Source: Planctomycetota bacterium (lineage in GTDB: Bacteria; Planctomycetota; B15-G4; SIAN01). From it: 64,000 nucleotides of DNA. The notes beneath the pieces are model-generated. The model saw only the letters and a list, made by a program, of their open reading frames with translations, ran no database searches and had not been told where the DNA came from. Each line of letters begins with the position of its first letter. The stretch's first letter is position 1. Location of the stretch: the NCBI GenBank assembly GCA_009691715.1, contig SIAN01000017.1, positions 10,867-74,866 of the forward strand. Reading direction: 5' to 3'. Below are positions 1 through 64,000 of the stretch, piece after piece. A program made the translations under genes and the position numbers.

Positions 1-1383
1 GCGGAATGGCGGCGCCCCGAACGTCGGCCCGTGATCGCCATCGAGCGCCGTCGCGCTCCCGCTCGGACCGGGGGCACCGCCGTCGAGTCCCTCCTTCAAC
101 GTCGGTGTCGGCATGACCGGCGTCGGCATGACCGTCGTCGGCACGACCGGCGTCGCGCCGCTGGCGAGCCACTCTTCGAGGTGTGTCGTAGCCGCCGCGT
201 GTGCCTCTCCCAACGCCGTCTCGGCCGCCGCCACATTTTCACCGCGTCGCGCGAGCTCCGTCTCCTGCTCCGGCGTCGGCAGGCGCAGCGTCGGCGGCGG
301 CAGGGCGCCGGTCGCGTAGGGGTAGCTGCCGGCTTCGTCAATCGCGCCGAAGAAGGCGCCGAGCCGATGGAAATCGGACTGCGCGATCGGGTCGTACTTG
401 TGGTCGTGGCAGCGCGCACACTCGACGGTGAGTCCGAGGAACGCGGTGCCAAACGTCGCGACGCGATCGGCGATGGCCTCCTGGCGGAACTCCTCGTCGA
501 TCGAGCCGCCCTCGTTGGTCTGTCGGTGCAGCCGATTGAACGCGGTCGCGATCTGCTGCTCACGCGTCGCGTTTTGCAGCAGATCGCCAGCCAGCTGCTC
601 GCGCAGGAACTGGTCCCACGGCAGGTCGCGTTCAAATGCCCCAATCAGCCAATCGCGCCATGGCCACGTCCGGCACTCCCCGTCGCTCTGGTAACCGAAC
701 GTGTCGGCGTAGCGGGCGACATCGAGCCAGTCGGCCGCCATCCGTTCGCCGTAGCGCGGGGATGCGAAGAGACGGTCGAGCTGCCGTTCGTGCGCGCCAG
801 AGAGTGGGTCGGCCAGGAACGCGGCGGTTTCCTCCGGCGTTGGTGGCAAACCGTTCAACGCGAACGACGCGCGGCGCAACCAGGTCGCCCGATCGGACTC
901 CGGAGCGGGCGCGATCCCGTCCGCCTCGAGCGGCGCGAGCACGAAGCGATCAAGCGGATCGCGACACCATGCGGCGTCGCGAACGTCAGGCAACGGTGCC
1001 CGCTGCGGCGGCACGAACGCCCAGTGCGTCTCGTACTTTGCGCCGGACTCGATCCAACGCAGCAAAGTGTCGCGCTCGTGGGTCGAGAGCGGCCGGTGCA
1101 GCGTCTCCGGCGGCATCGCGCGCCGGTCGTCGTCGGTGGTGAGCCGCCGCGCCATTTCGCTCGCGGCGAGGTCGCCCGGGACAATCGCTCGCCGACCGCT
1201 CTTCAGCGTCGCGGTCGCCCCGTCGAACGTGTCGAGCCGGAGTCCGCGCTTGCGCGCCTCTTCATCAGGCCCGTGGCAGGCGAAGCAGCGATCGGCAAGC
1301 AATGGGCGCACTTCGCGCTGGAAGTCAGGCAGCGCGTCGCCGGAGAGTGCGAGCACCAGTGAAGGGAGGTCGCGCGGACGCAT
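1..1383 (-). CDS. PSCyt1/DUF1549-type (planctomycete cytochrome c domain) protein, N-terminal 461 codons; the C-terminus lies beyond the left window edge
   Basis: Absent from the ORF track because there is no stop in the window. Reverse translation from ATG 1383..1381 gives MRPRDLPSLVLALSGDALPDFQREVRPLLADRCFACHGPDEEARKRGLRLD (CxxCH). It continues LDRFVLAPLEADGIAPAPESDRATWLRRASFALNGLPPTPEE...RYGERMAADWLDVARYADT.GYQSD...CARCHDHKYDP, typical of DUF1549. GC3 is high throughout. Confidence 0.85.
   Translation of the reverse strand, partial: MRPRDLPSLVLALSGDALPDFQREVRPLLADRCFACHGPDEEARKRGLRLDTFDGATATLKSGRRAIVPGDLAASEMARRLTTDDDRRAMPPETLHRPLSTHERDTLLRWIESGAKYETHWAFVPPQRAPLPDVRDAAWCRDPLDRFVLAPLEADGIAPAPESDRATWLRRASFALNGLPPTPEETAAFLADPLSGAHERQLDRLFASPRYGERMAADWLDVARYADTFGYQSDGECRTWPWRDWLIGAFERDLPWDQFLREQLAGDLLQNATREQQIATAFNRLHRQTNEGGSIDEEFRQEAIADRVATFGTAFLGLTVECARCHDHKYDPIAQSDFHRLGAFFGAIDEAGSYPYATGALPPPTLRLPTPEQETELARRGENVAAAETALGEAHAAATTHLEEWLASGATPVVPTTVMPTPVMPTPTLKEGLDGGAPGPSGSATALDGDHGPTFGAPPFR
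106..150. repeat. 15-bp imperfect tandem repeat (cgtcggcatgaccgg-like x3) encoding VMPTP repeats in the DUF1549 protein
   Basis: tgtcggcatgaccgg cgtcggcatgaccgt cgtcggcacgaccgg. Confidence 0.75.
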
Positions 1384-1483
1384 GGCGGCGCATCGTACGC
1401 AGCGGTCAGGCGCTGCGGACCGCGCTACGATGCCGCGCCCGCTGATGCCGCGCTCCTACCTTCAAGAAGATCATTGCGAACCC

Positions 1484-3583
1484 ATGACCCGAGACGCCGT
1501 CCGCTTGCGCGCCATGGTCGCGCTCGTGCTGTCCTGCGCGGCGGCGCTGCGCTGCAACGCGACGGATCACGATGCTGCAACCAAGCGTTCCACGGAGTCC
1601 ACGATGGCCGTCGAATCGGCGCCGACCGACCTGATCGCCGCCAATCTCGATCCCGCGACCCGCCCCGCGCAGGACTTCTTCCAGTACGCGAATGGCGGCT
1701 GGCTGGCGAGGAACCCGATTCCGGCCAGCGAATCGGCGTGGACGATCGGCCATCTGGTCAACGAAGAGCTCTACCGGATCAAGCGCGAGATCGCGGAGAA
1801 GGCGGCCGCGCAGCTGGCGGCGCCGCGCGGGAGCGACGCGCAGAAGATCGGCGACTTTTGGGCGGCGGCGATCGAACCGGCGACCGCCGAGGCGATCGGC
1901 ATCGCTCCGCTCCAACCGTGGCTCGATCGGATCGCCGCCGTCGCCACTCCGGCCGACGCGATTGGCGTCGCAACCGAGCTGCAGGAGATCGGCGTCGAGG
2001 CGTTCTGGTCGTTTGGCGTCGGACAGGACCAGAAGCAGAGCGACGTGATGGCGGTGATGCTGAGCCAGGGCGGCCTCGGCCTGCCCGAACGCGACTACTA
2101 CTTCAACGCCGAGGAGGGCGTCGCCAAGGCGCGCACGGAGTATCCGAAGCACCTCGCGCGCCTTTTCATGCTGCTCGGCCAGGGAGCGCAAGCGGCCGCG
2201 AGCGCCGGTGATGCTGTGCTGGTCTTCGAGACGGCGCTCGCGCAGGCGAGCAAGCCGCTCGAGGCGCTGCGCGACCCGCACGCGAACTACCACAAGATGA
2301 GCGTGGCGACGTTCCACGAATACGCCCCGCACGTCGAGTGGCGCGCGCTCCTCGATCACCACGGCCTCGCGACGGCGGATGCGCTCATCGTCGGCCAGCC
2401 CGAGTTCTTCGTCGTGCTTGACGCTCTGCTGCAATCGACTCCGGTCGAGACGCTGCGCGCCTACCTCACGGCGCAGTTGCTGCACGAGTACGCCGCCTAC
2501 CTGCCGACGGCCTTCGACCTCGAGCACTTCGCCTTCTTCGGCCGCGAGCTGCAGGGCGCGAAGGAGCAGCGGCCACGCTGGAAGCGCGTGCTCGACGCGC
2601 AGGAGAGCGCGATGGGCATGGTGGTCGGCCGGCTGTTCGTGCAGGACTACTTCCCGGCGCCCACCAAGCAGCGCTACGTCGACATGGTCGAGGCCATCCG
2701 CACGACCTACCGCGAGCACATCGAGTCGCTCGACTGGATGAGCGCGACGACCAAGGAGAAGGCGCTCGCCAAGCTCGCGACCATGAAGAACAAGGTCGGC
2801 TTCCCCGACCGCTGGAAGGACATGAGCGCGCTCGAAGTCGCGCGCGACAGCTTCTGCGCCAACATGGTTCGCGCGGCCCGCTTCGACTTCGCCGACTCGA
2901 TCCAAAAGTTCGGCAAGCCGGTCGATCGCGACGAGTGGGAGATGACGCCGCAGACCTACAACGCCTACTACAACGCGTCCAACAACGAGATCGTCCTGCC
3001 GGCCGGCATCTTCCTGATCCCGGGCCTGAAGGACGCCGACGCCGACGACGCGGTCGTCTACGGCTACGCCGGCGCCAGCACGATCGGCCACGAAATCACC
3101 CACGGCTTCGACGACGAAGGCCGACAGTTCGACGCTGCGGGCAATCTGGTCGACTGGTGGACCGCGGAGGATGAGGCGCAGTTCAAGCGGCGCGCCGCGG
3201 TGATGGTGGCCCAGTTCGACGCCTACGAGCCGCTGCCGGGCCTCCACATCAACGGCGAGGCGACGCTCGGCGAGAACATCGCCGACTTCGGCGGCGTGGT
3301 GCTCGGGCTCGACGCATTCAAGAAGACGGCGCAGTACCGCGAGGGCAAGCCGATCGCGGGGCTGACGCCGACGCAGCGCTACTTCCTCGGCTACGCGCTC
3401 GGCTGGCTCGGCCATCCGCGCGAAGCGCGGCTGCGCCAGGCGCTTCTCTCCGACGTCCACTCGCCGGCCAAGTGGCGGGTGATCGGTCCGATGGTGAACG
3501 TGCCGGAGTTCATGCAGGCGTTCGACGTGAAGCCGGGCGATCCGATGTGGCGCGACGAGGCGGCGCGCGTCAGGATCTGGTGA
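1484..3583 (+). CDS. M13 family zinc metallopeptidase (neprilysin/PepO/ECE-like), secreted
   Basis: Same frame as track ORF 1067..3583, with the start moved to ATG 1484 (MTRDAVRLRAMVALVLSCAAAL, signal-like). Motifs FFQYANGGWL, HEITHGFDDEGRQFD (HExxH) and GENIADFGG. Confidence 0.93.
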   Translation: MTRDAVRLRAMVALVLSCAAALRCNATDHDAATKRSTESTMAVESAPTDLIAANLDPATRPAQDFFQYANGGWLARNPIPASESAWTIGHLVNEELYRIKREIAEKAAAQLAAPRGSDAQKIGDFWAAAIEPATAEAIGIAPLQPWLDRIAAVATPADAIGVATELQEIGVEAFWSFGVGQDQKQSDVMAVMLSQGGLGLPERDYYFNAEEGVAKARTEYPKHLARLFMLLGQGAQAAASAGDAVLVFETALAQASKPLEALRDPHANYHKMSVATFHEYAPHVEWRALLDHHGLATADALIVGQPEFFVVLDALLQSTPVETLRAYLTAQLLHEYAAYLPTAFDLEHFAFFGRELQGAKEQRPRWKRVLDAQESAMGMVVGRLFVQDYFPAPTKQRYVDMVEAIRTTYREHIESLDWMSATTKEKALAKLATMKNKVGFPDRWKDMSALEVARDSFCANMVRAARFDFADSIQKFGKPVDRDEWEMTPQTYNAYYNASNNEIVLPAGIFLIPGLKDADADDAVVYGYAGASTIGHEITHGFDDEGRQFDAAGNLVDWWTAEDEAQFKRRAAVMVAQFDAYEPLPGLHINGEATLGENIADFGGVVLGLDAFKKTAQYREGKPIAGLTPTQRYFLGYALGWLGHPREARLRQALLSDVHSPAKWRVIGPMVNVPEFMQAFDVKPGDPMWRDEAARVRIW

Positions 3584-4967
3584 GTCGCGGCGGAAAGGCG
3601 CGGGGAAGGGCGCGCAGCAGGGCGAGCCAGGTCGCGGGTACGACCGCGTCGAAGTGACCTGGAAACGGGATTTCGCCGATGCCCGATGCCGCGAGCGGCG
3701 CGATCGGCAGCCCGGCGAAGAAGATCGTCGCGGCGGCGCGGCGCACCAACCCCGTGACGCCAACAACGAGCAGTCCGACCAGCACCCACGCGCCGGTCCA
3801 CTGCCGCGACGCCCGCGCCCACGCGCGCACGAATCGCACCCGAGAATCCCCTTCGTCCGCGCGCGGCGGATAGGCGGGCAGGAGCGCTTCGGCGACGGCG
3901 AAGCGATCGAGCGACGCCGACCACGCTTCCACCGCGCGCCGGTGATTGGCGGCGAACGTCGCCGGTGAGATGCACCCGTTGAGCACGTAGTTCACGGGAT
4001 TGCGGCGCTCTAACGCTGACACCATCGACCCGACTGTCAACTTCACGCTTCGCCACGGATCGAGCCAGAGCGCCTGGCGCGCCACGCAACCGAGCAGTTC
4101 GTCGGCCTGCCGTTGGGACAGTCCCTCCTTCTCGCGCAACAAGCGATGGAGCCGCCAACCGGCCTGGGAGACCGCGAATACGTCGACGCCGTTCTCGCGC
4201 GCAAGTCGCTCGATTCGATGCGCTTCGGGCGTGTCGGCCAGCCGCTTCTCCACCGCCGCGACCCGGCAGAACAGGTGGATGCCGTCGCCGTCCACCATTG
4301 TGAACCGGCCGTACTCGAGGTTGTTCCGCGTCAGCACCAGCAGCAACATGGCCAGGAAGCCGCCGAGGAAATGGAGCAGCAGCCGGAGGTGGCGGCGCGG
4401 GCCGGTGCACAGCAACGCAACGACCGCTGCCGCAACCAGCGCGACCCCGGAGCTGCGCTGCGCCATCGCTCCAGCGGCGAGCGCGCCGGCGAGCCACCCG
4501 TGACTTGCGCTGCCGGACCGAAGCGCGCGCACAAACCAGAAGCCTGTCAGCGCGAGCAGGAACGCGAACAGGCTGTCACTCATCGCGCACTGCGCAGACA
4601 GCGAATTCGGCGCATGCAACGAGGCCAGCAAGCTCGCGACGAAACCGACGCGCGGTCGTCCGAGCTGTTCACCGCAGCGCAGCAGCAGCTAGGGGATGGC
4701 GGTCACGCAAAGCTGCTGCAACAGCACCAGCGCCACCATCCGCGCGCCCGCCGGCAGCAGCAGGCAGAGCGCGTCGAGCAGCAACGGGTAGGCCGGGTTG
4801 CGGGTCTGGAACGGGACCTCGAAACCCGCATGCGAAGTGTGGAAAAGGTAGCTGGCCGTGTCGGGGAAGAAGATGCCTCCCAGGCACGACAGCTCGATCG
4901 GCGCAGCAGACAACGCGATCGCGACTGGGAGCGCGCGCCACCGATTGGAGAGTCGCTGTTCGCTCAC
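3570..4967 (-). pseudogene. Multi-pass membrane protein, GT-C (ArnT/PMT-like) glycosyltransferase candidate, interrupted by one in-frame TAG
   Basis: Track ORFs 4689..4967 and 3570..4631 share one frame. The only interruption is TAG at 4691..4689, and the frame stays open: ...LLQQLCVTAIP*LLLRCGEQLGRPRVGFVASLLASLHAPNSLSAQ... The N-terminus has several TM segments (FFPDTASYLF), the middle is soluble and the C-terminus has TM segments. It lies 10 nt downstream of an ArnE-like remnant. Confidence 0.7.
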
Positions 4968-4977
4968 TTGCGTGAAA

Positions 4978-5292
4978 TCATCGGCGTGAAATCATTGCCG
5001 CCGCGAGCCGTGCGAGCAGCAGCCCCGCGACACGCCTCGACGGCAACGCCTCACCGAAGCAGACCCATCCGGCGATCACCGACAGCACCAGCGTGAGCAG
5101 GCAGGAGACCGGCAGCGCGACGGAAAGCTCGAGCCTTGCGAGTGCCTGGAACCACAGCAGTGTCCCGATCGCCAGCAGCCCGTCGCCGGCCCAGATCCAC
5201 GGCGAGCAAAACAGCGCGACGATCCAAGACCGTCCGGTCGCTTGGTCAAGCCGCCTGAGGCCGACTTTCGCCAGCGCCTGCCCCGCGACGCT
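4978..5292 (-). pseudogene. ArnE/ArnF-like (SMR/EamA small 4-TM) protein remnant lacking its N-terminus and start codon
   Basis: The minus-strand frame is open over 4978..5337 but has no ATG/GTG/TTG before the last TM. Translation: SVAGQALAKVGLRRLDQATGRSWIVALFCSPWIWAGDGLLAIGTLLWFQALARLELSVALPVSCLLTLVLSVIAGWVCFGEALPSRRVAGLLLARLAAAMISRR*. From the SVAGQ motif onward it resembles ArnE. The sequence upstream (PGCVRERASQVSPER) is non-hydrophobic and overlaps the start of the + strand gene at 5313. Confidence 0.55.
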
Positions 5293-5312
5293 TCGCTCCG
5301 GGGAGACCTGAG

Positions 5313-5918
5313 ATGCGCGCTCGCGGACACACCCTGGTCAAATCGGCGCTCTCGGTCACGATCTTCGCGGCGGTCGCCGGCGTCGCCTGCCTGATCGCAC
5401 GCGAGACGAGCGGCGCCTTGGCGCAGCAGTTCGACGCGAGCGTGGTGAGGCGCCACGTGAGCGGCACCTCGGCGCTGCTGCTGAACGAGTTCGGCGACGC
5501 CAACGCGACCAACCTCACGATCGATGGGCAATCGGCGCTCGGCGACACCGTCACCTTCGAGCTGCCGCTCGATCAGGTGAACGGCGCAGTCACTTGGCGC
5601 GCGCGCTCGAGCAGCGGCACCGCAGCGCGCGACCTGCCAGGCGGCAGAGCGAGCTACCTCGTCGTCGTCGCCGACGCCGCGCGCACCGACGTCTGCCGGC
5701 TGGTAAGGCGCGCCGTCGACGCGGCTGGGGCGACCGTCGGCGACGACCTCATCTTGGTCGACTCGATCGACGTCCCCGATGCAACGCAGGGCAAGGGGTT
5801 CACCATGACTCGCCAGGGCAACCTGTTGACGATTCGCGCGCGCACGACCCACGCGGTGGCGGGTGGCACTCCGGCACCGACGCACGACCTAGTGATCCGA
5901 TTGCGGAACGGCGGTTGA
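5313..5918 (+). CDS. Hypothetical protein with a degenerate prepilin/pseudopilin-like N-terminus
   Basis: ATG preceded by GGAGA. The N-terminus MRARGHTLVKSALSVTIFAAVAGVACLIA resembles the G/FTLIE hydrophobic pilin leader, but with H and K at the F1 and E5 positions. High GC3. Followed 20 nt later by a PilX-like gene. Confidence 0.75.
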   Translation: MRARGHTLVKSALSVTIFAAVAGVACLIARETSGALAQQFDASVVRRHVSGTSALLLNEFGDANATNLTIDGQSALGDTVTFELPLDQVNGAVTWRARSSSGTAARDLPGGRASYLVVVADAARTDVCRLVRRAVDAAGATVGDDLILVDSIDVPDATQGKGFTMTRQGNLLTIRARTTHAVAGGTPAPTHDLVIRLRNGG

Positions 5919-5938
5919 GGAATCAAAGGAGCATTCTC

Positions 5939-7852
5939 ATGCAACGACACTCGCAGCGCGGTGGCGCGCTGTTCGCGGCGCTGATCGCTACGACTTTCGC
6001 CGCCGGCCTCAGCTGGGCGGCGGTCTCGCTCACCAGCACGCAATGATGTGACGTCGCGCGTTCGCTCGAGTGCCTCGCGGCGCGAGCCGCGGCGGAAGCT
6101 GCCATCCATGACCGACTCGCCTTCATGCGCGACACGATCCGCCTCGATCCGTTCGACCCGATCGGGCAGCTCGACCAGCTCGCGTTCGTCGGTGGCGACC
6201 CGGCGCAGCCGCAAGTCGTCACGTTGGCCACCGACCGATCACTCGCACGCGCGGGCCGGACCTACGGCAGCTACAGCGTTGCCTTCACCACCCGCGTCAA
6301 CGGCGCGGGCCGCGAAGTGACGCTCACTGCCACCGGCTACGTGCCCGATCGCGCGACCGCGCGGGCCAAACAGTCGGTGAGCGTCGACGTCGCGGTCGAG
6401 CCGAGTCGCGTCTTCGACTACTCCTATTTCCTCAACAACTGGGGATGGTTCTACGGCGACACGATCAACGGCTACGGCAACGTGCGCTCGAACGCGCAGT
6501 TCGACGCCGCCGGCTACGAACCCGGCGTCTTCGGGACGCCGCGGTACGACGCGATGTCCCTGATCGATCCGACCCATCCCGATCTCGAGGGCTACCTCGA
6601 CGACAACGAAGACGGGGTGACCGACGGGAGCGATGGCGGGATCTACGCCGGCTGGGACATCGTCGGCGCCACCGAGGTGCGTGGGATGGGAGGGCTGCCC
6701 GAGAACCAGCACGACTTCGTTGAGCAGATGCCGATGCCGAACCTGAACGACCTCGCGTTCTACGCGGCGCGCGCGATCGCCGCGAACGGCAGCCTCGCGA
6801 TCGGCGGAGGACTCAGCGGAACCGGAGCGCCGCTGCCGCCGACCCCGGTCTGCGACGCCGTCCTTGGCAACGAAGTGGGCGAGAAGCAGCACGTGGTACT
6901 CATCGGAACTACCGCGAAGCGGATCCTGCTCTCCGGCTCGGTGGTCGTGCGGGGCGACGTCATCATCAAGGGTGTCGTAAGCGGTCAGGGAACGATCTAC
7001 TCCGGCCGCAACGTCTACGTCGCGCACGACCTCACCTACCTGACCGGGCCGACCTCCTACGCGCCGGCCAGCACGACCGAAACTGATACTGAGACTTGGC
7101 TCGCCGCCAACCGGAGCAAGGACTTCCTCGGCCTGTTCGCCAAGGAGAACGTCGTCCTCGGCAACTTCACCAACAGCACCTGGAAGAGCCACGTCGGTGG
7201 TTGGCTCGCCGACCCGATGAACACGAGCAAGGAAGACGCCGGCGCCGACCAACTGCCCAACACCGCGGCCGGGCGCGACGGCGTGCTCGGGACCGAAGAC
7301 GACGACACGCTCGAGGGTGACGGCATCTTCACCGTCGACTAGTACTCGCAAGCGGACGCCGCTCTCGGCCTGATCCCGGCCGGGAAGAACGTCGGCGACA
7401 CGATCCCGGGCAGCGGCGAGGACACGGACGGCGACGGCGTCTACGACGGCACGATCGGCCTTTCGGCGTTCGATCTTGCGGCCGCACTCGGCCCGACCGC
7501 ATGGGCGGGGAACCTGCCGGCGGGAGTCACCAAGTTTTCGTCGCTCTCGACGACCTTGATGAAGACCTCGATGAAGACCTCGATGAAGACCGTCCACGCC
7601 TCGCTCTACACCAATCACGCCGCTGCGCTGGTCACGCTCGCGTTCGGCTACGACTTCAAGTTGTTCGGATCGATGGTCTCGCGCAACGAGTCGATGATCT
7701 ACGGCACCAATTCGCTGAACCTCTGGCACGATCGGCGCCTCGCCTCCGGCGGGCTGTTCGGCACGATGTTGCCGCAGACTCCGGCGCCGCTGGTCATCCG
7801 GTCGTGGCGCATGCTGGAAAACGACGTCCAAGCCTCCTACGTGACGCCATGA
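5939..7852 (+). pseudogene. PilX/GspK-like minor (pseudo)pilin, large variant, with two in-frame stops (TGA 6044..6046, TAG 7340..7342)
   Basis: RBS AAGGAG at 5925..5930, then ATG at 5939. Three pieces share one frame: 5939..6046 (MQRHSQRGGALFAALIATTFAAGLSWAAVSLTSTQ*), 6125..7342 and 7556..7852. The read-through text is coherent: ...LTSTQ*CDVARSLECLAARAAAEAAIHDRLAFMRD... and ...TLEGDGIFTVD*YSQADAALGLIPAGKNVGDTIPGSGEDTDGDGVYDG... Confidence 0.75.
7552..7593 (+). repeat. 12-bp in-frame tandem repeat (gatgaagacctc, about 3.5 copies) encoding MKTS MKTS MKT
   Basis: Direct reading gives ttgatgaagacctcgatgaagacctcgatgaagaccgt, inside the PilX-like gene. Confidence 0.9.
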
Positions 7853-8337
7853 GCGCCGGCCACCAGCCGACACTTGCCGCCGCGTTCGCGGCGTCGTTCC
7901 TCTGGCTCGGCATCAACGCGATCTCGCTCACGACGCCGGCACAGGAGGAGGGCGATGAGCCGATCCGCCTGCGCGGCAAGACGATCGCGCTGCGCAACGA
8001 ACTCCATCGCGACCCGCCGGGCCTTTCCGGTCTCGAAGCGGGCGGCGACGGCTACCGCGTGGACCTGCCGATCCTGCGCAACGCGCTTGGGAGCGGCGCG
8101 GCAGTCGATCACGCCGAGCTGCATGCGCGGCAGCTCGCGATCCAATCGGGGGCGCGAATCGACCCGCCGGCGCCAGTCGCAGAGCGCGTGATCGAGGTGG
8201 CGGATGTTGCTGCCGGCGATCCGCCGGCAACTCCGGTGAAGATCGGCACGCCGATGCCGTGGATCATCGGATCGCTCGCGCTGCTCGCAACCGGTCTCGT
8301 CCGCCGGTTCACGAGACGCACGCACACCCCGCGGTAG
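7849..8337 (+). CDS. Secreted hypothetical protein with a PEP-CTERM-like C-terminal sorting tail (PMP variant)
   Basis: The ATG overlaps the upstream stop (ATGA). N-terminal signal-like segment MSAGHQPTLAAAFAASFLWLGINAISL. C-terminus ...GTPMPWIIGSLALLATGLVRRFTRRTHTPR, i.e. PxP, then a TM helix, then an Arg cluster. Confidence 0.75.
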   Translation: MSAGHQPTLAAAFAASFLWLGINAISLTTPAQEEGDEPIRLRGKTIALRNELHRDPPGLSGLEAGGDGYRVDLPILRNALGSGAAVDHAELHARQLAIQSGARIDPPAPVAERVIEVADVAAGDPPATPVKIGTPMPWIIGSLALLATGLVRRFTRRTHTPR

Positions 8338-8338
8338 T

Positions 8339-9898
8339 GTGTCGCGTCCTCCAATGGACGACGGCACGAAGCAAGGCACCGACGACTCCCTCCGCCTGAC
8401 CGCGCTGCTCGAGCAGTTCGCCGTCGATCGCACGTCGCTCTACGACCTGCCTGCGGAGCTGCGGCGCCGGTTGCTCGCTGCGTGCGGCAAGCTCTCCGAC
8501 CCGGAGGCGGTCGACTACCGGCGGCTCCGCAAGTCGCTGCGCAAGAAGGACCGCCGCAAGGTCCGCGAGCGCGATCTCGCGACGCTCGAGCAGTCAGCGC
8601 TGCGGCGCGCGCGGAGCGAGGGCAAGGTCGAGAGCGACCTGCTGCCGAAGCACGCGCTGCCGCCGAAGGACGAGACACCGCAGCCGTTGTTCGCGACGGC
8701 AGCCGGTAGGGCCGAATTGCCGCCGCGCAGCACCGCGATCGCGACGACGCTCACTAAGCCGCGCTTCTGCTACGCCTGCAAGGCGCCCTATGTGCAAGTG
8801 CACTTCTTCTACGACGCGATGTGCAACGCCTGCGGGGACCTGAACTTCCGCAAACGCGACGAGCGCTGCGACCTGTCGGGTCGAGTCGCGCTGGTGACGG
8901 GCGGCCGCATCAAGATCGGCCAGGAGATCGTCCGCAAGCTGCTGCGCTGCGGTGCGACCGTGATCGTGACCACGCGCTTCGCCGTCGATGCCGCGCGCCG
9001 TTATTCCGAGCTGCCCGACTTCGTCCGCTTCGCCGATCGACTGCGCGTCTTCGGGCTCGATCTGCGCCACACGCCGAGCGTCGAGCGCTTCTGTGCCGAG
9101 CTCGACGCCACGCTCGAGCGACTCGACTTCATCGTCAACAACGCCTGCCAGACCGTGCGCCGCCCGCCGGCCTACTACGCCCACATGATGGAGGCCGAGC
9201 AGCGCGGCCTCGAGGCGCTGGCGCCTCCGCAGCGCCTGCTCCTCTCGGGTGTCGCTGGCGCGGTGGGGGGCGCGGCGCTCGCTCGCGCTCCCGATCACGC
9301 GGCGGCCGCGGCGCACTCGCAGCTCGCCTGGCACGAGGACGACCGCGCGCCCGCCCACAATCTCTTCCCCGAGCATGCGTACGACGCCGATCGCCAGCAG
9401 ATCGACCTGCGCAAGATGAACAGCTGGCGGCTCAAGCTGCACGAGGTGGCGACGCCGGAGCTGCTCGAGGTGCAACTGGTGAACGCGATCGCGCCCTATG
9501 TGTTGAACGCACGGTTGAAGCCATTGCTGGAGCGGGTGGCGACGGCGGACAAGCACATCGTGAATGTCTCCGCCATGGAGGGGCAGTTCGGTCGCGGGAC
9601 CAAGACCGACCGCCATCCCCACACCAACATGGCCAAGGCGGCGCTCAACATGATGACGCGCACGTCGGCGCAGGATTACCGCCGGTCGGGCATCCACATG
9701 AACAGCGTCGACACCGGCTGGGTGACCGACGAGGATCCGGCCGAAATCGCGTTGCGCAAGGAGCGCGAGGGGTTCCAGCCGCCGCTCGACGCCATCGACG
9801 GCGCCGCGCGCGTGTGCGATCCGATCATCTCCGGCTTCCTCACCGGCCAGCACGTGAGCGGGCTGTTCTTGAAGGACTACGTTCCGACTGTCTGGTGA
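8339..9898 (+). CDS. SDR-superfamily oxidoreductase with a ~180-aa N-terminal extension containing CxxC...CxxC
   Basis: Rossmann motif VTGGRIKIGQEI, then NNAC, then ...NMAKAALNMM. The extension carries FCYACKAPY...MCNACGDLN. An alternative start is ATG 8354 (MDDGTKQ). Confidence 0.85.
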   Translation: MSRPPMDDGTKQGTDDSLRLTALLEQFAVDRTSLYDLPAELRRRLLAACGKLSDPEAVDYRRLRKSLRKKDRRKVRERDLATLEQSALRRARSEGKVESDLLPKHALPPKDETPQPLFATAAGRAELPPRSTAIATTLTKPRFCYACKAPYVQVHFFYDAMCNACGDLNFRKRDERCDLSGRVALVTGGRIKIGQEIVRKLLRCGATVIVTTRFAVDAARRYSELPDFVRFADRLRVFGLDLRHTPSVERFCAELDATLERLDFIVNNACQTVRRPPAYYAHMMEAEQRGLEALAPPQRLLLSGVAGAVGGAALARAPDHAAAAAHSQLAWHEDDRAPAHNLFPEHAYDADRQQIDLRKMNSWRLKLHEVATPELLEVQLVNAIAPYVLNARLKPLLERVATADKHIVNVSAMEGQFGRGTKTDRHPHTNMAKAALNMMTRTSAQDYRRSGIHMNSVDTGWVTDEDPAEIALRKEREGFQPPLDAIDGAARVCDPIISGFLTGQHVSGLFLKDYVPTVW

Positions 9899-9958
9899 GG
9901 CGACGCCTCCGCAGTACCATCGCACGCCCTTCAGTATCTGCTCCGCGAACCAGGTTGG

Positions 9959-11722
9959 ATGACCATGCCCGCACCACGCAACCCGTCTCGTCGAGGCACC
10001 AGCGGCAGCAGTACCAGCAGCGCCAGCAGCACCAGTGCCACCAGCAGCACCGGCAGCGCGCGTAGCGGCACCAAGTTGCGGCGCGGGCACGCCGAGCCGC
10101 CAAAGAGCCCGGTTCCGTTCATCGCCGCGATCGCCGGGGGAGTCGCGGTGCTCGCGATCGCGGTGTTCCTGTTCAAGCGCGGCGACGACGAACCGGTCGA
10201 CCACGCTGCGGCGATCGCTGCTGCGGCCGAGGCCGAGAGCGCTGCGGCGGCAGCCGCGGTCGAGGAGGCGGCCGCAAAGGCGGCGGCAGCGGCTGCCGCG
10301 ATCCCGACGCCACCGCCCGCGCCGAAAGAGCCGCCGTTGCCGGATCGGGAGACGCTGCGCCGTCAAGTCCGGACCGCGGCCTCGGCCGCCGAGGCGGCGA
10401 CGCTCGCGATCGACGCCGACCGGCTGAAGGACGAGAAGTTGTCGGAGGAGTGCTGGACGCGCGTCTTTCAGCTCGACGCGGATCACCCGCAGGCGCGCGC
10501 GAAGCTCGACGTCCGGAAGTTGGCACCGGCGGACGATCTCGAGGGCTTCTCCGACGTTGTGCGAACGCCGCAGAAGGTGGCGCTCCAGTCGTTCTATGAC
10601 GAGGCGAGCCAGGAGCTCACGCGTAGCGGCCGCGCCGAGGTGGTCAAGCGCTGGAACGAGGTGCGACCGGCGCTCGAGGAGCGCGCGGCGAAAGGCAAGA
10701 GCGATCCCTTCTTCAAGGCCATCGATGCGTTGCGCGGGACGCTCGTCGAACGGCCGTTCTTCGCCAAGCTCGAATACGAGATGGTCGAGAGCAGGCCACC
10801 GTACGCCCTGTTCGTCGAGGTGGCCGGGACGCCGGCGGAGCGGGAGAAGCGGCGTGCCGCCGTCGAGGCCGGCTACTCCCCCTACCTCGAGGCGTTCGAC
10901 AAGCGCATCCGCTCCTACCTCCTCCCGCTGACCCCCAAGCCGCCGGCCGAAGATCCGTTCCTGCCGGTCTTCATCTTCCTGAACGAGAAGCGCTACCAGG
11001 ACTACCAGGTCGAGGACCACGGTGGACGTGGCAGCCCCGGGATGCGCGCACACTACGAGCCGTGGAGCAAGCAGAGCTTCACCTGGACGACGGTGATCAA
11101 GCCCGGGCTCGGCGCCTTCGAGTCGGGAGTGCAGACGCTGCTGCACGAGCTGACCCACGCCTGGATCGACCGGCTCGCGTCGAGCGACGGCGGCGAGTCC
11201 TGCGCGATCGGCGAGCTCAACACGCACTGGTTCAGCGAGGGGATCGCGGAGTACATGTCGTACCACTTCCGCGACGGCGAAATGATCAAGTTCCAGCCGT
11301 GGCGCTCGGGCCGGTTGGCCGAGACCGGCCGCACCGCGAAGCTGAGGGTCGGACTGAAGCGCGCGCTCGCGATGCCACTGCACGGGCTGAACGCGGTCGC
11401 CGCGACCATGGTCGGCGACGTCGAAGGCGAGCAGCGCGATGGCCTGATCTCGACCATCTCGAGCGGCTTCTATGCCGACATGAGCAACTTCATCCTCTGG
11501 CTCAACTTCCCGGCCGGCGCCAATCGCGCCGCGCAGTGGAAGGAGTACGCGAAGGCCGAGCTTTTTGGCGAAGGCGGCGATGCGGCATTCAAGCGCTGCT
11601 TCCCCGGCCTGCTCGAACAGGGAGCGGAGCTCGACGCCATCGTCGACGAATTCGTGAAGCAGATCGCCGGCGGGAAGATCAACGCCTACAAGGAAGTGCA
11701 GAAGGCGGGCAGCGACTTCTGA
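9959..11722 (+). CDS. Membrane-anchored HExxH metalloprotease-like protein (DUF1570 / peptidase MA-like)
   Basis: Ser/Thr-rich N-terminus, one TM (PFIAAIAGGVAVLAIAVFLF), an Ala-rich linker, then LLHELTHAWIDRL and WFSEGIAEYMS (HExxH plus a downstream Glu). Confidence 0.85.
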   Translation: MTMPAPRNPSRRGTSGSSTSSASSTSATSSTGSARSGTKLRRGHAEPPKSPVPFIAAIAGGVAVLAIAVFLFKRGDDEPVDHAAAIAAAAEAESAAAAAAVEEAAAKAAAAAAAIPTPPPAPKEPPLPDRETLRRQVRTAASAAEAATLAIDADRLKDEKLSEECWTRVFQLDADHPQARAKLDVRKLAPADDLEGFSDVVRTPQKVALQSFYDEASQELTRSGRAEVVKRWNEVRPALEERAAKGKSDPFFKAIDALRGTLVERPFFAKLEYEMVESRPPYALFVEVAGTPAEREKRRAAVEAGYSPYLEAFDKRIRSYLLPLTPKPPAEDPFLPVFIFLNEKRYQDYQVEDHGGRGSPGMRAHYEPWSKQSFTWTTVIKPGLGAFESGVQTLLHELTHAWIDRLASSDGGESCAIGELNTHWFSEGIAEYMSYHFRDGEMIKFQPWRSGRLAETGRTAKLRVGLKRALAMPLHGLNAVAATMVGDVEGEQRDGLISTISSGFYADMSNFILWLNFPAGANRAAQWKEYAKAELFGEGGDAAFKRCFPGLLEQGAELDAIVDEFVKQIAGGKINAYKEVQKAGSDF

Positions 11723-11871
11723 CTCGAGTCGCCTGAAGTGTCGCGATTCTGACAAGGGAGCGCATCGCGCCGGCCAAACAGCGCAACGGCCGCTCGCTAC
11801 ATTCCCGTCTCGCACCGCCGTTTCGCGCCGACTTCGTCGCGTGATCGACGCTGCTGGCAGAAGGAGTGTTC

Positions 11872-12813
11872 ATGGTCGCCACCTGGTTCGCGCACTGCTG
11901 GATCGTGGTCGCCTCATCTTTCGCCACAGCGGCGCCGATCGGTGGCGACTGCGCGAACTGCTCGCTGACGGCGCTCTGCGCACCGCACCAGAAGGAAGAG
12001 GCCGCAGCGGTCGCCGGGCTCGCGGCGAAGCTGAAGTCGAAGGATCCATTCGATCGCAAGGCGACCGTCGACAAGCTGGCCGAGCTCGACCACGCCCGTC
12101 CGCTGGGTCCCTCCGCCGAGATCGCCAAGCTGGTCGCCGGCACGCTCGATGACGACAATCATCTGGTGCGACTCGGGTCGGTGCAGGCGCTGGCCGCGAA
12201 GATGCATCCCGACGTCGCCGTGCCGGCGCTTTGCAACGCGCTGAACTTGACGATGAAGGCGCTCGCAAAGATGCCGTACGGCCGCGCGGACTGGGGCGGC
12301 GGTGGCGGCGCGGGTGCTGGTGAGGACAATCCGCCGCCGGAGGATCCGAAGGCGATCGAGAAGCGCAAGCAGCGCGACGAGTTGAACACGTTGGCGCAGG
12401 AACTGGTGAACGCGCTCACGATCCTGCCCGACGACCGCAGCGTCACGGCGCTGATGGAGATGTTGCCGCAACTGTCACGCTGGCACGAAGCATTGCTCAC
12501 CTCGACCGCCGGCGCCCTGGTCAAGCTCCGCGCGCGCAAGGGCATCGAAGTGGTGGTGCAACGGATCAAGCTCTCCCCGATCGGCGACAGCGGCAGCAAG
12601 TGGGGCGGCCCCGACAAGACCGGCGCGACGTTGCGCGATGTACTCGCGCGCGGACTCGAAGACGCCGGCAGCGAACCGGTCCCGCCATGGAGCGACGAGG
12701 AAGCGCCCGACTGGGAGCGCTGGTTCGCCAAGAACCAGAAGCACTTTCTGGCGAAGCTCGGGAAGCTGACCGTCGAGGCGATGCAGATGGGCGACGAAGC
12801 CGGCGCGAACTGA
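11872..12813 (+). CDS. HEAT-repeat-like secreted hypothetical protein
   Basis: AAGGAG lies 6 nt upstream of ATG 11872. Hydrophobic N-terminus, helical-repeat text (LVRLGSVQALAAKMHPDVAVPALCNAL), high GC3. Confidence 0.8.
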   Translation: MVATWFAHCWIVVASSFATAAPIGGDCANCSLTALCAPHQKEEAAAVAGLAAKLKSKDPFDRKATVDKLAELDHARPLGPSAEIAKLVAGTLDDDNHLVRLGSVQALAAKMHPDVAVPALCNALNLTMKALAKMPYGRADWGGGGGAGAGEDNPPPEDPKAIEKRKQRDELNTLAQELVNALTILPDDRSVTALMEMLPQLSRWHEALLTSTAGALVKLRARKGIEVVVQRIKLSPIGDSGSKWGGPDKTGATLRDVLARGLEDAGSEPVPPWSDEEAPDWERWFAKNQKHFLAKLGKLTVEAMQMGDEAGAN

Positions 12814-12844
12814 CGCGGCCGGCAGGGCTACTGCAACCAACCGA

Positions 12845-14724
12845 CTACTGCAACGTCACGCTCACGAGGTTGGTGATCGCGCCCTGCTTCGGCTTGTAGC
12901 TGTCGACGACCAGCGACTGCAGGTAGCCGGTGAAGCCGATCAAGGTCGGGTCGGAAGGAATGTCGATCGCGATCGTGCGCGCGCCATTGGCACCGATCGG
13001 CCCGCGATCGAGCAGGACTGCGGTCACGAGGTCGATCCCGAACGTCCCGAACGGCGGCAGCGGGAAGCTGCCGGTGCCGGTACTGGCCCAGATCCAGGCG
13101 TCGGCGCCCTGCGTTCCAGTGCTGTCCCACTCGAGGTCGTAGCCATCGGGCGCGCCGCCGTTCTCGATCCCGACCGCGCGCACCGTGACGTTCGCGAGGT
13201 CGCTCCAATCGATCGTCGAGCGGCCGTCGATCTCGGCGCCGCTCGTGACCAATCCGCTGACGTCGCGCCAGAATCCCTGGTCACGTCCGGCAAGGACCGG
13301 CACCCCATTGCCAGCGCCACCGACCAGCGGCACCACGGTGTTCCAGGTCGACGAGGTCGACGAGGTCGATCCCGGCGCCGCGAACGACCCGTCCACCGAA
13401 AGCTCGAAACGGTAGTCGTCGTCGGTCGACGGCAGCACCGTCCGGTAGCGCACCTTGGCGACGACCTGCGTCAGCATCCCGACCGGCGTCGCATCGAAGC
13501 CCGACAGGCGCACTTCGCGGTTTCCGGCCGGCAACACCGCGCCGAAGTCGTCCTCGACCAGTGCGTCGGTGAGGTTTGACGCGCCACCACCCACATCGGT
13601 GGCGATCGTCGCGAAGCGGCTGCCGATCCGCGCGAGGAAGCCGAAGTTGCGCGTCTCGGTGGTGGCGCTCGCGGTCACGCCACCGAGTCCCTGCCAGACC
13701 TTCTCCTCATGCAGGTCGTACCCGCGCTTCTTCGGATGGATCTTGTCGAGCCCGAAGAACTGGCAGATGAGCGCATCCGCGCCGAGCTTCGTGCCGGTCG
13801 CGGGATCCTCGTGCGAGTAGTCCGGCCAGATCTCGGCCACGGCGACGCGGCGGCGTTGGCCCCACGCAACATCGCGCAACACCTGATTCCACACCGCTCC
13901 CCACTCGTTGTGGAACGCGTCGTTGCCGTCCTCGTTGTCGTAGACCGTGTTCAGCACCACGTCGCAGTCGGGCAGCTCGGAGAGCAGCGTCGACAGCAGC
14001 TCCTGCAGGTTCTGCCGGGCGACAACCAGGTTCGCGGCTGTCTGCGCGTGGTGCCATCGTCGGAGAGGAAGTCGTTGCCGCCGATCGAGATCGAGACCAG
14101 CTGCGGCGCCAGCGCGATGGCATCGAAGATCGTCCCGCTCGCCGCCGGGTCGAGCAGATCGTTGGTCTCGTAACCGAGTACCGCCTGCTTCAATAGCGTC
14201 GCCGATCCAGCGCGATCGAGCTTCGCAATGGTGAGCGGCTTCACGTAATCGTTCGCGCCGCTCGGCGAATCGCACAGGTTGAAGCCGTACGCGATCGAGT
14301 CGCCGAGCGCGACATGCAGCAGCGGCGACCCGGGCGAGGAGGCGCGCAGGTGACCGACCAGGAAGTCGGCGACGGCGGGCCGACGCCGTCCTTGCGGCCA
14401 AGCGGGGATCGGATCGGCGTCGGCGCCAAGGTCCTGGAACGACAGGCGCCAATTCGCGCCCGGCAGCGCTTCGAGGACGTACTGCAGGCCAGCGGTCCCC
14501 GCGAACGTGTAGCGACCGTCGGCGCCGGAGAGCACCGTCTGGTCGAAGTTGCCGTCCTCGCCATAGAGCGTGACCGGGACGTTCCCGAGGAGCGGCTCGC
14601 CGGCGTCACGCACGCCGTCGCGGTTGAGGTCATGGAAGAGCGTGCCGTCGACGGTCTGCGCGCGCAGCGAAGCGACCGCGAGAATGAGCAGGAACGGCAG
14701 CGGAAGGGTGACGAGGTGTTTCAC
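12845..14724 (-). pseudogene. Secreted SGNH/GDSL hydrolase with an N-terminal SdrD-B-like domain, frameshifted near 14050
   Basis: GTG at 14724 with GGAGA upstream. The N-terminal part reads MKHLVTLPLPFLLILAVASLRAQTVDGTLFHDLNRDGVRDAGE...HVALGDSIAYG...SISIGGNDFLSDDG in the frame of track ORF 13951..15222. The sensible continuation (AQTAANLVVARQNLQELLSTLLSELPDCDVVLNTVYDNEDGNDAF...) is in the frame of ORF 12845..14452. Beyond the junction, each frame reads as Arg-rich nonsense. Confidence 0.75.
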
Positions 14725-14815
14725 GCGAGATCTCCGGATCCGGGCGCCGAGATGATCGCGCGGGGCGGCAGAAACCGACAGGGCCCGTCGGCGCGAGCTC
14801 TCCGCGCTCACCGGC

Positions 14816-16351
14816 TCAGCGCGCCAGTGCTGTGCGCAGCGCCGCGACCGGCGTGAAGTCGGGCTCGTCGGGGAGGCGCAGGTAGTGGACCAGCACGGCC
14901 AAGCGCGCCGCGCCACGCGTCCCGTCGTGCCAGCCCGGCGAGTCGCCGCAGGCCTCCACCGCGGCGAAGAACTTCCAGTCGTGCGACTCGCGGCCCTTCG
15001 CGACCAGCAGCCCGCGCGCGGCGGCGATGAAATCGCTCGGCGCACCCGGCGCGGCGAGTTGCGCAGCCGTGCGGCACGCCAGGGCGCGACGATCGCCGCC
15101 GTGGTCGGCGAGGAGCGATTCGAAGGCCACTCCCGACGCCACTCGGACGGAATCCTCGACCAGGTCGGAGAGACGCGCGGAACGCTCACGCGGCAACTGC
15201 TTCGCGCCGCCGAACGCGGCACGCCAGCGCGGAAGCCAGGCCGCCGCCTGCAGCAACGCCGTCCATCGCAGCTCCAGCGAATCGGTGCGGCGCGACAGTT
15301 CGTGCAGCGCGCGAATCGAAGTCGTGGCGTGCACCGCGAGCAGGCCGCGATTCTCCATCAGCAGTTCGAGCGCCACGTCGCCGACCAGCGCGAAACCTGC
15401 GTCCAACTGCCGTTCGCGCGAATGGTGGACGAGCGCCCGCAGCAACCCACCTCGGGCTGCGGACGCATCGGCACCGAGCGTCGCCAGGTCGAACGCACGC
15501 TCGCCGGTGCGAGCGGTGTCACCAAGCCCGAGCTCCGCGAGATCACCCGTCGCGACCCCGCCCTGCGCCGCGATCTGCGCCGCGAGTTCGCGGCTGCGCG
15601 GGTAGTCGCGGCTCGCCTCGCTCTCGCCCGGCAACAGCAGCCCCTGCACCAGCGAGCGCAGCAGCGTCTCGGCGTGCTGCCAGCCGAACTGATCCAGCAG
15701 CTGAAACGCGCCCGCGGCGAAGATCGGATGGTGGCCGACGTCAGCGAAGTTCCGCAGCGCCCACGGCAGCAACTGCTCGATCAGCGCCTCGCGTGGCGCA
15801 CCGCGTGCGAGCGCCGTGATCGCGCGATCGCCCCGCTCGGCATCCCAGTTCGCGCACGCCTCCGCCAGCAGCGTCGCGGCGCGCTCCACCGTCGGCAGCG
15901 CGCCAGCCGGCGGCGGTTCCGGCAGGCCGCCACCCGGCGGCGCGCGCGCATTCAGCTGCTGGTAGTTCGCCAGCGCGTAGGCGAGCGGCAGCAGCCGTTC
16001 CGCAACCGGCAACGCCCGCGCGACCTGCCAGACCGACGGCAGTTGCAGCACGCAATGGAACTGGAACCCGACCGGCTGCGGCCGCACGTCGCTCACGCCG
16101 GCGTAGAGCAGCGCCACCAGCAAGCACTCAGGCGTGAGTCCGGCACGCGTGCGCTCGACCAGCTCGGCGACCACGCGCGCGGGCTCGACCGTCTGCACGA
16201 AGCGCACCAACTCCCCGAGCTCGCCGCGCACCCCGGCCACTCGCGCGCGTCCGCGCCACCAACCAGACGGCATCGTCGCTGCCGCCAGCGCGAACGACCC
16301 GCACGCCGCCTCGCCGATGAACTCCCTGCGTGTCGAGCGGACCATCGTCAT
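14816..16351 (-). CDS. Hypothetical protein with a Tat-type signal (RREFIG)
   Basis: 511-aa ORF with high GC3. N-terminus MTMVRSTRREFIGEAACGSFALAAA. I recognise no family. Confidence 0.8.
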   Translation of the reverse strand: MTMVRSTRREFIGEAACGSFALAAATMPSGWWRGRARVAGVRGELGELVRFVQTVEPARVVAELVERTRAGLTPECLLVALLYAGVSDVRPQPVGFQFHCVLQLPSVWQVARALPVAERLLPLAYALANYQQLNARAPPGGGLPEPPPAGALPTVERAATLLAEACANWDAERGDRAITALARGAPREALIEQLLPWALRNFADVGHHPIFAAGAFQLLDQFGWQHAETLLRSLVQGLLLPGESEASRDYPRSRELAAQIAAQGGVATGDLAELGLGDTARTGERAFDLATLGADASAARGGLLRALVHHSRERQLDAGFALVGDVALELLMENRGLLAVHATTSIRALHELSRRTDSLELRWTALLQAAAWLPRWRAAFGGAKQLPRERSARLSDLVEDSVRVASGVAFESLLADHGGDRRALACRTAAQLAAPGAPSDFIAAARGLLVAKGRESHDWKFFAAVEACGDSPGWHDGTRGAARLAVLVHYLRLPDEPDFTPVAALRTALAR

Positions 16352-16404
16352 CTCCAGCGAGCTCGCTCCGTTCGGCCATTCGCGTTTTCTGCCGCCTCGG
16401 CATC

Positions 16405-18522
16405 ATGGCGCGACTCTCTGCCAGGAACTCGCTCACGATGCGCCAGCAACTTCGGTCCCCCGTCGTGATCTCCGCGACGGTCATCCTCAGCGGCCTTCTC
16501 AGCAGCCTGCTCGGTTGCCGTGCCGCGCCCGACGGAGCGTCTCACGTGCCCACCCCCGGATCTGGACTGCTCCTCGCCGACCTCGACCTCACCGCCGACA
16601 AGGCGCGCGACTTCAATCGCTTCGCCAACGGTGGCTGGCTCGACCAGAACCCGGTGCCGGCCGACGAGGCTGCTTGGGGCGTCTTCGACGAGGTCGAGAA
16701 GAGGAACCTCGAAGTGCTGCGGGCGCTGCTCGAGGAGGCGGCGGACGGCGCGGGCGCGCCGAAGGACGATCTCCACCGCAAGCTCGGCGACTACTTCGCG
16801 AGCGGCCTCGACGAGGCGGCGATCGAGCGTCGTGGCCTGAAGCCGCTCGCCGGCGACCTCGCCGCGATCGACGCGCTCGTCGATCTGAAGCAGCTCCCGG
16901 CGCTGCTCGCGCGACTGCACTGGAACGGCACCTCCGCGCTCTTCGGCATCGGCGCCGGGCCTGACCTCGCCGACTCGTCCCGCAACGTCCTCTGGGTGGT
17001 GCAGGACGGGATGGGGCTGCCGGAACGTGACTACTACTTCCGCAGCGACGACACGTCGGTTGCCCTGCGCGCGCAGTACACGGCACACGTGGCGCGACTC
17101 GGAGCGCTGCTGGCGAGTGCGTCAGGCAGCACCGACGACGCTCCGGCGGCGGCGCGACAAATCCTCGAGCTCGAAGCCGAGCTCGCCGAGGCCGCCTTCG
17201 GCAACCTCGAGTTCCGCGACCCGCAGAAACTGCTGAACAAGGTCGCGTTCGAGCAGTTGCAGTTGATGACGCCGCACTTCGACTGGAGCGCCTACTTCGC
17301 GGCGATGGGGGTTGATCGCGGCGCGACGATCAACCTGATCGCGCCCGGCTACTTCGCGGCGCTCGATCGCGTGCTGGTCGAGCGCCCGCTCGACCAATGG
17401 CAGGCGTATCTGCGCTGGCAACTCGGTCACGCGCACGCCGAGTACCTTCCGCGTGCCTTCGACGAGGCGAACTTCGAGTTCTTCGGCAAGACGCTCGGCG
17501 GCGCACAGCAGCAGCGCCCGCGCTGGCGGCGCGTCGTCGACGCAACTGGGGCGGCGATGGGCGAGGCGCTCGGTCAGGCGTTCGTCGCCAGGACCTTCAG
17601 TCCGAACGCCAAGGTCCGTTGCCAGAAGATGGTCGACGACCTGCTCGCAGCCTTCCGCGCGCGCCTGCTCGCGCTCGACTGGATGGGGGAGGAGACGCGG
17701 CAGAAGGCGCTCACCAAGCTCGCTGCGTTCAAGTGCAAGATCGGCTACCCGGACCAATGGCGCGACTGGGCCGGCCTCGTGGTCGAGCGCGGCGCGTGGC
17801 TCGAAAACCACCAGCGTGCGGTCGCGTTCGAGAAGAAGCGCGACCTGGCGAAGGTCGGCAATCCGGTAGACCGGACGGAGTTCGGCATGCCGGCCTATCT
17901 GGTGAACGCCGGCTACAACCCGACCAACAACGACATCACCTTTCCCGCAGGGATCCTGCAGCCGCCCTTTTTCAGCGAGAGCTACGACGACGCGCTCAAC
18001 TACGGCGCGATGGGGGCGGTGATCGGCCACGAAATCACCCACGGCTTCGACGACCAGGGCAGCCAGTTCGATCCGACCGGCAACCTCGCCAACTGGTGGA
18101 CGCCGGCCGATCGCGCCGAGTTTGAGCGCCGCGCGCAGGTCGTGACCGAGCAGTTCGACGGCTACGTGGCGGTCGGGGAGCTGCACGTGAACGGCAAGCT
18201 GACGCTCGGCGAGAACCTCGCCGATCTCGGCGGCGTCACGATCGGCTACGACGCGCTCCAGCGCGCGCTCGCCGGCAAGCCGCGCCCCGCGATCGACGGC
18301 TTCACGCCCGAGCAGCGCTTCTTCCTCGCCTGGGCGCGCGCGTGGCGGTCCAACGAGACGCCCGAACAGCAACGGCTGCAGGTGCAGACGAATCCCCACT
18401 CGCCGGCACGGTTTCGTGCGATCGGCCCGCTCTCGAACGTCGACGAGTTTGCCGCCGCTTTCGGCCTGCCGGCCGATGCGCCGATCATGCGGCCAGCCGC
18501 GCAGCGCGCGCGGGTCTGGTAG
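16405..18522 (+). CDS. M13 family zinc metallopeptidase (second copy), lipoprotein-like
   Basis: SGLLSSLLGC lipobox-like segment. FNRFANGGWL, HEITHGFDDQGSQFD, GENLADLGG. The start could be ATG 16405 or ATG 16438. Confidence 0.92.
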   Translation: MARLSARNSLTMRQQLRSPVVISATVILSGLLSSLLGCRAAPDGASHVPTPGSGLLLADLDLTADKARDFNRFANGGWLDQNPVPADEAAWGVFDEVEKRNLEVLRALLEEAADGAGAPKDDLHRKLGDYFASGLDEAAIERRGLKPLAGDLAAIDALVDLKQLPALLARLHWNGTSALFGIGAGPDLADSSRNVLWVVQDGMGLPERDYYFRSDDTSVALRAQYTAHVARLGALLASASGSTDDAPAAARQILELEAELAEAAFGNLEFRDPQKLLNKVAFEQLQLMTPHFDWSAYFAAMGVDRGATINLIAPGYFAALDRVLVERPLDQWQAYLRWQLGHAHAEYLPRAFDEANFEFFGKTLGGAQQQRPRWRRVVDATGAAMGEALGQAFVARTFSPNAKVRCQKMVDDLLAAFRARLLALDWMGEETRQKALTKLAAFKCKIGYPDQWRDWAGLVVERGAWLENHQRAVAFEKKRDLAKVGNPVDRTEFGMPAYLVNAGYNPTNNDITFPAGILQPPFFSESYDDALNYGAMGAVIGHEITHGFDDQGSQFDPTGNLANWWTPADRAEFERRAQVVTEQFDGYVAVGELHVNGKLTLGENLADLGGVTIGYDALQRALAGKPRPAIDGFTPEQRFFLAWARAWRSNETPEQQRLQVQTNPHSPARFRAIGPLSNVDEFAAAFGLPADAPIMRPAAQRARVW

Positions 18523-18547
18523 TCCCCCGAAACCAAGGATTCCCGTG

Positions 18548-20242
18548 ATGCGCTTGCTGACTTTGTTCGTGCTCGCGGTGCTTGGCGGTAGCGGCTGCTG
18601 AACCGGATTTGGCGAGGTGGTGGACGCGATCGACCGCGACGCTGAAATCGCCGAGTACCAAGAGCAGGTGGCCGCCGAGCGTGAGGCGGCGCGGAAGGTG
18701 CTGCCTGAATTCGAGCGCGCCTGGAGGGAACAGGACTTCGCCAAGGTCGCCGACCTCGCAAACGGGCTCGACCAAGCGTTCGACCCCGACGCCAAGCAGG
18801 CGTGGACGCGGCTGATGGAGAAGAACGGCCGGTTCGCGAACGGGGCGCCAACGAAGGCCGACCTCGAAGCACGCTTGTTCGGGCTCGAGCACAGCGACGA
18901 TCAGGCGGCTCATGCCGCAGCGTGGCTCGCTTGGGGCGATTGTTGGACCGAGGAGGGATGCCACCAACAGTCCGCGTTGTGCTACCGCTCCGGTACGGCG
19001 TACGCGCGAAAGGGGAGTCGTCCTGCCGTCGTGACTTCGGGCCTGCTGCGCCAGGCGCGAGCGCTGTTGGCGGCGGGACACTTCGAGGTGGTGGCGCGAA
19101 AGCTGCAGCAGATCTCGGGACGCGCGGTTCCGCCGGCGCTCGAATTCGAGGCGCAGATCGCCGCCGTGAAGGAAGCGGTCGCGGCCGATCGGGCGGCGCG
19201 CGTGGCGAAGGAACTCGGTGATTTCATCTTTCCGGCCGACGTCGTCTTCCCTGGCGCCCTCGCGCGCGCGAAAGGCGTGACGATTGAGCGCGACGGCGCC
19301 ATGGCAAAGATTCGCCGTGCGGACGGCGCTTTAGCGACCGTCCGCGTCGATGTCGCTCGCCCGCTCGGCAGCCGCGACCCGTGGCCGTGCTGCATGGTGC
19401 TCGAAGGGGTCGCGAGCGCCCCCGACGTCGCACTGCTCTTCGCCAATGGCGATCTCTTCATCGGCGCCGACTCGCTGATCGGCAGCGGGCTCTATTTGTC
19501 GGCGGAGCGCCCGGCGACCGTTGGCCCCTGTCGTTTCGGCATCCCGCTCGAGCGGGCGACCGGCGCCATCGACGAGACCGTGCACGCGGAGCTGAGCGAT
19601 GGCGAGGTCAGCGTGGCCGCGAAGTACGCCGACGACTCCGGCTACGTCGGCACCGCGGTGCGCGATGGCGGACGCCTCATCCCGCACGGCTACGGACTCA
19701 TGTTCCGACCCGAAGAGGGCGGCTAGCTGACGAGCGACGGCCACACCGAGGTCTAGTCCGCGGGCGAGCGGGTCGAGACGTTCGACGACACCGGCGCCTT
19801 CGAGAACGCGCGCAGCGAGGTCCGTTCCGAGGCGGGCGACTGCATCGAGCACTTCGACCGCCGCAATGGCGTCTCCGTCGAGTACGACCGCGTGACCTTC
19901 TTGAAGACGAAGACCGACCTCGATCGCCTGGCGCAGATCGGCGCACGCGCCGAGGCGGCGCGGCGGTTCCAAGAGGAGCGTCTCGCGAGCGAGGCTCGGC
20001 AACGAGAGGCAGACGCGGAGCCGGCAGCGGCCCAATCACCGGAGTACTACCAGGAGCTCTACGGCTGCTGTCTTCGCTGCGATGGCACCGGCTCGCTCTA
20101 CGTCGCGGGCGGCGCGTCGCAGGAGATGGTCTGGAGCGCGACCGGCGGCAGCGACAGCCGCGGTGGCTGGATCATGGGCACGGCCCATCGCTCGGGCACC
20201 CTCGAGACCTGCCATCGGTGCGACGGGACCGGGGTGAGGTAG
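18548..20242 (+). pseudogene. Lipoprotein with C-terminal DnaJ-type CxxCxGxG zinc-finger repeats, carrying three in-frame stops
   Basis: One frame runs throughout: MRLLTLFVLAVLGGSGC*TGFGEVVDAIDRD... (TGA 18599..18601), ...GLMFRPEEGG*LTSDGHTEV*SAGERVETFDD... (TAG 19724..19726 and 19754..19756). It ends ...YGCCLRCDGTGSLYV...LETCHRCDGTGVR. The track shows the pieces as 18416..18601, 18617..19726 and 19892..20242. Confidence 0.75.
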
Positions 20243-20278
20243 CTGGAACGATCGCGCAGCTCGCTGTCGGCAGCCGAC

Positions 20279-22027
20279 CTAGCCATGTAAATCGCGCCGG
20301 AACACCACCCGCCGGCCGTTGAACGCGATGCCGCGCAGGGACTCGATCACGTGGTCGATCGCGGCGACCGGCAGGTCGACCAGGGCGAAGCGGTCGGTGA
20401 CTTTGATGGCGCCGATCAAGTTGCCGGGCACGCCGGCTTGGTGGGCGATCGCGCCGACCAAATCGCCGGGGCGCAGACCGTCGATGCGACCGGCACCGAC
20501 GAACAACCGCGCGCGGCTGGGGTCGTGCGGCGACGGCGACGCGATGCCAGCACGCTGCATCGGCGGCGGCGGCGCGAAAACGAGGTCTTGTTCCTCGGCC
20601 TGGTCGCCTGACGCGGCGTAGCTGGCGTCGTGAGCCAGCTTCACCGCGGCGGCCGCCAGATCCATGACATCGAGGTCGTTCGAGAGCTCCTCGACCAGCG
20701 AGCGGTAGGGGTCGAGCTCGCCGGCCAGGACCGCTTCCCGCAGTGACGCCTTGGTGAGTTCGAGCCGACGGCTGCGCAGGTCGGCGACGGTGGGGAGGTT
20801 CTCGACGCGGATCTTCTGCCGGGTCGCGAATTCGATGTTGCGCAACAGGCGGTGCTCGCGCGGCTCGACGAAGGTGATCGCGACGCCTTCGCGACCGGCG
20901 CGGCCGGTGCGGCCGATGCGGTGCACGTAGTCATCGGCATCGGACGGCACGCCGTAGTTGACGACATGTGAAAGATGATCGATGTCGAGCCCGCGCGCGG
21001 CGACATCGGTGGCGATCAAGAGCTCCGACTGCCCGCCGCGGAAACGCTTCATCACACGATCGCGCTGCTCTTGGATCAGCCCGCCGTGCAGCGCCTCGGC
21101 GCGCCAGCCCTGCGCACCCATCGCCTCGGTGAGTTCGTCGACCTCGATGCGCGTGCGGCAGAAGACGATCGCCGAGGTTGGCTGCTCCATGTCGAGCACG
21201 CGGCCGAGCGCGGCGTGCTTGTGCGCACGCGGGACGACGAAGGCGACCTGGCGCACGCGCGGCGCCTCGCCGGCGACGGGCCGCTCTTTCGCAATCGTGA
21301 TGCGGATCGGGTCGCGCAGGTGTTGCTTGGCGATCGACAGGATGCGCGGTGGCAGCGTGGCGGAGAAGAGCGCGGTCTGATGGTCGGTCGGCAGCTTGGA
21401 GAGGATCGCCTCGATGTCCTCCGCGAAGCCCATGTCGAGCATCTCGTCGGCTTCGTCGAGGACGGCCATCTTCACCTGGTCGAGCACCAGCGACCGGCGA
21501 TTGAGGTGATCGAGCGCGCGACCCGGCGTCGCCACCACGATCTCGACGCCGCGGTCGAGCACGCGCAACTGCTGGCCGATCGACTGGCCGCCGTAGATCG
21601 GCAGGACGGTCGCATGCTTCGCCTTGCCGTACTTGTGCACCGCCTCGGCCACTTGCATCGCGAGTTCGCGCGTCGGTACCAGCACCAGTGCGCTCGGCCG
21701 GTTCTTCCGCGGCTCACCGGTCACACAGCGCTGCAGCAGCGGCAGCGCAAACGCCGCGGTCTTGCCGGTCCCGGTCGCCGCCTGCCCGAGCAGGTCGCGT
21801 CCGGCCAACAGCGGCGGGATCGCCTCGCGCTGGATCGGCGTCGGTTCCTCGTAGCCGAGCGCAGTGAGCGCGGCGGCGAGCTCGGGCGCAACGCCGATCG
21901 CGGAGAAGGCGGACGGTCCGGGCGCGACGCTCGCGGCGGGACCATCGGAAGGGGCGGCGGAGTCGATGTCGTCAGAAGCGGTCATTGCACCATTGTGCCT
22001 GCCGTCACGCGCGCGCCGAGCGTTCAT
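20279..22027 (-). CDS. DEAD-box ATP-dependent RNA helicase with a DbpA-type C-terminal domain
   Basis: GQAATGTGKTAAF, PTRELA, VLDEADEMLDMGF, SAT, HRIGRTGRAG. ATG 22027 overlaps the upstream stop (ATGA). An alternative start is ATG 21985. Confidence 0.93.
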   Translation of the reverse strand: MNARRARDGRHNGAMTASDDIDSAAPSDGPAASVAPGPSAFSAIGVAPELAAALTALGYEEPTPIQREAIPPLLAGRDLLGQAATGTGKTAAFALPLLQRCVTGEPRKNRPSALVLVPTRELAMQVAEAVHKYGKAKHATVLPIYGGQSIGQQLRVLDRGVEIVVATPGRALDHLNRRSLVLDQVKMAVLDEADEMLDMGFAEDIEAILSKLPTDHQTALFSATLPPRILSIAKQHLRDPIRITIAKERPVAGEAPRVRQVAFVVPRAHKHAALGRVLDMEQPTSAIVFCRTRIEVDELTEAMGAQGWRAEALHGGLIQEQRDRVMKRFRGGQSELLIATDVAARGLDIDHLSHVVNYGVPSDADDYVHRIGRTGRAGREGVAITFVEPREHRLLRNIEFATRQKIRVENLPTVADLRSRRLELTKASLREAVLAGELDPYRSLVEELSNDLDVMDLAAAAVKLAHDASYAASGDQAEEQDLVFAPPPPMQRAGIASPSPHDPSRARLFVGAGRIDGLRPGDLVGAIAHQAGVPGNLIGAIKVTDRFALVDLPVAAIDHVIESLRGIAFNGRRVVFRRDLHG

Positions 22028-23694
22028 TTGGCGAGACGGACGTAATCGACGTAACCGACCATCATCTCCTCGAAGGTCTGTTCCCCGACGCGGACGAGCT
22101 GTTTGGGGTCCGGATTGCGGGGGTTGGCCGCGCTGTTGTCGTAGCCCGCGAACAGGTGGAGCCGGTCGCCAGCCTCGACCGCGAGCGGCTCGCGTAGCTG
22201 GTAGGTGTGCTGCCAGCCGAAGTCGAAGCGCGGCACGTCGAGCAGCGTCTGGCGCGAGCCGTCCGTCCGCTCGAGCTCGAAGCGGAACGACTGGCCGCGC
22301 CAGTGCATGTGCGGCATCAGGCCGGTGATCAGCGCCTTGGCGTCGATCGTGAAGGTCCGCGTAAAACGGACATCACTGCTGCGTGGCGGGAGCACCACGT
22401 TCGGATTGGCGATCGTCCAGTTGGCGACCTCGTGGGTGACGGCGCCGCGAGCGAAGCGGAGCGCCATCCGGGTCAAGTCGGTGGTCGCGCTGCCGTTGGG
22501 CGTGTAGTGGAGCTGGAAGAGGAATCGCGTGCCCTTCGCGACCCGCTTCGCGTAGCCGGGCGGCAACTCGACCGGCCGACCGCCGGGTGCGCTGCCGGCG
22601 AAGAGCAGGTCAGGATTCAGCACTCGCTGCTGCAGGTCGGGCGGCAACAGGAAGACGCCGACGTGATGGGTGACGGCGCGATTGCCGGGCAGAACCTCGA
22701 TCGCTTCCACCAGGCAGTCGCTCGTGAGCTTCGGGTCGACTGGAACGTAGCGGTAGGGGACGACTCCCTCCGCCGGCACGGACTGCGGCGCCGGGAGCTC
22801 GACCACGAGGTCGGGAGTTCCAATCGCCCACCCGCTGTTCGCGGACGGCGGTAGCGCCGGACCGGTGGCGCGATCACCGGCAGGAGCACCGGCCGCGGCC
22901 CAGCGCGCCAGCGTCTCCTTCTCCGTCTCGGTGAGACGACGGGCATTCAGGAACGACCCGAAACGCGGGTCGGCGTGCCACGGCGGCATTCGACCCGTTC
23001 GCGTGACCTCGACGATCGTGGGCGCCCAACCCTTCGCCTCGTCCGGATCAAGCAGCGCCATCGGACCGATGTCGCCCGGTCGATGGCACTCGACGCAGTG
23101 GCGAAAGAGGATCGGGGCCGCGTCGTGCCAGAACGTGAGCGCCGCGGCGCCAATCGCGACCGTTGCGCGCTGCCAGCGAGGCCCGCCGGCGGGAAGCGGC
23201 GGCAGCGTGATCGGCGCGCCGAGGAAGGCCGCTTCGAGCAGGCTGGCATCGAGGTCGCCGCCGCGGGCGAGCAGGCGCAGATCACGATCGAGCAGGAGGA
23301 CCTCGCCGGCAGCCGGCACGCCAAGGCGATCGGCGACGACCTGCAGCGGATCGAGCAGCCGCGGAAACCCGGGGGCGTCCCCCGTGCGACTGGGCTCCGA
23401 CGACGGCCCGGCCGAGTCGGAGTCGGAATCGGAGTCGATCGCGAGGAAGCGGACCCGCCGCGGCGCGAAGGCGCGGACGAGCGGTTCGAGCCGGCTCTGC
23501 AACGGCTGTGATGCCACGCCGTGCCGCGAAAGAAAGGCGAGCACGGTGAAGAGGTGGGAGGGCGCGTCGTCCGCGAGCCCGACGCTGGCGCCGTCGGCGG
23601 TCGCAAGCACGAACAGTTCGAGCGGCGCGGCGCGTTCGTCGCGTGCGAACATGAGATTCGCGGCGACGGTCACGAGGAACACTACGGCGACCAT
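22024..23694 (-). CDS. Cytochrome c (CxxCH) fused to a PHM/DBH-like copper type II monooxygenase fold, with a thioredoxin-like N-terminal region
   Basis: GGAGG lies 5 nt upstream of ATG 23694 (MVAVVFLVTVAANL). CVECHRPGDIGPM. Candidate copper ligands: THHVGVF, FQLHYTP, MPHMHWRG, EEMMVGY. Confidence 0.85.
   Translation of the reverse strand: MVAVVFLVTVAANLMFARDERAAPLELFVLATADGASVGLADDAPSHLFTVLAFLSRHGVASQPLQSRLEPLVRAFAPRRVRFLAIDSDSDSDSAGPSSEPSRTGDAPGFPRLLDPLQVVADRLGVPAAGEVLLLDRDLRLLARGGDLDASLLEAAFLGAPITLPPLPAGGPRWQRATVAIGAAALTFWHDAAPILFRHCVECHRPGDIGPMALLDPDEAKGWAPTIVEVTRTGRMPPWHADPRFGSFLNARRLTETEKETLARWAAAGAPAGDRATGPALPPSANSGWAIGTPDLVVELPAPQSVPAEGVVPYRYVPVDPKLTSDCLVEAIEVLPGNRAVTHHVGVFLLPPDLQQRVLNPDLLFAGSAPGGRPVELPPGYAKRVAKGTRFLFQLHYTPNGSATTDLTRMALRFARGAVTHEVANWTIANPNVVLPPRSSDVRFTRTFTIDAKALITGLMPHMHWRGQSFRFELERTDGSRQTLLDVPRFDFGWQHTYQLREPLAVEAGDRLHLFAGYDNSAANPRNPDPKQLVRVGEQTFEEMMVGYVDYVRLAK
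23414..23437. repeat. 6-bp tandem repeat (gagtcg-like, 4 copies) encoding DSDSDSDS
   Basis: gagtcggagtcggaatcggagtcg, inside the monooxygenase-like gene. Confidence 0.8.
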
Positions 23695-23806
23695 CGATCC
23701 TCCAGCACCCGGCGCACGCCGGCGGTCGAGCACTCAAGGCGCGTCATCGTACGCAACCTGGCTCGGTGCGTAGACCGTCTCGAAGGAGTGGGCTACCGTT
23801 CCCACG

Positions 23807-24703
23807 ATGGTGGCGTTGGTCGAGGTGAAACGGCTGTCGAAGCGATTCGGGGCGCGTGCCGCGCTGACCGACGTCTCGTTCGCGGTCGCGCCCGGCGAGA
23901 TCGTCGCACTGGTCGGCGCCAACGGCTCGGGCAAGTCGACGCTGCTGCGCCTGATGGCGGGCTTGCTGCGGCCGAGCGCAGGCACCGTTTCCGTGCTCGG
24001 CCACGAGCCGTTCACCCAGCGCGAGGAGGTGATGCGTGACGCGCGTTTCGCGTTCGCGCCGCCCTCTTTGTTCGATTCACTCACCGCGCGCGAGCAACTC
24101 GTGCGACTCACGGCTTCACCGTCTCGCTCCGTCGATTCCGCGCTCGCGACGGTCGGACTTGCGGAGCGCGCTGACGATCGCGTGCGAACCTACTCCTTCG
24201 GCATGCGACAACGACTCGCGATCGCGCAGGCGCTGCTGCCGCCACCGCGTCTGCTAGTGCTCGACGAGCCAAGCGAGGGGCTCGATCCGGCGGGAGTGCG
24301 CGAGCTGCGGGCGCTGCTGCTGCGGCTCCGTGCCGAGTGCGGCGTGGCCATCGTGTTGGCGAGTCATCTCTCTTCCGAAGTCGAGTCGCTCGCCGATCGC
24401 GTCGTGGTGCTCGACAGCGGTCGCGTCGTGTTCGCAGGCAGCGTCGCCGAGTTGCGCGCCGGCGGGGAGCGGCTCGTGCTCGGCGTCGCGGCGATGTCGG
24501 CAGCGCGCACGGCGCTCGCATCCGCCGGGATCGTGGCGACTCCGCGTGGCTCGACCGAGCTCCTGTTGCAGCCGCCCGTGCCCGATCTCACCGAGATGCA
24601 GGCACTGCTCTCCCAAGCGGGCGTCGAGCTGCTGAGTTACCACGTCGAGACGCCATCACTCGAGGAAGCCCTCTTGGCGCGCGCCGCTCGAGCGACTCCG
24701 TGA
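23807..24703 (+). CDS. ABC transporter ATP-binding protein (ABC-2/CcmA-like exporter type)
   Basis: Walker A GANGSGKST, signature-like YSFGMRQRL, Walker B LLVLDEPSEGLD. Confidence 0.92.
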   Translation: MVALVEVKRLSKRFGARAALTDVSFAVAPGEIVALVGANGSGKSTLLRLMAGLLRPSAGTVSVLGHEPFTQREEVMRDARFAFAPPSLFDSLTAREQLVRLTASPSRSVDSALATVGLAERADDRVRTYSFGMRQRLAIAQALLPPPRLLVLDEPSEGLDPAGVRELRALLLRLRAECGVAIVLASHLSSEVESLADRVVVLDSGRVVFAGSVAELRAGGERLVLGVAAMSAARTALASAGIVATPRGSTELLLQPPVPDLTEMQALLSQAGVELLSYHVETPSLEEALLARAARATP

Positions 24704-25536
24704 TCGCCGGCCTCGAAGCGCTGCGACTGTGGCGTTCGCGCCGGCCGCTGGTGGCGCTGCTGGCGCTGCTCTGCTTCCTGGTGCTGATGCTGGTCGGGTT
24801 CTGGACCTATGCCGAATCACGGACCAAGGGCGCCGCGCAGTTCGAGTACACCTATGAGAACCGCTCCTACTTCAACGGCCTCACCTTCGCGCTCTACGCG
24901 TTTTATTTTGGCTTCGTGCTGCTGCTGCCGATCTTCGCCGCGATCGAGGGCGGCGCGCAGATCGCCGGCGACAGCGGTGGCGGGGCGCTCACGCTGCTGC
25001 TGACGCGACCGCTGTCGAAGACGCGGCTGTTCTTCGTCAAGGCCGGACTCGCCGCGCTCTTCTCATTGCTGCTCACGGGGATGTTCCTCGCCGTCGCGCT
25101 TTTGATCGGGCTGTGCGCAGTCGGCTGGGGTCCGCTGCGCCTCTATCCCGGCGTGCTGCAGATGACCGACACTCCGCAGTTCCTGAAGCGCGGCGAGGCG
25201 CTCATGCGCTTTGCACTCGCATGGCCCGCGGCCGGACTCGCGCTGCTGGCGCCGCTCGCCTTCAGCCTCTGGATCTCGAGTTGGGCGAAGAGCGCGGTGA
25301 ACGCGGTCGGCACTGCCGTCGCGCTCTATCTCGTTTTGCACGTGATCGCAGAAGTGCACTTCTTCGAAGACTTGAGGCCGTGGCTCTTCACCAGCCACAC
25401 CACCTATTGGCGCGGCCTCTTCGCCGAGCGGATCGACTTACGTGAGATGGCCCGACACGCGGCGGCGCTGGTCGGGTTCACGGCGCTCTTCCTCGCGCTG
25501 GCATTCCGGCGCTTCCGACGGCGGGAGGAGACGTGA
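24700..25536 (+). CDS. ABC-2 family transporter permease
   Basis: GTG 24700 overlaps the upstream stop (GTGA). About six hydrophobic segments. Same frame as track ORF 24337..25536. Confidence 0.8.
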   Translation: MIAGLEALRLWRSRRPLVALLALLCFLVLMLVGFWTYAESRTKGAAQFEYTYENRSYFNGLTFALYAFYFGFVLLLPIFAAIEGGAQIAGDSGGGALTLLLTRPLSKTRLFFVKAGLAALFSLLLTGMFLAVALLIGLCAVGWGPLRLYPGVLQMTDTPQFLKRGEALMRFALAWPAAGLALLAPLAFSLWISSWAKSAVNAVGTAVALYLVLHVIAEVHFFEDLRPWLFTSHTTYWRGLFAERIDLREMARHAAALVGFTALFLALAFRRFRRREET

Positions 25537-26348
25537 TGGCGGGGGGCGCGCGGATCGAGGCGGCGCTCTGGTTGGTGGCGGCGCTCGCGTTCGCCGGCGC
25601 GAGCTGGCCGTCGGCGCCGCCAACCAAGAGCGACGCGAAGGCGGCACTGCGCGAACACGGGACGCTCGCCGTCATGACCTGGAACGTCGGCGGGACTCGC
25701 GACGGCCGCGCGCATCCCTTCGACCGGACCGATCTGCCGAAAGTCGTGCAAGCGATCGAAACGATCGATTCGGACCTCTTGCTGCTGCAGGAGTTTCGCT
25801 ACTCCACGGACTGGGCTGCGTTGCGCGCTGGGCTGTCCGATCTGCGGCGCGAAGGCGATCCCTGGATCAAGGCGAGCGGCGACGTCGCAATCGTGGCGTT
25901 TCGTGGCGAGCTGCACGGCGGCGAGCTGACCGGCAACGCGGCGCTCTGCCAATGGACGGTTGACGGCAGGACGATCGAGGTCGGCAACGTTCACGCCCCG
26001 GCGTGGAACGCGCGCGAGCGACGCCGCGCGATTGGCAACGTCGCCGATCGGCTGCTGGCGACGCCGGGACCAAGCCGCATCTTCGGCGGCGATCTCAACC
26101 TCGACGTCAGCCAGCGCAGTGACTTGTTCTCGAACGACCCCGACAGCGACGTCGCCATCTACAACTGGCTCGCCGAGCGCCTCACCGACCTCGGCCTCAA
26201 AGCCGGCCCGACCGCCGAGCCCGACCGGCGACTCGACTACCTGTTCGCGTCGGCTGACCTCGCGCCGTTCCATGCCCTCGTGCTCGAAGGTTTCCGCGGC
26301 CCGACCATGGACCACGACCCGTTGCTGGTCACGCTGCGCTTCCGCTGA
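25533..26348 (+). CDS. Endonuclease/exonuclease/phosphatase (EEP) family protein, secreted
   Basis: GTGA start/stop overlap. Signal-like AALWLVAALAFAGA. MTWNVGG, LLLLQEF, GGDLN, DHDPLLVTL. Confidence 0.85.
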   Translation: MMAGGARIEAALWLVAALAFAGASWPSAPPTKSDAKAALREHGTLAVMTWNVGGTRDGRAHPFDRTDLPKVVQAIETIDSDLLLLQEFRYSTDWAALRAGLSDLRREGDPWIKASGDVAIVAFRGELHGGELTGNAALCQWTVDGRTIEVGNVHAPAWNARERRRAIGNVADRLLATPGPSRIFGGDLNLDVSQRSDLFSNDPDSDVAIYNWLAERLTDLGLKAGPTAEPDRRLDYLFASADLAPFHALVLEGFRGPTMDHDPLLVTLRFR

Positions 26349-26927
26349 CTCCCTCGCCGAGTGACGCGTTGAGGAATCCGCAGAACAGCCCGCCATTGAC
26401 GGGCGGGAGCGCGTCCCGATTGACCATGTCGGACGCGATCGCCTCATCGCGACGGGATCCCAGTATTGGCCGAGGCGCAGGATGCGACCGCCGCGATCGA
26501 GCACGGCCGCCGGCTGCGCGAAGCCGCCCGCTTGTTTGCCGGCGCAGATGTAGATGCCGCCCTCGTAGCAGCCAGTGAAAAGATCGACCACACCATCGCC
26601 CGTCAGATCCTCGAACTGCGGATTGAGTCCGATGCATCACCAGTTGTGGATCGCGATCTCCTGGCCCTCGGCCTGCAGGAAGCCGCGCGCCTCGAACTTC
26701 GGAGCGCTCGCGCTACCGACGTTGGCGTAGTGCGCGAGCGTGCCCTTGAAGTTGCCGACGAGCAGGTCGTGTTTGCCGTCGCCATTGAGGTCATGGAACG
26801 ACGGCCCTGCGTGGGCGAGCTCGTCGCCGGTGTCGATCCAGGCGTCGCCGGCCTTCAAGCGGACGGGAGGGGCGAGTTCGCCGCCGCCGAGGCCGAACCA
26901 TGGGACGACGATCAACGTGACAAACAT
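26329..26927 (-). pseudogene. Small FG-GAP/VCBS-repeat protein with an in-frame TGA (26639..26637) and a probable frameshift near 26455
   Basis: MFVTLIVVPWFGLGGG...HDLNGDGKHDLLVGNFKG...EIAIHNW*CIGLNPQFEDLTGDGVVDLFTGCYEGGIYICAGKQ...LGQYWDP all reads in one frame. After that point the frame runs on as Arg-rich antisense of the EEP gene. The frame of track ORF 26329..26640 gives RRDEAIASDMVNRDALPPVNGGLFCGFLNASLGE and a stop. Confidence 0.6.
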
Positions 26928-27061
26928 GATCGAACTTCTCGGCAGTTGCCGACGAATCGTCGCAGGCCGCGATCGTAGCCGCGCCGCTGGTGCGCACCCG
27001 ATCGCCGACGTAGAAGACTCCCGCACCGCGCCGGAGGCGATCGCAGGGCAGCGAGGATGAC

Positions 27062-29398
27062 GTGCTCGAATTCGTGCTCCTCTCCTGGGTGATGCAGTCG
27101 GCGGTGATGCAGTCGGCGCCGCCGACTGGCGCGCCGGCGGATGCTGCCCATGCCGCCGCTGTCTCTGCCGCCGCTGTCTCTGCCGCCGCTGTCTCTGCCG
27201 ACAACTGCTGCGTCCTGCGCAGTCGCGTCCGCGCACCCGACGCCCCGGTCCCGACCGATCGCAAGTCGCAGTTGCTGTTCCAGCATGCGCGCCGAGTGGT
27301 GGCGAGCGACGCGCTCTTCTACGGCGAGGCGCCGCTTGCGACTTTGCGAGCCGCGCTCGCCGCGCTGCCGCAAGACGCCTCGCTCGCCGATCGCTTCGGG
27401 GTCGGCTACCCGCTCGCCGACACGCTGCTGGCGATGGGGGAGCTCGACGCCGCGCGCGCACAGCTCACCGAGTGCCTGGCGTGGGCGCGCGAAGCTGGTG
27501 ATCCGGCGGCGGCCGCGACGGTCACGCGCCTGCTCGCCGTCGTGTGGATGCGCACGGGCGAGCGGGACAATTGCGTCACTCAACACGGTCCCGAGAGTTG
27601 CATCCTGCCGTTCAGCCCGGCCGCGCAGCACACCGCGCGACGTGGCAGCGAACAGGCGATCGCGCTGCTCGATCCGCACCTCACCGCGCATCCCGATGAC
27701 CTCGCCGCGATCTGGTTGCTGAACATCGCGCACATGACGCTTGGCTCGTGGCCCAAAGCGTTGCCGCGCGAGCGGTTGCTGCCGCCCGAGCACTTCGCCT
27801 CCGAGGCCGACTTCCCGCGCTTCCGTGACGTGGCGGCGGATCTTGGGCTCGACACGGTCGGACTCGCCGGCGGCGCGGTGATGGACGACATCGACGGCGA
27901 CGGCCGGCTCGATGTCGTCGTGACCTCGTCGGGCATGGATGAGCCGATCGCGCTGTTCCTGCAGGACGAGCAGGGGCGCTTCCACGACCGCGGCGCCGAA
28001 CGCGGCCTCGCCGGCCAAGTCGGCGGGTTCCAGTGCTTCGCGCAGGACCTCGACAACGACGGGCGGCTCGACCTGCTGGTGCAGCGTGGCGCGTGGCTCC
28101 ACCGCCACGGCGCGATCGAAAACTCGCTCCTGCTGCAGCAGGCCGACGGCAGCTTCGTCGACCGCACGCTCGAAGCGGGCATCGAGGTGGCCGCGCCGAG
28201 CCTGGTCGCCGCGTTCGCCGACATCGACCTCGACGGCGATCTCGATCTCTTCCTCGGCGCGGAGAGTCGCGGCAAGGGCAGCGACGAGGACTACCCGTGT
28301 CGCCTGTTCCGCAATCGCGGCGACGGCACGTTCGAGGAGATCACGCAACGCGCGGGCGTGTCGAACGACCGCATCTGCAAGGGCGCGGTGTTCGGCGACT
28401 ACGACGGCGATCGCGACCCCGATCTCTACGTCTCGAACCTCGGCGCGCCGAATCGCCTGTACCGCAACGAGGGCGACGGCACCTTCGTCGATGTGGCCGC
28501 CAAACTTGGCGTCGACGAGCCGATCACCAGCTTCTCCTGCTGCTGGTGCGACTTTGACAACGACGGCTGGCTCGACCTGTGGGTGGCCAACTACGCCACG
28601 CCGAGCGCGCGGCCGCTCGAGATGGCGGCGTGGTACCGCGATCGGAGCCCCGGTCTCGACACGATGCGGCTCTACCGGAACGACGGGCGTGGCGGCTTCG
28701 CGGACGTGACGGCGGCTCGCGGGCTCGCGCGCGTCGTCTTCCCGATGGCGTCGAATGTGGGCGATCTCGATGGCGATGGCTTCGCCGACATCTACCTCGC
28801 GACCGGCGATCCCGAATTCGCGTCGCTGTGGCCCAACCTGCTGCTGAAGAACGACCGCGGCCAGCGCTTCCTCGACGTCACGACCGCGAGCGGCACCGGC
28901 CATCTGCAGAAGGGCCACGGCGTCGCGATCGGCGACCTCGACGGCGACGGCGATCAGGACCTGTTCGTCGAACTCGGCGGCGTGCTGAAGGACGACGCGT
29001 TCTCCAGCGCCTTGTTCCGCAATCCCGGCTCCGGCAACCACTGGCTCACCGTGCGCCCGCGCGGCCGCGACTCGAATCGCTTCGGAGTCGGTGCACGGGT
29101 GACGGCAACGATTGAGGAACCGGCGGACGCGGTCGCGCAGGCGCCTCGAAGCGTCGTGACCCGCGATGTCGTCCAATTCGTCGGCACCAACTCGAGCTTC
29201 GGCGGCAACAGCCTGCAGGTGGAACTCGGACTCGGGCAAGCGGCGCGCATCCTCGCGCTCACAGTCTTCTGGCCCCGCACTGGCAAGACGCAGCGATTCA
29301 CGGAGGTGGAGCTCGATCGAATCGTCGTCATCGACGAGGGCAGCGCCGTGCTCGGCAGTGTCGCAAGCGGTGATGGGGCGTCGGAGCCGCGGCGATGA
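27062..29398 (+). CDS. CRTAC1-family protein (FG-GAP/VCBS repeats plus an ASPIC/UnbV C-terminal domain)
   Basis: DIDGDGRLDVVV, DLDNDGRLDLLV, DIDLDGDLDLFL, DYDGDRDPDLYV, RLYRNEGDGTF, and a C-terminal FGGNSLQVELGLG. Confidence 0.9.
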   Translation: MLEFVLLSWVMQSAVMQSAPPTGAPADAAHAAAVSAAAVSAAAVSADNCCVLRSRVRAPDAPVPTDRKSQLLFQHARRVVASDALFYGEAPLATLRAALAALPQDASLADRFGVGYPLADTLLAMGELDAARAQLTECLAWAREAGDPAAAATVTRLLAVVWMRTGERDNCVTQHGPESCILPFSPAAQHTARRGSEQAIALLDPHLTAHPDDLAAIWLLNIAHMTLGSWPKALPRERLLPPEHFASEADFPRFRDVAADLGLDTVGLAGGAVMDDIDGDGRLDVVVTSSGMDEPIALFLQDEQGRFHDRGAERGLAGQVGGFQCFAQDLDNDGRLDLLVQRGAWLHRHGAIENSLLLQQADGSFVDRTLEAGIEVAAPSLVAAFADIDLDGDLDLFLGAESRGKGSDEDYPCRLFRNRGDGTFEEITQRAGVSNDRICKGAVFGDYDGDRDPDLYVSNLGAPNRLYRNEGDGTFVDVAAKLGVDEPITSFSCCWCDFDNDGWLDLWVANYATPSARPLEMAAWYRDRSPGLDTMRLYRNDGRGGFADVTAARGLARVVFPMASNVGDLDGDGFADIYLATGDPEFASLWPNLLLKNDRGQRFLDVTTASGTGHLQKGHGVAIGDLDGDGDQDLFVELGGVLKDDAFSSALFRNPGSGNHWLTVRPRGRDSNRFGVGARVTATIEEPADAVAQAPRSVVTRDVVQFVGTNSSFGGNSLQVELGLGQAARILALTVFWPRTGKTQRFTEVELDRIVVIDEGSAVLGSVASGDGASEPRR
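27088..27117 (+). repeat. 15-bp perfect tandem duplication (ggtgatgcagtcggc x2) encoding VMQSA VMQSA
   Basis: Read directly, in the first 20 codons of the CRTAC1 gene. Confidence 0.9.
27152..27199 (+). repeat. 15-bp perfect tandem repeat (gccgccgctgtctct, 3.3 copies) encoding AAVSA x3
   Basis: Read directly, in the N-terminal region of the CRTAC1 gene. Confidence 0.9.
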
Positions 29399-30363
29399 GG
29401 CGGCCGCTGCTCGTGACGGCGTTTTGCGTCACGCTCGCCGCCGCGCCGAGTTGCAACCCGCCCGACGCCGCGCCGACGGCGCCGACCACACCCTCCGACG
29501 CGACATCGCTCGTCGGCGACGCGCTCGATCGCCGGCTCGAACCGCCTGTCGCCGGCGACCGGGCGCTCGCGACGCTTCGTTTCGAGCAGGCGATGGCCGC
29601 GCTGGCGCGCGATGACGCGACGGCCGCTCGAACGGCGTTCGAGAGCGCGGTCGCCGCCGATCCGAGCGATGCGGCGGCCCGAATCGAGTTCGGATTCCTG
29701 CTGCTCGAAGGGCACCAACGCGGCAGCTTTGGTGCGGCGCTGCTCGAATTCAGATTTGCCCGCCTCGTCGCACCCGACGATCCGATGGCGATCTGCGGCG
29801 AAGCGGTCGCCCGGCTCGAAGTCGGCGATGTATTGCGCGGCGAGCCGCTGCTGCGCCGCGCGTTGGCCGATGGGGCGGTGCAGCGCCACACCGGACGCTT
29901 TGCCGTCGCGAGCGTCGCGCAGGCGCGCCTCGATGCCGACGCCGGACGCATCGCCGACGCGCTGCGCCGTTATGCCGAGATCACTCGCCTCGCCACGCTG
30001 CCCGCTTCCGTCCGCGCGCGCGCGAAGATCGAGCGGGCTGAATTGCTGATCGCGGAAGGGCGCCTTGATGAGGCCGCGGACGAGGTCGCGGCCGCGATCG
30101 CGCTCGATCCGCGGAACGTGAAGGGCCGCTACCACGACGCCGTGATCCGGCGCAAGCGCGGCGACTTGATCGGTGCCGCCGCGGCGCTGCACATCCACGA
30201 GCTACTACGCGCGATCGAGGACCACCAGTCGCAGCGCGTCCGCATCGACTCCGCGCGTCTCGATCGCCTGCACGCCGAGCTGGCGCCTCTGCTCGCAGCC
30301 GAGGGTGCGAAGGAAGCGGCGGCAGGCACGGCCACCGAGCCGGCCTCGGACGGGCAGCGATGA
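29395..30363 (+). CDS. TPR-repeat lipoprotein
   Basis: ATGA overlap with the upstream gene. LAAAPSC lipobox-like segment. Helical-repeat text (AAARTAFESAVAADPSDAAARIEFGFLL...). Confidence 0.8.
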   Translation: MRRPLLVTAFCVTLAAAPSCNPPDAAPTAPTTPSDATSLVGDALDRRLEPPVAGDRALATLRFEQAMAALARDDATAARTAFESAVAADPSDAAARIEFGFLLLEGHQRGSFGAALLEFRFARLVAPDDPMAICGEAVARLEVGDVLRGEPLLRRALADGAVQRHTGRFAVASVAQARLDADAGRIADALRRYAEITRLATLPASVRARAKIERAELLIAEGRLDEAADEVAAAIALDPRNVKGRYHDAVIRRKRGDLIGAAAALHIHELLRAIEDHQSQRVRIDSARLDRLHAELAPLLAAEGAKEAAAGTATEPASDGQR

Positions 30364-32033
30364 CGCGCGGAATCGTGGCGGTCGCGCTGGCCGTTGCACC
30401 GTCCTGCAGCGATGAGCCGGCGCCACCGCCGCTGCCGCTGTTCGTGACCCATTCCGACAGTGGCGTCGGTTTCCGTTTCGCGCCCGGCGGATCGGGCCGC
30501 AAGCACCTGGTCGAGATCACCGCGGGTGGCGTCGCGCTGCTCGACCATGACGGCGATGGCGACCTCGACCTCTTCTTCCCCCAAGGCGCCGCGCTTCCGG
30601 GCGCTGCGCCTGCCGCTGATTTCCGCGACCGTCTCTATCGCAACGACGGCGGGTGGCGCTTCACCGACGTGACCGACGCGAGCGGCGTTTCGGATGCCGG
30701 CCGCGGACCGGACGACTACACCTATTCCGCGGCGTGTCCCGACTTCGATGGCGACGGCGACCCCGATCTCTACCTCTGCAACGCCGGCCGCAACCGCTTC
30801 CTGCGCAACGAATCGGGCCGCTTCGTCGACGCGACCGCCGACTGGGGCGGCGACTGTGCGCTCTGGTCGACCGCCGCCGCCTTCGCCGACTACGACCGCG
30901 ACGGGGATCTCGATCTCTACGTCGTCAACTACGTCGCGCTGTCGCTCGATCATCCGGGCTGCGGCCCGCTCGACCGCGGCGAGGAGTACCGCAGCTACTG
31001 CCATCCCGACGAGTTTGCGCCGGCGGACGACGCGCTCTACCGAAACGACGGCGGTCGGCTGGTCGAGGTCTCGATCGAATGCGGCGTCGCCGGCCTTGGC
31101 GGCGCAGGCCTCGGCGCAGTTCTGTCCGACTACGACGGCGATGACGACGTCGACCTGTTCGTGGCCAATGACTCGACGCCGAACTTCCTCTGGCGCAACG
31201 ACGGCGGCTTCCACTTCACCGAAATCGCCGCGGAGGCGTGGGTCGCGGTCGACGCTTCAGGTCTCTCGACGGCCGCGATGGGCGCTGACTTCGGCGACGT
31301 CGATGGCGACGGCGACTTCGACCTGATCGTGGCCAACCTCGACCAGGAACCGAACACCCTCTACCTGAACGACGGCAACGGCGCGTTCGATGACCGCAGC
31401 AGCGCGAGCGGGTTGGGACCGCCGTCGTTGCGCTTCGTCGGCTTCGGCTGCGAGTTCGCCGATCTCGACCTCGATGGCGACCTGGACTGCCTGGTCGCGA
31501 ACGGCCATGTCTGCGACAACATCGAATTGCTCGAACCGGCCCAGACCTTCCGCCAGCCGCCGCACTGCTACCTGAACGACGGCGCCGGCCGCTTCACGCA
31601 GGTCGGCACGGCGGCGGGGGCGTACTTCGGCGGCCGCTACGTCGGTCGCGGGCTCGCGCTCGGCGACCTCGACCAGGATGGCGACCACGACGTCGTCGTG
31701 ACGCACTGGAATGATCCGCCGGCGCTGCTCGAGAACACGACGATCGGGCAGCAAGCGAGCGTCACGCCGCACTGGATCGGGATCGCGCTCCGGGGCAAGG
31801 GCACGAACCGCGACGCCTTGGGCGCACGAGTGACGGTGGTCGCCGGTGGCCGCCGCCAGGTCGAGGAACTGCGCGGCGCCAGCAGCTTCGGCGCGTTCCA
31901 TGACCTCGGACTGCGCTTCGGCCTCGGCAGCGCGACCGACGCGGAACGGGTCGAGGTGCGCTGGACCGACGGCACGACCGTCGACTTCGGTCCGCTCGCG
32001 GGCGGACGCATCCACCGGCTCGACCAGCCCTGA
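30360..32033 (+). CDS. CRTAC1-family protein (second copy), lipoprotein-like
   Basis: ATGA overlap with the upstream gene. AVAPSCSDE; DHDGDGDLDLFF, DFDGDGDPDLYL, DYDRDGDLDLYV, DVDGDGDFDLIV. UnbV-like tail GASSFGAFHDLGLRFGLG. Confidence 0.9.
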   Translation: MTRGIVAVALAVAPSCSDEPAPPPLPLFVTHSDSGVGFRFAPGGSGRKHLVEITAGGVALLDHDGDGDLDLFFPQGAALPGAAPAADFRDRLYRNDGGWRFTDVTDASGVSDAGRGPDDYTYSAACPDFDGDGDPDLYLCNAGRNRFLRNESGRFVDATADWGGDCALWSTAAAFADYDRDGDLDLYVVNYVALSLDHPGCGPLDRGEEYRSYCHPDEFAPADDALYRNDGGRLVEVSIECGVAGLGGAGLGAVLSDYDGDDDVDLFVANDSTPNFLWRNDGGFHFTEIAAEAWVAVDASGLSTAAMGADFGDVDGDGDFDLIVANLDQEPNTLYLNDGNGAFDDRSSASGLGPPSLRFVGFGCEFADLDLDGDLDCLVANGHVCDNIELLEPAQTFRQPPHCYLNDGAGRFTQVGTAAGAYFGGRYVGRGLALGDLDQDGDHDVVVTHWNDPPALLENTTIGQQASVTPHWIGIALRGKGTNRDALGARVTVVAGGRRQVEELRGASSFGAFHDLGLRFGLGSATDAERVEVRWTDGTTVDFGPLAGGRIHRLDQP

Positions 32034-32113
32034 CTGCCAGCCGCTCCGGAATTCGCTTCCCTTCGCTCCGCCCACGATTTGCACGGGCCCCCGGGCGGTG
32101 CAAAGTAGGGCGC

Positions 32114-33424
32114 ATGACGTTCGACACCGGCGCCGCCCCCTCGCCGATCCGCCGAGTCGCGCGGAGCAGTTGGATCTTGCTCCAGCTCTGCCTGCTCGGC
32201 GGCGTCGCGGCGTCGCTGCGACTCGAGTCGGCCGGGCTCGTTCCCACGTTGATCGCGTGCGGCGTTGGCTTCCTCGTCGTCGCCCACGTCCCCGCATCGG
32301 CCCGCGATGGCGCCACGCTGGCGGCGTAGCTGTTCGGCGCCGTCGCAATCCTCGCCAGCGCGCGCGAGTCGATCGACCATTGCGTCCGCGCGCTGCTGGC
32401 GGCGACGGTCTTCGTGGCGATGGTCGTCGTGCTTGCGCTTCTCGTGCTGCTGATCCTGCGCGCGCGAGCGTCGGCGCGACTGCGCGTCGCTCTCCTGCTG
32501 CTGCTCGCAGCGGCGCTCTGCTTCCTGCGCGCGCGCGGCGACCTTTTCGCCGAGCTGCAGTGGCGCATCTTCGGCGCGATCTTCATGTTCCAGACGCTCG
32601 TCTACGCCTACGACGTGCTGAGCGGACGCAAGCGCGAGCGCCTCATCGACGGGCTCAACTACCTGCTGCTGCTGCCGGCCTTCCATTTCCTGCTGTTCCC
32701 GGTGGTCGACTACACCACCTTGAAACGCAGCCGCGCCGCCGATCCGCGCGAGTGCGCGCAGCGCGGCATCGCCGGGATGACCCGCGGCGTGGTGCAGCTC
32801 GCGCTCTACCGGCTGCTCTACCACCGGGTCGCGATTGGGCCCGACCAGGTCGACTCGTTCCTGTCGCTCTGCCGCTACGTGCTGCCCGCCTACTTGATGT
32901 ACTTGAACATCTCCGGTCAATTCCACCTGGTTGTCGGACTACTCCACCTGCTCGGCTGGCGCCTGCCGGAGACCCAGCGCCGCTGGTTGCTGGCCGACTC
33001 GTTCACCGATTTCTGGCGCCGGATCAACATCTACTGGAAGGAGTTCATGGTCCGGCTGTTCTGGTTTTCCGTCTGGTTCCGGCTGCGGAAGCGCGGCGAG
33101 CGGCTCGCGCTGCTGGTCGCCACGACGGTGGTGTTCGTCGCCACCACGCTGCTCCACAGTTGGCAGTCGTTCTGGTTGGCCGGCACGTTCGCGATCGCGC
33201 CGCAGGACTTGCTGTTCTGGGGCCTCCTCGGCGCCACGGTCCTGATTGGCGTGCTGCGCGACCACGGCAAAGAGTCGCCCGCCGCCCCTTCGCGCCCACT
33301 CACCGTGCGCCGCATCGCCGCCACCGTCGGCGTCTGGATCACGATCTCGCTGCTGTGGTCGATGTGGAGCAGCGCGTCGCTCGCCGACTGGTTCGCCACC
33401 CTCGCCTGGCGGAATCGCGCGTGA
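32114..33424 (+). pseudogene. MBOAT family O-acyltransferase (AlgI/DltB/PatA-like) with an in-frame TAG at 32327..32329
   Basis: Track ORFs 32114..32329 and 32414..33424 share a frame: ...ARDGATLAA*LFGAVAILASARESIDHCVRALLAATVFVAMVVV... MBOAT core: NISGQFHLVVGLLHLLGWRLPETQRRWLLADSFTDFWRRINIYWKEFM. Confidence 0.8.
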
Positions 33425-34566
33425 GCGGCAGCCTTCCGCCGCCCGCCCGCCGTGGCACCCTGAGCGCCTCGGCTCGGCGCTGCTGCTCGCCGCTCTGGCC
33501 ACGATCGCGATCGCCGGCGACCGCGGCTGACGCGGTCGCCCGTTGTAGCGGCTCGTGCGCGACATCGCCCACGAAGGCCCCAACGCCGCGGACAGCGGGC
33601 ATCTGACCCGCGACTACTACCGCGGACTGCTCGGCGATTCGGGCGAAGTGCGCGACGGCCTTCCGCTCGATCTCGCGCGGATGCTGCTGCGCGCCGGCGA
33701 GGATTTGGAGAAGGTCGAGCCGTTCTTCCGCAGCGAGATCTCGCGCCCGGCCGGAGCTTCGACTTCGCCGGCGTCGAGGTCGCAGTCAACTCGTTCGGAC
33801 TGCGCGACGACGAATGCGCGCCGCTGCCGGCGGCCGGCACCTTCCGGCTCGCGCTGGTCGGCGCCTCGAACGACATGGGCTGGGGCGTTGCCCACGCCAA
33901 GACCTATGCGACGCGCCTCGAGCACCACCTTTCCGCCGCGGCCGCGTTCGCCTGCCCGGTCGAGGTGCTGAACTTCAGCATCCCGGGCTACACGATGCTG
34001 GAGCAGCTCTGGTCGATCGATGAGCGCGTCGTTCCGCTTGCGCCGCACGCAATCCTCGTCAGCGTCACTCTGCCGGAGCTGCGCGCCGAGCTCGTCGCGC
34101 GACTCGCGGCACGGGTGCCTGCCGGACGCGACCTCGGCTTCGACTTCGTGCGCGACGTCGTGGCGCGCTCCGGCGCAACAGCGGCCGACGACTCGACCGT
34201 CGCGATCCGCAAGCTTCGTCCCTTCACCGACCGCCTGGTCGCGTCAATCTTCGCGGCGCTGGCGCAGCGGCAACGCTCGCTGCGAATCCCGATCGTGGTG
34301 CTGCTGCTCAAGCTTTAGCCCGGCGACGACGTCGCCCAACCGCTGCGCGCCGCAGCCGTGGCCGCCGAGTCGGCCGGGCTCCCGATCGCCCGTGCCTTCA
34401 CCGCCTGCGCGTCGTTCGCCGCCACCGAGCTCTACCTCGATTCCCGCGCCGATCACCACCCCCGCGCCGCCGCGCTCGCCGCGCTCGCCACCGCGCTCGC
34501 CGCCGGATTCCTGCGCCTCCCGACGTTGCGCGCCGTCGCGCCGTCGCGCCGTCGGGAAAGAAATGA
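33421..34566 (+). pseudogene. SGNH-type partner of the MBOAT gene (AlgJ/AlgX/DltD/PatB-like), heavily decayed
   Basis: Probable GTG at 33421 (GTGA overlap with the MBOAT stop). The coherent text switches frames: LGSALLLAALATIAIAGDRG*RGRPL*RLVRDIAHEGPNAADSGHLTRDYYRGLLG...EPFFRSEI, then a frame change near 33750, then PGRSFDFAGVEVAVNSFGLRDDE...FRLALVGASNDMGWGV...IPIVVLLLKL*PGDDVAQPL...ELYLDSRADHHPRAAALAALATALAAGFL. Stops are at 33528, 33546 and 34316. The natural stop has been displaced by an 8-bp repeat expansion. Confidence 0.65.
34530..34553 (+). repeat. 8-bp perfect tandem repeat (gcgccgtc x3) at the 3' end of the SGNH pseudogene
   Basis: Read directly: gcgccgtcgcgccgtcgcgccgtc. With two copies the frame would read LRAVAPSGKK* (TGA 34564..34566). 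With three copies it runs on into the next gene. Confidence 0.9.
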
Positions 34567-34672
34567 CCCCGATCAGGCGTCTGGACAGCGCTCCACCTCG
34601 GCCATCGCGCTTCCGAACATGGAGCTTGCTGGCGCCGATGCCGGCGTGACGACCACCTCTAGGGAGCGCATC

Positions 34673-35137
34673 ATGATCGGTCGCAAGATTCTCTCGGCAG
34701 CGACGTTGCTCGGACTCGCGACGCTTGGCGCCGCGGCAAAAGGAGACAGCGGCGCGGAGAACTCTCCGCCCTCGGTCACGCTGTCGGAGACGACCGTCGG
34801 CGGCAAGCCGGCGCTGTGCGTTGACGTGGTCGATCCCGACGGTGCCGCGGACCTGCTCAGCTTCGGCTTCGAGTACACGCTCGACACCGGCATCGTCTAC
34901 AAGAACACCCTCGCGATCACGCTCTGGGTGTACGGGAAGAAGGGCATGAGCTCGAGCGACATCGAGGACGGCAAGCGCGTCTGCTTCACCAAGCTGCCGG
35001 GCAACGTGGTGAGCCTCAAGGTCACGGCGATGGACTTCGACTGGCACCAGGTGATCGCATCGGCCGCAGTCCCTTCGAGCATCACCGCGGGCCAGCCGAA
35101 GTTCGGCGTGGTGAAGGCGCCACCCAAGAAGAAATAG
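34673..35137 (+). CDS. Small secreted protein of unknown function, copy A (154 aa)
   Basis: AGGGAG RBS before ATG 34673. Signal peptide MIGRKILSAATLLGLATLGAAA. Similar to the protein encoded at 45732..46178. Confidence 0.85.
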   Translation: MIGRKILSAATLLGLATLGAAAKGDSGAENSPPSVTLSETTVGGKPALCVDVVDPDGAADLLSFGFEYTLDTGIVYKNTLAITLWVYGKKGMSSSDIEDGKRVCFTKLPGNVVSLKVTAMDFDWHQVIASAAVPSSITAGQPKFGVVKAPPKKK

Positions 35138-35144
35138 AAACGAC

Positions 35145-35180
35145 GCCGCGCGCTCCTGCGGAGCGCGCGGCCCTTTCGAT
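35145..35180 (+). terminator. Rho-independent terminator candidate after copy A
   Basis: Perfect 12-bp stem (gccgcgcgctcc / ggagcgcgcggc) with a 3-nt loop, followed by cctttcgatt. It starts 8 nt after the stop codon. Confidence 0.7.
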
Positions 35181-35239
35181 TCCTCGCTGCTACCATGCGA
35201 AGCTTCGCGTCGCAGATCGCGACGCCGGCTGGAGTTGAC

Positions 35240-36127
35240 ATGGATCGCCGCGACTTCCTCCGCTTCTCCGGAACCACGCTCGCGCTGGCCTCGACGCCGC
35301 TGCTCCGCAGCACGGCCAATGGCCAGGAATCGAAGACCGCAGCGCCCCCGCAGGCTGCCCCGACTCCGCGCAAGAACCGCATCAAGCACTCGGTCGCGCG
35401 CTGGTGCTTCGGAGGAATGACGCTCGACGACCTGGCGCGCCACTCGGCCGCCATTGGACTCGGCTCGGTCGAGATCCTTGGCCCCGGCGACTGGCCGGTG
35501 GTGAAGCAGTACGGCATCGGTTGCGCCGTCGCCATCGGCATCGGCTCGATCTCAGACGCCTGGAATCGCGCCGACCTGCACGACGAACTCGTCAAGCAGT
35601 CGGAGACGCTGATCCCGCAGTGCGCCGCCGCCGGCGTGCCGAACATCGTGATCTTCTCCGGCAACAAGCGCGGCCAGCCCGACGCCGAGGGCATCGCAAA
35701 CTGCATCACTGGCCTGCGGCGCGTGGCGAAGACCGCCGAGCAGCACGGCATCACGCTGGTGATGGAGATCCTGAACAGCAAGGTCGACCACGGCGACTAC
35801 GCCTTCGACCGGATGAAATACGGGCTCGACATCGTGCAGGGCGTCGGCAGCGACCGGATGAAGATCCTCTACGACATCTACCACGCGCAGATCATGGAAG
35901 GCGACGTGATCCACACCATCAAGGACCACCACGCCTCGATCGGCCACTACCACACCGCCGGCGTGCCGGGCCGCAACGAACTCGACGAGAACCAGGAACT
36001 CCACTACCCGGCGATCTGCCGCGCGATCGTCGAGACCGGTTTCAAGGGCTGGCTTGGGCAGGAGTTCATCCCCAAGCGCGACGCCATGACTTCGCTGCGT
36101 GAGGCGATCGACACCTGTGATGTCTGA
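35240..36127 (+). CDS. Xylose-isomerase-like TIM-barrel protein (hydroxypyruvate isomerase/sugar-phosphate epimerase family) with a Tat signal
   Basis: MDRRDFLRFSGTTLALAS. IKHSVARWCF, LVMEILNSKVDH, GHYHTAGVPGRNELD, GQEFIP. Confidence 0.88.
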   Translation: MDRRDFLRFSGTTLALASTPLLRSTANGQESKTAAPPQAAPTPRKNRIKHSVARWCFGGMTLDDLARHSAAIGLGSVEILGPGDWPVVKQYGIGCAVAIGIGSISDAWNRADLHDELVKQSETLIPQCAAAGVPNIVIFSGNKRGQPDAEGIANCITGLRRVAKTAEQHGITLVMEILNSKVDHGDYAFDRMKYGLDIVQGVGSDRMKILYDIYHAQIMEGDVIHTIKDHHASIGHYHTAGVPGRNELDENQELHYPAICRAIVETGFKGWLGQEFIPKRDAMTSLREAIDTCDV

Positions 36128-36162
36128 CGACTGCGGCGTGCGACGTTTGACGCAGCGCCGCT

Positions 36163-37743
36163 TCAGTCGTCGCTGATCGCGAGAAGCCTCACACTCGTCC
36201 GCGAAAGCCAACCGGCGGACCGGGCGAGTTCGACGTAGCGCGGGGAGGCGGAGTCGATCGCAATCAGGGTGCCGACGGGTAACGGCGGTGCGCTCGGATC
36301 GAGCGGCGTGCTCGTCGTGCTCGGCGAGGCCAACCCACGCACGTCGGCGGCGATCACCAGCGCGTGCCGGCCGGCGCCGCCACCCTTCTCGCACCAGTCG
36401 CGCAGCGATGCGCGCGCGCGGGTCCCGAGGTTGAGACGGCGGGCGGCGAGATCGACGTTTGCGGCGAGGTCGCGATCGCCCGACAACGGGATCGCCGCAT
36501 CGAGCCAGTCCGCCAGCGCCAGAACGAATTGCCCCTGGGCGAAACGGGCGTGGCCGAGATTCGCCAGGAGCGCGCCGTGCGGGGCGCCTTCCTCCGTGAG
36601 CGCAGCCGCGTACCAGCGCTCCGCCGCTGCGTGATCGCCGTCGCGGCAGGCGCGCCGGCCGAGCGCCGCGCGCTCGAACCAGCTTGAACCGGGCCGTGCG
36701 CGACGTTCGTCGAGCGCGCGCAACGGGGCCAGCAGTTCGAGCAGCGCCGGGTCGACCGCCGGCGCCGGCGCGAGCAGCGTGGTGCGACCGTCCGCCGCTG
36801 GCCGGACACCAAACGCCAGCGCGCCGCTCTCGCTCCGCCGATAGCGGGGCGCCGGTGCCGGCTCGAACCAGTCGATCGCGAGCGACGGCACGGCGTCGAT
36901 CGCGGTCGACTCGGCCAGCAGCTCGAACGTGAGCGTCATCGCATCACGAGCCCGCGCGACGGTCTTGCCGCGCACGTGGAAACCGGTGGGCGCGTAGGCG
37001 GGCGGCGCGAACTGCTCGAAATTGGCGGCGCCGCGAATCGTCGCCGTGAGCGTGATCGGCTGGCCGAGCTCGACCGTGCTCGCGGAGAGTTCGGCGCCGA
37101 GCGTGAGCGTCCCGACCGCGCCACCAAAACCCGGCGGACGCCCCGCGTCGGGCAGCGCGTCGACGATCACGGACTGTCCCGGGCTCTCCACTCGCAGTTC
37201 GCGCCGATCCCGCGGCGCGCGGCCGGCGAGGAGATCGTCATCGAAGCCGCTGGTGAAGCTGACCAACGCCGACGCCGGCGCGAATTCGAGCGGCCCGGGT
37301 GCAGTCGCCAGGAAGGTCCGCCGCAACACGAGATCGCCGTGACCATCGGTGAAACGCACGATCGCTGCGACCCGCCGATCGCAGAGCGCAAAGCTGAGTG
37401 CTTGCGGCGGCGGCGACTCTCCGGCCTCGCTCCAGCCGGGCGCGCGCGCCAACGTCCCGCGCCACTCGAGGAGCGCCGGCGCCAGCAGTTGCAGCGGCAA
37501 ACCCAGAGGCTGCTGGAACGGCTGCAGCGCGTGGTCGGCGAACCACGCTTCATCGAAGCTGACCCGCACGGAGACCTCGATCGCTTCCCCGACGAACGCA
37601 CGAGGCGGCACGATCTCCACGGTGACCGACAGCGGCGAAGGACCCGCCTGCGCCGCGGTAACGGGGGCGCCCCGAACGAACAGCGCGAGGAGCGCGACGA
37701 ATGGCGCGGTGATTGGCGCGATGAGCGACGCGCGGTCGATCAC
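36163..37743 (-). CDS. BatD-like protein fused to TPR and an SH3-like (BatE-like) C-terminus
   Basis: The GTG overlaps the upstream stop (GTGA). Signal peptide, then BatD-like beta-rich repeats. TPR-like RACRDGDHAAAERWYAAAL...NLGHARFAQGQFVLALADW. Last gene of the MoxR operon. Confidence 0.75.
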   Translation of the reverse strand: MIDRASLIAPITAPFVALLALFVRGAPVTAAQAGPSPLSVTVEIVPPRAFVGEAIEVSVRVSFDEAWFADHALQPFQQPLGLPLQLLAPALLEWRGTLARAPGWSEAGESPPPQALSFALCDRRVAAIVRFTDGHGDLVLRRTFLATAPGPLEFAPASALVSFTSGFDDDLLAGRAPRDRRELRVESPGQSVIVDALPDAGRPPGFGGAVGTLTLGAELSASTVELGQPITLTATIRGAANFEQFAPPAYAPTGFHVRGKTVARARDAMTLTFELLAESTAIDAVPSLAIDWFEPAPAPRYRRSESGALAFGVRPAADGRTTLLAPAPAVDPALLELLAPLRALDERRARPGSSWFERAALGRRACRDGDHAAAERWYAAALTEEGAPHGALLANLGHARFAQGQFVLALADWLDAAIPLSGDRDLAANVDLAARRLNLGTRARASLRDWCEKGGGAGRHALVIAADVRGLASPSTTSTPLDPSAPPLPVGTLIAIDSASPRYVELARSAGWLSRTSVRLLAISDD

Positions 37744-40253
37744 CAGTCACGCTCCACTTCAGCGGCTGCCGCGCGGCGCACCTTCGCCCGCTCGGCTCGT
37801 TTCGCAGTCTCGCGCTCGTCGAGCCGTTGCGCGAGTTGCGCCAGAGCCGATTCCGGCAGCGGTTCGAGCAGCGCGGTCAACGTCGCGGGCAGCGTCGCAG
37901 CGTCGTTCGCGCTCGGTTCCGGTGGGGCGTCGAACGCCGACCCATCGGGCAGTGGTGGGGCGTCGGTCGGCGGCGCGTTTTGCGCCAACTTGCGCCGCGC
38001 GTCGACCACGGGATCGGGGCGCGGGCGCGGCAGCGCGCGCTCGAGCTCGCCGATCCGCAGCAGTGCCCGCTCGCAGTCGCGCCGCAACGCATCCCAATCG
38101 GGGCGATCAAGTGCCGCCGCCTGCCACTCGCGCAACGCCGCGCGACAGGGTTCGATCGCTGCAACGCCGCTCGCGGCCGCTGCGGCCTCCCACGCGTCCA
38201 TGCCACGAAGGAACGCGCTCGCCGACTCGAACCGACTCGGGGCGAAGGCGGCGGCACGTTCGAGCGCGACCGCGGAACGGGTTGCGTCTCCGCTCGCGCG
38301 GGCAGCCAACGCCGCGTTCCATTCGGGTGCAGCGCGATCGACAGCGGCCTCGCCGCAGGCGCTCGCCGCCAACACGACGCCGACCGTCCATGCCGCCGCC
38401 GCGCGACCGCGCCGCAGCGACGCGCGGACCGCGGCGACGGTCGCTGCCGCGACCGCGAGCAGCACGCACCACGGTGCGAGCGGCCGGCCGACGGGAGGCA
38501 GGGCAGCGGCCGCTTCAACGCCGCTCGGCGGTTGTGCAGACAGCGTGGCGAACAGTGCGGCGAGCGGCGCCGACTCGTCGCGCGCGGCGACGTAGCGCCC
38601 ACCGGTGGCGGCGACCAACGCCTGCAATCCCGCCTCGTCGAGCCGGGTCACGATCTCCAAGCCGGCGCGATCGACGACGAACCCGCCGACCGCGTCGCCC
38701 TGGATCGCATCGGCTTCGATCACAGCGCCGTCGATCGCCACCGCACGCGCGATCTTGCTGCCGAACGGCGAGCCGTAACCGACCGCGTGCACCACGATTC
38801 CGCGCGCGCGGCATTCCGCCGCGGACCGCGCCGCCTGCGCCGCGAGGTCTTCCCCGTCCGTGAGCAGCACGATCGCGCCACCGTCCGAGTCGGCGGCTCG
38901 CAACGCCTGCTGCGCCGCCGCCAACGCGCCGCCGAGGTCGCTGCCGCCCTTCACCACGCTCTCTGACGAGACCGTGCGCGCGAGTTCGGCGAACGCGGCG
39001 CCGTCGGCGGTCAGCGGGACGATGCGCACCGCCGTGCCGGCGAACGCGACCAGCGCGAGCCGCAGATCGGTCGCTGTCTCGGCCAGCGCGACCAGTTCGG
39101 CGCGCGCCGCTTCGAGCCGCGTCGGCGCCGCGTCGTTCGCCAGCATCGAGCGCGACACATCGAGACAGACGACCAGGTCGCCGCGGCTGGTGGTGCGTGC
39201 CGGCTCGCGGCCGAACGTCGGCTCGCGCAGCGCGACCGCCACCGCCGCGACCGCGATCGTCCGCAAGGCGACGCCAATCCGGTCTGCCGCAAGCGCGCGA
39301 CCGCCGCCGACGACCGCTCCCGCGACCAGCAGAAGCAGCGCCGCGATCCAGCAGCCGAGCACGCCAAGGAGCAGCGGCCCCGAACGCTCGACGTGGCGCC
39401 AATGCACGTCGCTGCGGCGCGATCGCTCGAGCTGATCGATCGCGTGGCAGACCGCGGCGACCCCGGCGCCATCCTGCGCTCGAAAAAAGTCCCCGCCGGT
39501 CGCGAGTGCCGCCGCCCGGACCTGCCGCGTGTCGAGCGCCTCCGGTCCAGAGACGATCGCGTGGAGTCGGATCGACCGCGCTGCGCACCACTGTGCGGCG
39601 TGCAATGGAGCGATCTCCTCCTGCGTCTCGGCGGAGGCGACGTTCTCCTCGCCATCGGTGAGCAGGATCACAACCCGTGACGCCGCATCGCTTCCGGCGA
39701 GCAGCTTCGCGCAGCGGGCGAGCGCCGTCCCGATCCCGGTCGCATCCTCGACGCTGTCGGGCGGCACGGTCTCGATCGCGGCCAGCGACTCGGCGATCGC
39801 CGCGTGATCACGTGTGAGCGGGGACAACACGTCGGGCCAGCGCGCGAACGCCACCAGCGCGACCCGATCCTCGGGACGACGATCGAGCAGATCGCGCAAC
39901 GCCGACTGCGCCGCCGCGAGTCGCGTCCGGCCGCCGCCGGCATCGCTCGCCGCCATCGACGACGAGCGATCGAGACAGATCGCGAAGTCGATGCCCTCGA
40001 TCGGCAGCGGGACGGCGACACGTTCGGCAGGACGCAGCGCCGCGATCAGCAGCAACAGCAGCGCAAGCCGCTCGAGCCGCGCCGGCCATGGCACGAGCCG
40101 CTCGCGCCAGCTCCTTGGCAGTCGAACACCTTCGAGCAGCGGTAGCCACGCGGCGGCTGGAGCCGGCGCCAACGACCGGCGCGCCAGCAGCAACAGCGCG
40201 AACACGAGCAGCGCGAGCGCGCCCGCTTCCGGAGCCAGCCACTCGAGTTTCAT
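37740..40253 (-). CDS. Fused double vWA protein (BatA-like + BatB-like) with a TPR-like (BatC-like) tail
   Basis: ATG 40253 overlaps the upstream stop (ATGA). Two MIDAS motifs, LDRSSSM and LDVSRSM. TM segments lie between and after the vWA domains. 837 aa. Confidence 0.85.
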   Translation of the reverse strand: MKLEWLAPEAGALALLVFALLLLARRSLAPAPAAAWLPLLEGVRLPRSWRERLVPWPARLERLALLLLLIAALRPAERVAVPLPIEGIDFAICLDRSSSMAASDAGGGRTRLAAAQSALRDLLDRRPEDRVALVAFARWPDVLSPLTRDHAAIAESLAAIETVPPDSVEDATGIGTALARCAKLLAGSDAASRVVILLTDGEENVASAETQEEIAPLHAAQWCAARSIRLHAIVSGPEALDTRQVRAAALATGGDFFRAQDGAGVAAVCHAIDQLERSRRSDVHWRHVERSGPLLLGVLGCWIAALLLLVAGAVVGGGRALAADRIGVALRTIAVAAVAVALREPTFGREPARTTSRGDLVVCLDVSRSMLANDAAPTRLEAARAELVALAETATDLRLALVAFAGTAVRIVPLTADGAAFAELARTVSSESVVKGGSDLGGALAAAQQALRAADSDGGAIVLLTDGEDLAAQAARSAAECRARGIVVHAVGYGSPFGSKIARAVAIDGAVIEADAIQGDAVGGFVVDRAGLEIVTRLDEAGLQALVAATGGRYVAARDESAPLAALFATLSAQPPSGVEAAAALPPVGRPLAPWCVLLAVAAATVAAVRASLRRGRAAAAWTVGVVLAASACGEAAVDRAAPEWNAALAARASGDATRSAVALERAAAFAPSRFESASAFLRGMDAWEAAAAASGVAAIEPCRAALREWQAAALDRPDWDALRRDCERALLRIGELERALPRPRPDPVVDARRKLAQNAPPTDAPPLPDGSAFDAPPEPSANDAATLPATLTALLEPLPESALAQLAQRLDERETAKRAERAKVRRAAAAEVERDW

Positions 40254-41269
40254 CGTGGCGGCTTCGACTGCGGCAGCTTCTGCGGCTCCGGCAGTCGCTC
40301 GCACAGCTCCGCCGCACATCGCCGCAATTCGGCGAGCGCCGCGACCGTCGGAGCGTTCGTCGCGAACTTCGCCGCATCGCCGCGTTCGAGCAACACCGCC
40401 AGCGTCGCGATTGCGTCGTCGGGCAGCCGGACCGCGCGCGCGAGCAGCATCAGCTCTTCACGGCTGCGCCGCGGCGCCGGCAGCGCGCGCTCCTCTTCGA
40501 GCAGTTCGCGCACCGCATCGGCCAGTGCCGCACCCGCAGCGCGAGGCGGCGGCAAGTGTCCGGCACCTGCCGCCCACGCTTCGCTGTCGCCATTCGGCGG
40601 GGAAGCGAGCAGTTCGCGCAGCCGTTGTCGCGCGCGTGCCGCGGTCGAATCGGTCGCGGCCGACGCGCCGTGGCCTGCCGTCCGCCGACGCGCGACGAAC
40701 GCCACCACGAACGCGAGCGCGGCGAGCGACGCGATCGTGAGCCCTGCCGCGCCGACCGGCGTGCGCCACCACGCGTCGCGATCTGGCTCGATCGCGACCG
40801 GCGCGATTCCTGGCGGCCACTCGATCGCTCCTGGCGCTGCTGGATCGAGCTCGCCGACGACGTCACGCGTCAGTGGCTCGCTCTCTGCCTCGCGTCGACC
40901 GCGACCGTCGCGCGCGACCGCGGCGAAGCGCACCGGCGCGAGCGCCACCGGCTCAAGCTGGAAGGCGCAGGCGTCGTAGCGGCGCGTCTCCGTCACCCGA
41001 CCGGCATCGACCGAGCGCGTCACGCTGCGACGCACGACCACGAACGGTGCGAACTGCGTCTCGTCAAACGGCTCCGGCACGAGGCTCCCGTCCCACTCGA
41101 GGATCACCGTCAACGGCAGCGCACGGCCGAACGGCAGCGGCCCCGCCGGGAGCACGATCACCACCGCGACCGGCGGCGCCGCGTCGGTCGAAAGGACGGC
41201 CCCACTGCCCGCCCAAAGGGCGGCCGCAACCATCGCCACCACGCAACGCAGCGTCTCGGCCAGCACCAT
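40250..41269 (-). CDS. Membrane protein of the Bat operon (in the position of DUF4381)
   Basis: 339 aa with a signal-like N-terminus and a central TM (GAAGLTIASLAALAFVVAFVARRR). Lies between the DUF58 and vWA genes. Confidence 0.7.
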   Translation of the reverse strand: MVLAETLRCVVAMVAAALWAGSGAVLSTDAAPPVAVVIVLPAGPLPFGRALPLTVILEWDGSLVPEPFDETQFAPFVVVRRSVTRSVDAGRVTETRRYDACAFQLEPVALAPVRFAAVARDGRGRREAESEPLTRDVVGELDPAAPGAIEWPPGIAPVAIEPDRDAWWRTPVGAAGLTIASLAALAFVVAFVARRRTAGHGASAATDSTAARARQRLRELLASPPNGDSEAWAAGAGHLPPPRAAGAALADAVRELLEEERALPAPRRSREELMLLARAVRLPDDAIATLAVLLERGDAAKFATNAPTVAALAELRRCAAELCERLPEPQKLPQSKPPR

Positions 41270-41272
41270 CGT

Positions 41273-42190
41273 CTACGCCCGCGCTCGGCGCGCCGCGCGC
41301 CCGAAGAAGAAGCGCGCCAACGATCGCTGCAGCGCCGCTGGATCGGCGCGTGTGGCAAGCGGCAGTTCGAGGAACTCCGCGCCAGCACGCCTAAGGTCGC
41401 GTCGGGTGCGCTCGCGCACTTCCGCGATCCGCGCCGCGACCGCGACCCGGACGCGAGGGTCGCGCGCGTCGAAAAGTTGCTCGCCACCGCTTTCCGGATC
41501 ACGCAGGCGCACGAGGCCGGCGGTCGGCGGCGGCAGCGCATCGGCGGCAAGACCCACGCCGACCAGGTCGTGGCGCGCCGCGCAGCGCAACGCGGCGGCT
41601 CGCCACCCGTCGGCATGGAAGTCCGACAGCAGCACGACGATCGAGCCACCCGGCAGCGCGCGCGTCGCCAAATCGAGCAGCGGCACGAGGTCGGCACGGC
41701 CGCGAGCAGGCGGCAGCGCGAGCACGTCGCGGACCAAGCGCAGCGCCGCGTGGGCGCCAGCGAGCGGCGCCACCACATGCTCGACACGCGCGCCGCCGGC
41801 GAAGAGTGCGACCTGGTCGTGGTCGGCGCAGGCCGCGAGCGCCAGCGGCGCAACCACGCGTGCCGCGGCCTGACGCGGCGTGAAACCGCCGAAGCTGGTG
41901 CTCATCGAGGCGGACAGATCGAGCAGGAACGCGACGGTCCGCTCGCGCTCATCGACGTAGCGCTTCACGAACGGACGGCCGTGGCGCGCCGTGACGTTCC
42001 AGTCGATTGCACGCGGATCGTCGCCGGCGACGTACTCGCGCACCTCGTCGAACTCGATGCCCGCGCCGCGGAAGCGCGACGCCCACGCACCGGCTTGCAG
42101 GCTCATGACCAGCCGCGCGCTCTCCGCCTCGATGCGGCGCACCTCGCGCAGCAGCGCGGCAAGCGTCGGATCGCGCGTCGCCGCAACCAT
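41273..42190 (-). CDS. DUF58 domain protein (MoxR-associated)
   Basis: ATG 42190 overlaps the MoxR stop by 1 nt (TGATG). EYVAGDDPRAIDWNVTARHGRPFVKRY is the typical DUF58 core. Confidence 0.88.
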   Translation of the reverse strand: MVAATRDPTLAALLREVRRIEAESARLVMSLQAGAWASRFRGAGIEFDEVREYVAGDDPRAIDWNVTARHGRPFVKRYVDERERTVAFLLDLSASMSTSFGGFTPRQAAARVVAPLALAACADHDQVALFAGGARVEHVVAPLAGAHAALRLVRDVLALPPARGRADLVPLLDLATRALPGGSIVVLLSDFHADGWRAAALRCAARHDLVGVGLAADALPPPTAGLVRLRDPESGGEQLFDARDPRVRVAVAARIAEVRERTRRDLRRAGAEFLELPLATRADPAALQRSLARFFFGRAARRARA

Positions 42191-43179
42191 CACGGCACGG
42201 GCAGCCGTTCCAGCAACTGCGCGATCACCTGCTCCGAGGTGATGCCATCGGCCATCGCCTCGAAGCTCATCGCGATGCGGTGGCGCAGCACATCGGGCGC
42301 CAGCGCGCGCACGTCGTGCGGCGTCGCGAAGCCGCGGCCGGCGAGGAAGGCGTGGGCGCGCGCCGCTTGCGTCAGCGCCACCGATGCGCGCGGCGACGCA
42401 CCGAAGCGAATCCACGGCACCAGCGCCTCGAGGCCGGCGGCCTTCGGCTGGCGAGTGGCGGCGACCAGCGCGAGGACGTAGCGGACGAGCCGCTCTTCGA
42501 CGTGCACCTCGTCCACCAGCGCCCGCGCTTCGAGCACGGCCGCCGGCGTCGTCACTGCGCGCGCGACCGGCTTGGCGCGGTTGGTCGCCATGCGGCCGAC
42601 GATCGCGAACTCCTCCTCCGCACTTGGATAGTCGAGCAGCAGCTTCAGCATGAACCGATCGACCTGCGCCTCGGGCAGCGCGTAGGTGCCTTCGTGCTCG
42701 ATCGGATTCTGCGTGGCGAGCACCAGGAACGGCTCCGGCAGCTTGCGCGTCTCGCCGGCCAGCGAGACCTGCCGCTCCTGCATCGCTTCGAGCAGCGCCG
42801 ACTGCACCTTGGCCGGCGCGCGGTTGATCTCATCGGCCAGCACGAAGTGGCCGAAGATCGGCCCCTCGCGCACGGTCCACTCGCCGGTTTTCGGCTGGAA
42901 CACCTGCGTGCCGACCAGGTCGGCCGGCAACAGGTCAGGCGTGAACTGGATGCGCCGGAACGTGCCGCCGAGCGCCACCGCCAGCGATTGCGCCGCCAAC
43001 GATTTCGCCAACCCGGGCACGCCTTCGAGCAAAACATGGCCATCGGCGAGCAGCCCGACCAGCATCTTCTCGACCAGTGCGTGTTGGCCGACCAGCACTC
43101 GCCCGACTTCACGCGCCACTTCGGCGAAGCGATCGCGGTGGGGCGCCAAGCGAGCGGCGAGCGGATCGGCGACGGTCAC
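42190..43179 (-). CDS. MoxR-family AAA+ ATPase
   Basis: Walker A LEGVPGLAKS, Walker B FVLADEINRAPAKVQSALLEAMQE, then LATQNPIEHEGTYALPEAQVDRF. Confidence 0.95.
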   Translation of the reverse strand: MTVADPLAARLAPHRDRFAEVAREVGRVLVGQHALVEKMLVGLLADGHVLLEGVPGLAKSLAAQSLAVALGGTFRRIQFTPDLLPADLVGTQVFQPKTGEWTVREGPIFGHFVLADEINRAPAKVQSALLEAMQERQVSLAGETRKLPEPFLVLATQNPIEHEGTYALPEAQVDRFMLKLLLDYPSAEEEFAIVGRMATNRAKPVARAVTTPAAVLEARALVDEVHVEERLVRYVLALVAATRQPKAAGLEALVPWIRFGASPRASVALTQAARAHAFLAGRGFATPHDVRALAPDVLRHRIAMSFEAMADGITSEQVIAQLLERLPVP

Positions 43180-43265
43180 GAGTGCGCGGCTCCTCGAGCG
43201 ATGAAGTGCGGGAGGATAGCGGGGTAACGTTCCGCGGCCTGCAATCCAAGACGAGGCCAGCGATC

Positions 43266-45467
43266 ATGCGCGCGACGTTCCTGCTCACCACGTTGAACCT
43301 GTTTTGCACGCTTGCGCCCTTCGCGGCCGGACAAGGCAACCAGCAGGGCCCGCCACCCGGCCTCAGTCGCGAGCAGACTTGGCCGGCGCCGAGCGCGGCG
43401 GACTGGAAGAAGCCCTGCCTGCTCACCTTCCAGCGCAACTGGGAGGACGCCGTCGCGGTCGCACAGGAGCAGGGCAAGGCGATCCTGATCTGCGTCAACA
43501 TGGACGGCGAGATCGCGAGCGAGCACTACGCCGGCATCCGCTACCGCGACCCGGAGGCGGCGAAGCTCTATGCGCCCTACGTCTGCGTGCTGGCGACGAC
43601 CTACCGCCACACGCCGCGCGACTTCGACGAGGCCGGCGAGCGGATCCTCTGCCCGCGCTTCGGCAGCGTGACCTGCGGCGAGCACATCGCGATCGAGCCG
43701 TTCCTGTTCGAGAAGTTCATGGAAGGGCAGCGGGTCGCGCCGCGCCACATCGCAATCGAACTCGATGGCGACGGTAAGGGTGGCACTGAACTTCACGACG
43801 TCTTCTACGCGTGGGATGTGAAGTCGGTCCTTGACCAGATCGCGACCACGATCGCGAAGCGGCCGCCGAGCAAACCGGTGGTGCGCGGCGATCGGCCGCT
43901 GGTGGCGCGCGTCGCGAGCCGTGACCAGGCCGATCGCCTCGCGGTGGAGAGTGCCTTCAAGCAGGGCGATGCCGCTGCCCGGAAGAGCCTGATGGAGGCC
44001 GCCCTCGCGTCGCCGCAGAGCGCGCCGGTCGATCTGCTGCGCCTGGCCTTGCTCGGTTTTGATCGCGAGCTCGCCGCCAAGGCACGCGCGGGTCTTGCGC
44101 AAAGCGTGTCGCCGGCGGCAGTCCCGCTGATCGAGGAGGCCCTGCGCGGGCCGCTCGACGGGGCCGAGAAAGCGGCGCTGGTCGCCGCGCTCGAACGTCT
44201 TGGCGGCGATTCGCCGCGCGCGCGCACGCTGGCCGTCGTCCATCAGGGCCTCACGCTGCGATCGAGCGCGCTCGACGTCGCGGCCTGGACCAAGACGCCC
44301 GATGAAGCCGCCCGCACCGCGCGAGCGGCGTTGCGTCAGGCCCGCCTCACCGACCAGGACGCGATCCTGCGTGGCGGCGACGCGACCGCGCACCTCGAAC
44401 TGGCGGAAGCACTGCTCGATCAGTCGAGCCGTTGCGATCGCGACGACGATGCGCGGCTGCTGATCGCCGACGCCACCACGATCGGCGCGAAGGCGCTGAG
44501 CCTCGGCGCCCACGGCTACCGCGCCTCCGCGCTGCAGGCGATCACGGCGCGCCTCGCGGGGGACGAAGCCAGGGCACGCACGCTCGCCGAGCAGGCGATC
44601 ACCGCCGGCGCGCCGGACGACCCGACCGAAGCGGGGGCCCTCGACGTGCTCGAACTGTTCGCGCGGCAGCGGGAGTTGGCGCTCGGTCAGGCCCTGCGCG
44701 AGCGCAAGCCGTGGCCGCCGCAGTGGCTCACCGACCTGAACGCCGCCTACGGCGCGATGGTCCGCCATCCGCTGGCGAGCGACCGGCATGTGGCGACCCA
44801 CTACGACGTGCTCGACTGGCTCGGAGCGGGCCAGCCGGCGACGCGCTTCCTCGGCGAGGGACTGGCGCGCTTCCCCGATTCCGACGCGCTGCACGAACGG
44901 CTGCGCGCGCGCCTGGTGAAGGAGCGCGGCGCGAGCGGCTTGCTGGAGGCGTATTCGCTGCGCGTCGCTGCCGCGCCGGACTCCGCTGCCGCCCACTCCT
45001 ATGCCGGCTACGGTGCACTGGTCGCCGCCGAGTTCGAACGCCGCGCCGGCCGCGCGCCCGCCGCAGTGGCCGCCTACCAACGTGCGATCGAGTGGTACGA
45101 GCGCGCCATCGCGCTGGCGCCCGACGATCGTGGCGCCGGCGACCACTTCGTCGCGCTCGCGCTGGCGGGCGAGGCACGCGTCGCATTCGAGGCGCAGGAC
45201 TTTGCCGGCGCAGTCGCCGGGCTCGAAGCGAGCTTCCAACGGTCACCCGATTCCGCAGCGACGCAGGACGGCTTGAACGTGTCGCCGGTCGACAGCGCGA
45301 AGATGGTGCTCGGCCAATTGCAGCTCGTCGCGAAGGGCGACCACGCGGACGCGACCGCAACGGGAGAACTGGCGAAGCGCCTCGACACCGCGCTCGCAGC
45401 CCTCGATCCGAAGCTGCTCGAACTCCCGGCCTATGAGCGAGGGGTTCCACGCGCCAGCGGTGGGTGA
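43266..45467 (+). CDS. Secreted thioredoxin-fold (DUF255-like) protein with a long helical/TPR-like C-terminal region
   Basis: Signal peptide MRATFLLTTLNLFCTLAPFAAGQ. WEDAVAVAQEQGKAILICVNMDGEIASEHY...CPRFGSVTCGEH. Same frame as track ORF 43077..45467. Confidence 0.8.
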   Translation: MRATFLLTTLNLFCTLAPFAAGQGNQQGPPPGLSREQTWPAPSAADWKKPCLLTFQRNWEDAVAVAQEQGKAILICVNMDGEIASEHYAGIRYRDPEAAKLYAPYVCVLATTYRHTPRDFDEAGERILCPRFGSVTCGEHIAIEPFLFEKFMEGQRVAPRHIAIELDGDGKGGTELHDVFYAWDVKSVLDQIATTIAKRPPSKPVVRGDRPLVARVASRDQADRLAVESAFKQGDAAARKSLMEAALASPQSAPVDLLRLALLGFDRELAAKARAGLAQSVSPAAVPLIEEALRGPLDGAEKAALVAALERLGGDSPRARTLAVVHQGLTLRSSALDVAAWTKTPDEAARTARAALRQARLTDQDAILRGGDATAHLELAEALLDQSSRCDRDDDARLLIADATTIGAKALSLGAHGYRASALQAITARLAGDEARARTLAEQAITAGAPDDPTEAGALDVLELFARQRELALGQALRERKPWPPQWLTDLNAAYGAMVRHPLASDRHVATHYDVLDWLGAGQPATRFLGEGLARFPDSDALHERLRARLVKERGASGLLEAYSLRVAAAPDSAAAHSYAGYGALVAAEFERRAGRAPAAVAAYQRAIEWYERAIALAPDDRGAGDHFVALALAGEARVAFEAQDFAGAVAGLEASFQRSPDSAATQDGLNVSPVDSAKMVLGQLQLVAKGDHADATATGELAKRLDTALAALDPKLLELPAYERGVPRASGG

Positions 45468-45558
45468 GCGAACGGCCGGCGTTCGACTGCGCCGCAACTG
45501 CGACGGCGATTGCCACCGGATTCCGCGTTGACACCGCGTTGGCCGCAATGCTCGATCC

Positions 45559-45590
45559 GTCACAATTCACGTGACATGTCACAGTGTCAC
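45559..45590. promoter_or_regulatory. Cluster of GTCAC/GTGAC half-sites including a perfect 12-bp palindrome; candidate operator
   Basis: gtcacaattcacgtgacatgtcacagtgtcac contains TCACGTGA (45567..45574) and GTGACATGTCAC (45571..45582). It lies about 140 nt upstream of ATG 45732 in a 264-nt intergenic region. Confidence 0.4.
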
Positions 45591-45731
45591 GAACCGTCGT
45601 TGACGCCGCCCTTCGGCGCGGCGAGTAATGGGCGTGGAATCACAGCCCAGGCGCCCGGACGGTCGATCTGCCGATGTGCGGCGGTGCCCGCCGATCGGGC
45701 GGAGTCACGATTCCTCGCAGGAGAACACGAC

Positions 45732-46178
45732 ATGTTCGGACACAAGATCCTCACCGCTGCGGCGCTGATCGGAGTGGCGTCGATCGGCTCGGTGGCACGT
45801 GGAGATCACGACGACTCCAATGTGGCGCCGGTGGTCTCGATCAGCGAAGGCACGATCGGCGGCAAGGCGGCGTTGTGCGTGCAGGTCACGGACGCCGATG
45901 GCGCCGCCGACATCCTCGGCACCGGCTTCGAGTACACGCTTAGCAATGGACAGGTCTATTCGAGTCCGCTGCGGATCCTGCTTTGGGTCATCGGCAAGAA
46001 GGGGATGGTCACGAGCAACATCGACGGTGGCAAGCAGATCTGCTTCACCAAGCTGCCCGGCAACGTCGTCTCGTTGCGGGCGACCGGGATCGACACCCAA
46101 TTCCATTTTGTCTCGGCCTCGGCGTCGGTCCCGCCTGCGATCACCGCGGGCAACGCGACCTTCGGCATCAAGCGGTAA
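45732..46178 (+). CDS. Small secreted protein of unknown function, copy B (148 aa)
   Basis: GCAGGAG RBS before the ATG. Signal peptide MFGHKILTAAALIGVASIGSVA. Shares GGK.ALCV.V.D.DGAAD.L..GFEYTL...LWV.GKKGM..S.I..GK..CFTKLPGNVVSL with copy A. Uses a TAA stop. Confidence 0.85.
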   Translation: MFGHKILTAAALIGVASIGSVARGDHDDSNVAPVVSISEGTIGGKAALCVQVTDADGAADILGTGFEYTLSNGQVYSSPLRILLWVIGKKGMVTSNIDGGKQICFTKLPGNVVSLRATGIDTQFHFVSASASVPPAITAGNATFGIKR

Positions 46179-46206
46179 GAGCCACCAGCGAGCGGTACTG
46201 AAAAGC

Positions 46207-46235
46207 AGCGGGCATCCGGCGCACGGGTGCCCGCT
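46207..46235. terminator. Hairpin between convergent genes, possibly a bidirectional terminator
   Basis: 8-bp stem agcgggca / tgcccgct with an inner ccg/cgg extension. An A4 run lies on the 5' side (+ strand), which is a T4 run after the hairpin for the minus-strand gene. Confidence 0.5.
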
Positions 46236-46242
46236 TCCGCAT

Positions 46243-46979
46243 TCATGCCTCCGCACACCGGTTTGCTCAGGAGGCCAAAGCCCACCGCCAGCGTCTGGCA
46301 GTCGACCGGCACGAGGTCGCTCTCAGCGACGGTCACGTCGGCCGGAACCGGGTTGTGGGGCAGGAACGTCGCGGTCGTGGTCACCCGCTGGACGAGAGTC
46401 CAGTCGCTCGAGAACCAGCTCGAGGCATCGCGGTAGGTGCGGCCCGTGCCGGCGACGGCGAGGAACTCGGAGGCGACGAATCGGGCGAGCGAAGCTGGGC
46501 TCCACACGGCGGTTCGCCTGACGCGAGGCCGGCCTGAAGGCTCAACGGTCTAGCGCGTGGAGCGCTGCGGCGCCCTCCGCGTCCGCGGCCATCGCCTCAC
46601 CGTCGACCGGCTCTGGACGTCGCCAGAGGTCGTTCGCCCGCGCCAACACCGCGACTGCGGCCGGACCCATCGTCTGCAGCCGTCGTTCGAGTTCCAACAG
46701 CACCTCGCGCGACGAGCTTCCCGGCCACGCGGCGTTGACGACTTGCGAGCGCCCGCGACACGGCCTCGCGACCAACGCGCGTTCGAGCGCGGCCGGATAG
46801 CTGTGGTCCGGATCGGTCGCACCGAGCCCGAAGGTGAACGAGTCGCCGACGCAGAGCACGGCGCACGGCTCGCCCACGCGCAAGTCGCCGTCGCGATCGT
46901 GCGCCACCCACGACACAATCGCGTACCCGAGCTGAAGCGCAAGTTCGAGCAGCAGCGTCGGCACGAGCAGCGCAAGCAT
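46243..46979 (-). pseudogene. SGNH/GDSL hydrolase, truncated or frameshifted
   Basis: ORF 46542..46979 holds blocks I-III only (VLCVGDSFTFGLG; AAWPGSS; LARANDLW) and stops after 145 aa. High-GC3 coding text continues in another frame from about 46549 (TVEPSGRPRVRRTAVWSPASLARFVASEFLAVAGTGRTY...FLPHNPVPADV...). That frame has no stop before the hairpin. A third frame supplies TGA at 46245..46243. Confidence 0.55.
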
Positions 46980-47080
46980 GATCCGCCCGACTCAGGTGCC
47001 TCGACTCCGGCGTGGCGCAGCGGACCTCATCCGGGCACGCCAACCGGCGAACTGGAAGCGCTGCCTTCCATCACGTTCCG

Positions 47081-49279
47081 TCACCTCGCCCCGATCGGCA
47101 GGGCTGCGCCGAGTCCGGGAAGGAATTCGAGGTTCACCTGCGTCGCGAGGTCGCCGAGGCCGGCGCGCAACGCAAGAAGTTCGCTCTCGTCGGCGCAGAG
47201 GATTGCCGGGACGAGCAGGAAGTCGCGGCGCTGCGCATTCTCGGCGCGCAGCTTCTCGATCACGGCACGCGGCGAAGAGTCGCCGTAGCCTTGCGCGATG
47301 CGCAGGCGGTGGAATCGGCTCTTCTGCTGGATCACGTCGGGTTCTTCGAGCGCTTTCCACTCGGCGAGTTCGTCTGCGGTCGCCGTCGCCGGCAACACGA
47401 CGATGGTGGTTCCACCGAAGGCGCCCGATGAGCGCGGCAGGCGAGAACCGTCGGCGAAGGCAGCGGGGGTGATCGCAAGATCGGGCGTCGCGGCGAGGCC
47501 AGCGGCGCGAACGCGACGCGCAAGCTGGCGCGCGAGCAACCGGCCCGCCGCGTGGTCGGGCAGCGCGGCGAAGAGCGCGTCGGCTGCAGCGCATGGCACC
47601 GGTGCATCGAGTCCGAGCGCGGCGCAGGTCGCGGCAAGCTGCGCGTAATCGGCGGCGGCACGATCGGCAGCGACCGCAACAGCGCCAGCGGCGCCGGCAC
47701 GTTCGACGACGCTGGTCGTGAGCTTCAGCTCCGCATCGCCGGCGGCGAACGCCTGCCACTTGGCGAGCGACTCGGCCGACGCCTCGATGCCGACGGTGCG
47801 CGGCGCGCGACGCGGCGAAAGCGGCAATGGCAGCGACAGCGAAGCAAACTCGTCGACCGCGCTCGGCGCGAAGGCCAGCGCTCGGAACGCTTCCTCGTCG
47901 AGGTAGCGCGCGGCGTGGAGCGTCATCGTGGCGGCGGCACCTTCGCCGGCGACGACGACGCGCGCTGGATCGATGTTCATGCCCTGCGCGACGTCCTCGC
48001 GGGTCACGACTTCGAGCACCTTCGAGAGCGCCTGGCTCGCGAGGCTGCCGCCGTCGCCGAACTGACCCGGGAACCACCAACGGCCGCGCACGCCGCCATC
48101 GGGCGCGAGCCACGGGAATGACGGATCGATCACCAAGATCGCCGCGCGATCGCCGATGGCCGGCTTCCACAGTTCGAGCGCCGACGCGCCGGACTGCCCT
48201 TCATCGCAGAGCCACACCAGCAAGGGCAGCGGCGCACCCACGGACGCGCCATGCGGCAACACCAGTCGGAAGCCGTGTTCGCGAGCGACGCGCACCGCCA
48301 ACACGCCGTCCTCGGCGCTGCGCGCCCGCGCCTCGACCACGACGATCACGTCGGCGGTCGCCGGCTTCTCCGGATCGACGCGTGCCGACGCGAGATCGCT
48401 CGTCGTCACGATCTGCACCGTCTTGATGTTGACGCCGGGCACCCGTTGCGCCACCTGCCACGCGGTGCCTTGACCGTAGAGGCTGTGGAATCCGCCGTTC
48501 ACGTGAACCACTTGGGAGTCGGGCCAGCGCGTGAGCGACTGCGCGATCGCGTCGGCCATCGTGTTGTCCCAGAGGTTCTGCCCGTCGTAGAGACGGCTCG
48601 CCGCGGCCGCCATGCCCAGCGCGGCGTGGCCTCGCGTCGCGTTTTCCACGCGCACCCAGTATTCGGGCGGGTTCTCGATCAAGCGATCGGGGACCAGCTT
48701 CCGCTCTTCCGGCGTCAGCGCCTTCCATGCCTCTTCGCCGCCGCGTGCGAGTTTGCGGCGTAGGTCCGTCGGCAGGTTCGAGGCGATCACCGGCAGGCCA
48801 TTGCGCCGTGAATACTCCACCAGCCCGCGGTAGTCGGTCTTGTAGTTGCCCCACGGTCGCGAGCGCGCCAGGAACTCCGGCTCGGCGATCCGGCCCGCCA
48901 GATAGTCGTCGAGCGCCGGTTGCACGTCGCGCTCAAACATCTCCATCGCCAGCACGGTTGCCCCTTCGCGTGCGGTGGTGAGTCGCAATAGGAACGCGAG
49001 TTCGGCGTCATGGGTGAGACGGTCGGTGTGTGTCTCACCGAGGAAGACGACGTCGGCGTCGGCGAGACGCTCGATCGCGTCCGACCACTCGATCGGATCG
49101 CCGGTCGCGCCGTCGAAGAGGCGGGAGCCGAAGAGCAGTCGCTCCGCGCCGTAATCCAAGTGGTCCGGGGCCAACTCGCTTGGCCGCGGGAGATCCATGC
49201 AGCTCGGCAGCAGGGCGAGAGCGCTTGCGAACCCGACCTTGAGAGCAAGCGGCAACGATGAAGCGCGACGCAAGGACAT
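47081..49279 (-). CDS. ChaN-like (DUF399/Tiki-type heme-binding) lipoprotein with a ~450-aa C-terminal extension
   Basis: ATG 49279, MSLRRASSLPLALKVGFASALALLPSC. ADVVFLGETHTDRLTHDAELAFL, VLAMEMFERDVQPALDDYLAGRI, HVNGGFH. I recognise no family for the C-terminal half. Confidence 0.8.
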   Translation of the reverse strand: MSLRRASSLPLALKVGFASALALLPSCMDLPRPSELAPDHLDYGAERLLFGSRLFDGATGDPIEWSDAIERLADADVVFLGETHTDRLTHDAELAFLLRLTTAREGATVLAMEMFERDVQPALDDYLAGRIAEPEFLARSRPWGNYKTDYRGLVEYSRRNGLPVIASNLPTDLRRKLARGGEEAWKALTPEERKLVPDRLIENPPEYWVRVENATRGHAALGMAAAASRLYDGQNLWDNTMADAIAQSLTRWPDSQVVHVNGGFHSLYGQGTAWQVAQRVPGVNIKTVQIVTTSDLASARVDPEKPATADVIVVVEARARSAEDGVLAVRVAREHGFRLVLPHGASVGAPLPLLVWLCDEGQSGASALELWKPAIGDRAAILVIDPSFPWLAPDGGVRGRWWFPGQFGDGGSLASQALSKVLEVVTREDVAQGMNIDPARVVVAGEGAAATMTLHAARYLDEEAFRALAFAPSAVDEFASLSLPLPLSPRRAPRTVGIEASAESLAKWQAFAAGDAELKLTTSVVERAGAAGAVAVAADRAAADYAQLAATCAALGLDAPVPCAAADALFAALPDHAAGRLLARQLARRVRAAGLAATPDLAITPAAFADGSRLPRSSGAFGGTTIVVLPATATADELAEWKALEEPDVIQQKSRFHRLRIAQGYGDSSPRAVIEKLRAENAQRRDFLLVPAILCADESELLALRAGLGDLATQVNLEFLPGLGAALPIGAR

Positions 49280-49432
49280 GGTGATTCCCTGTAACCGACG
49301 GCACGCGCCCCAACACCGCTGGCGCTCGAACAATCGAGCTGCGCGATCGTAGCGCACCGTGCAGCACCGGCTTCGAGCTGATCGCGGCAAGATGCGCCGC
49401 CTCACGCTCGACCCGCCACTGAGGATCCACCC

Positions 49433-50929
49433 GTGGAACGACTGCTACTTGCCTGCCTGATCGCTGCCGCGCTCGCGATGCAGGACGCGGCGCCACCAGC
49501 CGCGCCGGCCGCGACGCCTGCGCCGGCAGCTCCTAGTGAAGCGCCGGCGATGCTCGCGCGCCCACGCGGCCTCGCGCTGCGCACTCCCGAAGCGGCGCCC
49601 GGACTCACGCTGATCGCGCCGTTGCGCAGCCAGACCATCCGTCTCGTCGACCTCGACGGCAACGTCGTGCACGAGTGGGTCACCGACTCGACTGGCGGCA
49701 CCGAGCACTTTCTCGACGACGGCACGTTGCTGCGTTCGACCGGCACCGGCAACGCGCCGAAGCTGGCGCGCTTCGCGGCGGGTGGCAAGCATGGTCGCCT
49801 GCAGCGCCTCGCGTGGGACGGCACGCTGCTGTGGGACTGGAAGTTCGCGACCGAGGAGTACGTGCAGCACCACGACGTGCAGCTCACGCTGGACGGGACG
49901 ATCCTGTTCATCGCCTGGGAGTACAAGTCGCGCAGCGACGCGATCGGCGCCGGCCGCCATCCGGGTCACGTCGGCACGGAGGGCATGTGGGTCGACGCGA
50001 TCTTCGAGATCGAGCCCAAGGGCACGAACGACGCCGAAGTGATCTGGGAGTGGCACGTCTGGGACCACTTGATCCAGGACATCGATCCCGAGGCGGCGAA
50101 CTACGGCGACGTCGCGCAGCATCCCGAACGATTCGACCTGAACGCCGACCTGCGCCGTGAACGTCCGACCGACGCCGAGGTCGATGACCTGCAGAAGCTC
50201 GGTTACATCGACGCCAAGCCGACCACCGGCGAGCTCCACGCCGATTGGATGCACACCAACGCGCTCTTCTTCGATGCAGCGCACGACCAGATCGTGCTTT
50301 CGTCGCCGCATCTGTGCGAGGTCTTTATTCTCGATCACAGCACTACGTCGGAAGAGGCGCGCGGCAGCAGCGAGGGCCAGTACGGCAAGGGTGGCGACCT
50401 GCTCTGGCGCTGGGGCAATCCGCGCAACTACGGCGCGGGCAGTGCCGCCGACCAGCGCCTCTGGTACCAGCACAACGTCCAAATCATCGGCAAGGGCCTC
50501 CCCGGCGCCGGCCATGTGCTGCTCTTCAACAACGGCGGCGGACGTCCCGACGGGAGCTGGTCGTCGGTGCTCGAGCTCGAGCTGCCGCGCACGACAGGCG
50601 GCGGTCTCGCACTCGTACCGTTCCTCGCCGCCGGCCCGAACGAGCCGGTGTGGAGCTATGCCGCACCGACCAAGAGCGACTTCTTCTCGAGCTTCATCTC
50701 CGGCGCGCAGCGGCTCGCGAACGGCCACACGCTGATCTGCGAAGGCGCGAGCGGCCGCGTGTTCGAGGTGAAGCCGGACGGAACGATGGTCTGGGAGTAC
50801 CTCCATCCCTTCACCGACGCGGCGCTCGGTGATGGCCCGCCCGCACCGCCGACGGCGCTCTTCCGCGCGACGCGAATTCCCGCCGACCACGGCGGACTGA
50901 AGGGCAAGGCGCTCGCCAAGCGGCCGTAG
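49433..50929 (+). CDS. Arylsulfotransferase (ASST)-like beta-propeller protein, secreted
   Basis: Signal peptide, then HHDVQLTLDGTILFIAWE, WEWHVWDHLIQD, HTNALFFD, LLFNNGGGRP, TLICEGASGRVFEV. Confidence 0.8.
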   Translation: MERLLLACLIAAALAMQDAAPPAAPAATPAPAAPSEAPAMLARPRGLALRTPEAAPGLTLIAPLRSQTIRLVDLDGNVVHEWVTDSTGGTEHFLDDGTLLRSTGTGNAPKLARFAAGGKHGRLQRLAWDGTLLWDWKFATEEYVQHHDVQLTLDGTILFIAWEYKSRSDAIGAGRHPGHVGTEGMWVDAIFEIEPKGTNDAEVIWEWHVWDHLIQDIDPEAANYGDVAQHPERFDLNADLRRERPTDAEVDDLQKLGYIDAKPTTGELHADWMHTNALFFDAAHDQIVLSSPHLCEVFILDHSTTSEEARGSSEGQYGKGGDLLWRWGNPRNYGAGSAADQRLWYQHNVQIIGKGLPGAGHVLLFNNGGGRPDGSWSSVLELELPRTTGGGLALVPFLAAGPNEPVWSYAAPTKSDFFSSFISGAQRLANGHTLICEGASGRVFEVKPDGTMVWEYLHPFTDAALGDGPPAPPTALFRATRIPADHGGLKGKALAKRP

Positions 50930-50980
50930 ATCGCGGGTCCCTGCTAACTTGTCGCGCTCGTTTCGGAAGAGGGCGCGCGA

Positions 50981-52405
50981 GTGGATCTCAGTCCGTTGCG
51001 GATCGATCGCAAGGCAACGCCGGCGGCAACATCGTCGCCATCGGCCCGGCGCCGACGCGGCGGCCTCGGTCGTTGGCTCTTCCTCGCGCTGCTGATCACC
51101 GTGGGCTGGCTCTTCTGGGCGCCGCTGATCACGCTGCTCGATCGCGTCCGGCTGCCGGAAGTCGAGCTCGCCACCGCGGTCGCTCCGTCGGCGCTCGCCG
51201 CGACTGCGATCGCCGGCACCGCCGCCAACGGCTACGTCGTCGCCAGCAAGCGCGCCGCGCTCTCGGCCGACACGCCCGGTCGCATCGTCGAGATGAACGT
51301 CACGGAAGGCTCCGTGGTCAAGAAGGGGTTCGTCGTCGCCCGGCTCTACTCGGACGAGCAGCGCGCCGCCCTGGCGCGCGCCACGGCGGAACTCGCGGCG
51401 CACCAGTCAACGCTGGCGCGTGCGGAGGCGGAGACGGCGGCGAGTCGCGGCGAGGTGGCGCGGCTCGTGAAGGCGAGCGCAACCGCGGCGGCAACCTTGG
51501 CCGAGCGCGAGGCGTCGCTCGAGCAGACGCGCCAGAAGCGCGTGCGCGCCGAAAAGATGGTCGCCGACGACATCGAGACCCAGCAGTGGCTCGACGATGC
51601 GATCGCCGAGCATTCGCGGGCGACCGCCGCGGTCGCCGCCGCCTTCGCGCAGGTGGGGGAGAACGCCGCCGCGATCGCTTTGGCGAACCAACGCGTCGCG
51701 GTGCAGGAGGCGGCGACCGATGAGGCACAGGCGCAGGGCGCCGTCCTCGCCGCGCAGCGCGACCAGTCGCAGGCGACGCTCGACAAGACTGAGGTGAAGG
51801 CGCCGTTCGATGGCATCGTCGTGCTGAAGGACGCCGAGGTTGGCGAGGTCGTCTCGCCCAACTCGCAGGGCGGCAGCAGTCGCGGCTCGGTCGCGACGAT
51901 GGTCGACTTCGCGTCACTCGAAGTGCAGGTCGAGCTGCCGGAACGCAGCATCGCCGCGGTCAAGGTCGGCGCGCCGGCACGCATCTTCCTCGACGCCTTC
52001 GCCGAGCGGGGCTACGACGGCGAGGTCATGCGCATCTGGCCGACCGCGAATCGCAGCAAGGCCACCATCGAAGTGCGCGTTCGCTTCGCCGCGCCGGACG
52101 AGCGGCTGCGGCCGGAGATGGGAGCGCGGGTCGTGTTCCTCGGCGATGGCGTTCTCGCCGCGGCGCCGATCGCGGTCGTGAAGGGCGTCTTCGTGCCGAC
52201 CAGCGCGATCGTCCGGATCGACGGGCGAGCCGGACTGTTCCGGCTGGAACGCGAGGTCGCCCATTTCGTGGAAGTGACGCTCGGCGAGACGCAGGGCGAG
52301 CGTTCGTTGATCACCGCCGGCCTCGCCGCCGGCGACCGCATCGTGAAGGCGCCGCCGGCGCGACTCGAAGACGGCGACCGCGTACGCACCAAGGAGGACG
52401 CGTGA
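50981..52405 (+). CDS. HlyD-family periplasmic adaptor (MacA-like)
   Basis: N-terminal TM, lipoyl-like GRIVEMNVTEGSVVKKGFVVARL, a long coiled coil, then APFDGIVVLKDAEVGEVVSP. Confidence 0.88.
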   Translation: MDLSPLRIDRKATPAATSSPSARRRRGGLGRWLFLALLITVGWLFWAPLITLLDRVRLPEVELATAVAPSALAATAIAGTAANGYVVASKRAALSADTPGRIVEMNVTEGSVVKKGFVVARLYSDEQRAALARATAELAAHQSTLARAEAETAASRGEVARLVKASATAAATLAEREASLEQTRQKRVRAEKMVADDIETQQWLDDAIAEHSRATAAVAAAFAQVGENAAAIALANQRVAVQEAATDEAQAQGAVLAAQRDQSQATLDKTEVKAPFDGIVVLKDAEVGEVVSPNSQGGSSRGSVATMVDFASLEVQVELPERSIAAVKVGAPARIFLDAFAERGYDGEVMRIWPTANRSKATIEVRVRFAAPDERLRPEMGARVVFLGDGVLAAAPIAVVKGVFVPTSAIVRIDGRAGLFRLEREVAHFVEVTLGETQGERSLITAGLAAGDRIVKAPPARLEDGDRVRTKEDA

Positions 52406-53118
52406 GCCAGCCGATGATTCGCGCCCGCAAGCTGACGAAGAGCTACTTGCGCGGCGGTGAGACGCTCACGGTGCTCGACGGGCTCGACCTCGACATGGAC
52501 GAGGGGCGCTTCTATGCGCTGATGGGACCCTCGGGGTCGGGCAAGACGACTCTCCTCAATTTGATTGGCGGTCTCGACCAGGCCGACGAGGGCGATCTTG
52601 TGGTGGCCGGCGCCGACCTCGCCGCGCTCGATTCAAGCGCGCTGGCGCGCTGGCGTGCCGCCAACGTCGGCTTCGTCTTCCAGGGCTTCAACCTGATCCC
52701 GGTCCTGACCGCGCAGGAGAACGTCGAGCTGCCGCTGTCGCTCTCGCCGCTGTCGCGAAAGGAGCGGCGCGAGCACGCCCGTTACGCGCTCAAGCTCGTC
52801 GGCCTCGATGGGCGCGAAGACCACCGGCCAGGACAGCTCTCCGGCGGCCAGGAGCAGCGCGTCGCCATCGCGCGCGCGATCGCGAGCGACCCCAAGGTGC
52901 TGCTCGCCGACGAGCCGACCGGCGACCTCGATCGCAAGTCGGCGGACCAAGTGCTCGAACTCCTGCTGCGGCTCAACGTCGAATTCAAGAAGACCATCCT
53001 GATGGTCACGCACGACCCGCATGCGGCGGCCTACGCCGGCTTCACCGTCCACCTCGACAAGGGGCAGCTCGGGTGCATCGAGACCAATCCGCCGCGCGCG
53101 GTCGCGGCGAGGGTCTGA
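52402..53118 (+). CDS. ABC transporter ATP-binding protein (MacB/LolD type)
   Basis: [37 protein letters not shown]. Confidence 0.94.
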
Positions 53119-53122
53119 GCCG

Positions 53123-54292
53123 GTGTTCAACTTCAAGTTGGTGCGGCGCTACCTCGGGAAGCACTTGGTCCGCTCGCTACTGACCGTCGCCTCGCTGATG
53201 GTGGCGCTCTTCCTGCTCTGCCTGCTGCAGGCCATCGTCGTCTCGCTCGACGCCGGTGTACGCGGCGCCAAGCGCGACCGCCTGATCGTGCAGTCGGCGG
53301 TGAGCCTGTTCGTGGACCTGCCGCTCAACTACCAGCAGAAGATCGGCGCGGTCGACGGCGTCGAGTCGATCTGCAAGTGGCAGTACTTCGGCGGCCACTT
53401 CCAGGACGACGAGAAGGGTTACTTCGCCCAGTTCGCCACCGACTTCGACACGCTCTTCGCCTGCTACCCCGAGATCGAGGTGGTCGAGGGCAGCAAGGAG
53501 GCGCTGCTGGCCGATCGCACGGCCTGCATCGTCGGCAAGTCGCTGGCCGACCGGCTGGGCTGGAAGCTCGGCGACTCGATCCCGCTCGAGGCGACCTTCT
53601 TCGCGAAACCCGACGGCAGCGCGTGGGACTTCAAGCTCGCCGCGACCTACCGACCGACGTCGACGGCGATGGACGGCGGGATGATGTTCTTCCGTTGGGA
53701 TTACCTGGAAGAGACGGTCAAGGCGACGCGCGGCGAGACGCCCGGCACCGGCACCTACGTGTTCCGGACGCGAGCGGGCGCGGACCAGGCGCCGATCGCG
53801 GCGACGGTCGAGGCACTGTTCGAGAACGGGCCGCAACGCGTCTCCTGCTCGACCGAGGCGGCGTTCCAGGCGCAGTTCGTCTCGATGTACGGCAACCTCC
53901 CGTTCTTCGTCTCTGCCATCGGCGGCGGCGTGCTGGTCGCCATCGTGCTCGCCTGCATCAACACCATGCTGATGGCCTTCCGCGAGCAGTTGCACGACGC
54001 CGGAATCCTGAAAGCGGTCGGCTTCACTGACGGCAGCGTCGCCACGCTGATGCTGGCGCAGTCGCTGGTGCTCTGTGGGATCGGCGGTTTCGCGGGAATC
54101 GGGCTGGCGAAGCTCACCGAGCCGGTGATGCAGTTGATGCTCACGAGATTCGGCGTGCCGTACGAAGTACCCGCCGAGACGGTGGCGCTGGCGAGCGCGC
54201 TGACGATCAGCATCGGGTTGGTCGCCGGCGTCGTGCCCGCGTGGCGCGCGCGTCAGCTGCGCGTGGTCGAAGCGCTGCGGTCGGTGGAGTGA
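53123..54292 (+). CDS. ABC transporter permease, FtsX/MacB type
   Basis: GTG 53123 (VFNFKLVRRYLGKH...). TM1, a large periplasmic domain, then three C-terminal TMs. ILKAVGF motif. Confidence 0.88.
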   Translation: MFNFKLVRRYLGKHLVRSLLTVASLMVALFLLCLLQAIVVSLDAGVRGAKRDRLIVQSAVSLFVDLPLNYQQKIGAVDGVESICKWQYFGGHFQDDEKGYFAQFATDFDTLFACYPEIEVVEGSKEALLADRTACIVGKSLADRLGWKLGDSIPLEATFFAKPDGSAWDFKLAATYRPTSTAMDGGMMFFRWDYLEETVKATRGETPGTGTYVFRTRAGADQAPIAATVEALFENGPQRVSCSTEAAFQAQFVSMYGNLPFFVSAIGGGVLVAIVLACINTMLMAFREQLHDAGILKAVGFTDGSVATLMLAQSLVLCGIGGFAGIGLAKLTEPVMQLMLTRFGVPYEVPAETVALASALTISIGLVAGVVPAWRARQLRVVEALRSVE

Positions 54293-54296
54293 GCCG

Positions 54297-55490
54297 ATGT
54301 TGATCCCACTCTCCTACACCCTGCGCAGCCTGTTCGTCCGCAAGAGCGCGACGCTGCTGACGGTCTTCGGCATCGGTGCGACGGTCGCGGTCCTCGCCGG
54401 CGTGCTGGCGTTGCGCGCCGGCTTCACCTCGCTCTTCAGCAGCAGCGGCCGCGACGACATCGCCGTCTTCATACGCCAGGGCGCAAGCAGCGAAGGCGAG
54501 AGCGGCATCACGCGCGAGACCTGCGATCGGATCATCAAGACGCTGCCGCAGATCGCACGCGAAGGCGGGCCCGAAGGCACTCCGCTCGCCGCGATGGAGT
54601 GCTACCTCGCGGTGCGCCGGCAGAAGGCGGACGGCAGCGGCGAGACCAACGTCCCGCTGCGCGGCGTGCAACCGGCGAGCTTCGCCATCCAGGGCGACGC
54701 GCTGCGAATCATCGCGGGGCGCAAGCTCACGCCGGGCTCGGACGAGGTGATCGTCGGCCAGAAGCTGGTCGACCGCATCGCCAACTCCCGACTCGACGAT
54801 GTGGTGCAGGTGAACACCACGCCGTTCCGGGTGGTCGGCGTCTTCGCCTGCGACGGCCCGTCGGAGTCGGAGATCTGGGGCGATGTCGAGCGGATGATGG
54901 CCGCGCTCGAACGGCCGGTGGCGAATCGCGTCGTCGCCCAACTCGCACTCGACTGTCAGGGCGACGCCTTCGCCGCGTTCGCGAAGCAGCTGACGGAGAG
55001 CGCCGACTACAAAGAGCTGCTGGTCATGGCGAAGACCGAACGCGTTTATCTGGCCGAGATGGCCGGGCCGCTCGGCACGACGCTTTGGTACGTGAGCGCA
55101 GTGCTCTCCGTGATCATGGGTCTCGCCGCCATCTTCACCGCGACCAACACGATGCTCTCCGCCGTCGCGAGTCGCACCCATGAGATCGGGATCCTGCTCT
55201 CGATCGGCTTCCGGCCGTTGCCGATCTTCCTGTCGTTCCTGTTCGAGGCGCTGCTGCTCGGGTTGGTCGGCGGAGCGGTCGGCTGCCTCATGGCGTTGCC
55301 GGTGAACGGCATCGAGACCGGCACCACCAACTTCGCGACCTTCACCGAGGTCGCCTTCGCCTTCCGCGTCACCCCCGAGGTGCTGTGGAGCGCGATCCGA
55401 TTCGCGTTGATCCTCGGACTGCTCGGCGGCGCGATCCCGGCATGGAAGGCCGCGCGCCTCGCGCCGACCGAGGCGTTGCGACGGCGATGA
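54297..55490 (+). CDS. ABC transporter permease, FtsX/MacB type (second copy)
   Basis: MLIPLSYTLRSLFVRKSATLLTVFGI... ILLSIGF. Same architecture as the previous gene. Confidence 0.88.
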   Translation: MLIPLSYTLRSLFVRKSATLLTVFGIGATVAVLAGVLALRAGFTSLFSSSGRDDIAVFIRQGASSEGESGITRETCDRIIKTLPQIAREGGPEGTPLAAMECYLAVRRQKADGSGETNVPLRGVQPASFAIQGDALRIIAGRKLTPGSDEVIVGQKLVDRIANSRLDDVVQVNTTPFRVVGVFACDGPSESEIWGDVERMMAALERPVANRVVAQLALDCQGDAFAAFAKQLTESADYKELLVMAKTERVYLAEMAGPLGTTLWYVSAVLSVIMGLAAIFTATNTMLSAVASRTHEIGILLSIGFRPLPIFLSFLFEALLLGLVGGAVGCLMALPVNGIETGTTNFATFTEVAFAFRVTPEVLWSAIRFALILGLLGGAIPAWKAARLAPTEALRRR

Positions 55491-57091
55491 TCTCAATGCG
55501 GGGCGTCGCTTTGGCGGTGGCGGCGGGGCACGCGCAGGACGCTGTCCCGCCGCCTGCGCCGCTCCCGTCGCTCGCGCTGCTGCGGACCACTCCCGAATCG
55601 TCGGCGTTCGCGCGCACCAGCACCTCCGCGGAAGTCGAGTCGTTCGTGGCGCGCTGCGTCGCGGCGTCGCCGCGCCTCGTGCGCCACTCGCTCGCCACCT
55701 CGACCAAGGGGCGTGACGTGCCGCTGGTGCTGGTGGCTGATCCGCCGCAGCCAAGCCTGGCCGCCGCCGCCGCATGCGGGAAACTGCCCGTGCTGATCTT
55801 CGCCAACATCCACGCCGGCGAAGTCGACGGCAAGGAGGCTGCGCTGCAGTTGCTGCGCGAGTTTGCGCAGGGCGAGCATGCGGCGCTGCTCGAGCGGTTG
55901 GTGATTGCGTTCGTGCCAAACCTGAATCCGGACGGCAACGACGCGCTCGACCGCAAGAACCGCCCCGACCAGAACGGGCCAGTCGATGGCGTCGGCCAGC
56001 GAGCCAACAGCCAGGGACTCGACTTGAACCGCGACTACGTGAAGCTCGAGTCGCCGGAGATCCGCGGCCTGGTCGCGGCGGTGCGCGAACTCGACGCCGT
56101 GCTGGTCATGGACCTGCACACGACCGACGGCAGCTTCCACGGCTACGAGCTCACCTATTCCACGCTGCTGCATCCGGCGAGCGACCCAAAGCTGCTCGCC
56201 TTCGGGCGCGACATCTTCCTGCCAGCGCTGCGGGCGGCAATGAGGGAACAGCAGTTCGCGACCTTCGACTACGGCGACTTCGCCGACGGCAACGCACCCG
56301 AGAAGGGCTGGTACAGCTTCGACCACCGGCCGCGCTACGGCACCAACTACTTTGGGCTCACGAACCGGCTCACGCTGCTCTCCGAGGCCTACAGCCACGA
56401 AAGCTTCGCGCGACGCATGGCCGCGACGCACGCGTTCGTGTTGGCGGCGCTCCACTTCGCCGCCGAGCACGCCAACGAGCTGCGCGCGCTGCGCCATGCC
56501 GCCGACGCGGCCGCGATCGCATTGCCGGGCGCGGAAGCGATCGCGCGGCGCGGCGCGATCTCCAAATCTCGCGACGAAGCCGTGCTCGTGGGGGAGTGCC
56601 GCAACGAAAAGGACACCATCACCGGCCTCGGTCGCGTCATCGACACCGGCGTCACCCGCGCGGTCTTGATGCCGGTTCACGTCCACTTCGAGGGCCGCGA
56701 ACCGATCGCGCTGCCCCGCGCCGGCTTCGCGCTGCCCGACCCAAGCGGAGAGATCGAGGCGCTGCTCGCCCGCCACGGCGTTCGCACAGAGCGCCTCGCT
56801 GCCGAACAGGTCGCGACCGGCGCGCGCTTCCGCATCACGTCGCGGCGGGCGTCGGAACGACCGTTCCAGGGCCACAGCCAGGTCGAGTTCGAGGGCGAGG
56901 ACGAGCCCTGGCGCGGGACGCTCGCGGCCGGAACGCTGTTCATGCCGGCGGCGCAGCCGCTCGCGCGCCTCGCCCTCTTGCTGCTTGACCCGCGCAGCGA
57001 CGACGGCCTCGCAACCTGGGGCCTGCTCGGCGCAGCCGCCGACGACAGCACACGCTTCGTCGTCGCGCGGATCGATCAGCGCGGTGAGTGA
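55487..57091 (+). CDS. M14 family metallocarboxypeptidase, secreted
   Basis: ATGA overlap with the upstream gene. IFANIHAGEVDGKEA (HxxE), NPDGND, LDLNRDY, VMDLHTTDG. Confidence 0.88.
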   Translation: MISMRGVALAVAAGHAQDAVPPPAPLPSLALLRTTPESSAFARTSTSAEVESFVARCVAASPRLVRHSLATSTKGRDVPLVLVADPPQPSLAAAAACGKLPVLIFANIHAGEVDGKEAALQLLREFAQGEHAALLERLVIAFVPNLNPDGNDALDRKNRPDQNGPVDGVGQRANSQGLDLNRDYVKLESPEIRGLVAAVRELDAVLVMDLHTTDGSFHGYELTYSTLLHPASDPKLLAFGRDIFLPALRAAMREQQFATFDYGDFADGNAPEKGWYSFDHRPRYGTNYFGLTNRLTLLSEAYSHESFARRMAATHAFVLAALHFAAEHANELRALRHAADAAAIALPGAEAIARRGAISKSRDEAVLVGECRNEKDTITGLGRVIDTGVTRAVLMPVHVHFEGREPIALPRAGFALPDPSGEIEALLARHGVRTERLAAEQVATGARFRITSRRASERPFQGHSQVEFEGEDEPWRGTLAAGTLFMPAAQPLARLALLLLDPRSDDGLATWGLLGAAADDSTRFVVARIDQRGE

Positions 57092-57327
57092 CGCCACCGC
57101 GCGACACACTCCGCTTGGAGCCGCGCGATGTGGGCTGCGGCGTGTTTCGCGTTGATCCGCCGTAGTGAGATCTGATCTCGTTGCGCCTCAAGTTCGGCCC
57201 GCTGTCGATGGATCTGGCCGGCGAGCGTCAGCCCGCAGGCGCGCCGGTGACGGCGGAGAGTCGCCGCGAAGCAGATGTTTCCAGAGGCTCGTCGTGCACT
57301 CCTCGCTCGCGGGCGCAGGCCGGACGT

Positions 57328-58158
57328 TCACTTCTTCCGCGCGAACCCCACCGAGCCCAGCACCTTCGCCGCGTCGTTGTGCGAGTGGGTGAACCCGCGG
57401 CGGCGCTCCTCGGCGACGGTGGCGGCGCTGCGGAAGGCGACGATGTAGGCGCGTCGCCAGCCGGCGCTCTTGTTGCCGCCTGAGCCGTGCAGCACGCGCT
57501 CGTTGTGGACGGTCACGTCGCCGCGCGCGATCTCTGCGAGCGTCACGCGGTCGCCCTTCACCAGATCGGTGACCAGCGTGTGCGACTTGCCGCGGTCGCC
57601 GTGCAACGGTCGGTGGGGGCGCAGCGGCACCAGGTGGCTGCCCGACACGAAGCGCATGCAGCCGTTCTCCGCGGTCGAGTCGTCGATGGCGAGCCAGCAG
57701 GTCGCGGTGCGCAGGTCGGGCGTGTCGGTCGGCCAGTAGGCGAGGTCCTGGTGCCAGCCGAAGACCGCGTCATCGCGCTGCGGCCGCTTCGCCAGCAGTT
57801 GGTCGTAATCGAGCGCCATGCCGGCACCGCAGAGTTGTTCCGCGATCGACGCCGCCCGCTGCTCGTAGACGTTGCCCTGCCAGGCCGGGTGGTAGCGGCG
57901 CGGCAGCATCACGTTGATGATCGAGAACTGCTCGACCGTCTTCGTGTAGTCACCCGACATGTCGCAGAAGTCCTTGCCCGCCACCGTGATCTCGCCGCGC
58001 AGGAAGCGGTCGTAGTCGGTCGCGAGCGCGGCAACTTCATCTGGCGCGAGCACGCCCGGCAGGTGGACCCAGCCGTCGCGCTCGAACGCCGCCTTCTGCG
58101 CGGTGCTGACGCGGTAGATGCCGCCGTCGCGCGCTGTCGATGGCATCGGCTGCGTCAT
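57328..58158 (-). CDS. Phytanoyl-CoA dioxygenase (PhyH) family Fe(II)/2-oxoglutarate oxygenase
   Basis: FGWHQDLAYWP (HxD), RFVSGSH, VHNERVLHGSGGN. Confidence 0.9.
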   Translation of the reverse strand: MTQPMPSTARDGGIYRVSTAQKAAFERDGWVHLPGVLAPDEVAALATDYDRFLRGEITVAGKDFCDMSGDYTKTVEQFSIINVMLPRRYHPAWQGNVYEQRAASIAEQLCGAGMALDYDQLLAKRPQRDDAVFGWHQDLAYWPTDTPDLRTATCWLAIDDSTAENGCMRFVSGSHLVPLRPHRPLHGDRGKSHTLVTDLVKGDRVTLAEIARGDVTVHNERVLHGSGGNKSAGWRRAYIVAFRSAATVAEERRRGFTHSHNDAAKVLGSVGFARKK

Positions 58159-58469
58159 CGGTGGATCCTCGTTTTCTGCACGCGACCTGCGTCACGCTAC
58201 CGACGGGTCGAAGATCGTGTCGAGTCCGCTCGGCGCCGGCTCGCCTTAGGATCGGCCGCCAGGGCCCGCAGGTCGCGCCATTCGAGCCAGTCGTTCGGCG
58301 CGCGAACCGCAGTGTCAGCAACCAGAGCGTCAGGAACTGCGGGCGCGCCCACTCGATCGTCGGGCGCAGGGTCGTGCGCAACGGCAGCGCAAATCCGGGC
58401 GGGAGCGGAGGCGCGTCGGTCGGCACTCGTCAGCGTTAACTTGCGCCATCCGATTGCGCTCCGAGTTTC

Positions 58470-59162
58470 GTGGTGGCTTCAACAATGGGCGAGGACGGTA
58501 CGACGGCGACGATCTGCGGGCAAGGAACGTGGCGGCGCATCGCGCCGCCGGATCGCCGTCGCGAGACGGTCGCGGTCGTGCGCGCCGCCGTACTGATCGT
58601 CGCCGCAGCGCTCCTCTGGATTGGCCGGAGCCGCGGGCGCGACCGCGCCGACGACTCCGTGACCGCGGCGCCGTGGGAGATCGCCTTCACGGCGTTGACC
58701 CCATCGCTGCAGCGTGACGTGCGCGAGTTGCATGAGGCAGCCGAGGAGGCGCTGCGGCGGCGCGCCGACGATGGAAGGTGGCCGAGTGTCGCGCAACTCG
58801 CCGCCGACGAGATCGCGCCGTTCGAGCCGCTGCCCGGACGAAAGCTGCCGCGCGCGTTTGTGCGGGTCGAAGCGCCCTTCGCGTGGCAGTACGTGGGCAA
58901 CGCTCCTGGCGAGCGGACGTTGCTGCTGCAAGTGCTCGAACCGCGGCCGGGCGAGAACGAAGCCCGGCCCGGCGTCCCGCTCGCACCGGACGAGCGCCAT
59001 CGCGTGCTGCCCGACGGCACCGTGCTGCACGTCTCGTTCTGGATCGGGCCGGAAGCTGCGGCGGGCACGACGGAAACAACGCGACCAGCTGCGCAGTTCC
59101 TCGGCGATCCAGCGCTCGCGGGGTTCAGCGAAGTCTTGCGACATGAGGGAGTGCGTCGATGA
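58470..59162 (+). CDS. Hypothetical single-pass membrane protein, start/stop-overlapped with the metal ABC operon
   Basis: GTG 58470, or alternatively ATG 58485. TM VAVVRAAVLIVAAALLWIG. ATGA overlap with the next gene. I recognise no family. Confidence 0.7.
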   Translation: MVASTMGEDGTTATICGQGTWRRIAPPDRRRETVAVVRAAVLIVAAALLWIGRSRGRDRADDSVTAAPWEIAFTALTPSLQRDVRELHEAAEEALRRRADDGRWPSVAQLAADEIAPFEPLPGRKLPRAFVRVEAPFAWQYVGNAPGERTLLLQVLEPRPGENEARPGVPLAPDERHRVLPDGTVLHVSFWIGPEAAAGTTETTRPAAQFLGDPALAGFSEVLRHEGVRR

Positions 59163-60097
59163 GACTGCATTGGAACCGGCTGCTGCTCACCGCATCGTCT
59201 CTTTCCCTGTTGCTCGGAGCGCCACTCACCCGCGCACAGCAGCCGGCGGCGCCAGCTCCGACGGCACCACCGCTCCGGGTCGGCGTCACGCTCCATCCCT
59301 ACTTCAGCTGGACGCGCGCCGTGGTCGCCGGCACCGACGTCGAGGTTTGCCCGGTGTTGCCAGGCGAGGTCGACGCCGGCAGCTACCAGCCACGGGTCGA
59401 GGAGATCAAGAAGCTCGCCGAACTCGACGTGCTGGTGGTGAACGGGCTCGGTCACGACGACTTCATCACGGCGATGGTGGAGGCGTCGGGCAATCGCCGG
59501 CTCCTGACGCTCTGCCCGAGCGACGCGACGCCCGTCTTGAAGGGCGCCCACGGCGAGGCGTCGAACAGCCACACCTTCCTGTCGTTCACCAACGCGATCC
59601 AGCAGACCTACTTCCTGGAACGTGAACTCACCAAGCTGCGACCCGCTCACGCGGCGACGTTTCATGCCAACGCGACGGCCTACGCCAGAAAGCTGCGCAA
59701 GATCAAGGCCGAGGCGGCAGCCAAGCTCGCCGCAGCGTTCGTTGACAACGAGCAGCCGCGAGTCGCGATGGTGCACGATGGCTACGCCTATCTGCTGCAG
59801 GAGTTCGGCTTCGAGGCGGCGGTGGTGGTCGAGCCGGCGCACGGACTCGTGCCGTCCGCCGTCGAACTGGCGGCGGCCATCGTCACCATCAAGGCGGAGA
59901 AGATCACCGCCATCTTCAGCGAGGAGAGCTTCCCGGCATCGCTGGTCGAGGTGGTGCGGCGCGACACCGGCGCGGCCGTATTCGTGCTGAGCCATGTCGC
60001 CACCGGCGACTACACCGACGACAAGTTCGAGCGCGAGATGGCCGAGAACACGGCGACGCTGGTGCGTGCGCTCGCATTGGTGAACCGCCGCCCGTGA
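59159..60097 (+). CDS. Metal ABC transporter substrate-binding protein (ZnuA/TroA family)
   Basis: Signal peptide, LRVGVTLHPYFSW, VVNGLGHDDF, NSHTFLS, HDGYAYLLQEFG. Confidence 0.88.
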   Translation: MRLHWNRLLLTASSLSLLLGAPLTRAQQPAAPAPTAPPLRVGVTLHPYFSWTRAVVAGTDVEVCPVLPGEVDAGSYQPRVEEIKKLAELDVLVVNGLGHDDFITAMVEASGNRRLLTLCPSDATPVLKGAHGEASNSHTFLSFTNAIQQTYFLERELTKLRPAHAATFHANATAYARKLRKIKAEAAAKLAAAFVDNEQPRVAMVHDGYAYLLQEFGFEAAVVVEPAHGLVPSAVELAAAIVTIKAEKITAIFSEESFPASLVEVVRRDTGAAVFVLSHVATGDYTDDKFEREMAENTATLVRALALVNRRP

Positions 60098-60744
60098 ACG
60101 AACGTGACGAAAGGGGTCGACGATTGGTGGCGCGCGCGCGCGGCGTCACGCTGCGAGCGCGCGGCGTGAATCTCATCGAGCGACTCGATCTCGCGGTGGC
60201 GGCTGGCACCATCCACGCGCTGGTCGGCCGCAACGGCTCGGGCAAGAGCACGTTGCTCAGGGCCTTCCTCGGCGAAACCGATTTCACCGGCGAGCTCGGC
60301 TGCATCGATCCGATCGGCTACGTGCCGCAGCAGTTCGAGCCCGATGCCACGGTCGCGCTCACCGTCGGCGAGTTTCTGGCGCTGACGCGACAGCGCTCTC
60401 CGCTTTTCCTCGGCCGCAGCGCGAGCCGCGCGCGCGTCGCCCGAGCGCTCGATCGGGTCGGCCTGCGCCACCTCGAACAACGACCGCTCTGCGAACTGTC
60501 GGGCGGCGAGCGGCGCCGCGTCCTGCTCGGCCACGCCTTCGAGCCGGAGCCGCCGCTGCTGTTGCTCGACGAGCCGACCGAAGGGCTGGACGCTGCGGCG
60601 CGCGAGCGCTTCGTCGAACTGCTGCGCGCGGCGCGCGCGGCTGGCAGCGGCGCGCTGCTGGTCACGCACGATCGCGCGCTGGTCGCAGCCTGCGCCGACG
60701 AAGTGACCGACCTCGACGCGCTCGACGCGAAGGGCGCGGCATGA
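60094..60744 (+). CDS. Metal ABC transporter ATP-binding protein (ZnuC-like)
   Basis: GRNGSGKSTLL, LSGGERRRVLL, LLLLDEPTEGLD. Confidence 0.9.
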   Translation: MNERDERGRRLVARARGVTLRARGVNLIERLDLAVAAGTIHALVGRNGSGKSTLLRAFLGETDFTGELGCIDPIGYVPQQFEPDATVALTVGEFLALTRQRSPLFLGRSASRARVARALDRVGLRHLEQRPLCELSGGERRRVLLGHAFEPEPPLLLLDEPTEGLDAAARERFVELLRAARAAGSGALLVTHDRALVAACADEVTDLDALDAKGAA

Positions 60745-61568
60745 ACTGGTTCGAGCTGCCGTTCCTGCGCCGCGGTTTCATCGCGGTTCTGCTGATCGCG
60801 CCGCTGCTCGGCGGCCTGTCGCACCTCGTCGTCGCGCGCCGCCTCGCCTTCCTGTCGACTGCGCTCGGTCAGGCAGCGCTGACCGGCCTCACCATCGGAC
60901 TCGCGCTCGGTGAGCCGCTCGACGAGCCGTGGGGCGGGATGACCGGCTTCTGCCTGCTGCTGGCGCTGCTGATGGTCTGGCTCAAGCGGCGAGCGGCGTT
61001 GCCCGCCGACACGCTGATCGGCGTCTTCGTGGCGTTCACCCTCGGACTCGGCATCTGCCTGCTGGTCGCGGTCACGCAACGATTCAATGTGCATCAGATC
61101 GAGGCGCTGATGTTCGGCAGCCTGCTCACCGTGACCCACGGCGATCTGTTGCGCCTCGCGCTGCTGCTCGTCGCGGTGGTCGTCGTGCTCCGCCGCTCCT
61201 ACAACGATCTCCTGCTCGACAGCGTCGCGCCGACGCTCGCACCGGCCTACGTGAAGAACCGCGCTCGCCTCGAGTACCTGCTGGTGATCGTGCTCACCAT
61301 CGCCATCGTCGCCAGCTTGAAGATCGTCGGCGCGCTGCTGGTCGAGGCACTGGTCGTCATCCCCGCCGCCGCCGGCCGCCAGCTCGCCACCACGCTGCGC
61401 GCCCACCTGCTGGCGAGCATCGCCATCGCCTTCCTCGGCGGCACCGGCGGCCTGGCCCTCTCCTGCGCCTTCAGCGTCCCGAGCGGCGGCGCCGTCGTGC
61501 TGGCGCTGGCGCTGCTGTTCGTGCTGGCGTACGCCGTCGGGGCGGTACGGCGCGCACGGAAACGCTGA
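60741..61568 (+). CDS. Metal ABC transporter permease (ABC-3/ZnuB-like)
   Basis: About 8 TM segments. FLRRGFIAVLLIAPLLGGLSHLVVARRLAF, typical of the ABC-3 family. Confidence 0.88.
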   Translation: MNWFELPFLRRGFIAVLLIAPLLGGLSHLVVARRLAFLSTALGQAALTGLTIGLALGEPLDEPWGGMTGFCLLLALLMVWLKRRAALPADTLIGVFVAFTLGLGICLLVAVTQRFNVHQIEALMFGSLLTVTHGDLLRLALLLVAVVVVLRRSYNDLLLDSVAPTLAPAYVKNRARLEYLLVIVLTIAIVASLKIVGALLVEALVVIPAAAGRQLATTLRAHLLASIAIAFLGGTGGLALSCAFSVPSGGAVVLALALLFVLAYAVGAVRRARKR

Positions 61569-61569
61569 G

Positions 61570-62931
61570 TCACTCCCCGCGCAACGCCGCGACCCCGGCG
61601 ATCACGCGCGGAGCCGGCCGTGCGACACGAAGCGCCCGCACCGACCGCCAGCTGATGTCGATCAGGCTCAGGTCGGAGAGGCCGCCGCCCGACTTCAACC
61701 GGGTCGGCGTCGAGATCAGGTACTCGAGTTCATCGTCGAGGTCGAAGTTGCCGGCGACGACGGCCGCCGCGGCGCGATCGAGGGTGAGGTGGCTGAGCGT
61801 GCGGCCGGGTGAGAACAGCAGCGCCGCCGGATCGTCGGCGCGCGAGGAGAGCAGCAGCAGCTCCTGCGCGTGGTCGCGGCTCACGTCCGGGAGTGCGGCG
61901 ACCGACGCGCCTTGTCGATCGGCGAGGTGGCGCGGGAGCGTGAGGCGGCCCTTAAGCGCGAACTGAGCGGGATCGAAGAAGGCGACGCTGCCGCGACCGG
62001 TGAGCGAGGCGATGACCAGCTCTTCGCGGCCGTCGCCGTCGAAGTCGCCGCAGGTTCCGGCGCGGCCGATCCCGAGGTCGGCGTCGGTCGGCGCGCCGAA
62101 CTGGCGTGACTGCGAGTCGACGAAGCGCTCCCACGCGAAGAAGCCGCCGGCCGCGCCGGAGCCGCCGTCCCATTCCGGGGCTCCGGCCACCAGCGCGGCG
62201 CCGCCTTCCGCTCGCGGCACCGCCACCAATGCGGAGCCGAACTGCCCGCCGGCGCCGCCCGCGTCCCAGCGCTCGCGACGTGCGAAGTCGGGTCCGAAGA
62301 AGACTTCGAGCGAAGGGCCATCGAGCGCGGCCGAGATTTCCGCCGGATGGGGCGCGCCGACGGCGAGGTCGGCGAAACCGTCATGGTCGAAGTCTCCGGT
62401 CGCGAGCGTCTCGCCGAAGCGGGCGCCGCTGCCAGGAAGGCTGCTCGACAGACGGGTCGATTCGGTGGGATCGAGCGGACCGAAGAAGACCCAGGTTTCG
62501 CCGGCCTCCGCGGTCGCGCCGACATCCGCGCGCGGGTCGCCGACCGCGACGTCGATCCTGCCGTCGCCATTCCAGTCGCCGGTCGCGAGGCTGGCGCCGA
62601 ACTGGTCGTGATGCTGGCTCGAATCGCCGACGCGGCGCCACGGCACCAGCACCTCGGTGACGGTGAGCGACGAGGGCGGGACGAACAGGACGATCCCGTC
62701 GCCGTCCGGGTCGCGCGAGGGCGAGCCGGTGATCAGCTCCGCTTCGCCGTCCTGATCGGTGTCTTCGAGCAGCAGCGCGCACCCGTAGTCCTGCTCGAGG
62801 TCGCCGAACTGCGCGGACTCGAACACCTCGACGTACGGGATCATGGCGGGCCCTTCCACCTTCACGCCGCAACCGGCGCCAAGCAGCAAGAGGGTTCCGT
62901 ATGCGCCTCGAACTGCCGATCGAGCTGCCAT
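61570..62931 (-). CDS. FG-GAP (integrin-alpha-like) repeat lipoprotein
   Basis: ATG 62931, MAARSAVRGAYGTLLLLGAGC. FGASLATGDWNGDGRIDVAVGDP, FGETLATGDFDHDGFADLAVGAP, CGDFDGDGREELV. Confidence 0.85.
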   Translation of the reverse strand: MAARSAVRGAYGTLLLLGAGCGVKVEGPAMIPYVEVFESAQFGDLEQDYGCALLLEDTDQDGEAELITGSPSRDPDGDGIVLFVPPSSLTVTEVLVPWRRVGDSSQHHDQFGASLATGDWNGDGRIDVAVGDPRADVGATAEAGETWVFFGPLDPTESTRLSSSLPGSGARFGETLATGDFDHDGFADLAVGAPHPAEISAALDGPSLEVFFGPDFARRERWDAGGAGGQFGSALVAVPRAEGGAALVAGAPEWDGGSGAAGGFFAWERFVDSQSRQFGAPTDADLGIGRAGTCGDFDGDGREELVIASLTGRGSVAFFDPAQFALKGRLTLPRHLADRQGASVAALPDVSRDHAQELLLLSSRADDPAALLFSPGRTLSHLTLDRAAAAVVAGNFDLDDELEYLISTPTRLKSGGGLSDLSLIDISWRSVRALRVARPAPRVIAGVAALRGE

Positions 62932-63177
62932 GCTGTGTTGCTCCCGCCACCGCGACGCTTGATGCGGCGACCGGCAGCGCTGCACTCGATCGGCGGGAGT
63001 GCGGGGACGACTTGCCGACGGCGGATCGCGAGCCGCCGCGCGCGAAAAAGTTTGGCGCGGCGACTGCGAAAGAAATGCGGAGCGAGCGGCGGCGGCGTTT
63101 CCAACCACGCCCGGGAAGGCGGACTCTCCCCGGCCTGCTCGCGCCGATCAGCGTGCGCCTGCGAATCGGAGCCTCTC

Positions 63178-64000
63178 ATGCGACTTCTCACTGCCATCGC
63201 CGTGTTGCCGGCCGCTGTTGCCCTCGCCCTCGCTGCCGGCTGCTCGATGCGGCTCGGTCATTTCGGTTCGGCTGACGTCTGGGTCGAGGCAACTGAGAAG
63301 TGCGACTTCAACGCCGCCGACTTTGACTGCGTCGCTGTCGTCACGCACAACGGCCGGATCGACGTGATCGCGGGACCGGAGGGGCGGGAGATGATCGAGC
63401 TGGTGGCGGCGAAGCGCGCGGGCGGCGACGACCTGGACGAAGCGAATGCGGCGCTGGCGGCGCTGGTGATCAGCCGCGAATCGCGCGGCCGGGTGCTGGA
63501 AATCCAGGCCGACTGGTGCGGCGACCCGAGCGACGACTGGGAGGCGCGCGTCCACTTCACGCTGACCGTCCCGCCGCGCCTCGCTGCTCGCCTCGAGTCG
63601 CACAACGGCGACGTTGCCTCGACCGGACTCTTGGGCGCGATCGACCTGTCGACGCACAACGGCGACATCACCATCGCGGGCGCGCGCGGGCGGGTCACGG
63701 CCGAAAGCCACAACGGCCGGATCGAATGCTGCGCCGACGGTGAACCGATCGAACTGTCGACCCACAACGGCGACATCTGCTTCGCCACCACGTCAACGCG
63801 CGTGTCGGGTGCGATCGAAAGCCACAACGGCGACATCGAGGTCGACCTGCCGCTCGGGGCCTGCGGCACGATCTTCGGCCATGGCAGCTTCAGTGCGCGC
63901 GATCTCGCGGCCACCGTGCAGATCGACGGTCGCGACTTCAAAGTCGAGCTCGGCGAACCGGCCGCCGCGCGACTGCGGCTCGCGACGCACAACGGCAGCG
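63178..64000 (+). CDS. DUF4097-like (putative adhesin beta-repeat) lipoprotein, partial; it continues beyond the right window edge
   Basis: Absent from the ORF track because there is no stop in the window. ATG 63178, MRLLTAIAVLPAAVALALAAGCS. Repeated S/THNG(D/R)I motif: THNGRIDV, SHNGDVAS, THNGDITI, SHNGRIEC, THNGDICF, SHNGDIEV, THNGS. Confidence 0.8.
   Translation, partial: MRLLTAIAVLPAAVALALAAGCSMRLGHFGSADVWVEATEKCDFNAADFDCVAVVTHNGRIDVIAGPEGREMIELVAAKRAGGDDLDEANAALAALVISRESRGRVLEIQADWCGDPSDDWEARVHFTLTVPPRLAARLESHNGDVASTGLLGAIDLSTHNGDITIAGARGRVTAESHNGRIECCADGEPIELSTHNGDICFATTSTRVSGAIESHNGDIEVDLPLGACGTIFGHGSFSARDLAATVQIDGRDFKVELGEPAAARLRLATHNGS

Follow-up and report, generated by a model that had tools for sequence, protein, structure and literature searches.

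Seven to eight genes for non-essential exported or membrane proteins in the DNA analysed here are most probably genuine, fairly recent pseudogenes, accompanied by two gene remnants and by one in-frame TGA that is a candidate selenocysteine (Sec) codon; we give this reading a probability of roughly 0.85. The DNA (hereafter the window) is a stretch of 64,000 nt from an uncultured freshwater (Lake Baikal) Planctomycetota genome with a GC content of about 70%. A first-pass annotation had listed 11 in-frame stop codons (seven TAG, four TGA and no TAA), and all were found at the positions and on the strands given. Homology points to interrupted genes at 10 of the 11 (4689, 6044, 7340, 18599, 19724, 19754, 32327, 33528, 33546 and 34316). 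These 10 stops appear to be lineage-specific nonsense codons, because intact full-length homologues (57-71% identical) or, for the glycosyltransferase below, a Pfam domain span them. The eleventh, the TGA at 26637, is not a lesion and was kept in every orthologue examined.

Overall, the lesions described in the first-pass annotation were borne out in part, and the interpretation was likewise supported in part. At least five frame changes had been proposed. Those near 14050, 33470 (placed at about 33425-33455) and 33750 (about 33735-33755) stood, as did one 8-bp repeat expansion (CGCGCCGT, 3.2 copies at 34529-34554); the change near 26455 was the junction of an approximately 1.1-kb deletion, and that at 46550/46260 was not demonstrable, the gene there being a 5' fragment. 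The neighbouring coding sequence was clean, as claimed: the other 38-39 genes (49.6 kb) had no internal stop.

Interrupted genes and remnants

The first interrupted gene encodes a GT-C (PMT_2-type) glycosyltransferase (3570-4967, minus strand). A TAG at 4689-4691 cuts it into pieces of 92 aa and 337/372 aa, and the Pfam PMT_2 match runs across this stop (E = 1.7e-9, above threshold, profile positions 6-154 of 160). The same split ORFs were present in the Logan and ENA assemblies. Next to it is the 5'-truncated remnant of a gene for a small EamA/ArnE-like membrane protein (4978-5337, minus strand). The remnant had been described as lacking its start, and indeed the first ATG, GTG or TTG is at codon 84 of a stop-to-stop ORF of 119 codons. 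Its EamA match is confined to the C-terminal half of the profile (positions 74-134 of 135) and, with E = 2.6e-5, scores below the gathering cutoff; at this site relatives carry a gene of 106-131 aa, part of a conserved operon, that is absent from the window. The pair resembles ArnT/PMT_2-type GT-C systems with small EamA-like (ArnE/F-like) partners in its above-threshold PMT_2 match and in the adjacent small ORF, although the EamA match of the latter is below threshold, both genes are disrupted, and there are no other Arn pathway genes nearby.

Two further genes contain multiple stops. The gene at 5939-7852 (plus strand), formerly called pilin-like, encodes a conserved, N-terminally anchored Planctomycetota protein of about 630 aa and is interrupted by a TGA at 6044-6046 and a TAG at 7340-7342. 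Among its 369 homologues, the matches listed (more than 100) were 613-657 aa long and covered 92-100% of the reconstructed ORF; the closest have Arg at the TGA and His or Tyr at the TAG. Compared with the homologues, the protein is 8 aa longer at 7552-7591, where the gene has an in-frame repeat of 12 bp. Searches of Pfam and NCBIfam matched no family. The gene at 18548-20242 (plus strand) is lipoprotein-like and belongs to a rare family. The reconstructed ORF aligns over its whole length (100%) with its sole homologue, P0122 (57% identical, 619 aa), and is shorter by 43 aa and 14 aa at two places. P0122 has Cys (TGC) opposite the TGA at 18599-18601 and Tyr (TAC) opposite both TAGs (19724-19726 and 19754-19756). 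All three stops were also in Logan contigs that stem from two sequencing runs and are separated from the window by SNPs.

Two genes for SGNH/GDSL esterases are also broken. In the first (12845-14724, minus strand), which has an N-terminal SdrD_B domain, a frameshift of the 1-nt class at about 14040-14056 separates two frames that only when joined match the whole Lipase_GDSL_2 profile (positions 1-178 of 178); ENA gene calls split it into 257 aa and 371 aa. The second (46542-46979, minus strand) is a 5' fragment of 145 aa with SGNH blocks I-III, which matches the profile over positions 1-83 of 178 only. Neither the three downstream frames nor two joined reconstructions yielded the missing C-terminal half. 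A Logan contig was 100% identical to the window across 43833-49331.

The most heavily decayed gene follows a gene for a multi-pass membrane protein. This membrane protein gene (32114-33424, plus strand) is MBOAT-like by motif only and has a TAG at 32327-32329 (codon 72), which ENA calls reflect as pieces of 71 aa and 334 aa. In the alignment its homologue in L004, 64% identical, continues through the stop, where it has Ser (TCG), and shares the C-terminal end. The partner gene (33421-34565, plus strand), weakly SGNH-like, has six lesions: the 5' frameshift at about 33425-33455, a TGA at 33528-33530, TAGs at 33546-33548 and 34316-34318, an out-of-frame deletion at about 33735-33755, and the 8-bp triplication at 34529-34554, which removes the natural stop. 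Two frames are needed to align the L004 partner protein, which has His, Lys and Glu where the three stops are, and the GTG start, overlapping the stop of the preceding gene (GTGA), is in a different frame from the body of the gene. With two copies of the 8-bp repeat, the partner would end 7 codons past the motif LRA; the L004 homologue ends 10 codons past it.

MBOAT O-acyltransferases are found with SGNH/AlgX-like partners in pairs of the AlgI/AlgJ/AlgX and DltB/DltD type. The window genes resemble such pairs in the motif 'FWRRINxYW' and conserved His of the membrane protein, in their translational coupling (ATGA/GTGA overlap), and in the partner, which is periplasmic with a single membrane pass and matches SGNH weakly over the full length (E = 0.076). 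However, the membrane protein had no significant match in Pfam, NCBIfam or PDB sequence searches, so that MBOAT membership is a lead, not a result. These searches likewise gave no backing to the name pilin-like.

A candidate selenoprotein gene

The TGA at 26637-26639 is most likely an ancestral, conserved recoding site and a candidate Sec codon. It is in the 5' 40% (157 codons) of a gene for a secreted FG-GAP protein (26457-26927, minus strand), 77% identical to residues 16-160 of an orthologue of 354 aa. The codons TGG-TGA-TGY (W-U-C) were in frame in orthologues from many metagenomes (17 distinct sequences, 50-87% identity), with Cys always following the TGA and then a conserved FG-GAP repeat. 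In the 45 nt past the TGA, minority letters numbered 66 at third codon positions and 23 and 17 at first and second positions, indicating that the segment up to the next possible start is probably a conserved repeat under purifying selection. The first-pass annotation had allowed that peptides spanning the stops would point to recoding; that alternative applies to this codon.

A bSECIS-like hairpin starts 13 nt past the UGA (26607-26623, minus strand; 6 bp, with the 5-nt loop AGUUC). Across the 17 sequences, 97% of pair cells were standard pairs and two pairs had compensatory changes, compared to only 25-47% pairing in slid controls. The single-sequence folding energy was not significant (no better than that of shuffled sequence), and no Rfam match was found. 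In E. coli fdhF, the spacer between the UGA and the hairpin is about 11 nt, and G23/U24 are in the loop. The window family is similar to such SelB-bound SECIS selenoproteins in that the UGA is conserved among orthologues and GU is in the 5-nt apical loop of a hairpin 13 nt downstream. Based on these comparisons, we believe that intact orthologues would read the UGA as Sec with the help of this hairpin.

The family appears to be an undescribed family of secreted selenoproteins. Its members are FG-GAP beta-propellers with a signal peptide, in contrast to the thioredoxin-fold and other classical oxidoreductases among known selenoproteins, and the Cys adjacent to the putative Sec suggests a redox or metal-binding dyad. 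No homologue with Cys in place of Sec was found; in the only uninterrupted homologue, Trp-Ser rather than Cys occupies the U-C position, and no NCBIfam model matched the family. The words FG-GAP, VCBS and Planctomycetes did not occur in a 2026 selenoproteome review or in the BSepDB and deep-Sep papers, nor did propeller in the review. Sec machinery in Planctomycetes is known (PMC4807772), and selenoprotein families with UC, CU and UGC motifs are on record (PMC13188914).

The window copy of this gene is probably dead despite its candidate Sec codon, because a deletion took its 3' 60% and the hairpin gained a mismatch. Past 26457 the gene no longer matched its orthologue. When aligned at the DNA level with L061, the nearest relative (87-89% identical), the window lacks the equivalent of L061 positions 1927-3023, in which lie the remaining 60% of the selenoprotein gene, on its 3' side, and the greater part of a Polyketide_cyc2 gene of 177 aa. 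The junction (about 26433-26457) is flanked by a 79-bp 3' remnant of the latter, an SRPBCC gene (26354-26432, minus strand). The G.A mismatch in the window hairpin was the only break in pair 21-29 among the 17 sequences. The L061 copy is itself interrupted by a TAG in frame, past which the sequence stays well conserved.

Distribution and origin of the lesions

The point lesions were clustered. Thirteen fell in 6 genes, whereas random placement would hit 11.2 genes (P = 6e-5); the 5' frameshift at about 33425-33455, found later, brings the count to 14 in the same 6 genes. Such clustering fits true pseudogenes that are still gathering hits. The lesions look recent, because GC3 remains 0.83-0.93 in the broken pieces. 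The earlier reading, real and fairly recent inactivation rather than random error, thus holds up: the same lesions were found in independent assemblies, few genes are affected and GC3 is retained. From this we infer the recency and the loss of function, and we speak of any selective reason for the losses only conditionally.

The mix of stop codons was that expected from codon usage. Codon usage in this genome predicts TAG, TGA and TAA in proportions of 0.60-0.65, 0.18-0.27 and 0.13-0.18, and the 10 lesion stops (7:3:0) fit this; with 13-18% TAA expected, the probability of finding none in 10 is 0.14-0.25. The lack of TAA had been said to fit single transitions from CAG, TGG or CGA, but codon usage suffices. 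A C>T / G>A bias was not suggested by the codons of relatives. All six homologue codons that are one step from the stop (TGC, TAC, TAC, TCG, AAG and GAG) would need a transversion, and Arg was aligned only at 6044. We regard transversions as a weak inference, because the homologues used are only 57-66% identical.

Ordinary mutation would account for the inactivation: 10 nonsense substitutions, at least four indels that shift the frame (an 8-bp tandem duplication among them), the deletion of approximately 1.1 kb, one truncation at a 3' end, and a rearrangement by which the small EamA-like gene lost its 5' end. The clustering would arise because genes, once dead, went on gathering hits: six in the partner gene, three stops in the lipoprotein-like gene and two in the 630-aa gene. 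Bacterial pseudogenes, catalogued in many genomes, form by nonsense or frameshift mutation and by deletion, and accumulate secondary lesions afterward. The window ORFs are similar in that they are disrupted relative to intact full-length homologues, several by multiple independent lesions, in that codon bias is retained, indicating recency, and in the deletional bias (the 1.1-kb deletion and truncated remnants). They differ in that IS elements are not involved and in that the density, 7-8 pseudogenes and two remnants among about 47 genes, is high for a presumed free-living organism.

Alternative explanations

Putative adaptive inactivation of surface-modification or surface-exposed proteins (for example, as escape from phage or grazers), rather than relaxed selection alone, is possible, though we consider it unlikely. 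The product of every affected gene is secreted, lipid-anchored or a membrane protein, and the selenoprotein gene was disabled independently in two lineages, by the deletion in the window and by the TAG in L061. However, most intact genes in the window also encode envelope or exported proteins (M13 peptidases, FG-GAP/ASPIC, VWA and PSCyt proteins, and ABC/MacB/HlyD transporters), so the enrichment, and with it the earlier claim that lesions are concentrated in envelope genes, is weak.

It is far less likely that the lineage reads TAG, TGA or both as sense, by a suppressor tRNA or readthrough, and still makes the interrupted proteins. Coding signatures do continue past every stop, the sequence past the TAG of the sister lineage L061 is well conserved, and one TGA (26637) is probably a true recoding site. 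In addition, the TAGs and TGA of the lipoprotein-like gene align with Tyr and Cys, near-cognate identities, but near-cognate codons are also the single-nucleotide neighbours of stops, so the aligned residues cannot tell mutation from readthrough. Against general recoding, the affected genes have TAG as well as TGA and in addition contain deletions and frameshifts, the proportions of the stops are those expected under neutrality, and the window has no tRNA genes. Moreover, 36 of 37 intact genes terminate at TAG or TGA (31 TGA, 5 TAG and 1 TAA), matching Pfam domain ends; in an M13 peptidase and a DEAD helicase the TAG is exactly at the domain end. Low-level readthrough or downstream restart may occur in the GT-C and MBOAT-like genes, which have a single TAG each.

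The possibility that the poor quality of a single metagenome-assembled genome produced the stops and frameshifts is largely refuted. The window does come from a metagenome-derived contig (85 kb), and the copy number of the 12-bp repeat varies between assemblies (a Logan contig has one unit fewer). However, Logan contigs from two Lake Baikal sequencing runs (SRR8561390 and SRR8561391), 99.7-100% identical to the window and a few SNPs apart from it, contain the stops at 4689, 6044, 7340, 18599, 19724, 19754, 33528, 33546 and 34316. Their alignments, ungapped from 33013 onward in both runs, agree with the window in the 46.5-kb region and at the indels near 33440, 33745 and 34529. In ENA gene calls (ERZ1305449) the ORFs are split as in the window, also by the frameshift at 14050 and the stop at 32327, and a search for longer, intact alleles at 90% identity or more found none. 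This check against independent assemblies, which the first-pass annotation had proposed, indicates that the stops are not sequencing or assembly errors, because the same stops recur in both runs; errors would also hardly be confined to 6 genes and spare the 49.6 kb around them.

Chance sharing of a frame by separate small neighbouring genes is similarly implausible: gene callers do annotate the pieces as distinct ORFs and the two-ORF layout of the FG-GAP gene is kept in all relatives, but single full-length homologues span both sides of the stops, stops or a frameshift cut through Pfam domains, and the FG-GAP stretch from the TGA to the next possible start is the conserved repeat that appears to be under purifying selection.

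Reproduction of the lesions in independent assemblies

Comparative sequence analysis indicates that the cluster of disrupted genes, in a planctomycete from Lake Baikal, is largely real and mostly ordinary, made up of pseudogenes of recent origin and remnants of genes. The feature of most interest is a conserved UGA, accompanied by a SECIS-like hairpin, that probably marks a family of secreted FG-GAP selenoproteins apparently undescribed so far. Nonsense mutations, small indels, a tandem duplication and deletions would account for the pseudogenes and remnants. The window has a G+C content of ~70%, its genes include some with the PSCyt1/PSCyt2 domains that are hallmarks of Planctomycetota, DUF1501/PSD1 genes are on adjoining contigs, and the nearest protein matches are from uncultured Planctomycetota.

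The first-pass annotation had listed 11 in-frame stop codons, together with frame changes and an 8-bp repeat expansion, in envelope or surface genes. All 11 stops are present (seven TAG, four TGA and no TAA), and each is inside an unbroken coding-phase run by GC3 frame analysis. We judged interruption against intact full-length homologues for the 630-aa gene (previously labeled pilin-like), the lipoprotein-like gene, the MBOAT-like gene, its weakly SGNH-like partner and the FG-GAP gene, and by Pfam domain coverage for the GT-C gene and two SGNH genes.

The same lesions were found in independent assemblies. We compared the window with Logan assemblies of two Lake Baikal metagenomes (runs SRR8561390 and SRR8561391); exact-sequence look-ups assigned the window to an NCBI contig of 85,222 bp and found window genes in both Logan assemblies and in the ENA assembly ERZ1305449. 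Logan contig L001 spans 3082-8338 at 99.7% identity, has the stops at 4689, 6044 and 7340, and differs from the window by two SNPs and one 12-bp repeat unit. Contigs L027 and L028, from two different runs, have the stops at 18599, 19724 and 19754 and 2-3 SNPs each. L029 and L030 align without gaps from 33013 onward, and L031 is 100% identical over 43833-49331. The ENA gene calls are split likewise, into 257 + 371 aa at the SGNH frameshift and 71 + 334 aa in the MBOAT-like gene. No allele that was both longer and intact was found at ≥90% identity. Because the lesions were reproduced by independent assemblies, sequencing or assembly error is excluded for practical purposes.

A conserved TGA and hairpin in the FG-GAP gene

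The TGA at 26637, previously counted as a lesion, is most probably a selenocysteine codon. In a homologue search with the small FG-GAP ORF, matching gene calls all ended in '...NW', and others began just downstream. The DNA of these relatives has a single frame, N-W-TGA-C-I-G-L-x-P-Q, within an FG-GAP repeat, encoding a protein of 351-438 aa with a signal peptide. A metagenome scan from a 3-sequence alignment added 19 loci. The TGA is in frame in all 17 distinct orthologue sequences (50-87% identity, many environments), which include the window and its nearest relative, L061, and all read TGG-TGA-TG[C/T]. In the 45 nt after the TGA, minority letters fall mostly at third codon positions (66, versus 23 at first and 17 at second positions), which argues that this segment is translated.

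A hairpin follows the UGA by 13 nt. It has a 6-bp stem and a 5-nt loop (A/G-G-U/G-U/A-N; variants AGUUC, AGGUG and AGUUU). Standard pairs occupy 97% of the pair cells, compared with 25-47% in slid controls, in a stem that overlaps constrained codons. There were compensatory changes at two pairs (G-C to A-U at one; A-U, G-C or G-U at the other). In this GC-rich context, single sequences did not fold with better energy than shuffled ones. The minimal SECIS of E. coli fdhF has a spacer of ~11 nt, a 17-nt stem-loop and GU in the loop, and the geometry of the FG-GAP hairpin matches it.

We found no homologues with Cys in place of Sec in a search of the representative library with the C-terminal half, whose output was dominated by giant FG-GAP repeat proteins, so that Cys forms may have been missed. 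A single uninterrupted homologue was recovered, P0188 (353 aa), and it has W-W-S in place of the W-U-C of the others. There were no tRNA genes in the window or in 19 loci, no NCBIfam model matched the family, no Rfam family matched the window, and Rfam matches at permissive settings in three orthologous loci were no better than chance. A 2026 review on selenoprotein families in prokaryotes does not contain the words FG-GAP, VCBS, propeller or Planctomycetes; the BSepDB and deep-Sep papers likewise lack FG-GAP, VCBS and Planctomycetes. Genes for Sec insertion have been reported from other Planctomycetes (PMC4807772).

Since three of the four TGAs are next to a Cys codon, selenocysteine was considered at each of the four. 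At 18599 it is unlikely: the single homologue has Cys there, but the gene has two TAGs and no comparable hairpin evidence. It is also unlikely at 33528, where the homologue has His and the gene is multiply broken, and was rejected at 6044, where relatives have Arg.

The window's copy of the FG-GAP gene appears to be dead regardless of how its TGA is read. Homology to a 354-aa orthologue ends at residue 160, at window position 26457. L061 is fully syntenic with the window at 87-89% DNA identity, and in the DNA alignment its positions 1927-3023 are absent from the window. Missing with this stretch are 60% of the selenoprotein gene, at its 3' end, and most of an SRPBCC gene; 79 bp of the latter (26354-26432) are left. 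The frameshift reported near 26455 is thus the junction of this deletion and not a frame change. In addition, hairpin pair 21-29 is broken in the window copy alone within the alignment. The remaining 5' part is 77% identical to the orthologue of another relative, L032, within the range of intact neighbors (59-84%), which argues for a recent event. The L061 gene (ENA ERZ27280297) kept the Sec TGA and an intact hairpin and has an in-frame TAG (2387-2389) at codon 317, which is Glu in other orthologues and is followed by well-conserved sequence. This TAG would be either a second, independent inactivation or a site of readthrough. Taken with the window deletion, it suggests independent, ongoing loss of the gene in both sister lineages.

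Based on these comparisons, we believe, with a probability of roughly 70%, that the FG-GAP gene represents a family, not described before, of secreted FG-GAP beta-propeller selenoproteins of ~350 aa with an invariant Trp-Sec-Cys dyad, widespread in uncultured Planctomycetota of lakes, soils and sediments and each split by annotation into two hypothetical ORFs, and that the window's clade is losing the gene (by the deletion and SECIS mismatch in the window and the TAG in its sister). Current annotation cuts the gene in two at the TGA, for example as an NCBI 99-aa 'hypothetical protein'. One of the four TGAs here is most probably a conserved recoding site, which shows that comparative data are needed before an in-frame TGA is counted as a lesion. 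If Sec is confirmed, an extracytoplasmic beta-propeller would join a selenoprotein catalogue dominated by thiol-oxidoreductase folds, and selenium use in environmental Planctomycetota would be indicated.

A distant member of the family (L039, 938-2586, and L040), 50% identical and with the motif V-W-U-C-T, adjoins two YeeE/YedE-type Sulf_transp genes and a GAF-domain gene. YedE-family transporters have been linked to selenium metabolism, so these neighbors may be a hint of function. Elsewhere in the window, the intact 778-aa FG-GAP/ASPIC gene has a perfect in-frame 15-bp tandem repeat (TGCCGCCGCTGTCTC x3.3, 27151-27200) near its 5' end. A 569-aa gene (22024-23733, minus strand) between DEAD helicase and ABC transporter genes has only a weak Cu2_monoox_C match; its absence from the otherwise syntenic L032 suggests a lineage-specific insertion.

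Disrupted genes and remnants

The 630-aa gene (5939-7852) has 369 homologues. Those among the matches listed range from 613 to 657 aa, and their alignments take in 92-100% of the reconstruction. The closest relatives have Arg at TGA 6044 and His or Tyr at TAG 7340. The pilin-like label is still a guess: the N-terminus (MQRHSQRGGALFAALIATTF...) has a hydrophobic segment, but PDB sequence, NCBIfam and lenient Pfam searches gave no match. Through a 12-bp tandem repeat at 7552-7591 (GACCTCGATGAA x3.3), the gene encodes 8 aa (KTSM units) more than any homologue. The repeat has one unit fewer in the SRR8561391 Logan assembly, so the number of units differs between assemblies or among members of the population.

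The operon containing this gene is rearranged. In relatives the order is 106-131 aa, ~210 aa, ~630 aa, ~190 aa, ~580 aa and ~319 aa. The window has an inverted GT-C/EamA-like pair in place of the first gene, and in the region 8354-9898 an SDR (adh_short) gene has been inserted, separating the 162-aa gene from the 587-aa gene. The GT-C assignment was supported by a Pfam PMT_2 match (38.5 bits, cutoff 26.1; profile positions 6-154 of 160) that runs across TAG 4689. The EamA/ArnE-like ORF (4978-5337) has no start codon before codon 84, in line with the proposed loss of its start, and matches only the C-terminal half of its profile, below threshold. Nowhere in the window did we find a counterpart of the 106-131-aa gene that relatives have at this position, upstream of a 201-aa gene; this absence suggests a rearrangement breakpoint at ~5310-5340.

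Both SGNH genes have a GDS(L) block and match Lipase_GDSL_2. For the gene at 12845-14724 (E = 2e-16, full profile), the complete match needs two frames joined at ~14040-14056, in agreement with the frame change placed near 14050. The match of the gene at 46542-46979 (E = 2e-10) is limited to profile positions 1-83. Frame changes had been suggested at 46550/46260 and could not be demonstrated; none of the downstream frames supplies the missing half, so this is a truncated fragment. Two intact, paralogous small secreted proteins on the plus strand, of 154 aa (34673-35137) and 148 aa (45732-46178), each adjoin a decayed SGNH-like gene. They have the motifs 'GGK[PA]ALCV' and 'CFTKLPGNVVSL' in common, and matched no Pfam or NCBIfam family.

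Among 5.8 billion proteins, the lipoprotein-like gene (18548-20242) has one homologue, P0122, which is 619 aa long, 57% identical and aligned over 100% of the reconstruction. P0122 has Cys (TGC) at stop 18599 and Tyr (TAC) at both 19724 and 19754. Its canonical lipobox, L-A-G-C, is followed by G-C-C, and window positions 18590-18601 read L-G-G-S-G-C-TGA. The lipobox Cys aligns with Ser in the window, so the lipidation signal may itself be degraded. PDB sequence, NCBIfam and lenient Pfam searches with this protein gave no match.

The counterparts of the MBOAT-like gene and its partner on L004, a Planctomycetota MAG contig, are intact and syntenic (64% and ~55% identical, respectively). Stops 32327, 33528, 33546 and 34316 align there with Ser (TCG), His, Lys (AAG) and Glu (GAG), in that order. 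The MBOAT name was not upheld: there were no Pfam matches even at E ≤ 10 for either the window ORF or the L004 homologue, and no NCBIfam or PDB sequence match. The partner matches SGNH only at E = 0.076 and has six lesions in total. Its GTG start, which overlaps the upstream stop (GTGA; ATGA in L004), is out of frame with the body of the gene, indicating a frameshift, at ~33425-33455. The frame change reported near 33750 is an out-of-frame deletion at ~33735-33755, and the 8-bp repeat expansion consists of three units of CGCGCCGT at 34529-34554. Two units would put the stop 7 codons past the motif LRA, compared with 10 codons in L004.

Stop codons, mutation spectrum and clustering

The stop codons in the disrupted genes were unremarkable in kind. 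We estimated the nonsense mutations expected from the codon usage of 38 intact genes, for single substitutions under a range of transition and GC>AT biases, as 60-65% TAG, 18-27% TGA and 13-18% TAA. The ratio of 7:3:0 (TAG:TGA:TAA) is in keeping with this (P for no TAA in 10, 0.14-0.25). The first-pass annotation had attributed the stops to transitions, which the homologous codons did not bear out. At all six sites where the homologous codon is one step from the stop, a transversion is needed (TGC>TGA, TAC>TAG twice, TCG>TAG, AAG>TAG and GAG>TAG), although homologues that are 57-66% identical make this only suggestive; at three sites the homologous codon is two or more steps away. We dropped a systematic reading of TAG as Tyr, since other TAGs align with Ser, Lys, Glu and His. 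Intact genes terminate at TGA (31), TAG (5) or TAA (1), with the TAG of the M13 peptidase and DEAD helicase genes exactly at the end of the Pfam domain, and wholesale stop-codon reassignment is thereby excluded.

The lesions were clustered by gene. Thirteen point lesions fell in 6 of 47 genes, compared with 11.2 genes expected at random (P = 6e-5); with the 5' frameshift in the partner, found later, there are 14 in the same six genes. Such clustering would be expected of dead genes that go on gaining hits. All affected products are membrane, lipid-anchored or secreted proteins, but so are most intact products of the window, including PSCyt proteins, two M13 peptidases, two FG-GAP/ASPIC proteins, a MoxR-DUF58-VWA operon and transporters (ABC, MacB, HlyD and ZnuA), and the reported concentration in envelope genes is therefore weakly supported. 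Disruption of ~15-20% of the genes in 64 kb is high for a presumably free-living lake bacterium. If this rate is genome-wide, it would point to ongoing genome reduction or a shift in lifestyle; if it is local, it would point to a dispensable region of surface-modification genes.
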